From: Massalongia carnosa
Lineage: Eukaryota
Assembly: GCA_965645245.1 (NCBI GenBank)
Contig: OZ287085.1
Span: 62,001-126,000, forward strand
DNA: 64,000 nucleotides
Reading direction: 5' to 3'
Positions within the stretch are counted from its first letter, which is position 1. Every line of letters begins with the position of its first letter. Positions 1 through 64,000 of this stretch are shown here, one piece after another. The position numbers were made by a program, and so were the translations under genes. Below the pieces are notes generated by a model. The model made no database searches and was not told the DNA's origin. It was given only the letters and a program-made list of their open reading frames with translations.

Positions 1-1
1 A

Positions 2-2665
2 AAGATTGCAGAGCAAGTCAAGATTCCTGGCAGGGGGGACCCAAAGGCGGACATATTCCGGCTAGTTAAAAAGTGGTTATGCGACGAGAAGAACGGAAAG
101 TGGGCTCTGGTTCTCGACAATGCCGACGAAACTACTGTGCTGTTCGAAACTCTTGTCACGGGCCAGAAGGCGCAGGCCAGCGGGTCTAGCGGCGGGCCCA
201 CGCAATCACTGTTAGCATATCTACCTCAGAGCCGAAACGGCTCGATTCTCGTCACCACCCGGACTAAAAGTGTGGCATTGCGGCTAGCGGAAGAAAGTGA
301 CATAATACCGATTGAGCCGATGAATCATACCCATGCGCTAACGCTTCTTGAAAAGAAGCTGGGAGAAAAGATCGATAGAGAAGATACTTCTGAGCTAGCA
401 GTAGCACTTGAATTTATGCCGCTTGCCATTGTTCAAGCGGCTGCATACATTCGACTAAGAGTACCAAGATATTCTGTACGACAGTACGTAGATGAGTTCC
501 ATAAGAATGATAAAAAAAAGACTAGTCTCTTGAATCACGAAGCGGGACATCTTCGCAGGGACCAGGAGGCTAAAAACTCGATCATTATAACCTGGCAAAT
601 ATCGTTTGATCATATTCATCAGACTAGGCCTTCGGCGGCTAATCTGCTGTCGCTTATGAGCTTTTTCGATCGACAGGGAATTCCTGAGGCTTTACTCAAG
701 AAACAAAACGAAGGGGAAAATGAAAATACAGCCGAAGCTGCTGGAGATGACGAAGATGATGACCACAAAGACGATAGCGATGGGGATATCGTAACCTATC
801 TCAGCGTCGATAAGTTTGAAGACAACATACTTATCTTGAGAGACTATTCGTTCATCACCATCAGCATGGATGGAACTACCTTTGAGATGCACGGGCTAGT
901 GCAGCTAGCCATCAGAAAGTGGCTAGAAGCATCCAATCAGCTCGAAAGATGGAAGCAGCAGTACATCAAGAATCTCTGTACAGTATTTCCGAATGGAGAT
1001 TACGAGAATTGGACAAAGTGTCAAGCACTTTTTCCTCACGCAAAGTTGGCAGTAGCGCAGCAGCCAGCTGTCGAAAGCTCATTACAAGATTGGGCCTTGA
1101 TACTATATCACGCTGCGTGGTATGCGTGTGCGAAAGGGAGTTACTTTGAAGCAGCGACAATGGCCTTAAAAGCAACAATAACCAGGCAAAAATTGCTGGG
1201 TCTAGAGGATGAAAAGACATTGGAAAGTATGGCTATGCTAGCCACGGCATACAGCAATGGAGGGCGACGAAAGGAGGCAGAAAAGCTGGAGGTGCAAGTG
1301 ATGAAGACGAGAAAGAGGGTGCTAGGGACGGAGCATCCTTCCACGCTGATCAGCATGGGCAACCTTGCATCGACGTATTGGAAGCAAGGACGCTGGACGG
1401 AGGCCGAAGAGCTGGAGGTGCAAGTGATGGAGACGAGAAAGAGGGTGCTAGGGACGGAGCATCCAGACACGCTGACCAGCATGGGCAACCTTGCGTCGAC
1501 GTACGGGAATCAAGGACGATGGACGGAGGCCGAAGAGCTGGAGGTGCAAGTGCTGGAGACGAGAAAGAGGGTGCTAGGGACGGAGCATCCAGACACGCTG
1601 GCCAGCATGAACAACCTTGCGTTGACGTATTGGAATCAAGGACAATGGACGGAGGCCGAAGAGCTGGGGGTGCAAGTGATGAAGACGAGAAAGAGGGTGC
1701 TAGGGACGGAGCATCCAGACACGCTGACCAGCATGGGCAACCTTGCGTCGACGTATTGGAATCAAGGACGATGGACGGAGGCCAAAGAGCTGGAGGTGCA
1801 AGTGATGGAGACGAGTGCGAGGTTGCTAGGGACGGAGCATCCTTCCACGCTGACCAGCATGAGCAACCTTGCGTCGACGTACGGGAATCAAGGACGATGG
1901 ACGGAGGCCGAAGAGCTGGAGGTGCAAGTGATGAAGACGAGAAAGAGGGTGCTAGGGACGGAGCATCCTTCCACGCTGACCAGCATGAACAACCTTGCGT
2001 TGACGTATTGGAATCAAGGACGATGGACGGAGGCCGAAGAGCTGGGGGTGCAAGTGATGGAGACGAGAAAGAGGGTGCTAGGGACGGAGCATCCTTCAAC
2101 GCTGACCAGCATGGGCAACCTTGCGTTGACGTACGGGAATCAAGGACGATGGACGGAGGCCGAAGAGCTGGGGGTGCAAGTGATGAAGACGAGAAAGAGG
2201 GTGCTAGGGACGGAGCATCCAGACACGCTGACCAGCATGGGCAACCTTGCGTCGACGTATTGGAATCAAGGACGATGGACGGAGGCCAAAGAGCTGGAGG
2301 TGCAAGTGATGGAGACGAGAAAGAGGGTGCTAGGGACGGAGCATCCACACACGCTGATGAGCATGGGCAACCTTGCGCCGACGTATTTGAATCAAGGACG
2401 ATGGACGGAGGCCGAAGAGCTGGGGGTGCAAGTGATGGAGACAAGAAAGAGGGTGCTAGGGACGGAGCATCCAGACACGCTGACCAGCATGGGCAACCTT
2501 GCATTTACGTGGAAGTCTCAAGGCCGCAATGATGAGGCTCTCTCACTGCTAAAGGAATGTTTTGAGCTAAGAAAACACAAATTGGGTCCTCAACATCCTG
2601 ATACACTGTCTTCACTAGAGGCTCTTAATGAGTGGCAGAAGGAGAGTTTAACAGTGGAATCTTAA
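2..2665 (+). CDS. Fungal NLR, NB-ARC + TPR repeats (5' end lies outside the window)
   Basis: The frame is open from base 2 (KIAEQVKIP...KWALVLDNAD, Walker-B-like). It contains SILVTTR, MPLAIVQAAAY and MHGLVQ (MHD-like) motifs, then 42-aa TPR units (HPDTLTSMGNLASTY..QGRWTEAEEL). Confidence 0.93.
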   Translation, partial: KIAEQVKIPGRGDPKADIFRLVKKWLCDEKNGKWALVLDNADETTVLFETLVTGQKAQASGSSGGPTQSLLAYLPQSRNGSILVTTRTKSVALRLAEESDIIPIEPMNHTHALTLLEKKLGEKIDREDTSELAVALEFMPLAIVQAAAYIRLRVPRYSVRQYVDEFHKNDKKKTSLLNHEAGHLRRDQEAKNSIIITWQISFDHIHQTRPSAANLLSLMSFFDRQGIPEALLKKQNEGENENTAEAAGDDEDDDHKDDSDGDIVTYLSVDKFEDNILILRDYSFITISMDGTTFEMHGLVQLAIRKWLEASNQLERWKQQYIKNLCTVFPNGDYENWTKCQALFPHAKLAVAQQPAVESSLQDWALILYHAAWYACAKGSYFEAATMALKATITRQKLLGLEDEKTLESMAMLATAYSNGGRRKEAEKLEVQVMKTRKRVLGTEHPSTLISMGNLASTYWKQGRWTEAEELEVQVMETRKRVLGTEHPDTLTSMGNLASTYGNQGRWTEAEELEVQVLETRKRVLGTEHPDTLASMNNLALTYWNQGQWTEAEELGVQVMKTRKRVLGTEHPDTLTSMGNLASTYWNQGRWTEAKELEVQVMETSARLLGTEHPSTLTSMSNLASTYGNQGRWTEAEELEVQVMKTRKRVLGTEHPSTLTSMNNLALTYWNQGRWTEAEELGVQVMETRKRVLGTEHPSTLTSMGNLALTYGNQGRWTEAEELGVQVMKTRKRVLGTEHPDTLTSMGNLASTYWNQGRWTEAKELEVQVMETRKRVLGTEHPHTLMSMGNLAPTYLNQGRWTEAEELGVQVMETRKRVLGTEHPDTLTSMGNLAFTWKSQGRNDEALSLLKECFELRKHKLGPQHPDTLSSLEALNEWQKESLTVES
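1275..2530 (+). repeat. Tandem array of ~10 near-identical 126-bp TPR units
   Basis: 126-nt period visible in the DNA and 10 NLA motifs in the translation. Confidence 0.95.
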
Positions 2666-2832
2666 AGCGATTCATATAAATCAGAATTAAATCCTATTAT
2701 CCTTAAAACTTAACTCTTTGGGCGTTTGTTGATCAAAGCAGCGTAAGAATGCTACTTTTTATTCTGTCCAAAGCTGAAAGCTCAGAATATGAGTGACAGA
2801 ACGATCGAGCTCACTGACGCACGCGACTACCC

Positions 2833-3111
2833 CCAGGTTTTGAACTCGCCCGCGGTAGCAGAAAGGCCTAAGCGGTGTGCTCCAACTGTTCCAAATAGCA
2901 GGAAGTCGTCAAACCTTCTCCCTCGAGCATTCGTCTCCGCGCCCTTGTCCAGCAACATGTCCGCCACCTTTTCGTGGTCTAGTTCCGCTGCCCATATTAA
3001 CGCTGTCCGCCCGTGCTGAGCTTGTGCCTCCAGCTGTACCTATCTAGCACCCATGATCATGCTCAGAATAACTTCGTGTCCATTGAACGCTGTAAGCCTG
3101 TTGTCATTCAT
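2833..3111 (-). pseudogene. Ankyrin-repeat fragment
   Basis: Reverse-complement copy of 31790-32068 (GRTALIWAAELDHEKVADMLLDKGAETNARG). Confidence 0.6.
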
Positions 3112-3508
3112 GACCGGCAGGTCTTCATATCATGATAAAGCCCGCCATAGCGAGTGAAACCATAGTCGAAATTGATTATCTTCTTCTACCCGGCATAGTT
3201 CACGACTGCATCTTTCAGCTCGGAAGCAGCATTTCGGAAACGAGCCGCCAAATGTTCAGAACCTGATGTTGCTGTATCTCGAGCCACGTTTGACTTGCCA
3301 GAATAGACACATTTTGCATGATAGGCGGATTTTATGCTGCTTCTCAACAATGCTTGGAGTTATGATTTTCCTGCACATGTTTTGGCAACTTCGATGAAAA
3401 GCATCGCTCTTGCTCCTGGTTGAAATCAGTATTATGAGTTCATCCGTTGTAGCAGTTCAGAATCTACTGCATTTTGAGGCTTGATAACATGACTCTCGCT
3501 TGTGATAG

Positions 3509-3627
3509 TGTTAAATAAACAGTTGACGGCATAATGTTGAAATTACTACGGAGGTGACTGCTTATAGCAGTCATGGCAGCCTGCAGGGCTGAGCTAGAAC
3601 TAATGGGGCTAAGCGAGTATTCCAACA
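3509..3627. mobile_element. 119-bp solo LTR
   Basis: TGTT...AACA termini flanked by 5-bp TSD GATAG (3504-3508, 3628-3632). It is absent from the paralogous site near 31400, where there is a single GATAG. Confidence 0.85.
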
Positions 3628-4007
3628 GATAGGATTGGCGATGGTTTATGTACTTTATCGCAAGTGATCAGCATGTCATGAGGCGGCAAGAGTAATTCGG
3701 CTAGGGCGAAAGGTAATGCCGGGACCGAGTGGAGGCAGGCCGTGGATAGCCAACGAAGGCCGAAGGCCGAAGGCCGAAGGAGGATGATGTCCAAATAGTT
3801 GGACAAGGAGGGGAGAGAAAGGGCATAAATAGGTGGCCTTTTGGCACTCTTCTCCTCATCATCACCATTGATTCGGAGTTCAGCACCAAAAGGTCTATTG
3901 AAAGTCTTTCCCGAATTAAACATATCTGTCAATCACCCACCCTCAACCCCATCATTCTAAATCACCTCCATTTCTCATCCTATATTACCTCCCACATTGA
4001 GCCCATC

Positions 4008-5132
4008 ATGCCTTCCCATCGCCCTCAAAGAATCACCAAGCCTTCCGCCCGCTCCGGAAACACCCCCGGGCCTGGTCAACGTCCCACTCGTTCCACCCGA
4101 CCCCCTAGTGGAGGGGCCATAGTTCCAGAAACACAGCATCCTCCGAACACTCAAGGCTCGGAAGGAACACTTCCGGGCGATGTGATAGACGTCCACCGAA
4201 CACCGGAACCAACCCCGGACCTGCTGTTGGACCTCAGGGCTCAGCAGGAGGCCACGGCGACAGCCCTCAGGCAGGAGGAGACCCGTCAACTTCAAAAGCA
4301 AATCGCCGACAACTTGGCGCCCATTCAGCGCATAAGGAAAGGAAACACAGTTCCCGAGGGTAGGCAGGAGGCACACACTCCCCACCCGAACCAGCTACTG
4401 CCCGCTGAAACCGAAGGTACGGATCCATGTCTCCTTCCTCTAATTATCGAGTATCCCGCCATAAACAGCATTTATTTCCGACAAATTCTAAACAACAAAT
4501 TCGATCCCATAAATATTTCCAAGCTCTGCACCGATGTAGTCTTAATCAAACCAACTGTCAAACGAGTGAACCTGGCCAAAGGATACGAGTTAATACAAGA
4601 AGAAGACGATGCGTCACCAGGAGACATCAAGGGACTACCTCACCTGATTCGCTGCCTCAGGGTGTATTGGCAGGTCTTGCTTCATTTGGCACCATCCGGA
4701 ATAAAAGACAGTCTTTGTAGGGCCTTTCAAATCTATCAGGACCGCTTGTTGTTACATTACACCATCTACACTTGGGAGTCAGTACGAGTATTTCATATAA
4801 TCTTCCACAGGGGTCGGGTGTACCAGGGAGTGAACGACCCGGCCGAATGGAGGAGAATTGACACCACCGTCGAAAACATGTACCTTACTCGACGGACACC
4901 TAACTTGTCCATGACGGGAGGTACCACCAAGCAGCACCAGGGATCAATTCCGGTAGGCGGCTCCACTGAACCAAAGCCTATGTCCTGCAATCGATACAAC
5001 GCAGGGCGGGAATGCAAGGACTGCAGGTACCCTCACGTCTGCAGTCTCTGTTTCGGCCATCACACGAAAAACAACTGCCCCAAGGCACATATCAGCAACC
5101 CAAATTTCATGTCAACAGGTAGACGAGATTGA
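4008..5132 (+). CDS. gag: Ngaro-1 Gag-like ORF1 with C-terminal Cys/His zinc fingers
   Basis: CNRYN..C..C.YPHVCSLC...H....C motif; homologous to ORF1 of the other two elements (FDPINI.KLC, YTWES). Confidence 0.85.
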   Translation: MPSHRPQRITKPSARSGNTPGPGQRPTRSTRPPSGGAIVPETQHPPNTQGSEGTLPGDVIDVHRTPEPTPDLLLDLRAQQEATATALRQEETRQLQKQIADNLAPIQRIRKGNTVPEGRQEAHTPHPNQLLPAETEGTDPCLLPLIIEYPAINSIYFRQILNNKFDPINISKLCTDVVLIKPTVKRVNLAKGYELIQEEDDASPGDIKGLPHLIRCLRVYWQVLLHLAPSGIKDSLCRAFQIYQDRLLLHYTIYTWESVRVFHIIFHRGRVYQGVNDPAEWRRIDTTVENMYLTRRTPNLSMTGGTTKQHQGSIPVGGSTEPKPMSCNRYNAGRECKDCRYPHVCSLCFGHHTKNNCPKAHISNPNFMSTGRRD

Positions 5133-6723
5133 CTAGCCGGCCCATTTGAGCATATCGCCGAAGGGTTCCCCTATCCGCTGATAGATAAATCAGCAATCGT
5201 ACCCTCAGGGCCTCTAAGAAAAGAAGGCTGGGAACTTCACCTCATGGGTCATCCGGACAAAATTTACAAACAGACCATTCACGATATAATCGTGTACGGG
5301 GCCAAAATTGGTTACACCGGCCCAGAGCAGTTCATTCTAAGCAGCAACCTGGCCTCGGCCAACGAGGCCCCAGAAATTCTAACCATGGACGTAGAGGACC
5401 AAAGGGCCAAAAACCGATTGATCGAGGTGCCCACCCTACCAGCCAAATATATATGCTCCCCCTTAGGCTTAGTCCCCAAAGCAAACGGAGGATGGCGCCG
5501 TATTCATCACCTCTCCCACCCCGAGGGTAATTCGGTGAACGACTTCATTCCCGAGGAATGGGGCGCTCTGGAATATATCACTTTCGACGAAGCCCTCGCC
5601 GGCGTCAGAAGAATGGGCAAGGACTGCGTACTGATCAAACGAGATCTAGCCGATGGCTTTCGCCACGTTCCAGTGGCGCAAAGCGATTGGTGGTTGCTGG
5701 GTTTTTGTTGGAACGGGGTTTACTAGATAGAACGCTTTCTTCCATTCGGCCTCAGGACGTCTCCCTTCTTGTTTGACTTATTCGCGAAAGGTCTGAACTG
5801 GATGATGATTAATAAAACAAATGGCGAAGTTATTCACTACTTGGACAATTTTCTCGGAATCGTTCGCGCTATTCCCGATGCGGCATCCTTCGAAATTTGT
5901 TCAGACCTTCGGCCTAAAAATCAACGAAAAATAAACAAGGCACGGTAGTCGAATTCCTGGGCATAGAGCTGGACACACACCTCATGCAGGCACGACTACC
6001 GGCCGAAAAGCTTCAGAAAGCTAAGGATCTCGTCCAATCAACATTGAATAAATCCACGATAACCAGAAACGAGCTAGACACTCTGCTGGGATTTCTGTGC
6101 TTTGCAGCCAAAGTGGTGGTACCGGGAAGAACTTTTCTCCGACGCCTTTTCAACAGCAAAATCGGGCCCGCGCGCCCATTTATTCATATCAATTCTCACA
6201 TAAAAGCTGATCTTTTATGGTGGCATCATTTCCTTCCATTATGGAACGGCATACACATTATTAGCCCTTCGAGACCCCTGCTCCGTCTCTGGACGGATGC
6301 CAGTGGGGACTTCGGAATCGGGGCATACATACTTCAAGGTGGTCAGACCACACACACATTGCCCGCTGAGCAAGTGGTTTCTGAACGTTATACCACTAGG
6401 CTCAGAGCCAAACATATCAATGAGAAGGAGATGACAGCGATTCTGCACGCCATACGGCGGTGGCTCCCCATGTGCAAGGGAATCTTCTTCTTTATTGCGA
6501 CAGCTTTGCTGTAATGTCCGGGGTCAAAAAGACCTCCATTCGGGGCGGGGCCATGCATCCCTTCCGGAATATCGTCATGATGGCGGCAATATATGACATT
6601 GAGATTGAACCACACTGGCTGTCTACCAAAGAAAATTTCTTAGCAGATTGGTTGTCCCGAGGACTATTTGGAAAAACCGCTGACAATTACCCCAACCTGC
6701 AGGGTATTTCATCGAACAAATAA
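5133..6723 (+). pseudogene. Ngaro-1 RT/RNase H, disrupted
   Basis: SPLGLVPK, RRIHHLS, LPFGLRTSP, YLDN (YLDD mutated), WTDASG, ADWLSR. TAG at 5724-5726 and frameshifts near 5900 and 6480. Confidence 0.9.
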
Positions 6724-7663
6724 CGGCGTCACTCGCCCGCGACCCTCCAGAGACTTGGTATAACGAGGTTCCGCTGGATCGCCGAGCAGCCAGATATTTA
6801 TGGTGGGGCATAGCAATTAGGACTCGAGGGCTTTACGATGCAGCCCGGAAAAGCTACACGACCCACTGTCAATTGGCAACGAATTTCCCTCCCTTTCCAG
6901 CGACAATTCGAAGCCTTTCGGCATGGATAGCCGCCCTGGCTCAGCGAGGGCTCCGCCCCAAAACCATCACAAACTATTTAGCTGGAGTACGATCGAGCCA
7001 ATTGGCCATGGGCCTAGGGGACCTGGAGGTCTTTCACCATCCAGTCCTAGACAGAATAATTGCGGGAGTAAAACGAATGCACGGTGAACCAGAAAGACGA
7101 GAAAGGCTACCAATCACACGCAACATTTTGATAAAATTGCTACGGAAACTAGACACTACTAACGAGGTCCAGGCAACACTTCATGCGGCATACAGCATCG
7201 CATTCGCCGCCTTCTTAAGAGCGGGAGAATTTACCTACAAACAGGGAGAAATACAAGACTCCAGCTTCGATTCATGGCATTTAACTAGGAAATCGGTGGA
7301 TCTATAGGCGGATCGAATAATTCTTTCCCTACCGTCATCCAAGACGGATCCTTTTCGAAGGGGTAGAAAAATTTATATCGCAGCAACAAACGACGAAGCA
7401 TGCTCGATCACCTCCATTCGGAACTTGTTTACCCGCTTCCCGAAACCAGCATCGTCCCCATTGTTCCAGGTTCAGGACAAGGCCTTCACTCGTGAATATT
7501 TAGTGCAGGCCCTACGGAGTGGCCTCCGGGCAGTTGACGTCCGAGCGAATTACTCGGGTCATTCGTTTCGACGGGGTGCAGCAACAACGGCCAAGAACTC
7601 GGGCTTGCTAGAGGAAGATATTCAGACCTTGGGCCGATGGAAATCAGACTCGTATCAATTGTA

Positions 7664-8979
7664 CAAATCGGGTCTAGGAAGTCAGCAAACACTTCGCTTA
7701 ATTTCCCCTCATCTAAATTCCCCCCTTACTTCACCCCCCCCTTTCTACATCAATTTTCATCTGATCAACGAAATGCCTTCTAAACCCAAGACGGCCAGAC
7801 GTGAACACTCATCTGAAACCATTGCTATCGTTGTAGCCCTTCATGAAGTTCACTTATCCTATGCTGAAATAGCCCGTCAAGTTCGGCTGGCCCGTTCCAC
7901 CGTAGTCACCATAGTTCATAGAGCTAAGAGACAAGCCGACGCCTCTTCCGTTCCCAAAAAACGTACTGGTCGGCCAACCAAGCTAAATGTCCGTGCCAGA
8001 CGGGCATTGATTCGCCATGTTGAGAAAAATCCACACGATAATTTGCTGGCCCTGACTACCCCTTCCAAATCGGGTCAAAAGCTCTCTCGCGTCACCGTAC
8101 GAAAATATCTGAAGCTCGGTGGCTATTTCCGTTTCAGGGCTAGAAAAAAGCCGTTTCTATCAGCACGTCACAAAGCAATCAGGCTAAAATGGGGCAAGGA
8201 GCATAAGCATTGGACGGTAGAAGATTGGGGCCGAGTTATATGGACAGATGAAGCTATGTTTGAAACTGGTTTAGACACTCGCTCGTGCTACGTCACGAGA
8301 CGAAAAGGCACGGCCATGGAGTCTAGATATCTGAAGCCTACATTCAAAAGCGGACGAAGCACTGTGGGCATCTGGGCTAGCATACGATTGGGTGAAAAAG
8401 GCCCTATGCTCGTTTTGAATAAGGGGAGACGAATGAATTCAGATATCTACATTGACGAGGTGCTACGGCCTTTAGGGCTCTCGTTTTATGAAGCATGCTT
8501 GACTAGGCGAGGTTTGACGATCTGGATGGATGACGGAGCCAGCTATCATACTTCGAAAAAGGTGATTGATTGGGGAAGACGAAACGGGCTTTTACGCATG
8601 GATTGGCCACCTCAGTCACCCGATTTGAATCCCATTGAGAATCTCTGGCGTATTATCAAAATACGGGTCAGTGCCCGTCGTCACCAAATCCATACAATTG
8701 AGGCCATGGAGCAGGCTATTCGGGAGGAATGGGAGCTGTTGACTGAGGAGGACTTCAGACGGTGCATTGAGAGCATGCCTGAGCGTATTCGCTTTCTTAT
8801 TAAGGCTAAAGGGGGTTCTATTAAATACTGATAACTTAATCTTCTTCAGAATACAGTATTTGACGAAATATGTAGGTTTCAAAGCATCAAGTTGGAAATT
8901 GATTGATTGGGGTGATTTTCATCATTAGGGGTGAGGGGTAAAATGGGGGTGGAACGCGGTCACTTCCTAGACCCGACTG
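7664..8979 (+). mobile_element. Tc1/mariner DNA transposon
   Basis: TA TSD (7662-7663, 8980-8981). TIR core TCGGGTCTAGGAAGT / ACTTCCTAGACCCGA. Confidence 0.93.
7773..8831 (+). CDS. Tc1-family DDE transposase
   Basis: N-terminal HTH, then VIWTDE, MDDGASYH and WPPQSPDLNPIENLW motifs; uninterrupted ORF. Confidence 0.92.
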   Translation: MPSKPKTARREHSSETIAIVVALHEVHLSYAEIARQVRLARSTVVTIVHRAKRQADASSVPKKRTGRPTKLNVRARRALIRHVEKNPHDNLLALTTPSKSGQKLSRVTVRKYLKLGGYFRFRARKKPFLSARHKAIRLKWGKEHKHWTVEDWGRVIWTDEAMFETGLDTRSCYVTRRKGTAMESRYLKPTFKSGRSTVGIWASIRLGEKGPMLVLNKGRRMNSDIYIDEVLRPLGLSFYEACLTRRGLTIWMDDGASYHTSKKVIDWGRRNGLLRMDWPPQSPDLNPIENLWRIIKIRVSARRHQIHTIEAMEQAIREEWELLTEEDFRRCIESMPERIRFLIKAKGGSIKY

Positions 8980-10238
8980 TACACTCAGACACACCCGGAC
9001 CAATTAATAGCGACCTCCCTTCGTTTTCAACGACCTCCCGCCACGTTCCGAACAGCACCACCGTAGGTGGGCCATTCTCTGCTTGGGGTTGGGAGTTTTT
9101 CCCCTCACTGCTGCCAAAACAAAGCCATTATAGGAGGGGCCCTCAGCAAAACTGAGCGCCAGCAGGGCAGCAGCGAGGGGAGAGTTGCCCAAACATAGAT
9201 AGAAATTATATATATGTTCAGCTGACACGATGGAGCCCGCGAATTACTATATATCTTCAAAGAAATCGTATCGCGTATCAGCACTTCAGTGTGGAATACG
9301 TTCAAGTTAATGGTTTTATGCATAGGACTCTGATCGTGAATACTGCTTTCCGGCAGACACGCTCACAATTAAGGTGTTGATTCATATTAGGCTTAAAGTG
9401 GAGATGAAGTCTTGTCTAATCTTCATGTACATAGCTCGTTCAGCAGATCATTGTCTCATTTCGTCGTAATCATCATTATCATCACTCATGCGAGTCATGA
9501 TGTTATTCTATTAGCGCTTGAACTTTTTTTCATGCAATTCATTTCTCATAGATCACACCATATACATTCATATTAACTGATAGAAGTCATTTCAGGCTAA
9601 ATCAGCAAGTCAGATTTCGATTGTCAGATTAAATGCTTCGCTACTTACCTCCACTGCTGACTCCTAAATGTTTCACCGCCTCAATCACGTTCCTCAACCC
9701 TTCCTCCCTCTTCACAAACGACCAAGACCCCTTCCTCACACTCTCCGAATCAATCCTTTCCTCCAACGCCTGATTCCGGGCCTTGATCTGCTCGTTCACG
9801 AACCGGTCTCTCACACTCCCCGTCATACTCTGAATATGTTGTGGAAGGATGAACTGGGTGGTGTGCGTGGTCCACTACTGCTAGGAGTGCAAGAGAACAA
9901 ACAAACAAGAGAAGAACAGAACAATAGAATAAGGACAATAGCTAGATTGGTCTCTGTATGCCTCGTGCCTCGTGCCTCGTGCCTGTGAACTGTATGTGTT
10001 GATGCTATGTGTTGTAGCTATTGCTACGAGCATGCTTGCTCTATAAGGAAAAGAACTATCTATAACTAAACTAAAAGAAAGACTGTCACCTGACTTCCCC
10101 GCTACCTTTACCGAGTATCAACCGAAAAGAACCAACTCCCGAACCGCTAGCAATTTGAATTTAGAGTATCACCGCTCCACCCCCCTACATAGTTCCCCTC
10201 TCTCTTTAGGTGTCGACCCCTGACACCTATCACTGTTC

Positions 10239-10754
10239 CTACTCCAGCGTTCGCTTCATTCCGGCCTCAGCAAACACTAACTCCTCCTCATCCAGCTCGG
10301 GTCCCGGAGTCGTATCAATGTCATCAGAGATGTGAGGAATAGGCCTGCCATGTGACTCTCGCTTTAACCGAAAAGATGACCTAGTCCCAAAGTCCTCTTC
10401 CTCTGCTTTCTTCACATGCTGAAACATAATAATGGCCTCCTTTAATGTCCGATTCCTCCATTCTCCAACTGCCCGTGACAGTTGGACCATATCCACCTCC
10501 TCAATAACATCTTCTCGTTGAGCTTTGAACTCTTCTTCTTTCATCACCGAGGCCCAGGCATCATTCTGTATGACATAGTCATAATAGTCCACTATGCTAT
10601 CCCCTAGCATATGCTGAAACTCTATTAGCTGCGATTCTATGGTCCTCTGTCCCTCGTATCGGTCTGCTGGGGTCAATGTCTCAAGAAAAGCTAGTGCGTC
10701 TGTCATGTGGTGGAAGCGGTCATTTCCTAGGACAATGACTAATTGGAAAGACAT
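10239..10754 (-). CDS. Extra acidic ORF between integrase and 3' LTR, unknown function
   Basis: 171-aa ATG-initiated ORF in element sense; no motif recognised. Confidence 0.4.
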   Translation of the reverse strand: MSFQLVIVLGNDRFHHMTDALAFLETLTPADRYEGQRTIESQLIEFQHMLGDSIVDYYDYVIQNDAWASVMKEEEFKAQREDVIEEVDMVQLSRAVGEWRNRTLKEAIIMFQHVKKAEEEDFGTRSSFRLKRESHGRPIPHISDDIDTTPGPELDEEELVFAEAGMKRTLE

Positions 10755-11111
10755 GCCAAAAGATGTAAGGCAAGTAAGGTAAGATAAATTGTTCCAAGTT
10801 ATCGAGTAGCTTGCTGACTTTCGCTTAGATAAGAAGTTGAGCTTAGCAGAGATGTTTGCTGATAGGAAGATAGTATATGTGCTGATCAGGTAGGTAGTAA
10901 AAGCTAGATAATTTGCTGAGTTCTGGTAGTATGGAAAAGGTAAAACATGGAGGTGAGGATTCGGAAGATGGCAATTTCGACTAAGGTTGGTGAAGTTTTC
11001 GGTGAATTTTGGTAAGTGTGAAATGAAACTATTCCGAAGGTTCGTGTGCTTCCTCCGCTGACAATATGCATTTTACTAAGGAAATTCGTTCGATATAGGT
11101 AGTCGGATATG

Positions 11112-14100
11112 TCAATTTTCCACCGTCTCCATCGCATCAGCACGTCTGCTAGGAATCACTACTGCCATTGGCCAGCCAGGTGGAATCATGGACTGTCGGT
11201 CGTCCTCGTCCCCCCCATGGTTTATAGTCGGCCCCTGACTATTATGTTGCTCAGGTTCTTCTATCGGAGGTAAGTTAATATTTTGCCGAGCATGAAATGG
11301 TTTCAGTCGATTTCCTGCAAAGGTTCCAGCTAATAGGGTGCCGTCTAGTTCACATAGTTTGTAAGTTCCCTTATCAACAATTGTTTGTTGAATTTTATAT
11401 GGTCCCAACCACCTGAACGTTAGTTTGCCTGTGTGCTGATTGTCTAATTTAGTGTCGTGCAAAAGAATTAATTGACCCTCGGTGAGTTCAATTGATCTCA
11501 GATTGTTCAGAGTGTCAAAGGTCTCTTTGCCTTCCATTCTTTGTCTTTGCAGGAATAAAGCTGTCTCTTCCATGTCTTCATCCCTTCGCTGTATTTGTCT
11601 CGCACGCATAGCTAGCAATTCGTCTGTTGTATGAACTTCATTCCATGGTAATATTCTCCATGTTGGAATTTCCAGTTCAATTGGTAGAACAGCCTCATTG
11701 CCGCTATTCAGATCGAAAGGTGTGTTGCCGGTGCTAGCACGAACTGTTGTACGGTCGGCCCATAGTACTGCAGGAAGATTATCAACCCATTTGCCCATGC
11801 CTCCATTTGTCATTTTGGATAATGCTTGAACAACTGGCCGATGTCCCCGTTCTATCATGCCATTGGCTTGCGGATGATAGGCAGAAACAACTACTCTTTT
11901 GATACCATATCGATTTGCTAATTCGATAACAGCATCTTTGTTTTCTGGTCCACCATCAACAATCAGTTTTCCGAAGCACCCATGTCTGCATATAACATCT
12001 TCCCACAAGAATCTCGCGACATTCTGAGCGGTAGCTTTTCCTAGTGCTCTACCCTCGACCCATCCGGAAAAGTCATCTCTGGCCATAACAATATAGTGCT
12101 TGCCTCGACAAGCTGGCATGTGGACCACGTCTAAGCCAACCTTCTGCCACATGAAGGTAACCCATGTCGGATGAAGTGCTTCCTCGAGCCTAGTGGGGTC
12201 ACGTTTCTGACATTCCTCGCAGGACCGAACATAGCCTTTTACATCATCGTGCAATTGTTCCCACCAGTACCTGTCTGCTATGCGTCTGTATGTGCCCTCT
12301 CTGCCTCTATGTCCACTTTCGTCATGCAGCTGTTTCAATATTTCCAACTTCCGCTCATCGGAGTCTATCACTCTCCTGGAAGGTACGTTCTTGCTGTTTC
12401 GTCTATAAGGATGGCCATCTTGTACTCGATAGCGCAAGGCCTCGCTCTTAAACGCTCTAAACTCTTTGCGGTTTAGTCTAACCGGCTTTTGTAGTGATGT
12501 TAGAAATGCAGCGATTCTCTCGGACTTATCACTATATCCGGCCTTTAGCACTTTTTCGTCTGGCACCTCGTCTGCGGAGTTAACGGAAATTGGACAGGCC
12601 CTTAGTGAATTCAGTTCGGCATCTATGAAGTCGTCTATGTCTTGCTCCTGCTGTTCGGCCCGAATTTCTTCCTCAGTATGAGGTCGTCTAGACAGTCCAT
12701 CTGCTGCCGTATGTTTTCGGCCAGCAACATGTTTGACCTCGAAGTCAAACAGTCGTATCCATGCTATCCATCGGACTATCAGAGCACCAGGCAAATCGGT
12801 ACAAGCTCCATTCAATTGCGCCACTAGGACGTTGGCGTCTGTCTCCAACACAAAGTGAACTCCATATAGCCAGTGCCTTGTCTTTTTCAATGCCTTTAGA
12901 ACGCCTCGACACTCTCGCTTGGTTGCATCATATCGCTGTTCCACCTCGCTCCATACTCCGCTTTCGTACCGAATGGGGTGACGCTTGCCATCAAAGATTT
13001 GCATCAGTACAGCGCCCCATCCTTTCAAACTCGCATCCACAGCCAATATGATAAGTCCAGCTAGCTCGCTATAGTCAATGGTCTTTAGTGCTGGCGGAGA
13101 TGTCAGAGCTATCTTCAGCAAGTCCATTGCCTCGGTTTGTTCCATGCCCCATACAAAAGCAGCATCTTTCTTCAGCAGACGATATATTGGTTCAGCAACA
13201 ATGGCAAAGTCCAATATCCATATGCGATAGTACACACACACACCTATAAAAGCACGAGCGGAAGAAGCGTCGGTGCATATCGGCCACTCTAGAATTTTGA
13301 TAACCTTAGCGGTGTCCGGATGTCTACCATCGGAGTCGGTCACAAATCCTACTATCTTCAGACCGGCCATGCAAAATTGCGACTTTTCTCCGGAGATAGT
13401 GCATCCAGCCCTTTCTATGTCCGCGAGTACCCCATCTAGCCACATGAGATGTTCAAGCACGTACTTTCTGATGCCCGGTGCCACTTCTTCACCACCATAA
13501 TCAGTCTTCGGCCCCTTCACTCCGATGTCATCAAGGAAAGGTTTAGCACGGTTCGGAATGTGGTCCTGCAGTATCTTTGTCACTACCCGTACGAACTGTG
13601 CAACCGAATTGGTAGCTCCCATTGGTATAGATGTCATTCGCAATAGTCCTATTGGTGTCATGAAGGCGGTCATGTCTCGACTATGAACATCGAGTTCCAT
13701 TTGGTCATATCCTGAAAACAAGTCGATCAAGGAAGCGATGTAGCAGCCAGCAAAGTCCTCTGAGAATTCGTCTACCGAAGGTGGCAGATTTGCGTCTCGG
13801 ATGGTCACTTTGTTCATGTCTAGGGCCGCATTAATTAATCGGTACTTATTTTTCTCTTTCTTCTTCACTATGAACCATGGATTTCGATAGGGACCATGAC
13901 AAGGTTCCAACGTTCCTCGCTGCAGTCGGTCCTTCAGCATCTCTATCACCATCGGTACCAGGGCCCTTGGCAATGGGAATGATGGGGTCTGCCATGCCTC
14001 ATGTGGAATAGTGTTGATTTTACATGGTGGAGACACCTCAGGTTTGACTCTGCCCATCTCGGAAAACTCCCATGACAGCGCTGCTTCTCGGTTGTATAAC

Positions 14101-14699
14101 ATCTGGGTCAACACTTCTTTCTCAGCAGACGTCATACTGTCGCCCACTGTCATTCGCTGCAGCCGTTCCGGTGTCAATCGTGAGCCTTTGAATATTGTCG
14201 AGAACTTTGGAATTAGCCAATCAGGGAACTTTTCTGACTTTGGTAGGCCTCTCTCTTTCTCTAGCGCCTTCGCTTTCCAATCTGCTATTCCACCAGGTAT
14301 GGTGCCATCCGACTGGTCAGAATTCACTGGTCGAACCTTGACTGCCTTCCGTTTGTATGCCGTATCAACTCTCACACTACTCCGTCGCCCGAACACCCTG
14401 TTTTGATTGATCGTGTACATGTCGAATTTCCGAGAAAACCTCAGAGCCGAAAGTCCGACCGAGCCAATTGCACGCGACGGTGTGAAGGCGCGAACATAGT
14501 GGTCCATCGCCGCCTCTTCCGCACTAGTCGCTGTAGGAGTTAGGGCTATTTGATTTAATAGGCCGGGCCTGTTAAATGGAATGGAAGATTTATTCTCCGA
14601 TAGTCCAACCCTAAAACTCGACACTTTCGCTCTCTCCAGGTTTTTATTACTGCTACCAGCCATGGACCTGTTCTGCACATGGTGGCTAGCTAGTTTAAA
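11112..14699 (-). CDS. pol: Gypsy-1 Pol (RT-RNaseH-integrase), -1 frame to ORF1
   Basis: IDLFSGYDQ, FLDD, AVDAS, HDESGH..C..C, GLDVV, VDGGPE, QANGMIER and WLGPY motifs. Confidence 0.95.
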   Translation of the reverse strand, partial: FKLASHHVQNRSMAGSSNKNLERAKVSSFRVGLSENKSSIPFNRPGLLNQIALTPTATSAEEAAMDHYVRAFTPSRAIGSVGLSALRFSRKFDMYTINQNRVFGRRSSVRVDTAYKRKAVKVRPVNSDQSDGTIPGGIADWKAKALEKERGLPKSEKFPDWLIPKFSTIFKGSRLTPERLQRMTVGDSMTSAEKEVLTQMLYNREAALSWEFSEMGRVKPEVSPPCKINTIPHEAWQTPSFPLPRALVPMVIEMLKDRLQRGTLEPCHGPYRNPWFIVKKKEKNKYRLINAALDMNKVTIRDANLPPSVDEFSEDFAGCYIASLIDLFSGYDQMELDVHSRDMTAFMTPIGLLRMTSIPMGATNSVAQFVRVVTKILQDHIPNRAKPFLDDIGVKGPKTDYGGEEVAPGIRKYVLEHLMWLDGVLADIERAGCTISGEKSQFCMAGLKIVGFVTDSDGRHPDTAKVIKILEWPICTDASSARAFIGVCVYYRIWILDFAIVAEPIYRLLKKDAAFVWGMEQTEAMDLLKIALTSPPALKTIDYSELAGLIILAVDASLKGWGAVLMQIFDGKRHPIRYESGVWSEVEQRYDATKRECRGVLKALKKTRHWLYGVHFVLETDANVLVAQLNGACTDLPGALIVRWIAWIRLFDFEVKHVAGRKHTAADGLSRRPHTEEEIRAEQQEQDIDDFIDAELNSLRACPISVNSADEVPDEKVLKAGYSDKSERIAAFLTSLQKPVRLNRKEFRAFKSEALRYRVQDGHPYRRNSKNVPSRRVIDSDERKLEILKQLHDESGHRGREGTYRRIADRYWWEQLHDDVKGYVRSCEECQKRDPTRLEEALHPTWVTFMWQKVGLDVVHMPACRGKHYIVMARDDFSGWVEGRALGKATAQNVARFLWEDVICRHGCFGKLIVDGGPENKDAVIELANRYGIKRVVVSAYHPQANGMIERGHRPVVQALSKMTNGGMGKWVDNLPAVLWADRTTVRASTGNTPFDLNSGNEAVLPIELEIPTWRILPWNEVHTTDELLAMRARQIQRRDEDMEETALFLQRQRMEGKETFDTLNNLRSIELTEGQLILLHDTKLDNQHTGKLTFRWLGPYKIQQTIVDKGTYKLCELDGTLLAGTFAGNRLKPFHARQNINLPPIEEPEQHNSQGPTINHGGDEDDRQSMIPPGWPMAVVIPSRRADAMETVEN

Positions 14700-17600
14700 G
14701 TTTCGTCTCGGTTCTCCGGAAACAGGTCCTCTGCTGTATGGAGTTTGCTACCAGGATCGGAAGTCGCTATGAACTTAGCAGTTCGTTTCCCATCTTCAGC
14801 ATGTATGGTGCATTCTACCTCGTTGTTACGGTAGTCCAAGCCCACACGCATCTGGTGAAGATAAGGTTGTCCTAGCACTAGTTGATGGTCCGCAGCATCA
14901 ATGACAAATATGTGGTTAAGCGACGCTACTCCGCCAATATCAACCTCCACGTTTTCACACACCCCGAGGAATTCCTTTCTATGTCCGGTATGGGAAATTA
15001 GATTGATATTTGGGTAAGGTCGCATGGCCAGACCCTCGCGCTTAGCGACATCATATGTCATCACGTTCACTTCGGCACCTGAGTCAAGAAGAGACTTATA
15101 TCGGCCTCCATCACCAACTCGCACTTTGGCTTTAGGTGTCGACCTTGTATATGCTCTGCGGAGTAGTGGATCCCGAATGCCGATAGAGCCGATTTTTACC
15201 GTTGGACCGTCCTGTCTTTCTGCTTCCGTATTTCGTGTCACTTTGTTAACTACCGATTTAAACATGGGTAACATGGCTATGATATTGCCATTGGTCAGTC
15301 CTCCAGTACCAGCTGCTAGCGATTGCAGATAGCGGCCCTGTATCAAGTCCACGTTGAACTCTCGTCTCGCTATCTTCAGGAATTCTTCTGCACCTATCTT
15401 TTCTATGGCGTCTCGAACTTCTCCACGAATAGGTGCCCTCAGCACTCCGGTACCCGGCTTCTTCTTTCCGCCGCCTTTCCCAGCTAGACCTGCTTCTGTC
15501 ATTTCCACATCTTCTTCTATAGGGTCAGCAAATGTTACCCGAGGTTCTGCCGCGGAAGCTCTGTCGGTTGGTTTTGATTGGTCAAGACTATCATTCCGAC
15601 GTTCTACCGACGTAGGAAGCGGACTCCAATTGCCATATCTAGGTGCTTTCGGTACTGCGAAATGGTCCTCGCGCTCAGCCCTGCGTTTCAGAATTCGTTT
15701 AGCCGGCTCTTTCCAGTTCTCCTCAGCAGGTTTATTGTTTTCGGTCCTAGCCGAGTTGATAGAGGTAGTATGTTCGATGATCGTCACCTCCGGGTCCCAT
15801 TCTTCGTCAAAAGAAAAGTCATCTGCACTATCCTCGCCTATTCGAACCGTGTGCACTTCGGCATTTTGTCCAGCTTGACTAAATTGATTGGCCAACATCT
15901 TCGCACGTCTAATGGACTCTTTTTGTGTCACACCCGGTAAATGCCGAATTGGGTTGGAATATGTACCCATCGGTCCCAGACAGAGCAGGCCTTTCTCATT
16001 CAGATGGATAACACCATTCCTTTGGTCAGCGTCGAAGTCTGGACAGTCTCTTCGCCTGTCATGCAGTACCTTCTCTCCACAATAGTTGCAGCTTTCGTCG
16101 CTACCATATTGATGGTCATGCTGTTGTCTCTGTCCGTCATAGGATGACTGTCTATGTGGTGATTGGGAACGGTTCCGACTCTGCTGACTCTGCTGACTAT
16201 TCTGATTGGCCGGTCGCATTTGAGCTCCGGTGGCAAGGACTAATGCATCGAACTTATTGGTCAGGTCCATGATAGTTTTCTCCGTGGACTTCGATAGGCT
16301 AACAGTAGTCGAGTCTGCTACTGGTGGACTAAGCGAGTTCATGATATTTTCATGACCGTCTAGCACTATCTTTTTGTCGAACTGGTCGGCTAGAGCACTA
16401 TATTTATCGGTTACACTCTTCTCGGTCCGCATCACCTCCTTATATTTCATTCTCGCCTCTACTAGTGTCAGAGTCTTTTTCACCAGTCCATCAAAGTCCT
16501 TCATCACATTATCGTCGAAATCAACACCTCGGCGAAAGAACAACTCTTCGCGTATGTCAGCAGGAAGACCTTGCATGAACCACTGATTTCGTGTGTAAAT
16601 GTCTAGCTTCTCTTGACTAATTAGGGCTTTGGATATGGCACCGAACTTCCGACAGAAGTTCCGCACATCATCGTCGCTAGTGCGTACTTTGTCCTTGTAT
16701 GACTCTAGAAACGGTCGAGAATTCACCTGCTGAATGCTATCGCCAGCCTTGTACTCTTTCTTCATCACCTTGCTCAGCTGTGTCCATCTTCTCTCCACAA
16801 AGTCCGGAAGCGACTCAATGGTCTGGCCAATTAGCATGTCGCAATAACGGGGCAACCTACGAATCTTCTCATTGTTTCCGACATGATAGTCCTCACACAT
16901 ATCCTCGTACCGACTCAGGAACTCCGACACATTTTTACCTTGAAAGAATGGAGTGCCAGGAGTGCCTGGTTGAGGCATGGTCATCACAAATCCAAAGGGT
17001 CCAGCGGACATGGCTGGTCTATTTCCAAAAGACTCGGGGCTTGTCGACGATGGTGTGGTCATGGTGCTCTCTGCCTCGTGACTAGGTTGACCTTCGGTTG
17101 TAGGTATGATAGTCGATGGACTATCTCGGCTCGCAGGTGGAGCAGGACTATCAGTTCGCGTACGTGCCTCGTTAGTGTTTCGGACGCTAATGACAAGTTG
17201 CTCAAGAAGAGGAATGAGGTTTGTAACGATTTTTGTCAGCTGTGAGGTAGTTGTTTCTTTGTCGTCAGAGGTTGGGATATGACTACTCGGCTGACAATAG
17301 TATTGATGACAATGCGAAACAGGATGATGAGTATACGTCTCTCCTGCAGACGAATGACCAATAGGAGCTTGCTTAGTCGGCTCGAAACAATGATATGACA
17401 AACAAGGACAAGTATGTGTCTGGTACGGTGGAGGTAGGTCGAAATGTCTGTGGTGCAGAGGTGCTGGTGCCGCCTCCGTATGCAGACGTTGTCTGTTATA
17501 GCAATGCGCTCTGCTTTCTCTCTCGGTATTGTCAACTGGTGAATAGGAAGTTTGATATGAATTGTACGAATGGGTAGAATGGAGTGGCTGCGCTATTCTG

Positions 17601-17746
17601 CCATCGGAGGGAAATGAGGCTACTTTTATGTCTACTCCGTGTCGTTTTGTCTCTCGGTTCCCGACGCTGGCTAATCTCCTAGCAGGAATGCGATACCGCT
17701 CAGGCCCCATGTCTGTGGGTACACTATATTTTTGCCACTGTCGCAC
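14690..17746 (-). CDS. gag: Gypsy-1 ORF1: Gag + aspartic protease (true start uncertain)
   Basis: PGTPFFQGKNVSEFL, CNYC..H....C knuckle and LLDSGAEVNVM protease motif. Confidence 0.88.
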   Translation of the reverse strand: MRQWQKYSVPTDMGPERYRIPARRLASVGNRETKRHGVDIKVASFPSDGRIAQPLHSTHSYNSYQTSYSPVDNTERESRAHCYNRQRLHTEAAPAPLHHRHFDLPPPYQTHTCPCLSYHCFEPTKQAPIGHSSAGETYTHHPVSHCHQYYCQPSSHIPTSDDKETTTSQLTKIVTNLIPLLEQLVISVRNTNEARTRTDSPAPPASRDSPSTIIPTTEGQPSHEAESTMTTPSSTSPESFGNRPAMSAGPFGFVMTMPQPGTPGTPFFQGKNVSEFLSRYEDMCEDYHVGNNEKIRRLPRYCDMLIGQTIESLPDFVERRWTQLSKVMKKEYKAGDSIQQVNSRPFLESYKDKVRTSDDDVRNFCRKFGAISKALISQEKLDIYTRNQWFMQGLPADIREELFFRRGVDFDDNVMKDFDGLVKKTLTLVEARMKYKEVMRTEKSVTDKYSALADQFDKKIVLDGHENIMNSLSPPVADSTTVSLSKSTEKTIMDLTNKFDALVLATGAQMRPANQNSQQSQQSRNRSQSPHRQSSYDGQRQQHDHQYGSDESCNYCGEKVLHDRRRDCPDFDADQRNGVIHLNEKGLLCLGPMGTYSNPIRHLPGVTQKESIRRAKMLANQFSQAGQNAEVHTVRIGEDSADDFSFDEEWDPEVTIIEHTTSINSARTENNKPAEENWKEPAKRILKRRAEREDHFAVPKAPRYGNWSPLPTSVERRNDSLDQSKPTDRASAAEPRVTFADPIEEDVEMTEAGLAGKGGGKKKPGTGVLRAPIRGEVRDAIEKIGAEEFLKIARREFNVDLIQGRYLQSLAAGTGGLTNGNIIAMLPMFKSVVNKVTRNTEAERQDGPTVKIGSIGIRDPLLRRAYTRSTPKAKVRVGDGGRYKSLLDSGAEVNVMTYDVAKREGLAMRPYPNINLISHTGHRKEFLGVCENVEVDIGGVASLNHIFVIDAADHQLVLGQPYLHQMRVGLDYRNNEVECTIHAEDGKRTAKFIATSDPGSKLHTAEDLFPENRDETLN

Positions 17747-20700
17747 TCACGCCGTCGCTAAATCATTGAGGCATTCGCTAAATGTGGCGATGTTCTCAAA
17801 CGGGATTAGTCTGTCGACTTCAACTGCCGAGTCGCAATTCCGAGGCTCCTGATTGGTCCGGTCCGTAATGCCGTCACTTTTCCGTCTTTCTTCGTCTCGA
17901 TGTCAATTCTTTTAGTACCTAGACCGTCTCCACCGTGTCGCAAGCTGTATGGGGTCGTCCCGTCGCTATGTCCGAGTCCGCGCGTTCTTGAGAGGTCTGT
18001 TCGTGCCTCGTTGTCAGGGTCAAATGGATGCCCCCGTTCTTTCTGTCTTTCTCCGGTCACTGTATGTCGTTTTTCCACTATCTCTAGATATCTGTACGCT
18101 GTCGCTATTTCCTGTCGCTGTCGCTGTCGCTGTAAGTCTACTGTCTGTCTCACATGTCTGTCTAGACTCGTCGTTTGATTCCTGCTCCCGGTCAAATAGA
18201 GATCGCACCGTGGTCGCCAAATGTGGAAGGATGAACTGGGTGGTGTGCGTGGTCCACTACTGCTAGGAGTGCAAGAGAACAAACAAACAAGAGAAGAACA
18301 GAACAATAGAATAAGGACAATAGCTAGATTGGTCTCTGTATGCCTCGTGCCTCGTGCCTCGTGCCTGTGAACTGTATGTGTTGATGCTATGTGTTGTAGC
18401 TATTGCTACGAGCATGCTTGCTCTATAAGGAAAAGAACTATCTATAACTAAACTAAAAGAAAGACTGTCACCTGACTTCCCCGCTACCTTTACCGAGTAT
18501 CAACCGAAAAGAACCAACTCCCGAACCGCTAGCAATTTGAATTTAGAGTATCACCGCTCCACCCCCCTACAATGTAACATGCGATCAATGACCTCGATAT
18601 CAAGACTGTACCTATCGGTCCCGTTGCGAATAGCCAGCTTCAGCTGGGTGTTGAGATTTCCTTTATCCCTATACCCATGAACGATTAGGTTGGCTCCCGC
18701 GCCAGGACGCTTGTATGTCAAGCGGTGAATCATTCAATGATAGCAATGACAATTGAATATCACAGGCTTGTCGGATGCGAAGATAGAGGACTACTGCGCA
18801 TCGCTAAGGCCCTGGGGATGTTGTTCTGGGGATATGAGCTTGAAAAGATCGATCACATTTACAAATCGTATTTGGAGATCCGGGAGATGCTCGCGGAGTA
18901 GAGCCGTTGCTGCGAGGGCTTCTACTGTTGGCACGTCACCACATCCTGCCATTACGACATCTGGAGAGTAGCCTTGATCATTGAATGTCCAGTCCTATAT
19001 TCCAATGCCTTTTGTGCAATGTGCGAAGGCGTCATCCATGGAGAGATATTGTAGGTGGTTTTGCTTGTCTGCTACGATGAAGTTGACGTAGTTGGTACTG
19101 CGGAGACAATTACCATCTGGTGGGAGGTAGGTTCGCACGACTTCCGGACTCTTGTTCGCTACAACGTCGAGAAAACCAGGAACTTGGTGCATAAAGCCGT
19201 TGTGGCCTTGTTGCCAAACTGTGGCGGTTATGAGGATGTTGAGGAAGGAAGCCTTGGCTCGTCATTCGACTTCGTTGCATTTTTCGAGTCATTTGCAATG
19301 TTGGTTGATCATAGAGTCAATGAGGTGGACGAAGGGCTCGTAGGTCTTAAGGAGACCGTGGCGGCCTGACAGGATGTAGCCTTCTAGCCATCCTTCAACT
19401 GTATGCTCGCTGAGAATTTTCATGATACGCCCGCTGAAGACTAGATTTCCGCCATCTGCATGCTCGTCCATATAATCGCCTATTCAAACCTTCTTAGAAA
19501 CTTTGTACAGCCCTTCAAGCTGGTTTCATTCCGTCTCGTCCGGGCCGAATATGCGCAGACTTTGCATATTTGCTGCGAGGAGTTCTCGCAAGAAGATTGT
19601 CATATTGAACAACCTTGGGTCATCTGTAACTTCAGGCACAATTTGATCGAGTTTGTACCCTCGAACGTCTGGCATACCTAACGCCTTTCGCAGTACACCA
19701 CCACTGCCGACGGAATTCGCACTCATACGATGAATGCCGCTTGATGCAAGTTGCTTCAGTTCAGGAATCAGCCGTGCCTCTTCATCGAAGACTTCTTCCG
19801 GCTTGTAGCTAGCTACACATCCATTATTCAAGTACAGCGAGGTGCTTTGGATTGGTATCCACATCGATAACTGAATTCTGATGAGCTCGCTAGAAGCCCT
19901 CGAGATAGTGATCATCAACTTGTCGTGGTGCGGTCCATCCCTTCGGGCTGCTGAGGATGATCATAGGTCAGTGTGAACGGAAAGCTTTACCTGAGACGCG
20001 AACCTGATCTTGTTGATTGCGGATCTCGAGGACGCAACGCTTCATGATAGCTGCCATTGCTTGATGCATGATCGCATGATCACTTCCTTCAACGAAGTAT
20101 GATGTTCACTCATAGCCGATGAAGAGGCATTCCAACTCCTTGTGGCTTATCCTTGACCAGATCGATGAGTCATAGATCTTATTCACTGAGATGCAACACA
20201 GAAGAGCTGCATTATCGTTGATGAAGTTGAGATACTTAAGGTTGTGCCAACTGATGACTAGAGAACTTGTCTCCGCTTCAAGATCCTCAACCATCGTCAA
20301 GGTTATAGTATTAGGATTGTCGAACACAGTTCTAAAAGCATGAAAAATCGAGTAAACGAGCTCCTCGCCCTCATGCACACGTGCTGGAGTCTCAGGAGTA
20401 GCATGGATATCAACTCCGCCTGGGAAAGGAGAGCTGCTTGAAGAACTTCCTCATGCCCTCTACATCCTCAGTGATATCAGGATAGACCTCCGAGTAAGTC
20501 CCTCGAGATAGGCCTGAGAGAGCACAGCAGAAGCGCCATGTCCAGATCCAGATATGAAAAGGGCGTTCAAGTCATATTGCTTGATCAATCGATTCATATG
20601 AGTCCATGTGAAAGCTTGACCTACATCTGAGCCCTAGTGTCCCAGCCAACGAGCTTTGAGATGTTAAACTCCAAGAGGCTCCTTCAAGAGAGGATTCTGG

Positions 20701-21900
20701 CGTAGATAAAGCAAGCGGAGACATAAACAGAGGCTGGCTGAGAAGTAGGCGTCCATCCGACGAACCTCATCTTCGCCGAGGGACTCGCCTTTGACTGTTG
20801 AGCGTGCGGGGCCGTATGAAGAAATATTTTCCACTACTGCGTGAGCAGTGTCATCTGTAATCCGCGCCATGGCGTTCTATGCCTTATTGTCAGGATCTGT
20901 ATCCGTCAATGAATGAGCTGAGTTGAGTATAAGCGCAACGACCAGCTTTGTTTACGGTACGCCTTGAGATCGCGTCTTCAAGGACGGGAGCCACAGGCAC
21001 AGATGTAAAAGGTGATAGTTGGCCTCTCGTATGACCCCGCTCGTACGATTTATGAAATTTGCGGCGAATCTGAGGCTCATCCCGCCGTTTCCACTAAGCA
21101 TCACCTGACCTCAACCTCACACGTGCCATACTAAGCTACGTCTAGCCATAACTTACACTTCCATCATTATTACTTACTAGTTTCTTGACACGATTAGTCA
21201 TAGTCATATACCTAGTGCTAGTTCATGTGACCTCGTATTGCTTCTATTTCTAAGGTTGGCGGAAACACAGCGATCTGCACCTCGCTGGCGCCGTCACTCT
21301 CGCCGGCGCCTCTACCTAGCGCCCCCTTTCGGGCCTTGGTGCAGATCGCGGTGGATACTCCCTCTACCTCTGCGGCTGAGACCTGGAGTGGGTGGGCGGG
21401 TCAAAAACTACTATGCAGTGCTACCTCCGAATCCGAGATGATGAGGAGATGTAGGACTGCTTTGGCCCTCTATATAGCCTCCATCTCCCCCCTGTCATCC
21501 ATCCATCCCTATCCGATCCCCCGTCGTTATCCGAACCAGCTCCTGGCGGATAACCGTGCAAAACCGAAGAGGTCCGGATTTTGCATCACCTGTTGTCCCC
21601 GTCATGCGTGGAGAACCGCTGGTAGCCGATCCGCTGGTGGCCGAATCCGCTGGTAGCCGAATCCGCTGGTAGCCGAATAGCATCGGTCCCGCACTAGCTC
21701 TCGCCATAGACGAACTAGCTAGTTCATGTGACCTCGTATTGCTTCTATTTCTAAGGTTGGCGGAAACACAGCGATCTGCACCTCGCTGGCGCCGTCACTC
21801 TCGCCGGCGCCTCTACCTAGCGCCCCCTTTCGGGCCTTGGTGCAGATCGCGGTGGATACTCCCAAGCCCAAGATGGAAACGGCTCGCGCGGCGATGCTGT

Positions 21901-22916
21901 TTAGGAGGCTGAGGGAGGGTGTTGAAAACGGCGTGAGGTGGCTAAGATGTGGGATTGATGCGTTTGGATATAAAGCTTGTAGGAGTCTGACTTCCACCGG
22001 CCTAGTAATTGAATGTCGTTCTCGCTAAGACCGACTTCCTTGGCCGACGTCGCTGCACCTCTTCGGAAAGAGTGACCTGAATAATTACCTGTTATGCCTA
22101 AGCTCTTAAGCCCTGATCGCATCGCGGTGGTCAAATATTCGCGTGTGAAAGCCTTTTGTTTATAGAATAAAGGGGAGGTTGCAGGTAGTGGAAACCGGGT
22201 GATCAAATTACGAAGGGATTTTACCGCGCAGGCCTCGTCCCCTGATGCGGCTATCGTTAGCGTAATGCCTCGACGAAAGGGGTCGGTTTTGGACGCCGGC
22301 AAGGAGAGGAACAGCTTATCTGCTTCTAAGTGGACGGATTTCCTAGTTAAATGCCATGATTCGAAGCTTGGGTCTGTTAGGTCTCTGATAGTGTACGTAA
22401 ATTCGCCTGCGCGAAGAAATCCTGCGAATGCCAGACAGTATGCTGCGTGTAGAGTGGCCTGCGCGTTGTCGGTTAAGTCCAATCGTTTCACTAAACGAAG
22501 GAGTATGTTTTTCGTAATGGGCATTCGCTCTTTCTTGTCGGCTTCGCCATTCTTTCGCTTTATGCCGGCAATGATTCTATTTAGTACGGGATGGTGAAAC
22601 GTTTCTAGATCCTCAAAGCCCGTGTCGACTTGGCTGGACCGAACTCCGGCTAGATAGGCCTTGATGGTTTTGGGCTGTATTTTGTGTTCTCCTAGCATCG
22701 CTATCCAAGATGACAAAGTCTGTATGGTTGCCGGAAATGGAGTCGCGTTCATTGATATTCTGCAGTGTGTTACATAGCTTCTTCTCCCTGTGTCATACAG
22801 ACTGCGGGTTTTGACTGCCAAGCCCCACCACAGGTATCTAGCTGCTGGTCGGGATAGAGGTATTTCGCTATACCAGCTTTCGGGAGGGTCGCGTGCTAGG
22901 ATTTGAGTAGAAGTTC
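21901..22916 (-). CDS. Ngaro-2 tyrosine recombinase (probably a spliced exon)
   Basis: FLRAGE, SKTDPFRRG, HSFRRGAAT and GRWKSDSYKLY motifs. Confidence 0.93.
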
Positions 22917-24503
22917 CTGTAAATTGGGCCATTTGTTAGCGATTTTCTCCAATTTGCCCCGTGATAGGAGGTCAGCGAGCTCATTAGACTTTGTTGGGAT
23001 CCAACGTATTTCAATCCGAATATCATGAATAGCGGTCAGCATTGCGATTGCCCGAAGGGGCCGCATAGCGTTTCCACGAATAGATGATTTCCTTATTCCT
23101 GACGTGACAGCAAAGTTGTCACAGTGGAAAATCACATGGCTCCCTGCACAAAGGGGGAGCCATTTACGCAAAGCGTGTAATATCGCTGTCATTTCTTTGA
23201 CATTGATGTGAGTTGGCCTAAGCCGAGACGTGAAACGTTCAGAAAGTGCATGCTCAGCGGGCATGGTAAAACTGGTATGATCCTCCACTAGGATGTAGGC
23301 CCCAATGCCGTACCCTGATGCGTCCGTCCAAAGACGAAATTTCTCGCGAGGACGGTCTAACATGCGAATGCCATTCCATTTAGGTAAAAAAAGATGCCAC
23401 CACTGCAGGTCGGCTTTGATATTCTCGTTAATATGAATATGACGCCCACGAGACATGGCTTTTGCGTTAAAAAGACGTCGGAGGAAAGCTCTCCCTGGCA
23501 CTACCACTTTAGCTGCGAATGACAAAAATCCCACCAAGGAGTCTAATTCCTCCCTTCTAATCGATGATTTTTGCAAGGCCTGTTTGACGAGGTCTTTGGC
23601 TTTCTGCAGTTTGTCTGGTGGTAGCCGTGCTTCCATGAGCATAGTATCCAATTCAATGCCTAAGAAATCGATCACATGACCAGTTTTATTTTTCTTTTCG
23701 TTGACTGCGATTCCAAGGTCTTTGCAAAGATCGAAGAAGTACCGAGTGAAAGCTTCCGCTTCAGGATTAGTGCGGCAAACTGCCAAGAAATCATCTAGAT
23801 AATGAAGCACATCATGTTGATTTTGTAAACACATCCAATTTATCCCCTTTGCAAACAAATCGAATAGAAAAGGAGACGTGCGCAAGCCGAAAGGTAGAAA
23901 GCGCTCCATCCAGTAAACATTATCCCATTGAAATCCCAGCAACCACCAGTCGCTTTTAGCCACGGGTATATGGCGAAAGGCATCGGAGAAATCCCTTTTT
24001 ACTAATATGCACCCTTTTCCTTGTTGTCTTATTTTGGCGACAGCGTCATCGAATGTGGGGTATTCCAAGGCCCCCCATTCCTGAGGGATGAAGTCATTTA
24101 CCGACGATCCTTCAGGATGAGATAAATGATGGATACGGCGCCATGTACCATTTGATTTGGGTACGAGACCTAATGGGGATGATATGAACTTGGAGGGAAG
24201 AATATCTACTCGCGTCAATCGTCCCTTATCCCTCTGCTCCTCGACATCTTTAGTGAGTATATCAGGAGCTTCTTTTGCTGATAGTAGATTGGGGCTGAGG
24301 ATGAATTGTTCTGGGCCGGTATACCCAATCTTGGCCCCATACCGAATAATATCAAAAATAGCCTGCTTGTACACGTTATCGGGATGAGTTTCTAGGTGCT
24401 TCTTCCAGCCGGCGAGGATGAGTGGTCCTTGCTGAAGAGCCTCGAGTTTGTCCATCAGTCTGTACGGAAAACCTTCCGCGATATGGTCATATGGGCCGGC
24501 TAG
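22896..24503 (-). CDS. Ngaro-2 RT/RNase H (in frame with gag after TGA)
   Basis: LPFGLRTSP, YLDD, WTDASG, HINVKEM and ADLLSR motifs; uninterrupted. Confidence 0.94.
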   Translation of the reverse strand, partial: LAGPYDHIAEGFPYRLMDKLEALQQGPLILAGWKKHLETHPDNVYKQAIFDIIRYGAKIGYTGPEQFILSPNLLSAKEAPDILTKDVEEQRDKGRLTRVDILPSKFISSPLGLVPKSNGTWRRIHHLSHPEGSSVNDFIPQEWGALEYPTFDDAVAKIRQQGKGCILVKRDFSDAFRHIPVAKSDWWLLGFQWDNVYWMERFLPFGLRTSPFLFDLFAKGINWMCLQNQHDVLHYLDDFLAVCRTNPEAEAFTRYFFDLCKDLGIAVNEKKNKTGHVIDFLGIELDTMLMEARLPPDKLQKAKDLVKQALQKSSIRREELDSLVGFLSFAAKVVVPGRAFLRRLFNAKAMSRGRHIHINENIKADLQWWHLFLPKWNGIRMLDRPREKFRLWTDASGYGIGAYILVEDHTSFTMPAEHALSERFTSRLRPTHINVKEMTAILHALRKWLPLCAGSHVIFHCDNFAVTSGIRKSSIRGNAMRPLRAIAMLTAIHDIRIEIRWIPTKSNELADLLSRGKLEKIANKWPNLQELLLKS

Positions 24504-25580
24504 TCAATCCTTCCTATTGACCGGTGTCCAATTCGGATTGTTACGAGATTGGCTACTTGGGTTGCTATTGTTGGGGGTGTTGCCCCTGCAACTAAGTGCT
24601 GGGTGCTGTCTCCCGCAGTTGCTGCAGACGTGTTGGTATCTGCAGTCTCGGCAGTCCTTGCCTGTGTTATACCGATGGCAAGGGTAGGGCCTTGGAGTAT
24701 TGCTGTTTGAATTGGTTGTGTATCCCCCAAATCCGGTCCGGGTTTGAAGGTTGTTGAGGGGCCTATCGCGTTTAACCAGGTATGTGTTTTCCAAGTCTGG
24801 GTAGCTTTGCCTCCATTTTACGGGGTCGTCCACTCCTTGATACCACAGCGTTCTATGAAATAGCATATGAACTTGCAGCAACGACTCCCATGTGTAGGTA
24901 TTGTGAAGCAAAATCAGCCGGTCCTCGTATTTCATGAAGGCCCTTGCTAGATCTTTGAACAGACTTGGTTGTGCAAAGTGCAATACCGCTTGCCAGTATA
25001 CCAAAAGACAACGAATTAGGTGGGTGATACCCTTGATGTCGCTCAACGATGCGTCATCCTCGCCAGTAATGACCTCCAGACCTTTGCTGATATTGATAGA
25101 TTTCTTCGTAGACTTGCTCAGAGTAACGTCACTGCACATCTTGGCGATATTGATGGGGTCAAACTTATTTTCCAAAATTTGCTTGAAATACAGCTGGTTT
25201 ATGGCCGGAAAGTCACTTGTCAGAGGGAGGATTCTTGGGTCATCCGTACCTTCGCTCTGAAAGGCCTGATTGGTCTGTTGGGATCCCCCATGCTGAAATC
25301 CCGTAGGGGCCTCCTCCACCTCCAACGCGGCCTGTCTGTCGACAATTTCCTTCCTAAGCTTTCTCATTTCGGCCTGGCGCCCCTCTCGTACCAAAATGTC
25401 GCGTTGTACGCGAAGTTCAAGTAGCTCATCAGGGGTACCGGGGCGTGTGGGCCCTTCTTCCGCTGGCTGGCCGGCCTGCATTGTTGCGGAGGTCGGCTGA
25501 GAGTCAGGCACAAGGGGGGTGAGGGGGCCAGTGGGGCCGCTATCGTCGGCGGTGGACGCAGTGCGGCGGGTAGTAGGCAT
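24504..25580 (-). CDS. gag: Ngaro-2 Gag-like ORF1
   Basis: Likely ATG at 25580 (MPTTRR); FDPINIAKMC; C-terminal zinc fingers. Confidence 0.87.
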   Translation of the reverse strand: MPTTRRTASTADDSGPTGPLTPLVPDSQPTSATMQAGQPAEEGPTRPGTPDELLELRVQRDILVREGRQAEMRKLRKEIVDRQAALEVEEAPTGFQHGGSQQTNQAFQSEGTDDPRILPLTSDFPAINQLYFKQILENKFDPINIAKMCSDVTLSKSTKKSINISKGLEVITGEDDASLSDIKGITHLIRCLLVYWQAVLHFAQPSLFKDLARAFMKYEDRLILLHNTYTWESLLQVHMLFHRTLWYQGVDDPVKWRQSYPDLENTYLVKRDRPLNNLQTRTGFGGYTTNSNSNTPRPYPCHRYNTGKDCRDCRYQHVCSNCGRQHPALSCRGNTPNNSNPSSQSRNNPNWTPVNRKD

Positions 25581-26325
25581 TCTGTTTATGGAAGGGAGTA
25601 GAGCGGAGCTAGGTTTATACGTGTTTATCGAAGATGAAGAAGGGAAGAAGGATGGATTGTTCGTTAGGTTGGAAGATTGTTGGATCGGACTCAAAAACTA
25701 CTATGCAGTGCTACCTCCGAATCCGAGATGATGAGGAGATGTAGGACTGCTTTGGCCCTCTATATAGCCTCCATCTCCCCCCTGTCATCCATCCATCCCT
25801 ATCCGATCCCCCGTCGTTATCCGAACCAGCTCCTGGCGGATAACCGTGCAAAACCGAAGAGGTCCGGATTTTGCATCACCTGTTGTCCCCGTCATGCGTG
25901 GAGAACCGCTGGTAGCCGATCCGCTGGTGGCCGAATCCGCTGGTAGCCGAATCCGCTGGTAGCCGAATAGCATCGGTCCCGCACTAGCTCTCGCCATAGA
26001 CGAACTAGCTATTTCAACAATTGGTTACAATATATTACGAAGTATGACAGCGATCGGAGTTAGTACATTGCTAGAATTGGCTAAGCGGATTGGCGATAAC
26101 TGCCTCGTGATTTCGTTCCTCCGGCGTAACATTTACATGAACTTCATCGTGAAACACGCGAATAAAAGTGGCCCTCATTAGAACACCTGATATGAGCTGC
26201 AAATTTATATTTATATACATTCCGCTTTGCGCTTGTGATCGACTTGACACAAATTTTCCACACCTGTGCTTTTGTCGTCACTGCTACCACCCCGCATAGC
26301 TTGGAACGACAAGCCCAATAGCTCC

Positions 26326-27723
26326 ATGCCGGCGATGCGTATGTATAAACATGACAAGGAAACGCCAGACGTGGCGGCCAGCCGTGAGCACCGACTACAC
26401 TGGACCTCGAATACCCCAACAGCTGTGGGTCTTCAACCTGCACCATCCGACATGCTCTCTGGCTTACTGCTCGAAGATGCCGTGCTATATAATGCCACGA
26501 GGAAGGTGGTCAACCCGCCGGACAAGCAGCTTTTCCTCGCCCTTCTGGCGGGAATCTGGGTTGGCTTGGGCGGTCTCACAGCTGTGAGCATCGCTGGTGG
26601 TGTGCCAGAGGATGTGAGAGCGCGTTGGCCCTCGCTGCCAAAGTTCCTGAACGGGGCGTTCTTCGCATTTGGTCGGTGAACACTTGCTTGTTGAGCCTTA
26701 GTTGAAGTTTCTCATGACGTCGTATAGCACTACACTTTATTGCGATGTTTGGTGGGGATCTGTTCACCGGAAACACAATGATTCTGGCGATTGGCAAGTC
26801 GGGCGGCGATGCTAGCAGTTTCAACTCCTTTTACTGATCACCACAGGTTTCTACAATCGATTCGTAGGTGTAAGCTCGCTTCTACTGAACTTGATGCTTG
26901 TCTACGTGGGGAATTGGGCTGGCTGCTTGCTGGTAGCGTATTTCCTTGGCTACCTCACCAGCCTGTTCCATGATCAACAATATCGGACTTATCTCGATGG
27001 AGTTGTTCTCCTCAAGCTGGAAGAGCTGAGTAAGTGATTTTGCCTAGGGTCTGATGGATGAATGTTGATTGGAAGATTCAACAGGCTGGGTCGAAATTTT
27101 TTTGAGAGCCATCCCAGCCAATATGATGGTCTGCATGGCGTTCTTGCTGGGTATTGCAGCTCGTGGAGCTGCTGGTAAAATCCTGGCGCTTTGGTTCCCA
27201 ATCGTCATGTTCGTCATCTGCGGTTTCGAACATTGCGTGGCAAACAGTCGGTTACGTATATCACTCTTCCTTCCTCGGATCGCTGATGTATAGGGTGACA
27301 GTGTTCTTCGTCTCCCTCGGCCTCATGTATGGAGCACCATCAACCATTGGTCGTTTATGGTACAACCAGTCTGCAGCAGTATTGGGCAACATACTCGGTG
27401 GCGTAATCTTCATCGGCTTGACTGCACATCTGATGAATCACTGGAAATCGCCTTTATTTTCCTCCGATGATGGGGGTACGTTATTGGCACACGATGTCGA
27501 GAGTACAAGGCGTGCTAGAGACGCGAAGAGCTTGGAAGATGGACTTCTGGGGAGCGGAATGTCGACCGGACACTATCAACGTCGGGCGGATCCTGGCGAA
27601 ATCAGGAATTCCTCTCTCAATGCCGTAGATTCTGCTACTTATCCTGCCCGGGTTGGAGGTCCTATCAATGCCCTTGAGGCAGTCGGATTGAGCGATCACA
27701 TTGTAGAAGCACAACCTCAATAA
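26326..27723 (+). CDS. Formate/nitrite transporter (FNT) family, multi-exon
   Basis: GGDLFTGN, GNWAG, AIPANMMVC and GFEHCVAN motifs. Introns at ~26672-26727, 26794-26846 (GC-AG), ~27030-27083 and ~27248-27300. Confidence 0.9.
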
Positions 27724-28663
27724 GCACTGTGGCAACGAGCATTACAGTTTCGGCGTGTAGGTAGATCATCGACTTGGCCATACCAGAGACTTAAGTCTTT
27801 AGAAAGGCAATGATACTTCTTGATAAATGAAGTATAGGGCAGACTGATTTCTCAACTTCATCTACCTCAATTTAAGCACAAAATCATCGAAGAGGATCTG
27901 CTACAAGATTTCCTTCTGCTAAAGTATGTTCCTTTGGAGGTCTTTCCCCTACAGCACATATCCGTAAGAAGTATTGACAAATGAATCTTGAATCTCGGAC
28001 ATGACAGTAGAGTAATGTATTTCGTCTACCACAGGTGCAGGTAGAACTACAGAAGACCAAAGGCCCCTCAACAGCCACATGATATTCTTCATCATCGTTA
28101 TGGTCATCGACTTCACCTCACACTTCGGAATCGCAACCCCACCTACTGCCACCTTCACGCCACGCCCTACCGCGAATTCGCGTTTTGCTTTTGCCTCCAA
28201 GCCGCCAGTCACGCACAAGTCCCACTTGATTTCCTCCGCCTAAAGACCTCGCTACTAGTCTCCATCCCCATCCCCATCTTCATTGAAACTATCGCCTCTC
28301 GCCAAGCCCTCCTCTTCACTCCATTTTTCATCTTTCATCTTAGTTGATGGCTTCTTCTTGATATCTCCACCTTCCCTCAAAATTCCAACACTCCCGAGCT
28401 CGCCACTTTTCCGAACTTTTCTCCCTTCTCGAACTCCAACTCCACGTGATGCAATACGAAGTAGTCTCTATGATGCGGCGAGATGAGAGAACGTCTCCGT
28501 CTTGGTAATAAGGCGAGGGGAGGGGCGGTTCCGGAAATCTGCGAGGCATTGAGATCGGTGCTCCGCGAGACGGGGAGAAAGATGTTCTGTATTATTGTTG
28601 ATAATGTTGTGAGAATGCCTCTTGATTTGCTTAGTCATCTCTGTATCAGCGCTACTCGAATTG

Positions 28664-30944
28664 AACAGTCAAAGGCGAGCCCCTCGGCGAAGATGAGGTT
28701 CGTCGGATGGACGCCTACTTCTCAGCCAGCCTCTATTTATGTCTCCGCTTGCTTTATCTACGCCAGAATCCTCTCTTGAAGGAGCCTCTTAGAGTTCAAC
28801 ATCTCAAGGCTCGTTGGCTGGGACACTGGGGCTCAGATGCAGGTCAAGCTTTCACGTGGATTCATATGAATCGATTGATCAAGCAATATGACTTGAACGC
28901 CCTTTTCATATCTGGATCTGGACATGGCGCTTCTGCTGTGCTCTCTCAGGCCTATCTCGAGGGACTTACTCGGAGGTCTATCCTGATATCACTGAGGATG
29001 TAGAGGGCATGAGGAAGTTCTTCAAGCAGCTCTCCTTTCCCAGGCGGAGTTGATATCCATGCTACTCCTGAGACTCCAGCACGTGTGCATGAGGGCGAGG
29101 AGCTCGTTTACTCGATTTTTCATGCTTTTAGAACTGTGTTCGACAATCCTAATACTATAACCTTGACGATGGTTGAGGATCTTGAAGCGGAGACAAGTTC
29201 TCTAGTCATCAGTTGGCACAACCTTAAGTATCTCAACTTCATCAACGATAATGCAGCTCTTCTGTGTTGCATCTCAGTGAATAAGATCTATGACTCATCG
29301 ATCTGGTCAAGGATAAGCCACAAGGAGTTGGAATGCCTCTTCATCGGCTATGAGTGAACATCATACTTCGTTGAAGGAAGTGATCATGCGATCATGCATC
29401 AAGCAATGGCAGCTATCATGAAGCGTTGCGTCCTCGAGATCCGCAATCAACAAGATCAGGTTCGCGTCTCAGGTAAAGCTTTCCGTTCACACTGACCTAT
29501 GATCATCCTCAGCAGCCCGAAGGGATGGACCGCACCACGACAAGTTGATGATCACTATCTCGAGGGCTTCTAGCGAGCTCATCAGAATTCAGTTATCGAT
29601 GTGGATACCAATCCAAAGCACCTCGCTGTACTTGAATAATGGATGTGTAGCTAGCTACAAGCCGGAAGAAGTCTTCGATGAAGAGGCACGGCTGATTCCT
29701 GAACTGAAGCAACTTACATCAAGCGGTATTCATCGTATGAGTGCGAATTCCGTCGGCAGTGGTGGTGTACTGCAAAGGCGTTAGGTATGCCAGACTTCTG
29801 AGGGTTCAAATTCAATCAAATTATGCCTAGAGTTACAGATGACCCAAGCTTGTTCAATATGACAATCTTCTTGCGAGAACTCCTCGCAGCAAATATGCAG
29901 AATCTGCGCATATTCGGCCCGGACGAGACGGAATGAAACCAGCTTGAAGAGCTGTACAAAGTTTCTAAGAAGGTTTGAATAGGCGATTATATGGACGAGC
30001 ATGCAGATGGCGGAAATCTAGTCTTCAGCGGGCGTATCATGAAAATTCTCAGCGAGCATACAGTTGAAAGATGGCTAGAAGGCTACATCTATTAGGCCGC
30101 CATGGTCTCCTTAAGACCTACAAGTCCTTCGTCCACGTCATTGACTCTATGATCAACCAACATTGCAAATGACTCGAGCAATGCAACGAAGTCGAATGAC
30201 GAGCCAAGGTTTCCTCCCTCAACATCCTCATAACCGCCACAGTTTGGCGACAAGATCACAACGGCTTTACGCACCAAGTTCCTGGTTTCTCGACGTTGTA
30301 GCGAACAAGAGTCCGGAAGTCGTGCGAATCTACCTCCCACCTGAGGGTAACTATCTCCACAGCATCGTAGCAGATAAGCAAAACCACCTACCATACCTCT
30401 CCATGGATGACGCCTTCGCACATTGCACAAAAGGCACTCGGATCTCCAAATACGATTTGTCAATGTGGTCGATCTTTTCAAGCTCATATCCCCAGAACAA
30501 CATTCCCAGGGCCTTAGCGATGTGCAGTACTCCTCTATTTTCGCATCCGACAAGCCTGTGATCTTCAATTGTCATTCCTACCATTGGATGATTCACCGCT
30601 TGATATACAAGCGTCCTGGCGCGGGAGCCAACCTACCTGTTCATGGGTAGAGGGAGAAAGGAAACCTTGACACCCCGCTGAAGCTGGCTTTTCACAATGG
30701 GACCGATAGGTATGGTCTTAGTATCGAGGTCATTGATCGCATGTTACATATTCAGAGTATGACGGGGAGTGTGAGAGAACGATTCGTGAACGAGCAGATC
30801 AAAGCTCGGAATCAGGCGTTAGAGGAAAGGATTGATTTGGAGAGTGTGAGGAAGTGGTCTTGGTCGTTTGCAAAGAGGGAGGAACGTTTGAGGAACGTGA
30901 TTGAGGCGGTGAAACATTTAGGAGTCAGCAGTGGAGGTCAGTAG
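28664..30944 (+). pseudogene. xfp: Phosphoketolase pseudogene (right copy; 5'-truncated, internal deletion near 30439)
   Basis: Same fragments and frameshifts as the left copy; lacks the first ~24 codons. Confidence 0.88.
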
Positions 30945-31789
30945 CGAAGCATTTAATCTGACAATCGAAATTTGACTTGCTGATTCAGCCTGAAATGACC
31001 TCTATCAGTTAATATGAATGTATATGGTGTGATCTAGGAGAAATGAATTGTATGAAAAAGAGTTCAAGCGCTAATAGAATAACATCATGACTTGCATGAG
31101 TGATGATAATGATGATTACGACGAAATGAGACAATGATCTGCTGAACGAGCTATATATGAGAAGATTAGACAAGACTTCATCTCCACTTTAAGCCCAATA
31201 TGAATCAACACCTTAATTTATGAACGTGTCTGCCGTATAGTAGTATTCACGATCACAGTCATATGCATAAAACCATTAACTTGGGCGTATTCCATACTGG
31301 AGTGCTGATACGCAATCCGATTTCTTTGAAGATATATACTTGCCGCCCCATGGCGTTCTAATCACTTGCGGTAAAGTACATAAACCATCGCCAATCCTAT
31401 CACAAGCGAGAATCAGGTTATCAAGCCTCAAAATGTAGTAAATTCTGAACTGCTACAACGGATGAAATCATAATACTGATTTCAATCAGGAGCAAGAGCG
31501 ATGCTTTTCATCGAAGTTGCCAAAACATGTGCAAGAAAATATAACTCCAAGCATTGTTGAGAAGCAGCATAAATTCCGCCTATCATGCAAAATGTGTCTA
31601 TTCTGGCAAGTCAAACGTGGCTCGAGATACAGCAACATCAGGTTCTGAACATTTGGCGGCTCGTTTCCGAAATGCTGCTTCCGAGCTGAAAGATGCAGTC
31701 GTGAACTATGCCGAGTAGAAGATAATCAATTTCAACTATGATTTCACTCGCTATGGCGGGCCTTATCATGATATCAAGACCTGCCGGTC

Positions 31790-32068
31790 ATGAATGACAA
31801 AAGGCTTACAGCGTTCAATGGACACGAAGTTATCTTGAGCATGATCATGGGTGCTAAATTGGTACAGCTGGAGGCACAAGCTCAGCACGGGCGGACAGCG
31901 TTAATATGGGCAGCGGAACTAGACCACGAGAAGGTGGCGGACATGTTGCTGGACAAGGGCGCGGAGACGAATGCTCGAGGGAGAAGGTTTGACGACTTCC
32001 TGCTATTTGGAACAGTTCGACCACACCGCTTAGGCCTTTCTGCTACCGCGGGCGAGTTCAAAACCTAG
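31790..32068 (+). pseudogene. Ankyrin-repeat fragment
   Basis: GRTALIWAAELDHEKVADMLLDKGAETNA ankyrin consensus. Confidence 0.6.
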
Positions 32069-32235
32069 GGGTAGTCGCGTGCGTCAGCGAGCTCGATCGT
32101 TCTGTCACTCATGTTCTGAGCTTTCAGCTTTGGACAAAATAAAAAGTAGCATTCTTACGCTGCTTTGTTCACCAAACGCGCAAACAGTTAAGTTTTAAGG
32201 ATAATAGGATTTAGTTCTGATTTATATGAATCGCT

Positions 32236-33534
32236 TTAAGATTCCACTGTTAAATTCTCCTTCTGCCACTCATTAAGAAACTCAAGCGAAGACTCTGTAT
32301 CAGGATGTTGAGGACCCAATTTGTGTTTTCTTAGCTGAAAACATTCCTTTAGCAGTGAGAGAGCCTTATCATTGCGGCCTTGAGACTTCCACGTGAATGC
32401 AAGGTTGTTCATGCTGGTCAGCGTGTCTGAATGCTCCGTCCCTAGCACCCTCTTTCTCGTCTCCATCACTTGCACCTTCAGCTCTTCGGCCTCCGTCCAT
32501 CGTCCTTGATTCCGATACGTCGACGCAAGGTTGTTCATGCTGGTCAGCGCGTCTGGATGCTCCGCCCCTAGCACCCTCGCACCCGTCTCCATCACTTGCA
32601 CCTCTAGCTCTTTGGCCTCCGTCCATCGTCCTTGATTCCGATACGTCGATGCAAGGTTGCTCATGCTGGTCAGCGTAGAAGGATGCTCCGTCCCTAGCAC
32701 CCTCGCACTCGTCTCCATCACTTGCACCTCTATCTCTTCGGCCTCCATCCATCGTCCTTGATTCCGATACGTCGACGCAAGGTTGCTCATGCTGGTCAGC
32801 GCGTCTGGATGCTCCGCCCCTAGCACCCTCGCACTCGTCTCCATCATTTGCACCTCCAGCTCTTCGGCCTCCGTCCATCGTCCTTGATTCCGATACGTCG
32901 ACGCAAGGTTGCTCATGCTGGTCAGCGTGTCTGGATGCTCCGTCCCTAGCACCCTCTTTCTCGTCTCCATCACTTGCATCTCCAGCTCTTCGGCCTCCGT
33001 CCATCGTCCTTGCTTCGAATACGTCGACGCAAGGTTTCTCATGCTGGTCAGCGTTTCTGGATGCTCCGTCCCTAGCACCCTCTTTCTCGTCTCCATCACT
33101 TGCACCCCCAGCTCTTCGGCCTCCGTCCATCGTCCTTGATTCCAATACGTCAACGCAAGGTTGCTCATGCTGGTCAGCGTGTATGGATGCTCCGTCCCTA
33201 GCACCCTCGCACTCGTCTCCATCACTTGCACCTCCAGCTCTTCGGCCTCCCTCCATCGTCCTTGATTCCGATACGTCGACGCAAGGTTGCTCATGCTGGT
33301 CAGCGTGTCTGGATTCTCCATCCCTAGCACCCTCTTTCTCGTCTCCATCACTTGCACCTCCAACTTTTCGGCCTCCGTCCATCGTCCTTGATTCCGATAC
33401 GTCGACGCAAGGTTGCTCATGCTGGTCAGCAAGTCTGGATGCTCCGTCCCCAGCACCCTCGTACTCGTCTCCATCACTTGCACCCCCAGCTCTTCGGCCT
33501 CTGTCCATCGTCCTTGATTCAAATACGTCGACGC
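32236..33534 (-). pseudogene. Truncated NLR paralogue: TPR array and C-terminus only
   Basis: At least 9 126-bp TPR units and the same C-terminus (..NEWQKENLTVES). Cut by the Copia LTR at 33535; no NB-ARC on the far side. Confidence 0.9.
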
Positions 33535-36500
33535 TGTTGAGTTAAATAGGCAGGTAATAGTATGTGTGGGAAGGATTGATTATTCTATCTAGGTGGCTAT
33601 CTACTATGTTTATATAGCTAGATAGATGAGAGATGAATAAGATAGAGAGCAGGCACAGCGGCAGGGCAGGTTTGCCTTGAATCTCCCTGCCGTACCACCT
33701 CATTACCAAGCCGTGTGCGGATCACTTGAGACGTTATTCCCAAGCCGTTATGTTGCCGTCTGGCACGGCACATAGGATGGCTGTCTCATCTAACACTCCC
33801 ATTCAGCCATTCAGTGAGGCTATTTGGAGCTTTTTATTAGTGATTTGCCCCATACCCATCATGTTTACGAAAGAGTTGAAAGTCTTAGAGGGCAGTGGCT
33901 TAGTCAGCCCATCTGCTACCATTTCGTTAGTACGGATATACTCTATTTTGACCTTTCCCTCTTTGACTACGTCTCTTATCCAGTGCCACTTTATTTCGAT
34001 ATGTTTGGTTCTTCGGTGGAATTCAGGATTTTCGGTGAGAGCTATAGCACCTTGGTTATCTCCTCGCAGTAGAATTGGTAAATTGGCCTCCCGAAATCCC
34101 AGTTCGTTGAGAAAACGAGAGCACCATAGAGCTTCCTTGGTAGCCTCCGTTAATGCCATGTATTCTGCTTCGCAAGATGATAGCGCCACCGTAGGTTGTA
34201 GTTTTGATGAATGAGATATCGGAGCACCTGATAACATGAAAACATACCCACCGGTAGATCTTCTCCCATCCTTTAGGCCAGCGAAGTCCGAGTCAGAATA
34301 GCCGGTTATATCCTCGTCAGAATCTCTCTGGAAAATCAGACCTCTTGTTAGGGTGCCCGAAATATATCGTAGCACTCTCTGTAGGTGGTTGCAGTGATCA
34401 GCACCTGAATTGGAGCAATATCTGCTTAGAACTCCCATTGTATAGGCTATATCAGGCCTTGTATGCATGGCGGGCCACATGAGAGACCCTACCAGAGACT
34501 GATACCATGATATAGTCTCTTTATCAGCCTGGTCTTCGGATGGCATGAGAATTTTTCCGATTCCAGGCTCCATGGGGGTTGAAATAGGCTTGCAATTAGC
34601 CATGTTAAACCGTTCGAGGATTTTCTTTAGATAAGTTGTTTGGCGGAGTGCGATAGTAGACCTATCTTTGCTAATGTCTACCTCGATGCCTAAATAGTGC
34701 GATACTTCTCCCAGATCCGTCATCTGGAATCGCGACTTCAATTCAGCTTGGAGTTGCTGCAGTTTCAAAGTGTCTTTGCCCATGATGAGAAGATCATCCA
34801 CATAGATGGCAATAAACATGTCTTTGGAAACAAACACTCCATGATCTGATTCGGTGTGTTTGAACCCTATCTTCTAGAGAAAATCCAATAGGGTTTGATA
34901 CCAAACACGAGGAGATTGCTTTAGCCCATATAGAGCCTTTCGCAACAAGCAGACCTTCTGCTCTCCCCCTGCTACTTCGAACAGGGTTGGTTGGATGATA
35001 TATATCTCTTCATCGAGATATCCGTATAGGAAGGCAGTCACAACATCCATGTGTCGAATGGAGAGACCCCTTTTAGCACTGATTCCTATCAGTGTCTTAT
35101 AGGAGATAGGTTTTACCACGGTGGCAAAGGTGTCTAGGTAATCTAGGCCTTCTTTTTGCTTATATCCATGGACTACCCATCTTGCTTTATACTTCAATAT
35201 ATCTCCATTTCTATCCTTTTTCAGCTTGAAAACCCACCGTCCTGTGATAGTTTTCCGATCCGTTGGAGCATCGGTTAAAGTCCAAGTTTCGTTATCCATC
35301 AATGATTGGTACTCAGCTTCCATAGCTTTTCTCCATTCATCCCAGTGGGGGGAGGCCATAGCCTCTCTCAATGTTGCAGGTTCATCCTGCCCAGCAGTCT
35401 CCGATCCTCTGGCTAGTAGAGCTAGAACTCTTACCATATGCTCGTGGGATTTAGGGGTCTGGGTGCTGGTAAATGTGGTAACTTTGTTTACCAAATGGCC
35501 GTCGTTGGCCACTTTTGGCAGCGATTTCTTCGATATATCGTACTGAATAGTGTCTGCTGCAGGTTTGGAAGGATTTCGTAACCTTCCGGATCTCCTTGGT
35601 ACGGGAATTGAAGGCTGATCTAGGTCAGATTCTTCAGATTCCTGGTCTCGATGATTGGTATCATCATTGGCTACCTCCGGAGCTGTTTCTCCCATTGGAT
35701 AAGACTCATTGTGAGGTGTTGTTAGCGATAATCGTTGTTGGCTGTTCAATGAACTAAGGGAATTTAATGCCGGATACAGCGGAGTGCTATTTTTATGTTT
35801 CAGATCTTCAAAGTCATCTGGATCTTGAAAACAAGCATCATCATCTTCATCCCATGCTACATCAGCTAGGTCCCAGTCCTTCGTCTCTTTGGAATCATAG
35901 GTGTTCAGCTCATCTACTTGTATATCACGAGAGATGTGGACTTTTCCGGTGCGAGGGTCGTAGATTCGAAACTGATTCGTTCCATCGTATCCAACAAAGA
36001 TCCCTTGCCAAGATCGATCATCCAATTTGGTCCTTTTTTCCTTGGGAATATGCACCCACGTCCTCGAACCTATGATCCTTAAGTGGCTTATGGTAGGCTT
36101 CTTCTTATTGAGGCGCTCATATAGTGTGATTTCATCGACGCCGGGACATCGATTCTTGATGTAGGCAGAGGTTTTGATTACCTCGCCCCAGAGTGATTTT
36201 GGGAGCCTTTTGGCTTTGAGCCAGCTCCTCGTTGGTGCCATCAGGGTGGAATTTTGCTGTTCGGCTCTCCCATTTTGTTCGGGCACATATGGAGCTCTGG
36301 CCTCCCATTGAATTCCTTCTTCTTTAAAAAAGGTTAGTAGCTCTGTGTTTACATACTCTCCCCCTCCATCTCCTCTGACGTGTTGGATCTTCTGGCCAGA
36401 TTGCTTCTCTATCCAGGCCTTCAACTGTTTGAACTTGTCAAATGTTTGGTCTTTGGTCTTCAACAGAAATACCCATACGACGCCCGTTGCGTCATCCTTT

Positions 36501-38612
36501 AGGGTCATGAAATATCTCTCACCGTACCTGGTTGGTGTGTAAGGGCCTCCAAGATCTGTATGAATGATTCCCAGGAATTCTGGAGCTCGAGATCTTGGGC
36601 TCCTGTTTACCAGCCTTTGTTACCTTCCAACCATGCAATCTCCGCAGATTTCTTCCGGAACGGGACCGATGATTGAGGCTCCTGTGGCCAGTTGGTTGAG
36701 CTTCAAAAGGTTGTAATAACCAAGATGCCCCATACGGGCATGCCAGGTTTGGATGGAGATATTCTTGGTTGTTGCGAGAGCGCGAGAGTTGGGTGTGGTT
36801 TGGATAACATACTGGTTATCGATCAGTTTGGCGTGGCCAATTACCTCCTCTTCGTAATAGATTTTGGAGAGTTCCCCCGCCTTTCGAAGGAAGATTTCCA
36901 CTCCCTTTTGTGCTAGCCTAGCAGTGCTGATGAGATTGAAGTTCAGGTTAGGAGTGTACAGAACGTCTGTTAGAACAAACTCTCGAACACCTCCTGTTTC
37001 GTTCTTTAAGAATAAAGACAAAGATCCTCTTCCTTCTGTTTTCAGCACCTCTCCGGACCCTGTTTCCAGTTTATTTGGCATAATGCGATAGGATCCGGGA
37101 TCGAAAAGGTCTTTGTTGCAAAGAGCATGGTCAGTAGCACCAGAATCTATCAATAAATCTACTGGTTTAGAGATGGGGATGGAGCGGCTGATGGTGCAGA
37201 GAAATTTCCTTGTCGGGAAAGTCTTGTTAATATTGGTTTCGGGGTGCTTGATATTAGAGCCATCCTCTTCAGCGGTGTCAGGGAAGACAAAGGAGTCTGT
37301 TGAAGGAGGAGAATGAGTGGTGAGTACGCAGAAGATTTTCTTCCTTTCGACATCCGAGTCATCGTCTTTCTCCTTTCCCCTTTTGCTATTGCAAGCTCTT
37401 TCAATATGCCCTATTTTTCCACATCCGGTGCACTTCGTTTTGATGAATTTGCACGTATCGGAATGTTTGTTTCCACACCGATGACACTTATCTTTATCAT
37501 CTAATTTTGTATCGGTGACCTTACCTTTTCCTTTCTTCTTTACGAAGTTGGCAGTAGCTTCGGTGGTAGTCTTCGTCCGAGATTCTTCATCTGCCAGGTT
37601 TTTAAGAAGGCTGCTTTTGTCAGGGAGCTCCTTGTCCCGGCGAGCATGTTCGTTGATGATGGTGAGATAGGTGGAGAAGCTGGATCCGAGTCCGTTCAAC
37701 ATTTTGAGAACGATCATCTGTTTGATGGTGAGGGCACTATCTATCATCTCGGCCTCGATCTCCTCTATCAGGGCACCATATTCTTCGATGGACTTGCACT
37801 TCTCATAGTGAATCTCATCTAACCTGTTGAAAGTAGCCCACTTCGAGCTCCAATTCTGTAGGGTGTAACGTGCCGCCAGATGTTTCCAGAGCTTTTGGGG
37901 GACTATGATGGTTATATTTCCCAAAATAGAGAGGAATTCAGACTGCACATCCTTGGAGCACATTCTCCCTATTTTGCCTACCACTCTTTGTTCTTGCTCC
38001 TTAAACTCCATCAAATCAAGGCTGTTCTGCCTGATTTCCCGAATGCGGACGTCGTCATCTTTGTCCGTTGGTATCATTATCTCTGGCTTGATCCTATCTC
38101 CCGTTATATATCCCAGCAGCTCGGCTTCGCTGAGGGCGAACGACATATCGCGAGCCCATTGCTTATAGTTGGTGCTGCCGTTAAGCTTGGGGAAAGTGTA
38201 GGGGAGGTCTTCCTTTGCCATCTTGGAGCAAGGGGAGAAAAGCGAATGGAGAGAGAATTGGAATGGAAGTTTTGATATAAAGGAGGAGAGATAGGGAATC
38301 AATCGATACTATTTTAAAAGGGTGCAGTTAAGTGCAGCCGGGCTCAGAACCTGTTGAGTTAAATAGGCGGGTAATAGTATGTGTGGGAAGGATTGATTAT
38401 TCTATCTAGGTGGCTATCTACTATGTTTATATAGCTAGATAGATGAGAGATGAATAAGATAGAGAGCAGGCACAGCGGCAGGGCAGGTTTGCCTTGAATC
38501 TCCCTGCCGTACCACCTCATTACCTAGCCGTGTGCGGATCACTTGAGACGTTATTCCCAAGCCGTTATGTTGCCGTCTGGCACGGCACATAGGATGGCTG
38601 TCTCATCTAACA
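33535..38612 (-). mobile_element. Ty1/Copia LTR retrotransposon
   Basis: 261-bp LTRs 33535-33795 and 38352-38612 (2 differences seen). ACGC on both flanks; PBS GGTTCTGAGCCC; PPT GAATGGGGAG. Confidence 0.96.
33803..38221 (-). pseudogene. Copia gag-PR-IN-RT-RH polyprotein with two in-frame stops
   Basis: CTGCGKIGH, IDSGATDH, WHARMGH, RGDGGGEY, MDVVTAFL, YVDD and YSDSDFA motifs. Stops at 36620-36622 and 34874-34876. Confidence 0.93.
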
Positions 38613-41387
38613 ACGCAAGCACATCTTCTATCTAGTTGTTCCATGCGCTCATCTTGCTCTTTCGTTTCCACCAGATGTTCTTTTGATTGGGCTGGAGAGA
38701 GTAGTAAAGCAATTGATGTGAATTGTAGAGTGTTTGGGATAGAGAAGGTTAGAACAGAAAAAGGAAGTAGTTTAATAGGCTAGATGGTGAAAGAAAGCTT
38801 TTACTTCTTCACATACGATAAGGAAATTCGTCAAGGAAAGGAACGACTAAGGTCAGCTACACACTCTCTTCCTCTCAATGGGGCTATCCTAGGCTGGAAG
38901 CTGGCGGTACTACTACTGCCAGTGGCCATCCTTCAGGAATAGCAAGCTGTCTAGGATCTGCAACGTCTTCCTCTGCAGTGTGTTCAGGGGCTGCGACTGA
39001 AGCAAGGTTTTGTCTCGGATGAAACTCTTTCAGGCGGTTCCCAGCAAAGGTATTAGCTAGCACTGTGCCATCTAACTCCTCCAAAAGGTAAGTGCCTTTA
39101 TCAGGGATGACCTCGTGTATTCTATAAGGACCCAGCCATCTTTATGCTAATTTGATCGCGGTAGACATGATCGCATCTCTTTTTGTATCGTGAAGCAGGA
39201 CTAGATCCCCCTTTTCTAACTCTTTTGTCCTGATGCGGTGAGAATCATCAAAATCTTCCTTACCCTCCATTCTCATGCGCTGCAAATGGTAAGTAGCTTC
39301 CTCAAGGTCCTCATCACGTCTTTGGATCTGTCGAGCTCTCATAACTAATAGCTCAGCTGTAGTGTGTACTTCGTTCCAGGAAAGAATGCGCCAGGTAGGA
39401 AACTCCAGCTCGATGGGTAAAACAGGTTCGCTACCACACATAACATAATAAGGAGAAAGCCCGGTTTTACTGTGGAACGATCGGCCCAAAGCACAGCAGG
39501 TAAGTTTTCCATCCAGTTTCCTAGTCCTCCATTGGTCATTTTGGACAATGCATCTACTATGGGTTTGTGGCCTCTTTCAATCATACCATTGGCCTGATGG
39601 TGATATGCTGAAACCTGTACTCTTTTAATTCCGTAACGCTCAGCAAGTTCCTCTACTAGATCCTTGTTCTCAGGTCCGCCGTCCACTATCAAACGGCCAA
39701 AACATCCATAGCGACAAATAACATCTTCCCATAGAAACTTGGCAACCGAAAGAGAGTTTGCATTCCCTGTAGCTCTGGCTTCTATCCAACCGGAAAGATC
39801 ATCTCTAGCAGCCACTAGAAAACTTCTTACCCTCTTTTGGAGGCATATACACAACATCTAGTCCAACCTTGGCCCAGCAAAGACTGATCCAGGTAGGATA
39901 TAAAGCCTCTTCCTGACGGTTATGATCTCTCATTTGACATTTATCACAACTTCACACGTAGGCCTTGACATGCGCATGTAGGTCCTCCCACCAATAGCGG
40001 TCAGCGATGCGACGATAGGTTCCCTCTCTGCCTTTGTGGCCGCTCTCATCATGTAACTGTTCTATGATCTCTTGTCGCTCTTTGTCATCATCCACCACTC
40101 TTCGCATAGGAACATTTTTGTTGTTACGGCGAAACAAATGTCTTTCTCTCACACAATATCTTATTGCTTCTTTCTTGAACTTCTGAAACTCCTTTCTTCC
40201 CATCTCTGGTGGACGTCGTAAACTGGTAAGATAAGTGGCAATCTGCCGGGACTTTTCTGAGTAACCCGCTTCTAAAGGTTCGTCGTCAGCAAGAGAAATA
40301 GGAGCAATCCTCAAGGAACCAAGCTCCATGTCAATAAAGTCCTCTATGTCTTGTTCATTCTCCCTTTCTCGAATGTCTTCTTCAGTGACTGGTTTTCGAG
40401 ACAGTCCATCAGCTGCAGTATGTTTCTTACCCGCAACATGCTTAACATCGAAATCAAAGAGTTGAATCCAGGCTATCCAACGTGTGATCAAAGCACCCGG
40501 CAGATCAGTCCCTCCGCGATTTAGCTGTGACACCAGAACAGACGCATCGGTTTCCAACAGAAAACGCACTCCATATAGGTAATTACGAACTTTCTTGAGG
40601 GCTTTTAGTACTCCTCTGCACTCTCTCTTTGCTGCATCGTAAGATTTCTCCGCATCAGACCAAATGCCACTTTTGTATCGCGAAGGATGCCTTTTTCCAT
40701 TCTTTTCCTGCATAAGTACGGCTCCCCATCCATTTCCACTCGAATCCACACCCAAGATAATAAGCCCAGCCCCTTCTGAATAATCAAGCGAACATAAGGC
40801 CGGAGCGGTAGTCAGAGCAAGTTTCAAAGTATCCATGGCTTCTTGTTGCTCAATTCCCCAAACGAAAAGAACTTTCTTTATGAATAGTCGGTAGATAGGT
40901 TCAACGACAATTGCGAACTCAAAGACCCAAATCCGATATTACACACAAACACCAACAAACGCGCGTGCCTCGGTAACCTTTTGGCAAGTAGGCCAGTCAA
41001 CTATTTTGATGATTTTAGCAGTATCTGGATGTCGACCCTCGTAGTCGCAAATATATCCCACAATTCGGATTCCTGGAATGGCAAATTGGGACTTGGCCCC
41101 GGAGATAGTCACTCCAGCTCTTTCAAAGTCGGCCAGGACCTCGTCCAGCGATTGGAGGTGCTCTTTTATATAACGACGAATGCCGGGAGCAACCAACTCA
41201 TTGTTATACTTGGTTTTTGGCCCTTTGACGCCCACATCGTCAACAAACGGTTCGGCATTGTGAGGAATTTGAGCCTCCAGAATCTTGTAGTTAATTCGTA
41301 CAAATTGGCCCACAGAGTTGGTAGCTCCCATCGGTATTCGAGTCATGCGCATAAGCCCTAAAGCGGTTTGAAAGGCAGTATAGTCCC

Positions 41388-41803
41388 CACGCGGGTGAAA
41401 AAAAAAGATGCAACGTGGGCCGAGGTTAACCCCAGACCACCCCACCGAAATCTTCTAAATAATCAAACAAAATCCCATCTTTTCAAACTTGATGCTACAT
41501 TATGATACTCCTCTGAAGGCTAAATTGCAAGGCGCGCATTAATATCTTTCTTCTAAAGGTATTCCACACGACGTCCGCGATATTTTCAAAGAATTTGATG
41601 TTAGATCTGAAAGAGCAGAATATAAAGGGTCAGAAATATATGACACTCGAGGTCGCAAATCAAGCTGTGATTGACAGTCACGGTGCAATAACTGTGTAAT
41701 TAGTGATTTTTAGATGGAATTTAGGGGGAATTGGAAGGGTTTTTGGTGGGGTGATCATGGGGTAACCTCGGCCCACGTTGCATCTTTTTTTTTCAATCGC
41801 GTG
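41388..41803. mobile_element. Non-autonomous TIR DNA element inserted in Gypsy-2 RT
   Basis: ~55-bp TIRs (CACGCG..GAAAAAAAAAGATGCAACGTGGGCCGAGGTTA). GTCCC duplicated on both sides, and removal restores ESRD-YTAF. Internal remnant HYDTPLKAKLQG. Confidence 0.9.
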
Positions 41804-44800
41804 GTCCCTACTCTCGACCGCCAACATAATCTGATCATAACCGGAAAACCAGTCCACCAACGAAGCCACTGCACATCCTGCAAAGTTCTCCGCGAAATCA
41901 TCCGCATTGGGAGGCAAATTGGCATCTCGCAAGGTGACTAGGTTCATCTCCGTGCATGCATTGATAAGCCTATACTTTCCTTTCTCCTTTTTCCCAACCA
42001 CATACCAGGGATTACGATAATGGCCATGGGATGGTTCAATGGATCCAATCGCAAGCCGCTCCTTCAACATTTTCATGGCTGTCCCTTGCAGAGCTTTGGG
42101 AATAGCAAAGCCAGGATGCTGCCAGGGTTTATGCTCGATGGTGCGAATTTTTTGAGGAGGTGAGACCTAAGGAAGAACCATTCCCATTTCCGAAAAGTCC
42201 CACGCTAATGCTGCTTCCCTGTTATATAGAAGTTCGGTCAAATGGTCTCTTTCTTCGACGGTCAGACATTCTCCCACATTAATCTTCTGTAGTCTTTCCG
42301 GAGTCATACGCGCTCCTCTCGCAATGCTGGAAAACTTGGGTATAAGCCATCCTGGGTATTTCTCAAAGAAGGGCTTAGGCATTGCCGCCTCTCTCGCAAG
42401 AGCTTTCTTTCTCCAATCAGGATTTCCTCCAGGGGAAGAACCATCAGACACACATCTCTCCACCTGTCGTATCTTGACACCTTTTCTTTTGTAAGCTCCG
42501 TCCACACGAACAAACTCCTTTATCTGTGCCCTTGCTTGCGAAATCGAAAAAAAATCAAACCTGTGAGACAACCGGAACTCCTGATCAATATCAAAACTAG
42601 GGCTAAACTCCCAACCTGGACTAGCGTCCTCGTCAGCCCTAAGCCTTCCGCTAAGAATAGAAGTGGTAACTGCTTCGGTGTCCTTTCTACCTCTTCTCGG
42701 GTCAGTCAAACTCAGCTCAGCAGACGAACCCCCGAACGCTCGCCTGCTTTCTAGTTTAAAGGAAAAATGTCGTCCTCTCCTCGGTTGCCTTCGTCTTGAT
42801 AATCTATAGCTCGAAAGACAACGGATTTGTGCCCAGTACAGTTCTTGATCACAGCAAAAGCTTCCTGAGGGCGATATTCGTACTGTAGCTCAGTCAAACA
42901 TAAGAAAGGCGAACCCAAAACAAGCTGATGATCGGCGGAGTCCACAACAAACACTTGCTGAAAGGTCCTGAGGCCACCTATGTTGACCTCTACTTCTTCG
43001 CATACTCCGTCAAAGTGCTTACGATGTCCTGTATGAGAAACTAAACCAATATAGGGAGAAGGTCTCCAACATAGTCCGGCTTGATACATAAGTTTAGAGG
43101 TCATAACATTTACCTCAGCGCCCGAATCCAGAAGTGCAACACATTTAAGAGAACCTTCTAGTCGTACCGGTGCTTTTGGGGTAGAGAGAGAGTAACAGGA
43201 CTTCGAAACTTGACCGCTACCCATAATGGTATCGTCCTGAACGCCAAGAGAGTTTACTCTAGCAATTGGAGTCTTCGCATACTTTATAGGCTTAGAGAAA
43301 AGCTCTCTAACTCGGGGAGATATAGTCCATAGCTCAGACAAGGCCAAGGTTATAGGTATCTCAGTCAGCTTTTTTATCAGAGTTTCATCGTCCAGGTCAG
43401 CCTTCATTAACTCAGGTAAACGGACCGCTTTAGGGGGTTTCTCTTTTTGCTCGCTCTTTTCAATCACCTTGGTTCCAGACGGAGTAGGATCTTCTTGTTC
43501 GGTCTTTTCTTTTTCTCCCACGAACGTCACATTTTTCATCTTGGGTACAACCTCCGGCACACCATTGGGGTAACTTACAAACTCTTCCGCCTCTTCCATA
43601 TCTGTATTTTCCTCTACAATTTTGGCGGTCACTGGTTGCCAATTGCCAAAACGGGTGCTCTTTGGAGTAGGTAATTTTTCTTCCTTCGCGGCCTTACGCT
43701 TCAAAATGCGTTTTGTAGGTTCATGAAACTTAGGGGAAGCTGGATGCTCTTTCTCGTTAACACGGGCGGCGTTCACTATAGCCTCCTTGCTACTATTCAC
43801 TCGGTGTTCCACCATGCAAAGACCAAAATCTTTTTCGTCCCAACTTTCTTCATCACTGGATATCTCATCGGGCTCAAGTTCCCAAACACGCACAGTGTTA
43901 GCCTCTACAGCAGCAGGAGGAGCGGAGTATCTAAGCTTTTCGGATTCAGCCACACACTGTTTCTGGGAACGATCCATTCTCATTTGTACCGGTCGTGCTC
44001 CTGGATTCGGTGGACCAACACAAATTCGTCCCTCAACATTCAAATGGATACGATTATTGCTGATGTCAGTTCTATAGTCAGAACACTGCCACCGACGATT
44101 ATGTTCAGTAGACCAACAATAGTTGCATCGGGAATTGTTTCCAGTCCCATAGTTATTCACAGCTTGGTTTGTCTGTGCTTGGGGAGGTATCAAGGAAGCG
44201 GGTACATTCTGGGTTTTTGACGACGACGGTCCTGGCATTGCATCAGGAGGATGAGAACTGTGCTGGTGTGGAGGAGGTTGATATGACCGATGTTGGTGCG
44301 GGACTGTTGATGGGAGTTGTATCATGTTGTTTTGTATGTTAGATGTCACCGCAGTCACAGTGGACAACATCATGTCCTTGACACCGTGAGTAATTTCCTC
44401 AATAGCATTATTGATAATCGTCTTGGTATCCAACGCCGGAGGAGCCACAGGCGGCTGCATAAGGGAAGAAGTAGGAGGGAACACTGCCTGCTTGCTAGCA
44501 GCCCGTCCATAATCCTCCACCAACGCACTGATATTCTTTTGTTGCCGACCGGCTCCCATTATCTCTTTTAAACGCTGACGCACGGTGGCTAGGGTCATCG
44601 TGTTCCGGACCAGGACATCGAGGTCCATAGGTTCCTCACTCTCCAGATCAATGTTGTATCTCATGAAAAGCTCTAGGCGCAAGTTCTCTGGTAATCCATG
44701 AATGAACCACGAACATTGTGTGTAGCTATCAAGTCTTTTCCCTTCGGGGAGTTGTTTGCATATAGCAACAAAACGACGGCAGTACAAGGGTATATCGTCC

Positions 44801-45563
44801 TCCTCAGTACGAGGACAGTTCTTTAAGGCTTCTAGGAAGAGTCAAGAATTAACTTGCTGCAATGTGTCTTGATGGCGATACTCAGTGCGCATAGCTTTAA
44901 CCAGGTCGTTCCAGTTACCCGCGTTATACTCTATCATAGACTTGACGTTCTGGCCAACTAGGTTCTCTCAGTACCATGGCAAACGGGGAATAATCTGATC
45001 CTCAGCGAGTCGATAATCTCGGCACATCAATAGGTAACGCTCCAAAAAATCGGTAACATTGGCTCCAATAAAGAAAGGGGTTCCTGGAGAACCAGGAGGA
45101 GGCAAGGTCAGAAAGAAACGAGGATCCATAGGTAACGGTCCAGGGACTGACGAAAAAGGTCCTATCACTGGCGGCTGGGGCAAGGTCTTGACAGGAGTAT
45201 CCTTTTCCGAATGAGCAGAAGCCTCAGGCGTGGAGTCTTCGGATTTATTTTCAAGAATCTCAGGACGTAGGCCAAAGGGATCACTACTAGACATGGTCAG
45301 CCGACTGCGAGAGTTGTCATGTATACTACCTGTTTGTTTTGTGAATGAATGCACAAGAATAGAAGGACTAGAAACACAAGGGGAAAACTTTGAAGGTCTT
45401 AATCTTTTAACAACCGAAGGACTAATTTTCTTCGACTTTTCTTTTCTTCTCACTCCAATTTTTTCTGTCCGGCTGTTTTCCTCGGTATGGTCGGAGAACT
45501 CAGATTTATAATACTCTCGGAGTAGGGGTTCTATGTCTCGGACCTTCAGAAGATATCTTTTAC

Positions 45564-45955
45564 CAAACGCACCAGCTTGCTGGGGGCTAGTGAAGTTGTT
45601 ACCGTGACGGACGGCACCAGGCGTGTAAGCGGGATAGGGCCGGACGCTAGCAGGGAGGTGAAAACTCTTCACCTCCTCCATCCCCCCATCTCTTCTCTCT
45701 TTCCTCATCAACACTCATCAAAAATCGTGTTTCGCTGTTTCTCCCACCCGCCCTCTCCTACACAGTCTGTCGCTTAGATAGATGGAGTATGTCTTGACCC
45801 CAGGGTTCGCATCTACAGCGTCCATGGACCCCGTAGCCTACCCATTGCGGCTCCGTACCCGGCGCGGACGGCGCACGAACGGTGTCATGCCACACCCTAG
45901 GGTCAGGACTTTGCCAAACACTAGAATAGCAATAAACACAAGGTGGCTGCGTTTC
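45564..45955 (+). mobile_element. Solo A-spacer-B remnant of a fourth Ngaro family
   Basis: Termini AAACGCA...TGCGTTT; CCTCATCA motif; C-rich spacer with 17 bp identical to the Ngaro-3 spacer; GGAGT-stem-GCCAAAC B structure. Confidence 0.8.
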
Positions 45956-46810
45956 ACTAAGCCATAGCAGCAACGAATCAGGGACCTGAAACGAAATAGT
46001 AGCCATTTCTCGTTAGCTCTAGATTCCGCTGTCGCATAAGTCGCTGTCGCCAGGAGTGAAGCAATCCAGATTAAGCCTTTCGCTAAAGTGACGATAATTC
46101 CAAATAAGGTAAAGTTCGACTTCTTCGCCCCACAGCAAATCTTTTGAAACTTTTGATTGGTCTTTTTCCGACTTTTTGACTTCCGTCAAGCCGTCGAGAC
46201 CAAGCTAACTCCACCTTTAAACAGGAAAAAGAAAAACTCTGTAAAATTTGGGCCAAGGTCTGTGTCCTACCCCCTTTTTTCTCACACAATATCTTTCGGG
46301 GTCAAACGGATTCCCACTTTCTTTCGCTCGAAAACATACTCGATAATTCCTCAGAACTCTTGCTTCTGCAGAACAACCTCAAAGGGTCATCGCACCGTGG
46401 TCGCCAATGAGAAGGGGTAGTCAGGGGTGGTGCGTAGCTAGATGACCTCGAGGTGACAGAGAAAGCAAACAGAAAACACAGGTGCTAACAACAAGAACTC
46501 TGGACACAACAAGCACCGAAACATGAACTCTGACTCTCCCAAACTCGATAGATTGTATATGTGACTATCTCTGTATGAAAAGCTGTCCGTCTGGACTCCT
46601 ATCTATAAAGAAATGCATGGTCCCCGGAAAACCCCCTGCCGCTCCGCCTCCTAGCACCCACCTTCCTTCTCCTGTTGACCCCACCACACTATCGTGGATA
46701 AGCCACCTAAACTTCTGAGCCAAAAGGCTACTATAGTATAGTCCCGTGCCAAAAGTTTGCGGCCCAACCCGTGATTTTCGCGATTTCGCGTTTTCAACTC
46801 ATCAACCTAC

Positions 46811-47380
46811 CCACGCGGGGTGAAAAAATAACTGTCACAGTGCAGAGGTTTACCCCTGTTAAGCCCTATCAAAAATATCAACAAATTTACATCAACAATT
46901 CATTTAATAGTTCACATCATGCCTCCCAAATCGTATAATACTCACTACGATACACCTCAGAAGGCCAAATTCAGGGAGCCTATCAGTATCTTCTTTCCAA
47001 AGGTATTCCTGTTGATCCGATGGATATTTTCAAAGAATTCGGTGTAGAGGCGAAATCGGGTTATCGAATGATCGAGAGAGGCGCTTCTTCACGAACTCGA
47101 CGTCATTCTGATTTAAATGAGACTCGAGGTCGAAAATTAAAAGTAACGGGCGTGCAAGTACGAGAAGCTGATCATATTTTATAAGATAATGAGCTACGAT
47201 TAGAGGGAAAAAGACTCACATAGGATCAGTTAGCTATGGAGGTGAGGGCTGACGTTGTTTGTCCAAATATGCGAAATGTTTTTCAGTCGGCCCTCGATTA
47301 CGAAAAATGCATGGCCTGTGTGAAAGGATGGCTCAGTGATCCACACACGGACCGCAGAGTAGAGTACTCGAAGGTTATGT
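46811..47380 (+). mobile_element. Transposase 5' relic related to the 41388-41803 element
   Basis: CCACGCGGGGTGAAAAAA end motif. Broken ORF from 46919: MPPKSYNTHYDTPQKAK..ETRGRKLK..LDYEKCMACVKGW (Tc1-like N-terminus). Confidence 0.65.
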
Positions 47381-48059
47381 TCTTTGGATTGACAATAGAG
47401 ACAGTCCACTTAGCCTTATCGGAGGCCGGCTTTACAATAGGCCGGCCCCCTGAATCCTAATGCGGTAAGGTGGTTAAGGAGGTGTTTGCTATAGCAAACA
47501 ATCTGGTCAATAAGGTCCTCGGGAGGACCCCCTCGAACTTCCTTCCTTCTAGATAGCATCAATATAATCACCTTTCAAAGCCTTCAGTCTGCTACTAAGC
47601 CTCAAAGGGCAACGGCAGCGCGAAGTATGCACGGCGCTTATGTAATGACGATGCACTACTGTTGATGTTTGGGCTAGGAGCCTAACGTTCATTTAAGAAT
47701 GGATCAAATCTCTGCAGATAGTAAACAATGAACTATCCCTTCTAAATATTCGTATCATGCACCAGGTTGATCTATTAAGCTCCAAAAACTACTACAAGTG
47801 CTTTGCCCGCGAGACATTCCATCTTCCTTCTCTAGTGATTAATCTTACTATCAAATGCAATGGATATCTGCGTGTACTGAATCTCACATTGCCTTATAAT
47901 CCTTTGGGCTGCTATGTCATGAGCAACCCTGACGCCATTTTGTCAACGCTTGAAGTCATCATGAAGGAACCAATAAGCCAGTCCTATCCTGACAACTGAC
48001 GCAAGCTTTAGTATCGAAGCACTGTGCTATAGTCCTCTTATTCGCTATTCATTGTTTAA

Positions 48060-48370
48060 CGATGATGCATGGCCTTCATGCTCACCAGATCTCAACATAA
48101 TCGAGAATATTTGGATGATAATCAAGCAACGAATTGGAAGTTATGAAAATGTCATCATCACTCTGAATGACATGAAGAAAGCCGTTCAGCACGAATGAAA
48201 CGAGGCAAAACAGGAGGAAATTGATAATTTGATAACTACAATGCCTTCTCGTACAAAGCAATGTAAAGACAGAGAATAGAAATGAAGAAAATATCTGTGT
48301 TTTGTTGATGTTCTGTGACTGTTTTTCGAAATTAGGGGGGGGGGACGGACCAATGTCGCCCAACCTTGTA
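48060..48370 (+). pseudogene. Tc1 transposase C-terminal relic
   Basis: Reads WPSCSPDLNIIENIWMIIKQRI from ~48070. Confidence 0.65.
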
Positions 48371-48544
48371 TTATAATAGTCCACCTCGGCGCGAACAACA
48401 ACTTTGACATTGTTGTTCCAGTTACCCAACAATAAGCCCGGTAGAAGGAGTCCGCCGTCAATGACTTCAAGCAATCTTTAAAATCGTTCTATTCTCATAT
48501 GATCAACGGCACCATTGTTTTCTGAACTGCAGTAGATTTTGCAT

Positions 48545-50392
48545 TTAACCGTCTCGTTGACGATGCTCGTTCAAGGACACGCCAAACACTCCATCCAACG
48601 ACGGACGCTGACGTTTCACTGGCGAACGACTCCGAAGCCGTTTGCTCGTGCTTTTGGCGATCGTCCCAATCATACCCCGCAAATGTCCTTCTTCCCAGAA
48701 TCGAAAGACTTGCATCGTTTGATGATACTTGCTGGTTTTGCCTGCAGAGAAACCACGAAATCAGTGCCATGGAAAAGAATACGATCAACGAAACATGTAC
48801 TTACAGTGCAGCCTCTCCAGCTCCATCAACGCTTCCTCGATTCGTTCGTTTGTCCATCCTGATGCGGTGAGAACGATGGCTAGATAATTGTACCCCTTCG
48901 CATATGGCAAACCTTCGTGGCTTCCGGGAATGTCAAAGAGGGGTTTGGATACGACCATATGATAAATTTCAGAGTATCGGAGTTTCCCTTCGGCTTTGAT
49001 GATACGTGCTCGGTGTTTGTCAATGTCGCAAGCGCTACAGGCGAGGAATTCGATTCCCAGACGGTTCTTGTATCGAGTGGCTTGGCTCGTAATGGATATC
49101 ATGCGATATCTCAAGGCTCCGGCAAGGTTCTCAAGCTCAAGGGATGACAAATGTTTTCCCCTTAGGATTTCTCGACAGTCTCTGTGAACCCGATGGTTCT
49201 TGGCCACACAGTCTTCGCCCGGGTTGCTGTTGAGGTATTCCACAGCCAAGCGTTTCAAACGATGATTGGCCTCCGAGGCTGACAGGGTGAGGGTATCTGA
49301 AAACCGAACCGAACCATGCTGACTCAGATTGGTGGAAGATCCACCCTTTACGGTCATTCTCAAAGCTTCCCATTTCTGCTGATACGCCGTCAGGGAAAAC
49401 CCGGTTCGAGCTCTCCATTCAACGCCCCATATGTCGTCCTTTGCGGCGAATGATATTTCGTTGTTTTCCCGCACATCGACTTCCTCCACCAATGTGTCAT
49501 GGATCGCAGCCACCAATGCTGCAAATGTCGGTGAGGTCAAAGCTTCATGACCTTCATTCGTGAGTAAATCGAGCCCCTGGATTTCGGTTTTGATCAAGGC
49601 CTGCGCAACCCCCGTTGCATAACGCGAACCGCAGCATCTACCCATCGAATCACTTACGGGCCATGATAGCAATTCCGTCTCTTCATCGACTCCTGCGAGT
49701 GTAGTGATGTTGAGACATGGGCTTTGCACCCAGCCGCCTCCGTAACAAGCGGTAGTCATCAAGGTAACATTAGGATTCGAGTTATGACGCAGCAATGCTT
49801 CTTGAAACTTCTCTATCGTCAAAATATCGCAGTTTTCGGGAATTCCCTTTCCTCCAACGGTGATCGAGTAGCTTAAGACTGTGCCGTGGCCAAATATCAT
49901 GATAAGTATGGGCGTACTAGTACTTTTAACTTCTTTGCTGGCGTCTGCGACGTACGAGAGAAACCTTTCCAACAAATCTTTTTCTTTGAATACCAGTACA
50001 TCTTCAACGGCTGCCATCATGCTTTCATCCAGCACCACTCTTCTGTTGCTTGTTCTCGGATCGCCGTGCGAGAATTCTTTGTACTTTTTGATGAGTTGCA
50101 TTGGATTCACGCAGGTCATCCAATGCTGCTCTCGGGCAGTTCCTTGCAACATATGATGAAATAAGAAAAAATCGGAGAAAAACCAGCCGTCGCATGTTGG
50201 ACTTGCATTGTCGAGGTAGTCATTGGGACCACAAACCGCAATGACTATGGTGTCTACGGTGACGATAGGTGGACACTTGGAGTAAAAAACACGGCCTTGC
50301 AGGCCCCCAAACGGCTCACTAGAGTTTTGTCCTATGCCACCGTACTTGGCAGGCTCGACCAGCTCATTTGATACTGTGCCTAGGTACGCCAT
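48545..50392 (-). CDS. Uncharacterised protein, putative clan-CD (caspase/legumain-fold) cysteine peptidase
   Basis: Long ORF with ILIMIFGHG and LMTTACYGG. Intron 48742-48804 (GTAAGT..CTGAT..CAG); last exon ends at TAA 48545-48547. Confidence 0.6.
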
Positions 50393-51414
50393 TGTTTGGA
50401 GCCGGCAAATGAAGAGGGTTTACAATGTGGCGAGGTGGGAGATTGAGGAGAAGATTTTGGCACGATTCGAATGGTTTTTGGAAAGCTAGGGCTCTTAAAG
50501 ATGATGAGACGAGATATGAGCACAGGCTTGATGAATGAAAGGATGCGGAAGCTGAAGCAGGTATGAGATTGCTTGAGCAGATGGGATCAAGAGTAGGCAC
50601 GAATGTAGAGGTTTCTGATGGTGGGTCTCTTGCATGTGAAAAGGAGTTACTGTTACTTGAAAACTGATTAACATATGACAAGGTGCGAACTCTACCATGT
50701 GAAAGCAGTCGCGATTCCTTCGCCACCAACCCGATAAGGGAGGAGCCACTTGTTGTACCGTACCACCAGTCTTGATTCGCTACCCTGTACAGCAAAAACC
50801 TCAACTCACAATATTACTCCAAGCGTTTATAATTCTTGATTGATTTTTTTTAAAGATTATCTCATTTCATCTCGAGCAATTTCATTTATGAATCAGTCAG
50901 AGTTTCTTCCTGCAGCACTCTAGACAAAAGCTCTTTTCACTCTGCACGCCAATTTGATTTCGCAGATGTTACACTTCTCTTAATCAATCACTAGTTCGGC
51001 TATGCTGAGAGCTAGTGCGTCGTTAATCGAGACAGCTCCCGCTTTGATTTCGGCACCGCATGGATCTCTCGGACGGCATAGATGTCTCAGCACCATAAGG
51101 ATGTCTCAGCACGGCATAGAGATCTTAGCACCGCATCGATCCTTCGGACGACAGTTAGGTTTCGGATTTGTGTATGCCTTGCTATGGGCCGCGTTGATGG
51201 GGCATACTGGGATGGTAGAGTAGGACAAGGAGAATAGGAAGAAGATATATAAAGAGGAGGTCCCAGACGGTATCCCTCATCATCTCACATCTCAAGACAA
51301 TCAAAAAGCATAGCATTTTGATAGCACTGTTTGCAACGTTTTCTTTTCACCCAATTCAAATTTATACAACCACTACACTTAAATTTACTCTATTCAAATC
51401 CCTCTCCTCCAAAA

Positions 51415-52569
51415 ATGGCCACCCGCATCTCCAACAGAATCACCAAGCCTACCTCCCGCACACAAGGCAGCACTCTAGCCCGTACTAGAACTAGAGCTAG
51501 GGCAAATCTAGCCAACTCCAACCCAGACGTCGAAGTACCCGACTCACAAGACAGCACGGCAACCCTTCAAAGCCATCCTCAACCTTCTCCTCTTCCATCT
51601 TCAGCGTTTAATTCCTCCTCACAAGGGCCTGTTATACCGGAAACCCGTTCTCGCACCCCTGATGACATTATTGAACTTAGAGCACAACGCGAAATGTCCC
51701 GCAGGGAAGCCGAGGAAAGAGAAAGAGTAAGTCTTAGGCGGGATATCGAAACCCAACAAGCACGTGCCCGAGACGTGGTCCCTGGGCCAGTAGCCTCAGC
51801 TCAACAGCCTTCCCTATTATTTCCGACATCATTTCCACCGCATCGACCAAACTCATTGTATACAGAAGGTATGGATCCTCGTTTTGTTTCTCTTATGAAC
51901 GAATATCCCACTATCAAGCCCATATGGATAAAGCAAATCTCCGAGAATACGTTTGACCCAATCAACATTACCAAGCTATGTACCGACATCGACGGAGTTC
52001 AAACCAACTCTAGATACGTCAAACTCGGAGAAGGTCTGGAAATCGCCACGAGAGAAGAAGATGGCTCCTTAAAAGATATCAAAGGGATAGTTCATTTGAT
52101 ACGATGTCTCGGGGTATATTGGATGATACTACTACACTTTGCACACCCCGGTCTCCAGATAAACCTGATGAGAGCCTTCATGGCTTATCAGGACCATCTT
52201 CTATCATTATACGCCTTCTACACCTGGGACTCGGTTCGCATCTTTCATTTGAATTTCCACAAATCTCGAGCCTTTCGCGGGATTGACAACCCGGATGGAT
52301 GGAAAGAAATGGACCATTCCTTGGAAAGGCATCTTGTGCGGAAACCGTCCGCTTACTTTGCAAAACCGGACGATAATTCTACGGCTTTCAAAACCTCAGG
52401 CGAAAAGATTATCTGTAAGAAATACAACTATGGCAAAGACTGTCCCGTATATTGTAGATTCCAACATGTGTGTGAGAAATGTGGAAAGCAACATCGGGCG
52501 ATGGACTGTACAAATGGAAAAAATCAACCCTCTAACCCAAATTCGATGCCTCTCCCATCAAGGCAATGA
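51415..52569 (+). CDS. gag: Ngaro-3 Gag-like ORF1
   Basis: ATG 51415 (MATRISNRITKP); FDPINITKLC; C-terminal zinc fingers. Confidence 0.87.
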   Translation: MATRISNRITKPTSRTQGSTLARTRTRARANLANSNPDVEVPDSQDSTATLQSHPQPSPLPSSAFNSSSQGPVIPETRSRTPDDIIELRAQREMSRREAEERERVSLRRDIETQQARARDVVPGPVASAQQPSLLFPTSFPPHRPNSLYTEGMDPRFVSLMNEYPTIKPIWIKQISENTFDPINITKLCTDIDGVQTNSRYVKLGEGLEIATREEDGSLKDIKGIVHLIRCLGVYWMILLHFAHPGLQINLMRAFMAYQDHLLSLYAFYTWDSVRIFHLNFHKSRAFRGIDNPDGWKEMDHSLERHLVRKPSAYFAKPDDNSTAFKTSGEKIICKKYNYGKDCPVYCRFQHVCEKCGKQHRAMDCTNGKNQPSNPNSMPLPSRQ

Positions 52570-54186
52570 CTAACCGCCCCATTCTTATCCATCGCGGAGT
52601 CCTTTCCATACACCTTGACGGACAATCTAACAAAGATCCCACCGGGCCCATTGAAGAAAGAAGGCTGGGAGAAACATTTGGCCAATCACCCGGATCGCAC
52701 TTACACACAAACAATTATCGATATCATCACCTACGGTGCCAAAGTTGGTTATACAGGACCACATCAACTCATTATTAGCGATAATCTTGCCTCTGCAAAT
52801 GAGGCACCGGAAGTTCTTACCAATGACCTCGAAGAACAAATAGCTAGTAATCGGTTGGAGAAAGTCAACAACATTCCTTCTTGCTTTATATGTTCCCCAT
52901 TAGGCCTTGTACCAAAGGCTAACGGTGGTTGGCGGCGAATCCATCATCTATCGTATCCGGAGAGTAGCTCAGTCAACGACCACATACCGGAAGACTGGGG
53001 CTCCCTGGAATATACCAGCTTCGACGAAGCCATTAGGTTGATTGAGCAACGCGGGCCAGGGTGTATTCTTATTAAAAGAGACTTTGCGGACGCTTTTCGC
53101 CACATACCAGTAGCAAAAAGCGATTGGTGGTTACTAGGTTTCAAGTGGCAGGATTCCTTTTGGATGGATAAATACTTACCCTTTGGGCTGAGAACGTCGC
53201 CGTTCCTTTTTGATCTGTTCGCGAAGGGTATCAACTGGATATTGTACAACTGTGGTTGGAAAGACGCTATTCATTACTTGGATGATTTTTTAATAATAGT
53301 CAGCACCGGACCAGATGCTGAAAAGTTTGATCAAGTTTTCCACAACATTTGTAAAGATCTTGGCATGAAAATCAAGCTCGAAAAGAACAGAACTGGAACG
53401 ACTTGCGATTTCCTCGGCATTGAAATCGATACCGCGCTCATGGAAGCACGCTTGCCTTCCGAAAAGTTACTAAAAGCAAAGACCCTAGTATCGGCAGCTT
53501 TGAATAAAAAAGCCATACCCAGGAAGGAACTCGACTCTCTTCTAGGATTCTTATGCTTTGCAGCCAGAGTGGTAAAACCAGGAAGAGCCTTTCTACGCCG
53601 TCTTTTCAATGCTACGGCAAGCGTAACCTCTAAACTAATCCATCTTAACAAGGACATGAGGGCTGATCTTCTATGGTGGCATCATTTCCTACCTAAATGG
53701 AATGGCATACATCTGCTCAACCGTACTAGACATACTATGAGAATATGGACAGATGCGTCCGGCTCATATGGTATGGGCGGCTTTATCCTCAGCGAGGATC
53801 AAAATTTGCATAATATACAAGCAGCCCGGCAGGCTTTTAGCACACGCTTTACTACGCGCCTTAGGGCAAAGCATATCAACGTCAAAGAAATGACAGCAAT
53901 TCTTCAAGCTATGAAAAAGTGGCTACCTATATGCAAGGGTGGTCATTTAATCCTCTATTGTGATAGCTACGCTGTCACGAAAGGAGTGAATAAAACCTCT
54001 ATACGAGGCCAAGCAATGCATGCCCTGCGGGCAATTACAATGCTAGCTGCATTACATGATATCCAGATAGAAGCGCGATGGATATCATCCAAAGAAAATT
54101 ATATTGCTGATCTCTTGTCTAGAGGACTTTTGAAGAAACTGGCTGACAAAATCCCTCAGTTTCAGGCTCTACCCTCAGCAATATAG
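52570..54186 (+). CDS. Ngaro-3 RT/RNase H (in frame with gag after TGA)
   Basis: LPFGLRTSP, YLDD, WTDASG and ADLLSR motifs; uninterrupted. Confidence 0.94.
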   Translation, partial: LTAPFLSIAESFPYTLTDNLTKIPPGPLKKEGWEKHLANHPDRTYTQTIIDIITYGAKVGYTGPHQLIISDNLASANEAPEVLTNDLEEQIASNRLEKVNNIPSCFICSPLGLVPKANGGWRRIHHLSYPESSSVNDHIPEDWGSLEYTSFDEAIRLIEQRGPGCILIKRDFADAFRHIPVAKSDWWLLGFKWQDSFWMDKYLPFGLRTSPFLFDLFAKGINWILYNCGWKDAIHYLDDFLIIVSTGPDAEKFDQVFHNICKDLGMKIKLEKNRTGTTCDFLGIEIDTALMEARLPSEKLLKAKTLVSAALNKKAIPRKELDSLLGFLCFAARVVKPGRAFLRRLFNATASVTSKLIHLNKDMRADLLWWHHFLPKWNGIHLLNRTRHTMRIWTDASGSYGMGGFILSEDQNLHNIQAARQAFSTRFTTRLRAKHINVKEMTAILQAMKKWLPICKGGHLILYCDSYAVTKGVNKTSIRGQAMHALRAITMLAALHDIQIEARWISSKENYIADLLSRGLLKKLADKIPQFQALPSAI

Positions 54187-55202
54187 GACGCGATCCACCC
54201 CCATCTTGGTACAGTGAGGTACCTCTAGACGAAATCGCAGCACGATACCTCTGGTGGGGCCTGGCCACTAAGACAAGATCTTTATACACAACGGCAAGAA
54301 AGGGATACGTTCTTTACTGTAGGGTAAACCTCAACGCGCCACCATTTCCAGCCAACATCCGGACGCTGTCTTCGTGGATCGCAGCGTTGGGTGAACGACG
54401 CCTGCAACCAAAAACTATTAAGAGCTACTTGACGGGCATAAGATCATGCCAGATAGATATGGGCCTCGGTAATCTCGACGTATTTCATCACCCGGTGTTA
54501 GATCGCATCCTTACTGGCATAAAGCGAAAGAACGGTGAAGCCGAGAAACGTGAAAGGTTACCAATTACTAGAGAGATCTTAATCAAATTGCTAAGTCGTC
54601 TTGATCAAACGAAAGAGAAAGGCGCAAATTTACATGCGGCGTACTGCTTAGCGTTTGCAGGCTTCTTACGAGCCGGAGAATTTACTTACACAACGCAAGA
54701 TGTACTAGACCCAAGCTTTGATCAATGGCACCTCACCAGAAAATCTATTAGGTTCGAAGCAGATCACCTACAGCTCTCTCTACCAGTCTCCAAAACCGAT
54801 CCCTTTCGCCGAGGCATAACACTGACAATTGCGGCTACCAACGATGTTGCTTGTGCACTAGCTTCTCTTACAAATTTATATAGGCGATTCCCAAGTTCTC
54901 CGGCCGCACCACTCTTTAAAAACGGTCAGTCCTTCACTCGAGACTACATTACAACAGCGATGAAATCCACCTTAAGGAACTTGGGCTATATAGGAAATTT
55001 CTCTGGCCACTCGTTCAGAAGAGGTGCGGCAACAACAGCGCGACGGGCAGGACTCACCGAAGACGAGATTCAGATGCTAGGAAGATGGAAGTCAGACGCA
55101 TACAAGCTTTACATACAAACCCACCCCACTTACCTTCTTAACGCCTCAAAACGCCTTCAAACATTACCCACGGAACCTCACAATCCAGTCACTAGGTCCT
55201 GA
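54166..55202 (+). CDS. Ngaro-3 tyrosine recombinase (probably a spliced exon; no upstream ATG)
   Basis: Frame open from 54166 (RDPPPSWYSEVPL..YLWWG); FLRAGE, HSFRRGAAT and GRWKSDAYKLY motifs. Confidence 0.93.
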
Positions 55203-55931
55203 ACAACACCGCAAGCGGGTCGTTCCATGTTGGGGATTGGGAGTCTGTTCACAGCCCAAGGCCTGCGAGAGGGTCTTACATTAGTAGACAGCAAGGCCCT
55301 TATCGAGTCCCCCTCTCGAGGCCGGGGGCTGTGAGCAATAGCCCAAACATACTTAGTAGCAATATAACGAGATTGACACGAACTAGCTAGTTCGGCTATG
55401 CTGAGAGCTAGTGCGTCGTTAATCGAGACAGCTCCCGCTTTGATTTCGGCACCGCATGGATCTCTCGGACGGCATAGATGTCTCAGCACCATAAGGATGT
55501 CTCAGCACGGCATAGAGATCTTAGCACCGCATCGATCCTTCGGACGACAGTTAGGTTTCGGATTTGTGTATGCCTTGCTATGGGCCGCGTTGATGGGGCA
55601 TACTGGGATGGTAGAGTAGGACAAGGAGAATAGGAAGAAGATATATAAAGAGGAGGTCCCAGACGGTATCCCTCATCATCTCACATCTCAAGACAATCAA
55701 AAAGCATAGCATTTTGATAGCACTGTTTGCAACGTTTTCTTTCCCACCCACCCACTCCAGTTCTTCTGTCGCTTAGATAGAGGGAGTCTGTTCACAGCCC
55801 AAGGCCTGCGAGAGGGTCTTACATTAGTAGACAGCAAGGCCCTTATCGAGTCCCCCTCTCGAGGCCGGGGGCTGTGAGCAATAGCCCAAACATACTTAGT
55901 AGCAATATAACGAGATTGACACGAACTAGCT

Positions 55932-56344
55932 GTGAAGTATTTGTAGACAAATATCGACCGCTCCGGAATCGTGTCTTGAGCTAAGCGGAGATAAGTGCAG
56001 TTGCGCAGGCCGTGGTACATATCCTGAAAATACTTGAAATCAGACTGGGAGACGTCTTTCAATAAAAGTTTCTGGTTTCCAGCGGTAGGTCGACGGAGGC
56101 TAGCAAGTTAAATAGCGTCAGTCGTCGAGTTTCAGGAGCACGCACATAGCAAGACAGACGCGGCGCGGCGGATTTCATTTCTCTTGGAGGACTCGCTGGA
56201 TGACTGGCCGACCGGCTCCGTGGACGTAGACGCGATCTTCTGTTGGGTATGGTCTATTACTGGTGTCATTCTACTATTCGGACGACGAAGTCGGATGAAA
56301 GGGCTTGTAGCTTTAGCAAACCGAACGTTGAAATTGAGCCACAC
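55932..56344 (-). pseudogene. Possible N-terminal fragment of a fungal protein kinase-like gene
   Basis: LLKDVSQSDFKYFQDMY..LRLAQDTIPERSIFVYKYFT resembles kinase N-lobe segments; no catalytic motifs present. Confidence 0.35.
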
Positions 56345-57367
56345 CTAAGTACGTTCTGTTTTGCTAGAGGCGAGAAGGAGCGTGATAGGCGATAAAAGGT
56401 CTAAATTGGACGAAGTGTACGTATAGTAGTCAGAACAATCTCTCAATCGCCCTATCTCAAGCCCTCCGATAGCGCTAGATGTGACTGTTTTGTGACTGCT
56501 ATATAAAGCAGACAAATAGCCCACATAGATAATCACCTTCAATGACAATCATGCTACGGAGTACTATACCTACAAATTGAATTTATATTTCATACATCCT
56601 CCCGTGGACGGTTAGGTTGCTCCGACAATGACGGCGCTAGCTGCCCCCCCAGGGCGCGTGGTGCTTGAAGAATCTTTGACTTGACACATACTGAAAGCAC
56701 GACTCCTGCAATATAAATATCTAAGGTCCTCCATACCCCTTTATGCAATAGAAATTATAAAGAAACACTAAGATATATTAATACATGTATTACTGAATGA
56801 TATACTTAATAATATCTACTAGCGACGGGTACCTGGCGTTACCTCACCGGCCTGCCTATGTGGCTGGCATCGACAAACTCCAGAACATGTAATTATGTTC
56901 TGTAGACTTATCAATAACAGAGGACAGATGTTTTGTGCCGCTGGCACGAACAATTATCAACAGCTGACCGAAACATCAAAAACTCTAAAGATATTAACTG
57001 CTTGGCTCATGAAAACAGGTCTACTTACTCAATTCTCACTGGCATCCACACTGTTGTACAATCAACAGTAGTTTCACTTCTCTTTTTCTTCTCATCTCAC
57101 AAGGCGTCACAGTCCTCACACGCTTTTCGCTCTGCGTTTCCTGTCCGGCGTTGACCCGGTGTCAGATCGGACAGGTATCAATGGACATGGTTTTTACACC
57201 TGAAAAGGTTTTCCATGTAACATAACTTAGATAGCTTTGCCCGCATGGGCCGGCCTACGGCCGGTGTCATATCGGAGTATGAATACATCATCATACTTAA
57301 TAATCGCTAGGACTAGTTCTAACATAAAGGTTCAAGGGATCTTACAAAACAAACTCGAAATTTAAAG

Positions 57368-60215
57368 TTAAATAGAGCTCTGTGTAGGTTCTTTGTGCGG
57401 AGGCATACTTTCAAAATTAAACTCGAGAAAGGTAAGATAACCGGATGCATGTGCCAAGCAGATAAAGTTCCCGCAAACAGCTATACACGTCGATCGATAG
57501 TCGGACGGAAGCCAAAGAAGACGTTGTTCTTTAAAAGCTATCCAGTGACGTCCAACAAAGACAGAACATAGCTCTTTATTCTGACGGAAAGGAGCACTAT
57601 GGAGAGATAAAGGAATGGAGATTTGCGCTCTACTCGTCTTTAGATGTGAACCATCTGGAGAAAAAGATAGAGTTTCAATTATTTCATCAAGCCAAAGTGT
57701 GCTGCGGCAAGACCCTGTACTTGCGTCCCAGAGCCGGATCGTGTTGTCGCCCGAGCCAGACGCTATCAGCTGGCCGTTCGGCGACAAGGCTACAGCGTCC
57801 ACTCAGTGTGAGTGACCCTCGAGCGTGCTGCGGCAAGACCCTGTACCTGCGTCCCAGAGCCGGATCGTGTTGTCGCCCGAGGCAGACGCTATCAGCTGGC
57901 CGTTCGGCGAGAAGGCTACAGCCCTGAGCCAGTCCGAGTGACCCTCGAGCGTCTGCAATAAGGCATTCCAATCTTTTTGCACCTTTGATAGCCTAGTAAT
58001 CCATTTGGGAACATGGTCGTCGAATGTTTTCCGTGTTATACTCATCTCTGGAGCGAAGATTAAGGCTGAAGAATAGAGTTGTAGAGGTGCCTCTTCTAGT
58101 ATTGATCTGTTCCACAGGGCAAAGCGCTTTCCATCGTGAAGAAAAGCCGATATCGCGGCACTTTTATCGGCCTAGATTGACAAGTAAGGATAGGAACCAA
58201 TAAAAAAGGCCTAAAAATACCTTACATCTGTAAGTGGTTGCAGGCTTTTAATTATACGAATGCTATCGGATGCCTCTCCCATCAGACTCATAGCTTCTAG
58301 CCAGTAAAGGAAGTACTTTTGTAGAAATACGTGAACTAGGTCTCCGTCACGGATACAGCCTTTACTCTGCTCTAAGTGGTGCGCCCAGTAGCGGCAGGCG
58401 TATCGAACTTCTAGTGACAAAGCATTGCCTATTATCTGGTTATTGACCTCGCTTCTTAGAGTTCCAGACCTCGTTAGGTTGCACATGTTTTGCCTTAGAC
58501 CCTTTGGACTGGACATTAGTTGAAGGCACTTGCTAGCTAACCTCGTATGCGTTCCCCGCTCTTCTACCCAGAATGAACTCTTTGCATGATTTTGAGTATC
58601 AAGGAGAAAGTCACGAAAAGATAAATGTAGAAGCCTTATGGGCATATCCTCGTCGACAGGGATGCTGAGCACAGAGTGTAGTAAGTCTAGCCTGCAGCTA
58701 ATATCCTCTTTAGGAATATCAAGGAGGTGTGCAAGTGAGACAATCGAGAGGGGACTCTCCAGGACGACAATACTCCCGACCAATTCTCGGAATTCGCTAG
58801 TCCTCCTCTCTTTGTCTACCTCATCTTCATCATCAAATAACTGGTTTAGAATGGGAAGATACGTCCTATCCAGCTTGGAGACCTGATTTGCCGTTTGATA
58901 CTGAAGAACGATCTCCAAACGCCTTTTAGGATTTTCCCGTTTATCTTCAATAAATCGACAGGCTGTGGCAGCGAAGATAAACAGGGGAATGGCCATCTCA
59001 ACTAGGGCCTAGATTTGGTTCTTACTAGCCCAGCCTAGGGGCAACGAGCGCTGCTCGCCTATTACCCTGAGCTCATGCTCTAAGAAGAGCGCTATGTCGT
59101 GTTCAATTGTCTTCTTTGGTATGTCGTGAAGAATTAGGTCCTGAAACACGAATGGGGAGTTCCGGTCTGCTCGTTACAAAAGCCCTTAACGAGATCGGCT
59201 CAAGACACTTAGTTCGTGCGAGAAGTTGAAGGATTGCTTTTATATCTTCATCTCGCTCGCACTCGTCTAACGCGTCTATTACGATAACTAGTCCCAATAC
59301 ATTTGGAGGAGCCTGCTTCAGTTCCGAAAGTGGCTGAAGGATCAACTTCTCAAACTGTTCTTTTAGAGCTTTATCGGAAATCGCTGGGTCAGCATCGATT
59401 GCTTTCGCTATGCCTGATATTAACCCTGGTACATGAGTCATCAGATCTTTGGCGATAGTGGTGAAGAATCTGCCCGCAGTTCCTCGGTCACCCTCGCTTT
59501 TCTTGAAGAAAAAGCTTGCACCAAGCTGACCTTCATCGGCAAATAGTCGGGCAACAGTCCGTGCAATCGTAGACTTTCCAATGCCAGCCATACCGTTTAG
59601 CCAGAATATGGGTTTGCCATACCCGTCCTTTGCCCATTCCTTAATTTGACGCTGCAGCTCCACTCTAGTATTTGCAAGGCATCTTGCATTGTGCTCCTCT
59701 ATGTGCGAGTCGAATGACGCTCCATTAGCGACCGGCAGTTTGGCGAAGTCGATCTTCTGATGAAGGTTGTCGGTCTTCTTGTCAATCAGGTTCATCTTCT
59801 GATCGACGTCCAGCATGATGCCCCTACATAGATTGTCGGCCACCCTCGTCCACAACAAGACACGGGAGCTCAAGGACTCACATTTGATTTGGAGTGCTAG
59901 ATTGTAGGTCTGCTCGTAGCTTTCAAGACTAGCGACAAGATTTTCCACTTTCTCGCTCATAAAAGGCCATTGCAAAGATCGAACCCCAAACCGGCTCATG
60001 GCCTTGCGAGTCTTCCCGGGCTTCAGCTGCGAATTCAGCTCTTCTAGCTGCAGAAAGCATTCTTTGAGCGAGCCAGTTAACTTGTGGGTAGTCGAAAGCC
60101 GCGTTTTGTCCCGCCCATCCAATAGCTTCTTGACTTCTTCGAGGACGTCTTTGATGTCGCTAACCTTCCCTTCAAGGCGTTCGATGTCCTTCTTCGCATT
60201 CTTGACGCTGGTGGA
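57368..60215 (-). pseudogene. NACHT-WD40 (HET-E/NWD-like) NLR pseudogene
   Basis: WLNGMAGIGKST (Walker A), VIVIDALDEC, VTSRPE, LHLSFRDFL and two 126-bp WD40 units ([14 protein letters not shown]). Frameshift ~59140, stops ~59010 and 57803, start missing. Confidence 0.9.
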
Positions 60216-60429
60216 CTACTTTGTAGCCTAACCCCAGAAAGGTCAGGCAGTAGGCTAAAGAGGTTTAGCTTAGTGGGAGTTATACAACACCTACAGTACA
60301 GTATCCCTCCTAGAGACTTCTGAATGTTCATGATCCACCTCAATATCACAGACAACCTCAAGCTGTTTCAAGCGCCTCATCAAGCTCAAATGTGATGGAC
60401 GCACAGACTTGGCCACGGAATGCAGTAGT

Positions 60430-60501
60430 TATCCCGCTTACACGCCTGGTGCCGTCCGTCACGGTGACAACTTCACTCGCCCCCAGCAAGCTGGTGCGTT
60501 T
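60430..60501 (-). repeat. 72-bp fragment matching the 5' end of the solo Ngaro A repeat
   Basis: Reverse complement of 45565-45636 with 2 mismatches. Confidence 0.85.
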
Positions 60502-60779
60502 CTCCTTCTCACGGAAGGATGCAAGGTGTGCGCAGTTACAGGAAACTCTGCAGAATATCTCTGCTTTTGCCTACTTCTAGATAGCCTTTCTTAAGCTTCA
60601 TGAGACTGGCTATATTACATCATCTGTTGTGTTACTCTTATGCGCATGCAGACCTGTGCCGCCCTTTCAATTCAGTCTTCCCGAACTAGTGCTGACCCCG
60701 AAGAAAAGCCCAAAAAATATATATAATCTCGTGAAAACCGCTGAATGACTTTCCTGTTCGCTTTTTGCCCGACAAAGCC

Positions 60780-62187
60780 ATGTCGATGACTCTGTATCCC
60801 TCATCTCTGCCGAGCACGCTTTCAAACCCCATCACGCCCTTCCTCTTATCCCTCCTCACGTACATTTTTGTACTCGGCTTCACCCAGCAAACCAGTTCCA
60901 TCCGCACGTCTGCGCTTCCCCTGATGATAGGCTATCTTTATTTCTCGCTCACCCTCCCTTACAACAAAGATCAATTCAACCACCCCATCTATCCGAACTT
61001 GCTAGGCGGCAGCACCTGCTCCATGCTACTCCAATACATCGATACGATTCTCATCAGAAAAGTATCCTTCGACAACTTCAGCCCGCCAACACCTCAAAAG
61101 ACTCGACGCGGGAGGACTCTTGCCAGAACACCCCTCGCAGTTGATTTAGTGTGGCAGCGCTTCCTCTTCGGCTTTTCCTCCGTTTTCTCCAGTCGCGGCC
61201 TCGGCACTCCGGGAGAAGTTAAAAATCTTCCCCCTTTCTCGCTGTCCGACCCCGACTACATCCCCTCACGCGCCAGATTTCTCGGCACAAAAGCAACCCA
61301 GTGCCTCATTCACCTGCTTATCCTCGACCTCAGCAGCCTCGGCGCCCGCTCCCCGACCGACCCTGACGTTTTCGGTTCGGATCATGTGCCCTTCCTCACA
61401 CGTCTACACGCTGTCTCGGCGGAGGAAATTGCACTTCGAGTTATTACTTCGATGGCGACCGGAATCGTCACTTACAGCCTTTTTCAGGCCATCTATTGCT
61501 TCCTGGCCTTTGTAACTGTTGCCCTGGGGCTCTCAGACCGCGCATCATGGCGCCCTCTCTACTGCTCCCCGCTAGATGCATGGTCGATCCGTCAGTTCTG
61601 GGGGTATGCCCTACGCGTCCTCTTTTCCGCTCCTCCTGACCGCTGACCATTAACATTCTCACAGAGCATTCTGGCACCAAGCCCTCCGCCTGAAACTCTC
61701 CACCCCCTCGCAGTACCTCACCTACAAAGTCTTGCGGCTCCGGCGAGGATCATTTGTGGGGCGCTACCTTGCTGTTTTCCTGACTTTTGCCATGTCTGGG
61801 CTATTGCACTTGTGCGGTGATGTCGCAGCGGGGATCCACTGGCGCGAGTCAGGCGTGTTACAATTCTACTGCACACAGGCGCTGGGCGTGGTGATTGAGG
61901 ATCGGGCACAGGCCCTTTATCATTACTTTGAGAGGGGCCGACGAAAGAGGCAACCGGCTCAGCGGCCGATGAAACGATTAGATCCAGCCCAAAAAGTCAG
62001 CCGGATAGCGAAAGAGGTTCCGAGTAATGGGGTAAACCAACGACCTGCGTTGTGGAAACGACTCATTGGATACCTATGGGTGATTGTATGGATGGTGTGG
62101 TCGATGCCCGTGTGGACGTATCCCGTGTCGCAGCGGAACAAGGGGGAAGGGGTTTTGCCGTTCGGGTTTTTGCGGCACTTTATTTAA
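60780..62187 (+). CDS. Membrane-bound O-acyltransferase (wax-synthase/Tri7-like MBOAT)
   Basis: Hydrophobic; WRPLYCSP..WSIRQFWG|AFWHQALR and FAMSGLLH motifs; intron 61604-61664. Confidence 0.85.
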
Positions 62188-62707
62188 GCCTGTTGACTGG
62201 CGAGACTTGGTGGGACAGAAGGGGCGCGGATGGAGCGAGAACGTGGCGTAGGAGGACGTGCTCCACAATGTGATGACTGATGAGGGAGGGGAGGAGGGGG
62301 AGAGGGCCAGGATCGCTCGATTTCGAGACACCCCTCGGTCGCGAAAAAGAAACTTATTTTTACTCATTGATCCTACTTTGGACATTTTGATCAAATTCCC
62401 AATCATCTTGATGTCTTGATTTAACCAAGGCGGCGGGGGAGGAGGAAGACACTCGTCGTGTTCGAAAGTGTACCAAGTCTAATACGGTCAATGGGCTCAA
62501 GGATATAAATTGCGACATGCAGCTGGTATCAAATGTTCGAATTTCGATCGATTCAAACCAAAATAATCACAGTTTAACTATATACGTTTTGGATTTTCAT
62601 CACATATCATAAGACAAGCAAAGAAGAAAAAGTAGCCAAAAAAAGGAAGAAGGGGGGAAGAGGGTGTATTCCATGACAACCTCGTTGAACCCGTTTCGCC
62701 TTTCGCG

Positions 62708-64000
62708 CTAGGACTCGAATAACTTGAAGCCTCCAGGCACGGCCCTCTGAAATAGGGCATGCGGATCATACTTCCGGCTCACGTTCCTCAACCTGTCCCG
62801 ACCATCGTCCCCGTACCCGGCAAACGGCTGCTGAAACCGGGCGGCGTAGTTCGCATACTTGAACGGATGGAACACCCCGCGGGCCTTGGCGCGCGCGTCG
62901 ATGGCGTCGAGGAGACGTTGCGCGTGTCGCCCGATCCGGCTATCGGACAGGGGAGACGTCCACGTGATGGAGACGAGGAGGATGACAAGGGTCCGCTCGT
63001 TTGCGGCCAGGCCGAGGGAGTTCCCGCCTTGGGCGCGGGATTTCTCTGTCATGGGCACGACCAAAGGTTCCAGCAGGGCCGAGGCTACGAGACCCGGGGT
63101 GGAGGCGATGTCGGCAGTGAATGTTTTCCAGAGCTCAAGGACGGAGAGGAGAAAGGACAGGTTGTTTTGGAAGGTGGTGGTGTAGAACATGTTTCTATCC
63201 CGAGGTCCGTCAGTTGTGACGATTTCGAAGTTGGGTGGGGGGAGCAAACGAGGCCTTACCGGGCACCTAGGGCCTTAGCTGCACCTACATCCAGGGTGAA
63301 TTCTGTGTGATTTGCGAATCTCATGTTGTTGCCTAGTTGCGGCTTAATTTCCGTAAAAGAGCGGTAGACGGCTGGGTTAGATTCTGGCTTGGTGTACGTC
63401 AGGGAGTTGAGCACGTAGTGTTTGCCGGCTGTGAATCCATGAACTTGAAACATGGAGGCAAACTCATCATAATTTGTTGCGGTTCCGAAGTCGTGAAATG
63501 CTACAAGCTGTTTGGGTGCCGTGGAGTGATCGTAAGTGATCGTACCGCCCCAAAATTTACCCTGAGGGAAAGTCTTCAGGTCGAAGCGGGTCACAATTCC
63601 AAAGTTGTTGGTTCCTCCACGCAACGCTATCCATAGGTCTCGGTTTTCTTTGGCGTTGGCGTTGACGATCTGGCCATTGGGAAGGACGACTTCAAAGTTT
63701 TTGACATTGTCACAGACAAAACCTTTTCGTGGGGAAAGAAAAGATATTCCTCCTTCTCGGAAGAATGAGTCTTTAGCGAGAATACCGACGAAGTCAAAGA
63801 GTTTTGCCTACCTCCTATTATGAGGCCTCCAACTCCAACAGTGAAGACTCGACCCCCAGCGACAGTCAGGTTCATAGCATCGAGCTCGAGATAAACATCG
63901 CCCCAACGAGACCCAGGCCCAACAAAAGCAACGGTTCTATCTAGACTGACCTCGACTTGCCTCATGGAGCTTAAATCAATCGTCACCCCTTCATTGATAT
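62708..64000 (-). CDS. FAD-linked oxidoreductase (BBE/VAO-type), multi-exon, 5' end outside window
   Basis: VGPGSRWGDVY, VGVGGLIIGG, LRGGTNNFGIVTRF, YANYA and KYDPHALFQRAVPGGFK motifs. Confidence 0.9.

Follow-up and report, generated by a model that had tools for sequence, protein, structure and literature searches.

A conserved candidate intron between gag and the tyrosine recombinase frame of Ngaro-type retrotransposons in Massalongia carnosa and related elements

The window analysed here is a stretch of 64,000 nucleotides of Massalongia carnosa DNA (contig OZ287085.1, positions 62,001 to 126,000 of the forward strand) with three retrotransposons, E1, E2, and E3. How is their tyrosine recombinase (YR) made, when the recombinase frame lies at -1 relative to reverse transcriptase/RNase H (RT/RH), overlaps the last RT/RH codons, and is mostly without a start codon? 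Removal of an intron, joining the start of Gag to YR, would explain how a recombinase that lacks its own start codon is produced. Judging from the sequence comparisons below, we give a probability of roughly three in four to a large intron, common to distant relatives, by which host splicing would yield a fusion of the Gag N-terminus (GagN) and YR from a subgenomic mRNA. Both the splicing itself and the action of the fusion as a functional recombinase we infer from these comparisons; a shared N-terminal domain may let the fusion travel with Gag.

Three Ngaro-type elements and their splice-like signals

By structure, E1, E2, and E3 are Ngaro-type tyrosine-recombinase retrotransposons (RVT_1 plus RNase H and a Phage_integrase-type YR, without methyltransferase). 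The pol ORF of E3 matches Pfam RVT_1 (E = 3e-14) and RT_RNaseH (E = 4e-7), and pol of E1 and E2 is 61-62% identical to that of E3; no Pfam match to a methyltransferase domain was found in the pol ORF, an absence that separates Ngaro from DIRS1-like elements. The YR of E3 matches Phage_integrase at E = 4.6e-4, below Pfam's cut-off, and has 1484 homologues, some named integrase; conserved columns in YR alignment A1 are R198, K216, H288, R291, W314, and Y322 (R, K, H-x-x-R, W, Y). Direct repeats are split in the order A1-[ORFs]-B1-A2-B2 in E2 and E3, each with two 100%-identical repeat pairs. Features in common with the Ngaro group (DIRS order) are a gag-like ORF1 with Cys/His knuckle, RT/RNase H, a Phage_integrase-type YR, the lack of a methyltransferase, and the split direct repeats A1...B1-A2-B2. 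Positions in the window are as follows.

50991..51290, +, E3 terminal repeat A1 (100% direct repeat with 55387-55686)
51415..52569, +, E3 gag ORF, 384 codons and TGA stop (CTAACC after the stop; RT/RH goes on in the same frame)
51415..51868, +, coding part of E3 exon 1, GagN, 151 codons and first base of the split codon
51869..54165, +, E3 proposed intron, 2297 nt (alternative in-phase end 54159)
51869..51874, +, predicted E3 5' splice site GTATGG, phase 1
52570..54186, +, E3 RT/RNase H ORF, almost wholly within the proposed intron (Pfam RVT_1, RT_RNaseH)
54142..54147, +, E3 branch-type GCTGAC (its TGA is the stop opening the YR frame)
54163..54165, +, predicted E3 acceptor CAG, phase 1 in the YR frame (second in-phase CAG 6 nt earlier, 54157-54159)
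54166..55202, +, E3 exon 2, tyrosine recombinase frame to its stop (Pfam Phage_integrase; columns of alignment A1)
55239..55931, +, E3 3' repeats (B1 55239-55388, A2 55387-55686, B2 55782-55931)
25691..25990, -, E2 terminal repeat A1
24504..25580, -, E2 gag ORF (stop context TGA-CTAGCC)
22917..25249, -, E2 proposed intron, 2333 nt (donor GTACGG 25249-25244, GCTAAC 22940-22935, CAG 22919-22917)
22896..24503, -, E2 RT/RNase H ORF
21901..22916, -, E2 exon 2, tyrosine recombinase frame
21217..21863, -, E2 3' repeats (B1 21863-21718, A2 21700-21401, B2 21362-21217)
4008..5132, +, E1 gag ORF (stop context TGA-CTAGCC)
4417..6702, +, E1 proposed intron, 2286 nt (donor GTACGG 4417-4422, GCTGAC 6679-6684, CAG 6700-6702)
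6703..7307, +, E1 exon 2, YR frame ending at an in-frame stop (homology to YR goes on to ~7664)

RT/RH within the proposed intron of E1 is broken by stops and frameshifts. The sequence-only reading had placed a phase-1 donor GAAG/GTA(C/T)GG in gag of all three elements, and GCT(G/A)AC followed after 15 nt by CAG at the end of RT/RH; both descriptions are exact (donor GTACGG in E1 and E2, GTATGG in E3). In the window, GAAGGTAYGGAT occurs three times, only at the three donors (mean of 100 shuffles 0.04), and GCTRAC-N15-CAGG three times, only at the three acceptors (mean 0.22); no shuffle reached 3 for either motif, and a chance origin of both is excluded by the shuffles. The likeness to splice consensus that had also been claimed is borne out by GT...AG ends, a fungal-type 5' site (GTACGG/GTATGG in the window, GTAYGT in relatives), and a CTRAY branch point close to AG (CTRAC 9 or 15 nt ahead of CAG). 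Introns of 2.3-3.1 kb are very long for a fungus, and this is counted against the intron reading.

Conservation of acceptor and donor at the nucleotide level

Free variation of the motifs at synonymous sites had been set beforehand as the outcome that would refute the intron. For comparison, 67 related elements were grouped into 36 clusters with <80% nucleotide identity between clusters. The motifs do not vary freely: over the 36 clusters, the nucleotides of CTRAC, CAG, and the donor GTA(Y)G(T) are themselves conserved, and both amino acids and neighbouring synonymous sites vary where these nucleotides stay fixed. Measured against an internal control and codon usage, the signals are conserved beyond what overlapping coding would need.

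For the acceptor, gap-free alignment was obtained with 56 of 60 distinct homologues, and counts per cluster cover 35 of the 36 clusters. Third bases in the branch motif are T for the Ala/Thr codon in 55/56 sequences (34/35 clusters) and C for the Asp/Asn codon in 53/56 (32/35), and all Gln codons in the acceptor column are CAG (43/43 sequences; 30/30 clusters). The third base of that column is G in 45/56 sequences and 30/35 clusters; it is A in two sequences, neither of them with Gln. Residues vary as CTRAC permits, A or T being followed by D or N (first base G19/A15). In the pol background, T-ending Ala/Thr codons make up 21%, C-ending Asp/Asn codons 62%, and CAG 51%, giving binomial tails of 3e-22 (T), 9e-5 (C), and 2e-9 (CAG). 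An Ala-Asp pair lying 12 codons upstream serves as internal control and has A15/T11/G5/C4 and T24/C11 at the equivalent positions (clusters). The five clusters without G have another residue at the acceptor column: three of PNLQ type rely on a CAG located 6 nt downstream, and the other two make up the L038/L062 family, which has no CTRAC at the aligned place and is counted against the intron reading. A GAG directly behind the branch motif in L001 and L014 was considered as acceptor and rejected, the homologous site being the aligned CAG 9 nt further on.

On the donor side, 23 aligned elements of a distant group have GTA in 23/23, GTAYGT in 19/23, and T at +6 in 23/23, while the encoded residues change (split codon G, S, or R; next M or T; next Y, F, S, C, or L); conservation is far lower in the flanking columns. 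Other clusters have a phase-1 GTACGT, GTAATG, GTACTA, GTAATA, or GTAGGT in this position or close to it. Over 22 cluster representatives (92,730 nt), 13 of 22 occurrences of GTA[CT]GT and 17 of 18 occurrences of CTRAC-N9-CAG fall at the site. Two further candidates in the distant group were rejected: GTGAGA 39 nt downstream as second donor, its GT not being conserved, and a small intron between repeated GTTAGC motifs in the gag-pol spacer, with mismatched phases.

These data bear on the explanation that there is no intron and that the motifs are by-products of protein constraint (Gag E-G-x-D-P; RT/RH tail A-D..P-Q) or of chance. Both motifs do lie within coding sequence, phase-1 GT(A/G) sites are common (0 to 8 per gag segment of up to 360 nt), and a spliced product was not seen; however, synonymous fixation is found only where splice consensus needs it, the same amino acids 12 codons upstream being free to vary, the donor hexamer stays while amino acids change, and three matches of each motif stand against the small fractions expected from shuffling. 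We regard this explanation as highly improbable.

Frame, start, and possible products of the recombinase

In-frame joining, as proposed from the window, holds in E1, E2, and E3 with phase 1 on both sides and GagN parts of 136, 110, and 151 aa, respectively; since the two sites share this phase, reading from the gag ATG would pass on into the YR frame. Phase 1 is found on both sides in every family examined, so that an in-frame GagN-YR fusion is kept in each. In-silico splicing gives open GagN-YR frames of 435-579 aa in intact elements (E2, 448; E3, 498; L001, 457; L006, 475; L008, 471; L023, 435; L025, 554; L027, 499; L031, 559; L053, 579; L065, 482). Distances from the acceptor to the conserved PP..W are 17, 20, 29, 32, 41, 47, and 71 nt, all 2 mod 3, and at least two of the differences in leader length sit behind the pol stop.

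As to the missing start, E1 and E3 have, as had been noted, no ATG in the YR frame between the preceding stop and the conserved RDPP..WY. The N-terminal stretch conserved in YR (RDPP..WY..ARYLWWGL) lies ahead of the first internal Met, and the called protein of E3 (247 aa) begins about 104 residues in. The YR frame of E2 does have one ATG, shortly before the acceptor and inside the proposed intron, which is counted against the fusion reading. Splicing could on another account merely bring YR near the 5' end or lower the amount of genomic RNA, with YR starting at an AUG or non-AUG codon of its own and the in-frame GagN incidental. Agreeing with this are a Met 1-3 residues ahead of the DPP motif, just before the conserved core, in 10 of 35 aligned YR homologues (starts taken from ORF callers), a Met anywhere in the leader in about 7 of 24 clusters with readable leader, and the beginning MAQ in E2 and P0003; some lineages may thus start YR on their own. 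Against it, the ATG of E2 would be lost on splicing because it lies inside the intron; in E1 and E3, as in most clusters, no Met precedes the conserved N-terminal domain; each family has donor and acceptor in matching phase, and leader lengths differ by multiples of 3 only, even past the pol stop; and the gag AUG would be first and in frame on the spliced RNA. This account, with an independent start, is on balance unlikely.

Recoding offers a further route, a -1 ribosomal frameshift or similar event in the short RT/RH-YR overlap that would give Gag-RT/RH-YR, the motifs being conserved for another reason. YR is indeed at -1 relative to RT/RH in 33/33 distinct overlaps examined, heptamers occur in the 19-nt overlap of the L008 cluster (CCCAAAT, AAATTTA) and in the L025 cluster (CCCAAAA), and YR leader lengths of 2 mod 3, a coding constraint, agree with this route equally well. 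A heptamer X_XXY_YYZ in the pol frame is, however, present in only 7/33 distinct overlaps, belonging to two clusters, and in 0/3 of E1-E3, and on this count -1 frameshifting was rejected as a general route; it also leaves unexplained the nucleotide-level conservation of a donor hexamer 2.3-3 kb upstream in gag and the fixation of CTRAC and CAG at synonymous sites. We consider recoding improbable, somewhat more so than an independent start. Other Ngaro clades simply have YR and RT/RH in one frame (P0196, P0254, P0264); the intron device is therefore not universal.

Evidence on products of the proposed splice is as follows. P0018 and P0121 (513 aa, from another organism), known from protein sequence alone, consist of a GagN homologue joined to a full YR and match the gag ORFs of E2 (E = 2e-8) and E3 (E = 6e-7); as a natural fusion they are counted in favour of the fusion reading. 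The N-terminal 136 aa of P0018 used as query for further fused proteins matched only P0018, and no processed intron-less copy was found among 79 loci. A search of longer proteins for fusions with GagN profile A2 gave 29 matches; the four inspected (the three longest without Pfam RT match and the one from Tuber brumale) were all Gag with upstream extensions. Among the 150 best YR representatives, eight with N-terminal extensions were inspected: three are in-frame RNase H-YR proteins, and the extensions of the other five (P0197, P0266, P0307, P0274, P0173) are short or unrelated, with no tie to Gag found. Contigs of four runs of unknown kind (X1, X4, X5, X6) have neither a joint nor a gap at the splice sites within 51000-56000; contigs drop rare forms, so that this result weighs neither for nor against splicing.

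Proposed expression of the elements and significance

The interpretation first drawn from the window, that YR is made from a spliced subgenomic mRNA as a GagN-YR fusion, is supported by nucleotide-level conservation together with phase 1 everywhere examined. On this intron reading, full-length RNA would serve as genome and as message for Gag, and Gag-RT/RH would be made from it by readthrough of a single in-frame UGA. The host spliceosome would splice a fraction of the RNA, from the phase-1 5' site just ahead of the conserved Gag core to the phase-1 CAG 9 or 15 nt behind the CTRAC branch point in the last RT/RH codons. Such a splice would excise the Gag core together with the whole of RT/RH, a length of 2.3 kb in the window and as much as 3.1 kb in relatives, and the subgenomic mRNA, read from the gag AUG, would encode the Gag N-terminal domain (110-151 aa here) followed by the complete recombinase.

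More tentatively, fungal Ngaro elements may possess a retrovirus-like programme of alternative splicing around a shared GagN module, with one phase-1 donor downstream of the module and different phase-1 acceptors. Joined to the acceptor at the RT/RH end, this donor would yield GagN-recombinase, a product predicted for all families examined. In a distant Tuber-like group, pol lacks an ATG and is in no constant frame relative to gag; here GagN-RT/RH would come from another candidate acceptor, CTYAC-N9-NAG, which lies 89-95 nt ahead of the pol core. If the programme is true, all proteins of an element would share one N-terminal handle through which to co-assemble with Gag, and the device would predate the split of these families.

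In avian sarcoma/leukosis virus, the splice donor of env mRNA lies inside gag, and the product uses the gag AUG and begins with Gag residues. A donor within gag coding sequence and use of the gag AUG for a downstream protein are the points of likeness; there, a few Gag codons are placed on an envelope protein, whereas in Ngaro a conserved Gag domain of 110-290 aa would be placed on the integration enzyme. Pol of foamy viruses, integrase included, is made from its own spliced subgenomic RNA and not by Gag-Pol readthrough or frameshift. It resembles the Ngaro proposal as an enzyme translated from spliced subgenomic RNA but, unlike the proposed fusion, has its own start and no Gag part. For plant Ty1/copia elements and BARE, alternative splicing is described as setting which proteins are made (PMC5580714, PMC3735527); in these the spliced RNA encodes Gag alone, whereas the Ngaro splice would drop the Gag core and RT/RH and express the last ORF.

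For Ngaro elements, it is stated only that the YR ORF can be either in frame or frameshifted and can overlap other ORFs (PMC3783388); the available portion of that text has no occurrence of 'intron' or 'splic' and describes no Gag-YR fusion. A literature search found no published description of a Gag-to-YR splice in these elements. Expression of the DIRS/Ngaro recombinase from an overlapping frame without start has been left open in the published descriptions consulted, and a conserved intron spliced by the host would be a concrete and testable answer. Gene callers and transposable element annotators that assume three plain ORFs would truncate the recombinase, as has happened in the protein called for E3. 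The intron reading also predicts a new kind of protein, a recombinase headed by the Gag N-terminal domain, and tyrosine-recombinase retrotransposons would join the retroelements that set their protein ratios by alternative splicing.

Ngaro elements of the window and their putative splice signals

The window is a transposon-rich stretch, filamentous-fungus-like in character, in which three Ngaro elements (E1, E2, and E3) lie among the following features.

Elements of the window and their surroundings
2-2665, 32236-33579, and 59103-60215: NLR-type genes with TPR_10 repeats, NACHT/NPHP3_N (surroundings)
11112-14747 and 33803-38308: Ty3/gypsy pol and copia-type element (surroundings)
From 4008, plus strand: gag of E1
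7308-8828, plus strand: Tc1/mariner-type transposase ORF (HTH_Tnp_Tc3_2, DDE_3), directly 3' of the truncated YR of E1
From 25580, minus strand: gag of E2
From 51415, plus strand: gag of E3

E1-E3 share a common plan of a gag-like ORF, a single in-frame TGA, a same-frame RT/RNase H ORF (RT/RH, pol), and then a tyrosine recombinase (YR) ORF in the -1 frame; its overlap with the RT/RH end is 37 nt in all three. E2 and E3 are intact and each is flanked by 100%-identical split direct repeats in the order A1...B1-A2-B2, the Ngaro arrangement. E1 is dead, with RT/RH broken and YR closed by a stop at 7305. Pairwise residue identity is 35-39% for Gag and 61-64% for RT/RH and YR, and the three elements form separate clusters at <80% nucleotide identity. 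Over the E3 region (51167-55842), word depth in run X1 was ~21,000 vs ~23 in the 5' flank, and in run X4 about equal to the 5' flank; these are contig depths, not copy number or expression.

The sequence-only reading had proposed a conserved intron from a phase-1 donor in gag to a CAG acceptor at the RT/RH end, and all motifs it listed are present exactly where it placed them. The donor is GAAG/GTACGG in E1 and E2 and GAAG/GTATGG in E3 (slash, cut after base 1 of a Gly codon); on the acceptor side, GCTGAC or GCTAAC is followed by 15 nt and CAG. Exon 2 begins with base 2 of a YR-frame codon, and since the donor cuts after base 1, the Gag part before the donor (GagN; 136 aa in E1, 110 in E2, 151 in E3) would therefore be joined in frame to YR. 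The YR frame is opened by the TGA or TAA stop within the branch motif itself; in E3, another in-phase CAG lies 6 nt before the acceptor CAG. Both the donor 12-mer and the branch-N15-CAGG pattern match three times in 64 kb, always at the predicted sites (0.04 and 0.22 matches expected from shuffles, respectively). The splice-signal feature in E1-E3 is real, and the reading in which splicing would yield a GagN-YR fusion is well supported by the comparative evidence.

Conservation of acceptor and donor among relatives

Searching metagenome contigs with a YR protein profile (A1) gave 483 confirmed stretches; the best 79 loci were kept, many of them with whole elements. With E1-E3 included, 67 elements had enough YR DNA and formed 36 clusters at <80% nucleotide identity. 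A large distant group has YR ~40% identical to that of E3; its Gag relatives include one annotated as a Tuber brumale protein. The acceptor alignment comprised 60 distinct sequences, 56 of them gap-free over a 22-codon block at the RT/RH end; L029, L032, L036, L052, L067, L069, and L074, with anchor motif misplaced or deleted, were excluded. In L029, a deletion (~4700-4740) removes branch motif and CAG, and RT/RH and YR are fused in one frame (..ARWIPTNGQPP..).

The block reads N-x-L-A-D-x-L-S-R ... (A/T)-(D/N)-x-x-P-Q-L, its final part being [GA]CT[GA]AC-N9-CAG. At its third position the A/T codon has T in 55 of 56 sequences (34 of 35 clusters), and the D/N codon has C in 53 of 56 (32 of 35); all 43 Gln codons in the acceptor column of the 56 sequences are CAG, and the third base in this column is G in 30 of 35 clusters (35 of the 36 being counted). 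The five non-G clusters, which have a different residue there, are L038, L062, and three of PNLQ type, whose CAG lies 6 nt downstream. Background usage in 44 pol ORFs is 21% for T-ending Ala/Thr, 62% for C-ending Asp/Asn, and 51% for CAG (binomial tails 3e-22, 9e-5, and 2e-9, respectively). As internal control, the third bases of the Ala-Asp pair of L-A-D, 12 codons upstream, are A15/T11/G5/C4 and T24/C11 in the same clusters, and the three codons that separate branch motif from CAG also show all four bases at this position. Residue variation is what CTRAC permits: Ala or Thr first, then Asp or Asn, with G19/A15 at the R position. In the window's family and the L008 cluster, P-N-L-Q replaces P-Q-L, so that CAG is shifted by six bases, from N9 to N15, with phase kept. 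Exceptions are L003, with GCTGAC-N15-CAG one motif earlier, and L038 and L062, without CTRAC at the aligned place. In 22 cluster representatives (92.7 kb), CTRAC-N9-CAG occurs 18 times, 17 of them at the site; for GTA[CT]GT, on the donor side, the corresponding figures are 22 and 13.

The N-terminal part of Gag is poorly conserved between families, and tblastn matches of E3 Gag typically begin exactly where the donor lies, at residue 152-164. When 23 distinct distant-group sequences were aligned with plain MAFFT, one hexamer fell in register, with GTA and T at +6 in all 23 (GTATGT/GTACGT in 19, GTACCT in two, GTACAT in two). The split codon is GGT, AGT, or CGT (G, S, or R), GGT making up only 15.6% of pol Gly codons; the next codon is ATG or ACG (M/T), except in four decayed-looking variants, and the one after it begins with T throughout (Y, F, S, C, or L). 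Columns flanking the hexamer are far less conserved. The decayed copy L016 has GGC at the donor site. In the remaining clusters a phase-1 GTA lies ahead of (D/N)-P of the Gag core, in the same position or close to it, as follows.

Candidate donor hexamers outside the distant group
L008: GTAATG
L001: GTACTA
L003: GTAATA
L006: GTACGT, further upstream
L038: GTAGGT

These candidate donors were picked by eye among the frequent phase-1 GT(A/G) sites, of which there are 0-8 per segment of <=360 nt; they are consistent with the intron model and are no independent tests of it.

Entry into the YR frame and its alternatives

Donor and acceptor are phase 1 in all elements called. The distance from acceptor to PP..W is 17, 20, 29, 32, 41, 47, or 71 nt, depending on cluster; as these leader lengths are always 2 mod 3, and some differences lie 3' of the pol stop (E1 vs E2 and E3; L008 vs L010), the leader is read in the YR frame. 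A Met occurs in this stretch in only ~7 of 24 clusters. A strongly conserved YR N-terminus precedes the first internal Met (the ORF caller's YR of E3 covers 247 of 351 residues), so ribosome entry must be upstream. When intact elements of 11 clusters are spliced in silico, the joined frame is open over 435-579 aa (448 in E2, 498 in E3). A frameshift in the pol/YR overlap would also bring ribosomes into YR; a slippery heptamer, however, is found in only seven of 33 distinct overlaps, belonging to two clusters, and nowhere in the window. In the cluster of L008, L010, L013, and L015 (19-nt overlap), pol-frame CCCAAAT and/or AAATTTA lies between branch motif and CAG, and a -1 frameshift could operate there alongside splicing.

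A fusion of exactly this kind is found in P0018/P0121, a protein pair of 513 aa from another organism: residues 1-80 match the helical motif at the N-terminus of Gag (E = 2e-8 for E2, 6e-7 for E3), and a full YR follows. It may stem from a processed copy, from a deletion, or from gene modelling. No processed copy was found among the 79 loci or in two protein searches, and no splice joint was seen in contigs of four runs over the element, such contigs dropping rare forms.

In the distant, Tuber-like group the gag-pol spacer has no fixed frame relation and no ATG precedes the pol core. A conserved branch-like motif (CTYAC in most) and then AG lie 89-95 nt 5' of PNT.IHY in pol (L024, L025, L029, L040, L041, L047, L050, L053, L054, L072); this AG is phase 1 in the pol frame, and pol is open from there. 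The same donor could use it as another acceptor, giving GagN-RT/RH, for which the case is weak, as AAG stands at half of the sites. GTTAGC is found at the gag stop of this group (CGT TAG C) and again, as GTT AGC AAA CAA, ~16 nt ahead of the PNT motif of pol, for example at 2990 and 3160 in L029; an intron between the two copies was rejected, as the frame would not be kept.

Predicted expression of the three genes

Full-length RNA would give Gag and, by UGA readthrough, Gag-RT/RH; a spliced RNA fraction, translated from the gag AUG, would give GagN-YR. The gag stop, with RT/RH in the same frame, is TGA followed by CTAGCC in E1 (5130-5132) and E2 (24504-24506, minus strand) and by CTAACC in E3 (52567-52569). 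This TGA-CTAG/TGA-CTAA context agrees with a known readthrough context, and the stop looks like a readthrough site for Gag-RT/RH. Related clusters also have a single in-frame stop (TGA in L001 and L003, TAA in L006, TAG in L008). GagN is a genuine domain: in the distant group it has ~205 aa, its N-terminus is basic, and it contains EPSTPEYSHSP as well as two helical motifs that are conserved; in the window it has an Arg-rich start and a TPD-L-ELRAQR helix.

In the full text of a survey of fungal DIRS/Ngaro elements (PMC3783388), neither 'intron' nor 'splic' occurs, and all that is said of the YR ORF is that it can be in frame or frameshifted. Ngaro splicing goes unmentioned in passages of the papers on Cafeteria Ngaro (PMC8547959) and Glomhopper (PMC13465315), and the sole intron in those of the DIRS-1 paper (PMC7192593) is an artificial marker intron. 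A full-text literature search found no paper on a spliced YR message; an early remark in the founding Ngaro paper is possible.

A Met stands directly before the YR core in 10 of 35 homologues, and other Ngaro clades have YR in the RT/RH frame; the predicted splice would therefore be one of several solutions in the order. It would be a variant of a known retroelement habit, the expression of a downstream gene via splicing, and we infer that the shared GagN may let YR associate with Gag.

Follow-up and report, generated by a model that had tools for sequence, protein, structure and literature searches.

Three divergent retrotransposons of the Ngaro type, here called elements A, B, and C, carry the gag-like ORF1 and the reverse transcriptase/RNase H (RT/RH) region in one reading frame split by a single TGA, which is followed in each element by CTA. 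They lie in the window, a stretch of 64,000 nt from Massalongia carnosa (contig OZ287085.1, positions 62,001 to 126,000 of the forward strand). This arrangement suggests that type II (UGA-CUA) readthrough probably yields a low-level Gag-Pol fusion, one left uncleaved should the elements truly lack a protease domain. The features of the three elements are given below in window coordinates.

Element A (decayed)
4008..5129, plus strand: ORF1, gag-like, with a Cys/His-rich C-terminus, from the first ATG
5130..5145, plus strand: junction, TGA + CTA GCC GGC CCA T
5133..6714, plus strand: pol (RT/RH), decayed; begins in the gag frame and changes frame twice, near 5930 and 6480
6708..7664, plus strand: tyrosine recombinase (YR) remnant, interrupted in frame by a stop codon (7305-7307)

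Element B (intact)
21217..26011, minus strand: complete Ngaro-type element with split repeats, 4795 bp
A1 25691-26011, B1 21718-21863, A2 21401-21721, B2 21217-21362, minus strand: repeats of 321 and 146 nt, pairs 100% identical
24507..25580, minus strand: ORF1, gag-like, 358 aa, from the first ATG
24491..24506, minus strand: junction, TGA + CTA GCC GGC CCA T
22899..24503, minus strand: pol, RVT_1 and RT_RNaseH, 535 aa, in the gag frame, ending in TAG
21904..22932, minus strand: YR ORF, −1 frame relative to pol, with ATG as the second codon of the frame

Element C (intact)
50991..55931, plus strand: complete Ngaro-type element with split repeats, 4941 bp
A1 50991-51346, B1 55239-55388, A2 55387-55742, B2 55782-55931, plus strand: repeats of 356 and 150 nt, pairs 100% identical
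51415..52566, plus strand: ORF1, gag-like, 384 aa, from the first ATG
52567..52582, plus strand: junction, TGA + CTA ACC GCC CCA T
52570..54183, plus strand: pol, RVT_1 and RT_RNaseH, 538 aa, in the gag frame, first Met at residue 199, ending in TAG
54147..55199, plus strand: YR frame, −1 relative to pol, which it overlaps by 40 nt; lacking any ATG upstream of residue 105

A, B, and C are Ngaro-type YR retrotransposons (order DIRS), because they combine RT/RH and YR with split repeats (B and C) and gave no match to a methyltransferase, protease, or DDE integrase. In B and C, respectively, Pfam detected RVT_1 (E = 2.4e-16 and 8.2e-14) and RT_RNaseH (E = 4.3e-10 and 9.3e-07) downstream of the stop. 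The sole Pfam match of the third ORF was to Phage_integrase, with E = 0.0024 in B and 0.00046 in C, neither of which passed the curated cut-off (27.1 bits); the YR assignment is made at the level of this weak domain match. No methyltransferase was matched in the gag-pol or ORF3 translations (Pfam, E ≤ 0.01), and no protease or DDE integrase (rve) in gag-pol. The split direct repeats of B and C stand in the expected order A1...B1-A2-B2. ORF1 is labeled gag from its position and Cys/His motif only; it had no Pfam match, and its predicted structure was poor (mean pLDDT 54.3), with no Foldseek match at E ≤ 0.001. Protein identity among the three was 35-43% for gag, 52-66% for pol, and 62-65% for YR, which agrees with their preliminary description as three divergent Ngaro elements. 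B and C are recent, probably competent copies; their 100% identical repeats and intact ORFs indicate that the stop is not decay but part of a working design. Split direct repeats were not found for element A, whose 3' end is truncated; its YR remnant reads through, without a change of frame, into an ORF that encodes Tc1/mariner transposase domains. Accidental in-frame stops are also present in a further retroelement of the window.

When the TGA was read as X, the Cys/His-rich ORF1 ran directly into the RT ORF in all three elements, and each gag-pol reading contained exactly one in-frame TGA. The stop and its context read TGACTAG at 5130-5136 (plus) and 24506-24500 (minus) and TGACTAA at 52567-52573 (plus). 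The preliminary description had reported these gag ends, the common frame, and three linker peptides, and our translations reproduced the peptides exactly. The gag end fell in the same alignment column in A, B, C, and a relative from a public assembly (P0270; gag 47% identical over its whole length and 51% over the searched region), eight codons past an invariant NPN. The hexamer TGACTA by itself was not enriched in the window (33 vs 27.5 expected). The 16-mer TGACTARCCGSCCCAT, with one mismatch allowed, was present in three copies, which were the three junctions only, and in none of 100 shuffles. We conclude that the non-random part of the junction is its position and shared context, not the number of hexamers. 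Conservation of this context reaches +16 (the stop being +1 to +3), and C occupies +9, the third base after CUA, in all three elements. The terminal stops are unlike the junction: pol ends in TAG in B and C, and YR in TAA (B) or TGA-A (C).

At the DNA level, the junction was compared across the three elements. Third codon positions were invariant in 88 of the 532 codons of the three-way alignment, and the sole run of at least four was the five codons TGA CTA RCC GSC CCA. The stop and the four following codons keep their third bases, though two of these four change the amino acid. The second most conserved 18-nt window of gag-pol started at column 413, the codon before the stop (column 414). 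Judging from the alignment, synonymous sites among A, B, and C are saturated; two-fold codons were identical in all three elements in 17 of 80 amino acid-invariant columns, and one common codon was used in 4 of 23 invariant Leu columns, CTA accounting for 46 of 238 Leu codons. The pattern indicates that nucleotide-level constraint acts on the four codons 3' of the stop. Farther out, the counts of invariant sites at codon positions 1/2/3 were 11/11/1 for the 27 aligned codons 5' of the stop, 14/13/2 for codons +5 to +30, and 93/108/25 for the RT core (codons +41 to +180). This coding-type pattern on either side of the stop indicates that both sides are translated in one frame.

These data bear on whether the TGA arose by a disabling mutation or through misassembly, in copies that are dead or non-autonomous. 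Such an origin would fit the decay of element A (two pol frame changes, the YR stop, and the truncated 3' end) and the accidental stops of the other retroelement. However, three families whose synonymous sites are saturated share this stop at one and the same codon, the gag of the fourth relative (P0270) ends at the same place, and the gag P0269, 98% identical and from a different assembly, stops at the same residue. In B and C, moreover, the repeats are identical and the frames are open apart from this stop, and an independent contig from another sequencing run spans the element C junction (52488-52758) with zero differences. We therefore regard a defective or artifactual stop as very improbable. 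A standard sense UGA, either selenocysteine or a variant genetic code, has nothing in its favor beyond a frame that is open save for one UGA. TGG is used at conserved Trp residues, the YR ORF of element C terminates in TGA, and the Sec machinery is absent from fungi (PMC4207609). No Rfam family, SECIS included, matched the window at the gathering score, and with a single in-frame TGA per gag-pol this explanation is effectively refuted, leaving it a probability close to nil.

The first Met of pol was at residue 17 in B, 199 in C, and about 40 in A (read by eye from the translation). Because these positions differ so widely, there is no conserved pol ATG, as had been proposed. In element C the first Met falls 3' of the KRDFADAF stretch, which we take to be RT motif A, so that initiation within pol could not yield an active RT. 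A scan for GTRNGY / CTRAY / YAG found no candidate intron across the stop in B or C, and two in element A, both out of frame. Pol might instead be made from a separate RNA, through an internal promoter or splicing, independently of gag translation. A weak promoter lies in the junction of the Candida albicans element Tca2, and spliced RNA is the source of Pol in some retroviruses (PMC2194720). Against this, the first 198 pol codons of element C include no ATG, no canonical intron crosses the stop in B or C, and coding-type conservation reaches the stop from both sides. A separate RNA would, in addition, need neither a common frame nor a leaky context, and we consider it quite unlikely. Tca2 nevertheless sets a precedent that an in-frame UGA is not necessarily simple readthrough: 300 nt around its in-frame gag UGA gave background readthrough only (0.3%) in Saccharomyces cerevisiae reporters (PMC2194720).

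That UGA-CUA(G) is a known leaky context, as the preliminary description had held, is borne out by three reports. UGA CU suffices for readthrough in the basidiomycete fungus Ustilago maydis, where UAG and UAA are poorer and A at +3 and G at +4 help, and the UGA-CUA context is also enough in human cells (PMC4207609). UGA-CUA corresponds to the type II viral motif of Beier and Grimm, and the Sindbis virus stop context is UGA CUA ACC G (PMC13517186). UGA CUA G is a high-readthrough motif (4-31% in human reporters), with C frequent at +9 (PMC12233894). In the readthrough mechanism that we favor, a single genomic RNA would be transcribed per element, and the majority of ribosomes would terminate at the gag UGA, releasing a Gag-like product 358-384 aa long. 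A smaller share would read the UGA via a near-cognate tRNA owing to the weak-termination context UGA CUA R, here extended to CUA RCC GSC CCA U, and would go on in the gag frame through RT/RNase H. The resulting fusions would be 894 aa (B) and 923 aa (C). Since no protease domain was matched, the fusion would remain uncleaved and would be brought into Gag assembly via its Gag portion, the Gag:Pol ratio being fixed by the leak rate. The occurrence and rate of readthrough, the inserted residue, and the fate of the fusion are what we infer from the DNA.

Stem-loop folding of the 141 nt that begin at the stop gave no sign of a stimulatory RNA structure (z-scores −0.83, +0.24, and +1.29). The RNAalifold consensus energy was −7.68 kcal/mol, its covariation term was positive, and the flanking stem of the fold was without covariation support. 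Given no such structural signal, readthrough efficiency would depend on the linear context only. The preliminary description had opposed Gag-Pol readthrough to the overlapping ORFs usually drawn for these elements. For gag and pol, the single frame, the leaky context, and the constraint argue for its proposal, but one overlap of ORFs persists, that of pol with YR in the −1 frame; in element B, as in C, the stop-to-stop frames share 40 nt.

The junctions resemble type II systems in combining UGA, CUA, and a purine in a short linear signal with an in-frame downstream ORF. Cellular genes with UGA CUA(G) include Ustilago Tpi1, Art1, and Rpe1 and human MDH1, LDHB, AQP4, and OPRL1, and the ten bases UGA CUA ACC G are common to element C and the nsP3/nsP4 stop of the alphavirus Sindbis. 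In these systems the extension adds a replicase subunit or a peroxisomal tag, whereas here it would add the whole RT/RNase H polyprotein of a retrotransposon, and conservation reaches +16. The elements also differ from alphaviruses in that no extended downstream stem-loop was found. The gammaretrovirus MoMLV and Tca2 likewise have a single in-frame gag/pol stop, with the same presumed purpose of a low Pol:Gag ratio. However, MoMLV uses UAG-GGR and an obligatory pseudoknot (PMC13517186), and the folding gave no type III (MoMLV-like) stem-loop about 8-12 nt after the stop at the Ngaro junctions. Tca2, a Ty1/copia element, has a potential pseudoknot (PMC2194720), whereas no structure was predicted for the Ngaro elements. 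The latter are further distinguished from both by a different stop context that is leaky in itself, by the lack of a protease, and by having a tyrosine recombinase in place of a DDE integrase.

Ngaro and DIRS elements described in the sections of PMC3783388, PMC9210276, and PMC3266345 drawn on here have the same gag-like ORF1, RT/RH, YR, and A1...B1-A2-B2 repeats and no methyltransferase. Their ORFs are described there as separate and often overlapping, or, for Ngaro, usually without overlaps. An in-frame stop or readthrough, by contrast, is absent from these descriptions (PMC3783388, PMC9210276, PMC3266345). A literature search pairing Ngaro or DIRS with readthrough, the founding papers being outside its reach, found no paper. 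Control of the Gag:polymerase ratio in protease-less elements of the order DIRS is essentially undescribed, and the conserved UGA-CUA junction offers a concrete, testable answer for one fungal Ngaro lineage. Outside these elements, the minimal UGA-CUA signal is used by alphaviruses and for peroxisomal isoforms of fungi and animals. If readthrough operates here, a retrotransposon would join this short list of natural users, and the UGA-CUA junction would be the first reported case of programmed readthrough in a tyrosine-recombinase retrotransposon. For annotation, gene callers break such elements into gag and an ATG-less truncated pol, or invent introns.

The preliminary description had counted a separate pol start in homologues against readthrough, and such starts were found in part of the relatives. 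These were compared as proteins, so that an M may be a gene-caller rendering of GTG or TTG. Pol started exactly one codon after the stop position in 23 of the 107 ORFs anchored by alignment (22 with M), and with M at the codon after the stop position in 20 of 37 anchored by EGFPY; the start mostly read M-P-[ST]-S-L. The frame was open upstream of the junction position in relatives P0073, P0158, and P0160, and gag was fused to pol in P0257 and P0214. Judging from these sequences, the UGA-CUA arrangement is not general across the family.

These starts and the conserved gag end would fit termination-reinitiation, in which ribosomes remain on the RNA after gag, resume at the next codon or directly past it, and make a free Pol, which suits a protease-less element; in A, B, and C the restart would be non-AUG. 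However, the codon after the stop in all three is CTA, which is neither AUG nor a one-base neighbor of AUG. RCC GSC CCA comes next, no ATG follows for 16 (B) to 198 (C) codons, and the next in-frame near-cognate start, ATC at +8, sits 3' of conserved coding sequence. Restart also leaves unexplained why TGA is used over other stops, CTA over other Leu codons, and a common frame in three of three elements, and the stop-start adjacency of the relatives is protein-level only. We thus consider restart, as opposed to readthrough, unlikely in A, B, and C. Stop-restart may nonetheless be used in sister lineages; it may also have been the ancestral mode at this junction, in which case A, B, and C might still retain some reinitiation.

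Tentatively, and with some doubt, we suggest that in one Ngaro lineage the codon after the gag stop toggles between a start codon (stop-restart with free Pol, as in the M-P-S-S-L relatives) and CUA behind UGA (an uncleaved Gag-Pol fusion). In the Totiviridae, yeast L-A makes an uncleaved Gag-Pol fusion by frameshift, whereas victoriviruses use stop-restart. There too, a protease-less capsid-polymerase pair is expressed in sister lineages by fusion through recoding or by coupled termination-reinitiation. A comparable split between the UGA-CUA elements and the M-starting relatives is an analogy only; unlike the elements, the Totiviridae are RNA viruses, with frameshift instead of readthrough. 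If the toggle were real, a protease-less retroelement would alternate two recoding strategies at one fixed junction. If sister lineages start at the same spot, the family would lend itself naturally to a comparison of readthrough and reinitiation. In a metagenome relative (L001, 35% identity), the end of an H-x4-C knuckle is followed by one codon and then by TAG CAA TCA in frame with pol, which fits the type I CAR-YYA readthrough pattern, and the pol frame has no Met for about 130 codons.

Elements A, B and C, three Ngaro-type tyrosine-recombinase retrotransposons, were exactly the three related elements found in the window by tblastn with their read-through products as queries. By its content the window resembles filamentous-fungus DNA rich in transposons, with ORFs of NB-ARC/NACHT-TPR genes, a PigL_N domain, and Ty3/gypsy, Ty1/copia and Tc1/mariner elements. 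Among relatives of the elements, only one carries an organism name, a hypothetical protein from Peltigera leucophlebia, a lichen fungus.

From about 4008, plus strand: element A, a dead copy whose pol changes frame twice and whose tyrosine recombinase ORF (YR) contains an in-frame stop
7308-8831, plus strand: ORF with the C-terminal part of the YR of A, followed in frame by HTH_Tnp_Tc3_2 and DDE_3 (Tc1/mariner transposase)
26011-21217, minus strand: element B, split direct repeats A1 ... B1-A2-B2 in the Ngaro order, all pairs 100% identical
50991-55931, plus strand: element C, repeat order A1 ... B1-A2-B2, all pairs 100% identical

Elements B and C carry a gag-like ORF1 that is Cys/His-rich at its end, a second ORF (pol) with RVT_1 and RT_RNaseH, and a third ORF (YR) with a weak Phage_integrase match; no match to a methyltransferase, protease or DDE integrase was found in either. 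The gag label was assigned from position and the Cys/His motif, because the AlphaFold model of ORF1 was poor (mean pLDDT 54.3, 5-row alignment) and had no Foldseek match in the PDB at E<=0.001. Element A has no detectable repeats and appears to have been truncated by a DNA transposon. Identity among the three is 35-43% in gag, 52-66% in pol and 62-65% in YR; by these sequences A, B and C are different families.

As the preliminary description stated, ORF1 closes with TGA in all three, and the next bases are CTA G in A (5130) and B (24506, minus strand) and CTA A in C (52567). RT is in phase with ORF1 in all three elements, the frame being unbroken when the stop is read as X, and the linker peptides after the stop match those quoted there. 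The absence of a conserved pol ATG was also confirmed: the first Met comes at residue 17 of pol in B, near residue 40 in A (read by eye from the translation) and not until residue 199 in C. The last sits after the stretch KRDFADAF, which we take to be RT motif A. Internal initiation was rejected, as no active RT could be produced in this way from C. Contigs of four sequencing runs were aligned to element C. The junction of C is identical in one contig of X5, a run other than the best-matching one, and is spanned by one contig of run X7 that differs from C by about 5%; from X8 and X9, only scattered fragments matched.

We examined conservation around the stop in the alignment of A, B and C. Synonymous sites are saturated, with identity at 17 of 80 two-fold codons whose amino acid is invariant, and of 532 aligned codons, 88 have an invariant third position. 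Third bases are kept at the stop and throughout the four codons that follow it (TGA CTA RCC GSC CCA), even though the amino acid changes in two of the four, and this is the sole run of at least four invariant third positions in the alignment. An 18-nt window from the codon before the stop ranked second in conservation within gag-pol, behind the KSDWWLL core of RT. The junction 16-mer occurs three times in the window, always at a junction, and never in 100 shuffles, whereas the bare hexamer TGACTA is not enriched in the window (33 against 27.5 expected). The third-base run, the restriction of the 16-mer to junctions and the unenriched hexamer indicate that the signal is positional and nucleotide-level. 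Invariance at codon positions 1/2/3 is 11/11/1 upstream of the stop and 14/13/2 in codons +5 to +30, so that both flanks show the pattern of translated sequence. The column at which gag ends is common to A, B, C and two relatives from protein searches, P0270 (identity 47% across the complete gag and 51% within the region searched) and P0269 (a 98% identical gag copy from another assembly). Separately, TGACTA occurs twice in tandem at 21195-21206 (minus strand), 11 nt beyond the 3' end of element B, probably by chance.

Decay was ruled out as the origin of the TGA, because B and C are intact and have identical repeats. Removal of the stop by splicing was assessed with a single intron consensus, GTRNGY...CTRAY...YAG: no such intron spans the stop in B or C, and the two candidates in A are both out of frame. 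Coding conservation that adjoins the stop on either side also argues against splicing. Selenocysteine insertion or a changed code was rejected, as each gag-pol reading contains exactly one in-frame TGA and one YR ORF ends in TGA; Rfam gave no match anywhere in the window, and fungi are stated to have no selenocysteine machinery (PMC4207609). A search for RNA structure in the 141 nt from the stop gave no signal in A, B or C. What is left after these checks is the linear context, the best-known leaky one, and we read the junction as a programmed leak.

UGA CU is described as enough for efficient readthrough in Ustilago maydis, with UAG and UAA being less effective and A at +3 and G at +4 favourable (PMC4207609). 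UGA CUA G is named the high-readthrough motif; human reporters gave 4-31%, and +9 is often C (PMC12233894), as is the corresponding position in all three elements. In the Beier-Grimm scheme, UGACUA is the type II viral motif, and UGA CUA ACC G of Sindbis virus shares ten bases with element C (PMC13517186). The preliminary description proposed that pol is expressed as Gag-Pol by programmed readthrough and not from overlapping ORFs. This interpretation is supported in part: the in-frame, conserved UGA-CUA junction stands, whereas how often the stop leaks, which residue is inserted there and what becomes of the fusion are what we infer. Readthrough is, in our judgement, rather likely to be how Pol is made in A, B and C. 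Most ribosomes would stop at the UGA, yielding Gag (358 or 384 aa); the few that pass it would yield Gag-Pol (894 or 923 aa), which would stay whole, as no protease domain was detected.

The pol ORF profile revealed a large family, in which 2,545 proteins pass E<=1e-30 and 32,544 pass E<=0.001; a search with the whole fusion gave only two matches, low-complexity gag words filling the candidates. In the junction-region search, 107 of the 120 relatives listed could be anchored and were compared by protein ends only. Twenty-three of the 107 begin exactly at the codon after the stop position of A/B/C, 22 of them with M and most with M-P-[ST]-S-L; another 47 start downstream of this codon, 32 reach upstream of it with an unreliable N-terminal alignment, and five have long N-terminal parts. 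By a stricter motif count, 20 of 37 proteins with the EGFPY anchor begin exactly at this codon, and the other classes number 5 and 12. The M at these starts is probably but not certainly ATG, because some gene callers print M for GTG or TTG. Since pol in some sister lineages probably has its start codon directly after the stop position, termination-reinitiation at the junction is retained as a rival to readthrough. Some relatives have gag fused to pol (P0257, P0214) or a frame that is open upstream of the junction (P0073, P0158, P0160), perhaps in some cases because introns were invented in the gene model.

A metagenome scan for DNA of relatives returned eight loci. At least four of them (L004, L005, L006, L008) look like LTR elements, with D[ST]GA protease-like motifs as judged by inspection of their translations. 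L002, which alone gave a YR match, is decayed; pol of L003 is interrupted by a stop, and L007 has an upstream stop. The one informative locus, L001 (1-1178, 35% identity to pol), is a single, partial, possibly decayed copy with a second stop near the contig end. Here the end of an H-x4-C knuckle is followed by one codon and then TAG CAA TCA in frame with pol, which has no Met for about 130 codons; this stop context fits the type I CAR-YYA pattern. The position of the junction is thus conserved, but the mode of crossing it seems to differ between lineages. Two viral-contig scans for relatives found nothing, and a prokaryote-genome scan found one irrelevant locus.

Gag-pol readthrough is classical in gammaretroviruses. 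It was also proposed for the fungal copia element Tca2, whose 300 nt junction is reported to give background readthrough only in yeast and to contain a weak promoter (PMC2194720), a warning that an in-frame UGA should not be equated with simple readthrough. YR retrotransposons are described with separate or overlapping ORFs ("ORFs frequently overlap"; PMC9210276). Our literature search did not find Ngaro, DIRS or tyrosine recombinase together with readthrough; Goodwin & Poulter 2004, Poulter & Butler 2015 or Repbase may note an in-frame stop. Neither the recoding signal nor the element family is new, but their combination is apparently undescribed.

YR is read in the -1 frame with respect to pol, which it overlaps by about 40 nt.

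About 6680-6720, plus strand: pol/YR overlap of A
22896-22935, minus strand: pol/YR overlap of B
54147-54186, plus strand: pol/YR overlap of C

Only B has an ATG at the start of YR; in C no ATG precedes residue 105, and the portion of A that was examined contains none. The three overlaps lack a conserved X XXY YYZ slippery heptamer but have in common GCTRACAA and a pyrimidine-rich stretch that ends in CAGG. These features suggest that YR may need a frameshift or its own splice acceptor.

Two other retroelements lie in the window.

11112-17746, minus strand: Ty3/gypsy-type element, with a gag-protease ORF (14690-17746) and an RT-RNaseH-integrase ORF (11112-14747)
33803-38308, minus strand: Ty1/copia-type element, one frame divided into three ORFs by single stops (36620-36622, 34874-34876)

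The Ty3/gypsy-type ORFs overlap by 58 nt in different frames, the usual frameshift layout, in contrast to the in-frame Ngaro junction. The Ty1/copia-type stops look like decay and not recoding, because the second falls inside the RVT_2 domain.

Between the transposons lie pieces of fungal NLR-like genes, recognized by domain matches to NB-ARC or NACHT/NPHP3_N with TPR_10/TPR_12 arrays and to PigL_N.

2-2665, plus strand: NLR-like piece
32236-33579, minus strand: NLR-like piece
59103-60215, minus strand: NLR-like piece

About 1.8 kb downstream of element C, a 126-nt unit is present in two tandem copies that are 90% alike (57696-57947, plus strand).

Follow-up and report, generated by a model that had tools for sequence, protein, structure and literature searches.

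Short cis sites fix the repeat boundaries in Tf1/Tf2 self-priming and at the PBS and PPT of LTR elements. In hepadnaviruses, the epsilon stem-loop is a long RNA hairpin found in both terminal copies. A different architecture is seen in the Ngaro superfamily of the DIRS order. The accessible text of two papers gives it an A1-ORFs-B1-A2-B2 layout, a reverse transcriptase (RT) with RNase H, a tyrosine recombinase (YR) and solo AB repeats (PMC3783388, PMC8547959). For DIRS-1, the available sections of one study state that the primer for reverse transcription is unknown and report a cDNA that is single-stranded and mostly linear (PMC7192593). The same sections describe the internal complementary region (ICR), a unique non-coding stretch close to the 3′ end, which is required to rebuild the termini and is complementary to the inverted terminal repeats. 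In diversity-generating retroelements (DGRs), cDNA is primed by the element's own template RNA. According to two reports on Bordetella phage BPP-1, the primer for cDNA is a non-coding RNA that lies downstream of the template and belongs to the same molecule (PMC5703328, PMC6182149).

We analyzed a stretch of 64,000 nucleotides (the window), together with the genome it comes from (52 Mb in 25 contigs). The window is rich in transposons and contains four YR retrotransposon families, E1 to E4 (Table 1). NACHT/TPR and MBOAT genes are also among its genes (Pfam) and point to a fungal genome; it holds no tRNA gene. A fifth, distant family, E5, lies elsewhere in the genome and has a YR that is 36-39% identical. 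A prior sequence-only reading had recognized four Ngaro families here. The families stand, but only two are complete in the window, as E1 lacks A2 and B2 and E3 is a solo A-spacer-B. The split direct repeats A1-ORFs-B1-A2-B2 are present in full in E2, E4 and E5. Pfam detects RVT_1 and RT_RNaseH in E2 and E4, and Phage_integrase in E4 only, where the match is weak (E 4.6e-4). The HSFRRG and GRW.S columns are conserved among 47 YR relatives. Neither an rve (DDE integrase) nor a protease domain was found by Pfam in the E2 and E4 ORFs. An adenine-methyltransferase domain is also absent from them, which sets E2 and E4 apart from DIRS and PAT. E1-E5 therefore resemble the Ngaro superfamily in layout, RT/RNase H, YR and solo AB repeats, and we assign the window elements to it on layout and domains, with a YR tree that holds no named Ngaro references.

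Table 1. Positions of the Ngaro-type elements and their parts in the window.
Feature	Position	Strand	Description
E1	3690-9247	+	Ngaro-type, short form A1-ORFs-B; without A2, spacer and B2
E1 insertion			Tc1/mariner transposon near 3′ end of YR gene
E1 B1 flank	9083-9091	+	G/T-rich; with it the basal helix has 5 Watson-Crick pairs (B2 copies: 2)
E1 B repeat	9092-9247	+	GGAGT 9092-9096; arms 9100-9115 / 9166-9181; z −5.1
E1 B repeat, 3′ part			3′ motif 9187-9194, then A/U-rich tail, recombinase half-site at end
E2	21217-26016	-	Complete: A1 (about 25691-26016), gag-like ORF, RT/RNase H, YR, B1, A2, spacer, B2
E2 B1	21718-21863	-	Arms 21771-21782 / 21839-21850; G/T-rich flank 21864-21871
E2 B1/A2 junction	21712-21725	.	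Palindrome, presumed recombinase site; insertions of sister family E4 end inside same motif
E2 unique spacer	21363-21400	-	C-run 21385-21400 begins exactly at A2 end; then small hairpin with GCWNA-type pentaloop
E2 B2	21217-21362	-	Arms 21270-21281 / 21338-21349
E3	45565-45959	+	Solo A-spacer-B; A about 45565-45742
E3 spacer	45743-45783	+	C-run 45743-45758; hairpin 45766-45782
E3 B	45784-45959	+	Arms 45791-45800 / 45900-45909
E4	50991-55931	+	Complete, very young; A1 50991-51346, gag-like ORF, RT/RNase H, YR
E4 B1 flank	55230-55238	+	
E4 B1	55239-55388	+	Arms 55247-55257 / 55326-55336; 3′ motif 55341-55348
E4 B1/A2 junction	55380-55393	.	Palindrome, presumed recombinase site, ~30 nt past 3′ motif of hairpin
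E4 A2	55387-55742	+	TATA-like box and initiator-like CCTCATCA at 55671-55678, together a putative promoter
E4 unique spacer	55743-55781	+	C-run 55743-55758 at A2 end; small hairpin 55765-55781
E4 B2	55782-55931	+	Arms 55790-55800 / 55869-55879; 3′ motif 55884-55891; z −6.0

The long stem proposed for the B repeat holds up under direct reading. All eight arms lie at the positions given for them, with one A-C mismatch in stem 1, perfect pairing in stem 2 (from E2, on the minus strand) and one G-U pair each in stems 3 and 4. All four B repeats start with (G)GGAGT, as had been described, and their interiors are indeed unalignable; MAFFT aligns just the two end motifs, and mean column identity is 37% over 13 sequences. 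The 3′ motif, GCC(C)AA.C, does follow the stem and is itself followed by an A/U-rich tail, but it is not the end of B, which continues about 40-55 nt further, as far as the recombinase junction. The stems also beat dinucleotide-shuffled controls, with sense RNA z scores from −2.4 to −6.0 over 200 shuffles (E1, −5.1; E2, −3.1/−4.0; E3, −2.4; E4, −5.2/−6.0). Antisense folds score similarly (−2.9 to −6.3), so z by itself cannot choose the strand. In a fold scan of E4, B2 ranks 3 and B1 ranks 4 among 121 segments, below two in the RT/RNase H ORF.

Folds calculated with DNA parameters are stable as well (z −2.0 to −5.5). This would suit a fold that acts in single-stranded cDNA as a folded YR site, like integron attC, and DIRS-1 cDNA is described as single-stranded in the sections available (PMC7192593). 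We consider such a site most improbable here, as wobble pairs favor the sense strand over minus cDNA and insertions end at a separate palindrome 30-50 nt past the hairpin.

Because the interiors of B fail to align, pairing was tested directly. A 47-protein YR alignment led to 509 metagenome loci, of which the best 80 were taken. A quick-method YR tree joins E1-E4 and 14 metagenome rows in an 18-row clade; the YR and RT alignments retrieved no relative from IMG/VR. Thirteen sequences representing the clade share GGGAG and CC(C)AA.C around unalignable interiors of 74-130 nt. In nine lineages (four close relatives were excluded), every 24-nt segment directly following the 5′ motif was paired with every 24-nt segment directly preceding the 3′ motif, both within and between lineages. 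Own-arm duplexes average −27.4 kcal/mol, compared with −15.0 for cross-lineage duplexes, which ranks 3 of 362,880 permutations, although no more than 6 of 9 rows have their own arm as the best partner. Sense pairing is better than antisense pairing in 9 of 13 sequences, with exceptions that include three of the four window families. G-U pairs number 35 in sense and 13 in antisense and favor the RNA (sense) strand. Folding of eight clade relatives gave z of −3 or better in five and weak values, no better than chance, in three. E5 folds well (z −5.4), while the distant element L197 does not (z +1.1). The conserved, covarying cis RNA structure that had been suggested is thus borne out by the permutation arm test for the sense strand of the clade holding E1-E4, but it does not extend to all relatives and is not a universal feature.

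What is conserved within this hairpin is limited. Seven columns are invariant among the 13 clade sequences, mostly basal pairs, and the internal loop varies in length and sequence. An A-G apposition next to GG/CC pairs recurs in the E1-E4 clade and is replaced by a C-G pair in E5. A conserved base that encloses a freely varying interior, 74-130 nt long in the clade and about 220 nt in E5, would suit a protein that reads the base of the helix, and the recurrent A-G apposition fits the same picture. The hairpin could then be a packaging or Gag/RT-binding signal only, with no part in fixing the ends. We find this improbable, as it leaves unaccounted for the coincidence of hairpin and boundary and the difference in basal pairing between B1 and B2 described below.

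A second possibility is a self-cleaving ribozyme, formed by B alone or together with the spacer, whose cut 5′ of the GG would define an RNA end. A cut 5′ of the fold would account for the B boundary, and minimal ribozymes that consist of a free stem-loop flanked by two short segments do exist, according to the accessible text of PMC11620745. The absence of a known ribozyme core, remarked on before, agrees with Rfam, which matches nothing in 10 related loci or in the window, where the best E is 2.1. The invariant columns form no conserved multi-nucleotide core. Twister-sister-like loops of 5 and 6 nt are highly conserved, whereas the loop here is variable and the A-G is C-G in E5. A member of the hammerhead, HDV-like, twister, twister-sister, pistol, hatchet or hairpin families is unlikely, and we give a B ribozyme of any kind very little credence.

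Three features had escaped the sequence-only reading. The base of the hairpin is the boundary of B, there is a conserved spacer ahead of B2, and basal pairing is not the same in the two B copies. In the four window families, the unique spacer between A2 and B2 consists of a CCCR-repeat run (C-run) and a small hairpin with a five-base loop, and GGAGT follows. The spacer pattern has 155 genome matches, compared with 2 for the reversed control, and 99 of 100 among the matches listed belong to these families. A loose pattern of the two B end motifs is mostly noise in the genome (298 matches, 230 in the reversed control).

Both B copies are present in 11 of the best 80 (of 509) metagenome loci. We compared boundaries in 8 of these 11, one standing for four near-relatives, and in E1-E5, with B1 and B2 of E1 and E3 taken from different copies. 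Identity between B1 and B2 begins at GG or TGG in 14 of 14 comparisons (these 13 and one complete element found later), and in the window families this start is the hairpin base. In 8 of 12 comparisons, identity between A1 and A2 stops exactly where the run has its first C, and in 11 of 12 it stops at most 1 nt away; run starts were placed by eye, and about nine lineages are independent. The A identity of E5 ends 3 nt off the run, and two elements have no A1. Spacer length ranges from 38 to 333 nt, yet the run stays at the A end, which ties it to A and not to B2. Two marks are well supported by sequence: a sense-strand hairpin whose base lies where B begins, and a C-run at the 3′ end of A. Unrelated A and B sequences end on the same marks, suggesting that the marks are re-set in each round of copying, much as primer sites in LTR elements set the LTR ends. 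The two marks probably show where RNA-to-DNA copying starts and stops.

As in Tf1/Tf2 and at the LTR PBS and PPT, short cis sites would set the boundaries, with B1-A2 as the LTR-like block next to them. Unlike in those elements, both marks flank one internal block, and there is neither a tRNA site nor a general purine tract. Inspection of the spacer starts alone showed no tRNA-type TGG primer site; spacers open with the C-run, and TGG stands at the B start in some families only.

The end of A identity at the first C resembles an LTR ending at its primer-binding site, and the C-run could itself be the minus-strand start, as a primer-binding or a de novo/protein-primed site. The hairpin would then be an RT docking site or would direct a cut at the start of B1, and A+B strong-stop DNA would jump to the B2 of a second RNA, so that one strong-stop product accounts for both boundaries. 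In the docking role, the B hairpin would be like hepadnaviral epsilon, as a long RNA hairpin in both terminal copies; unlike epsilon, it has no conserved bulge template that we could see, and Pfam finds no terminal-protein domain in the RT ORF. The G-rich B1 flank is able to pair with the C-run in the window families, and this was the sole candidate tried for a Tf1-type primer that covaries with a site 3′ of the repeat. Across lineages, however, this pairing does not covary (permutation p 0.87 for 13 lineages, 0.74 for 8), and the simplest form of the scheme fails. Distant elements have no G-run beside B1, and a defined stop or cut at the B1 start is needed, for which no cause was found. We regard a start at the C-run, the main alternative to the cis-priming proposed below, as unlikely. 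The B1 flank/C-run, B start/spacer and B1 flank/B pairings show no covariation across lineages (p 0.49-0.89), and spacer/B pairing is borderline (p 0.08-0.10).

The basal pairing of the hairpin differs between the two B copies. Watson-Crick pairs at the base in B1 and B2 number 5 and 2 in E1, 7 and 2 in E3, 5 and 3 in E4, and 6 and 4 in E5; E2 is level at 2 and 2 at the anchor used. Relatives L132, L136 and L178 have just 3 basal pairs in B1, and L197 was not counted, as its fold lacks support. On its minus strand, the C-run carries four tracts of at least two Gs in 12 of 13 lineages; four full G3 tracts occur in 1 of 13. By a G4Hunter-type score this strand of the run falls in the top 1.3% of segments scored.

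A sister clade of 46 rows, 32 of which were analyzed after exclusion of near-duplicates and cut loci, has a different fold. Here a helix joins the B1 flank to the 5′ part of B, and 7 of its 15 pairs show double changes. Counted over the complete structure, double-change cells number 22, compared with 10.1 in shuffles (0/500), and slid controls reach up to 13. A short hairpin at the B start of this clade does not covary, as 476 and 57 of 500 shuffles match the observed pairing, indicating that fold-back at the GG is not general. RNAalifold picks another, non-covarying set of helices, making the topology given for this clade provisional. An HDV-like reading of the sister-clade fold was dropped on inspection, the loop being too short and CC missing. 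From these comparisons, the boundary marks are general among these fungal elements, and the long hairpin is the solution of one clade, common to E5.

Fungal poly(A) signals have an A/U-rich consensus, with which we compared the B tails. A/U-rich elements resembling them follow the hairpin in all four families, and since both B copies carry the same signal, its use would have to be switched by context. The hairpin might provide this switch by controlling 3′ end formation, with B1 allowing read-through of the poly(A) signal in its tail, B2 using that signal, and poly(C)-binding proteins making the C-run an upstream enhancer. The helix that the B1 flank forms with the 5′ part of B in the sister clade (22 double changes, 10 in shuffles, 0/500) is in keeping with this. 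The tail nevertheless lies outside the hairpin in both B copies, the C-run stays at the A end while its distance to B2 varies over 38-333 nt, and the start of identity at the hairpin base and its end at the first C are left unexplained. Control of 3′ ends is accordingly quite unlikely in our estimate. Polyadenylation control, packaging, a ribozyme and a folded DNA site are all less able to explain the boundaries.

For the clade in the window, the simplest fit may be cis-priming at the base of B2, which we put forward tentatively. It would explain why pairing of the 3′ arm stops at the boundary in B2 but continues past it in B1, and it has a precedent in DGRs. The hairpin would be a cis signal on the element's own RNA that sets the start of reverse transcription; B2 would prime the minus strand in cis while B1 is blocked, a division of labor we hold possible but somewhat short of an even chance. 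The RNA would span A1 to the A/U-rich tail of B2 (step 1). The 3′ arm of B2 would fold back onto the first GG of B, with pairing that stops at the B boundary, and RT would extend this arm via a 2′-OH or after a nick, as in DGRs, copying in turn the spacer, A2, B1, the ORFs and the start of A1 (step 2). In B1, the flank would add 2-5 pairs that bury the same position and disfavor priming, which, if used, would give a promoterless copy (step 3). The missing left part of A1 and all of B2 would be copied from the internal B1-A2 block, and the G-rich minus-strand copy of the C-run would halt plus-strand synthesis at the A end, fixing the A boundary (step 4). The ends would then join, and the recombinase would integrate the product at the palindromic B/A junction (step 5).

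Pairing up to the edge of the copied template, expected of a DGR-type RNA, gives a mixed picture: it holds by sequence in E1-E5 and is unsupported in the sister clade and L197. The likeness to the BPP-1 template RNA arises only under cis-priming, itself inferred, and the systems differ in that here the RT is of another class, with no Avd, no mutagenesis and no sequence or Rfam match. The Ngaro spacer resembles the DIRS-1 ICR as a unique non-coding segment near the 3′ end. Unlike the ICR, it is not complementary to the ends of the element, and the role of the ICR would be filled here by the internal B1-A2 junction. Several points weigh against cis-priming. Distant elements have no purine tract before B1, which leaves the plus-strand primer unexplained. 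Step 4 would fit poorly if Ngaro cDNA were, as the available sections report for DIRS-1, single-stranded and mostly linear (PMC7192593). A single C-run in 13 has four full G3 tracts, own arms are the best partner in no more than 6 of 9 rows, and the sister clade does not support fold-back at the GG. E2 has equal basal pairing in its two B copies, the B1 base of L132, L136 and L178 is short, three of eight clade relatives have a weak hairpin and L197 an unsupported one, and all steps are inferred; with these in view, we keep cis-priming as a tentative proposal that could well be wrong. Doubtful is the fuller scheme, in which Ngaro elements self-prime by fold-back at the spacer/B2 border, B1 is switched off by flank pairing and a G-quadruplex stop in the cDNA sets the A end. 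If true, a eukaryotic retrotransposon would have a DGR-like start that needs no tRNA, and the DIRS order its first primer mechanism in the literature searched.

In the accessible text of PMC3783388 and PMC8547959, Ngaro repeats are described purely as sequence repeats, to which the hairpin, the spacer and the fixed boundary marks are added here. PMC3783388 makes no mention of 'primer' or 'secondary structure', nor does PMC6681497 of 'primer', 'hairpin' or 'secondary structure'. No description of the hairpin, spacer or boundary marks was found in the literature searched, a scope that ends short of the founding Goodwin and Poulter Ngaro papers. The cis signal is real, sits in a known superfamily and is apparently undescribed; the founding papers may hold a replication model. 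With a GG at the start of B and a C-run at the end of A, both exact to the nucleotide, the primer question becomes one of mapping two predicted positions.

Individual copies in the genome were also compared. In E4, all 24 copies with both repeats have a B2 identical to B1 over the first 148 nt (two of them with an unusual length of A2). In E5, the identity covers all of B2 in 11 of 12 complete copies, and the B2 of the remaining one lacks two variants of its own B1. Such identity is expected if B2 is re-copied from B1, an expectation that the remaining E5 copy does not fit, and in very young copies it is weak evidence of re-copying. Contigs of four sequencing runs set against the E4 end show no variant in B and no joint, and are uninformative. 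The YR of E4 has 46 near-identical matches in the genome and that of E5 more than 60. The youngest copies are mostly complete (24 of 29 in E4, 8 of 11 in E5), and we therefore dropped the idea that short A-ORFs-B copies are a direct product of copying; older E5 copies are short in 37 of 38 cases. As E4 and E5 are young, intact and multi-copy, their native cDNA is likely to be detectable in the fungus from which the genome comes.

Complete copies, with the layout A1-ORFs-B1-A2-spacer-B2, make up most of the youngest insertions in the genome that holds the window (24 of 29 for E4 and 8 of 11 for the distant family E5). Older E5 copies have the short A-ORFs-B form in 37 of 38 cases. The solo A-spacer-B form is frequent in this genome as well, accounting for 19 of the 28 E1 B matches scored and 11 of 23 E5 spacers. 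In families E1 to E5, the 3′ A2-spacer-B2 block seems to be lost rapidly once inserted. One complete E5 copy (L232, the same locus as L278) carries a discordant pair of B repeats. Its B1 has two variants in common with other E5 copies, and its B2 has neither. This copy may be a recombinant, or it may have been put together again out of a short-form and a solo copy.

A repeats that are otherwise unrelated share an initiator-like motif, CCTCATCA, with the end of A about 35 to 100 nt downstream. From this putative initiator, A2 is predicted to drive a short RNA of about 200 nt covering spacer and B2.

The most stable fold in E4 (z −5.6) lies within the RNase H coding part, with the overlapping YR frame about 120 nt further on. 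It comprises two hairpins, one of them of 12 bp, and is possibly a translation or splicing signal.

Features discussed and their coordinates
Feature	Location	Remarks
Initiator-like motif	window 51275-51282, 55671-55678, 45703-45710, 3854-3861	within A repeats
E4 fold	window 53866-54030 (+)
Complete E5 copy, L232 = L278	G000:C16, about 1091000-1095600
Spacer of L197	5817-6149	333 nt
NLR-like TPR-repeat gene	window 1367-3508 and 31397-33534; 9248-9839 and 30746-31338	paralogous pair in inverted orientation
Solo LTR	window 3509-3627	119 bp, TG...CA ends

In a distant group of relatives (loci L184, L286 and L171), one B segment can pair with the sequence just 5′ of B1 and with the spacer alike. 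By eye, L184 and L286 differ by one double change in this pairing. The spacer of another relative, L197, is full of purine-rich tandem repeats and still begins, at the A end, with the cytosine-rich run. Six contigs from bacterial genome bins (L286-L291), one of them a complete element, contain relatives of the fungal-type RT of these elements; the contigs are probably eukaryotic DNA wrongly binned as bacterial.

Elsewhere in the window, the NLR-like gene pair has a TPR repeat unit of 126 bp. E1 and a gypsy element have hit one copy, and a copia element has hit the other. The full element corresponding to the solo LTR, with a long internal sequence, is found at loci L047 and L066.
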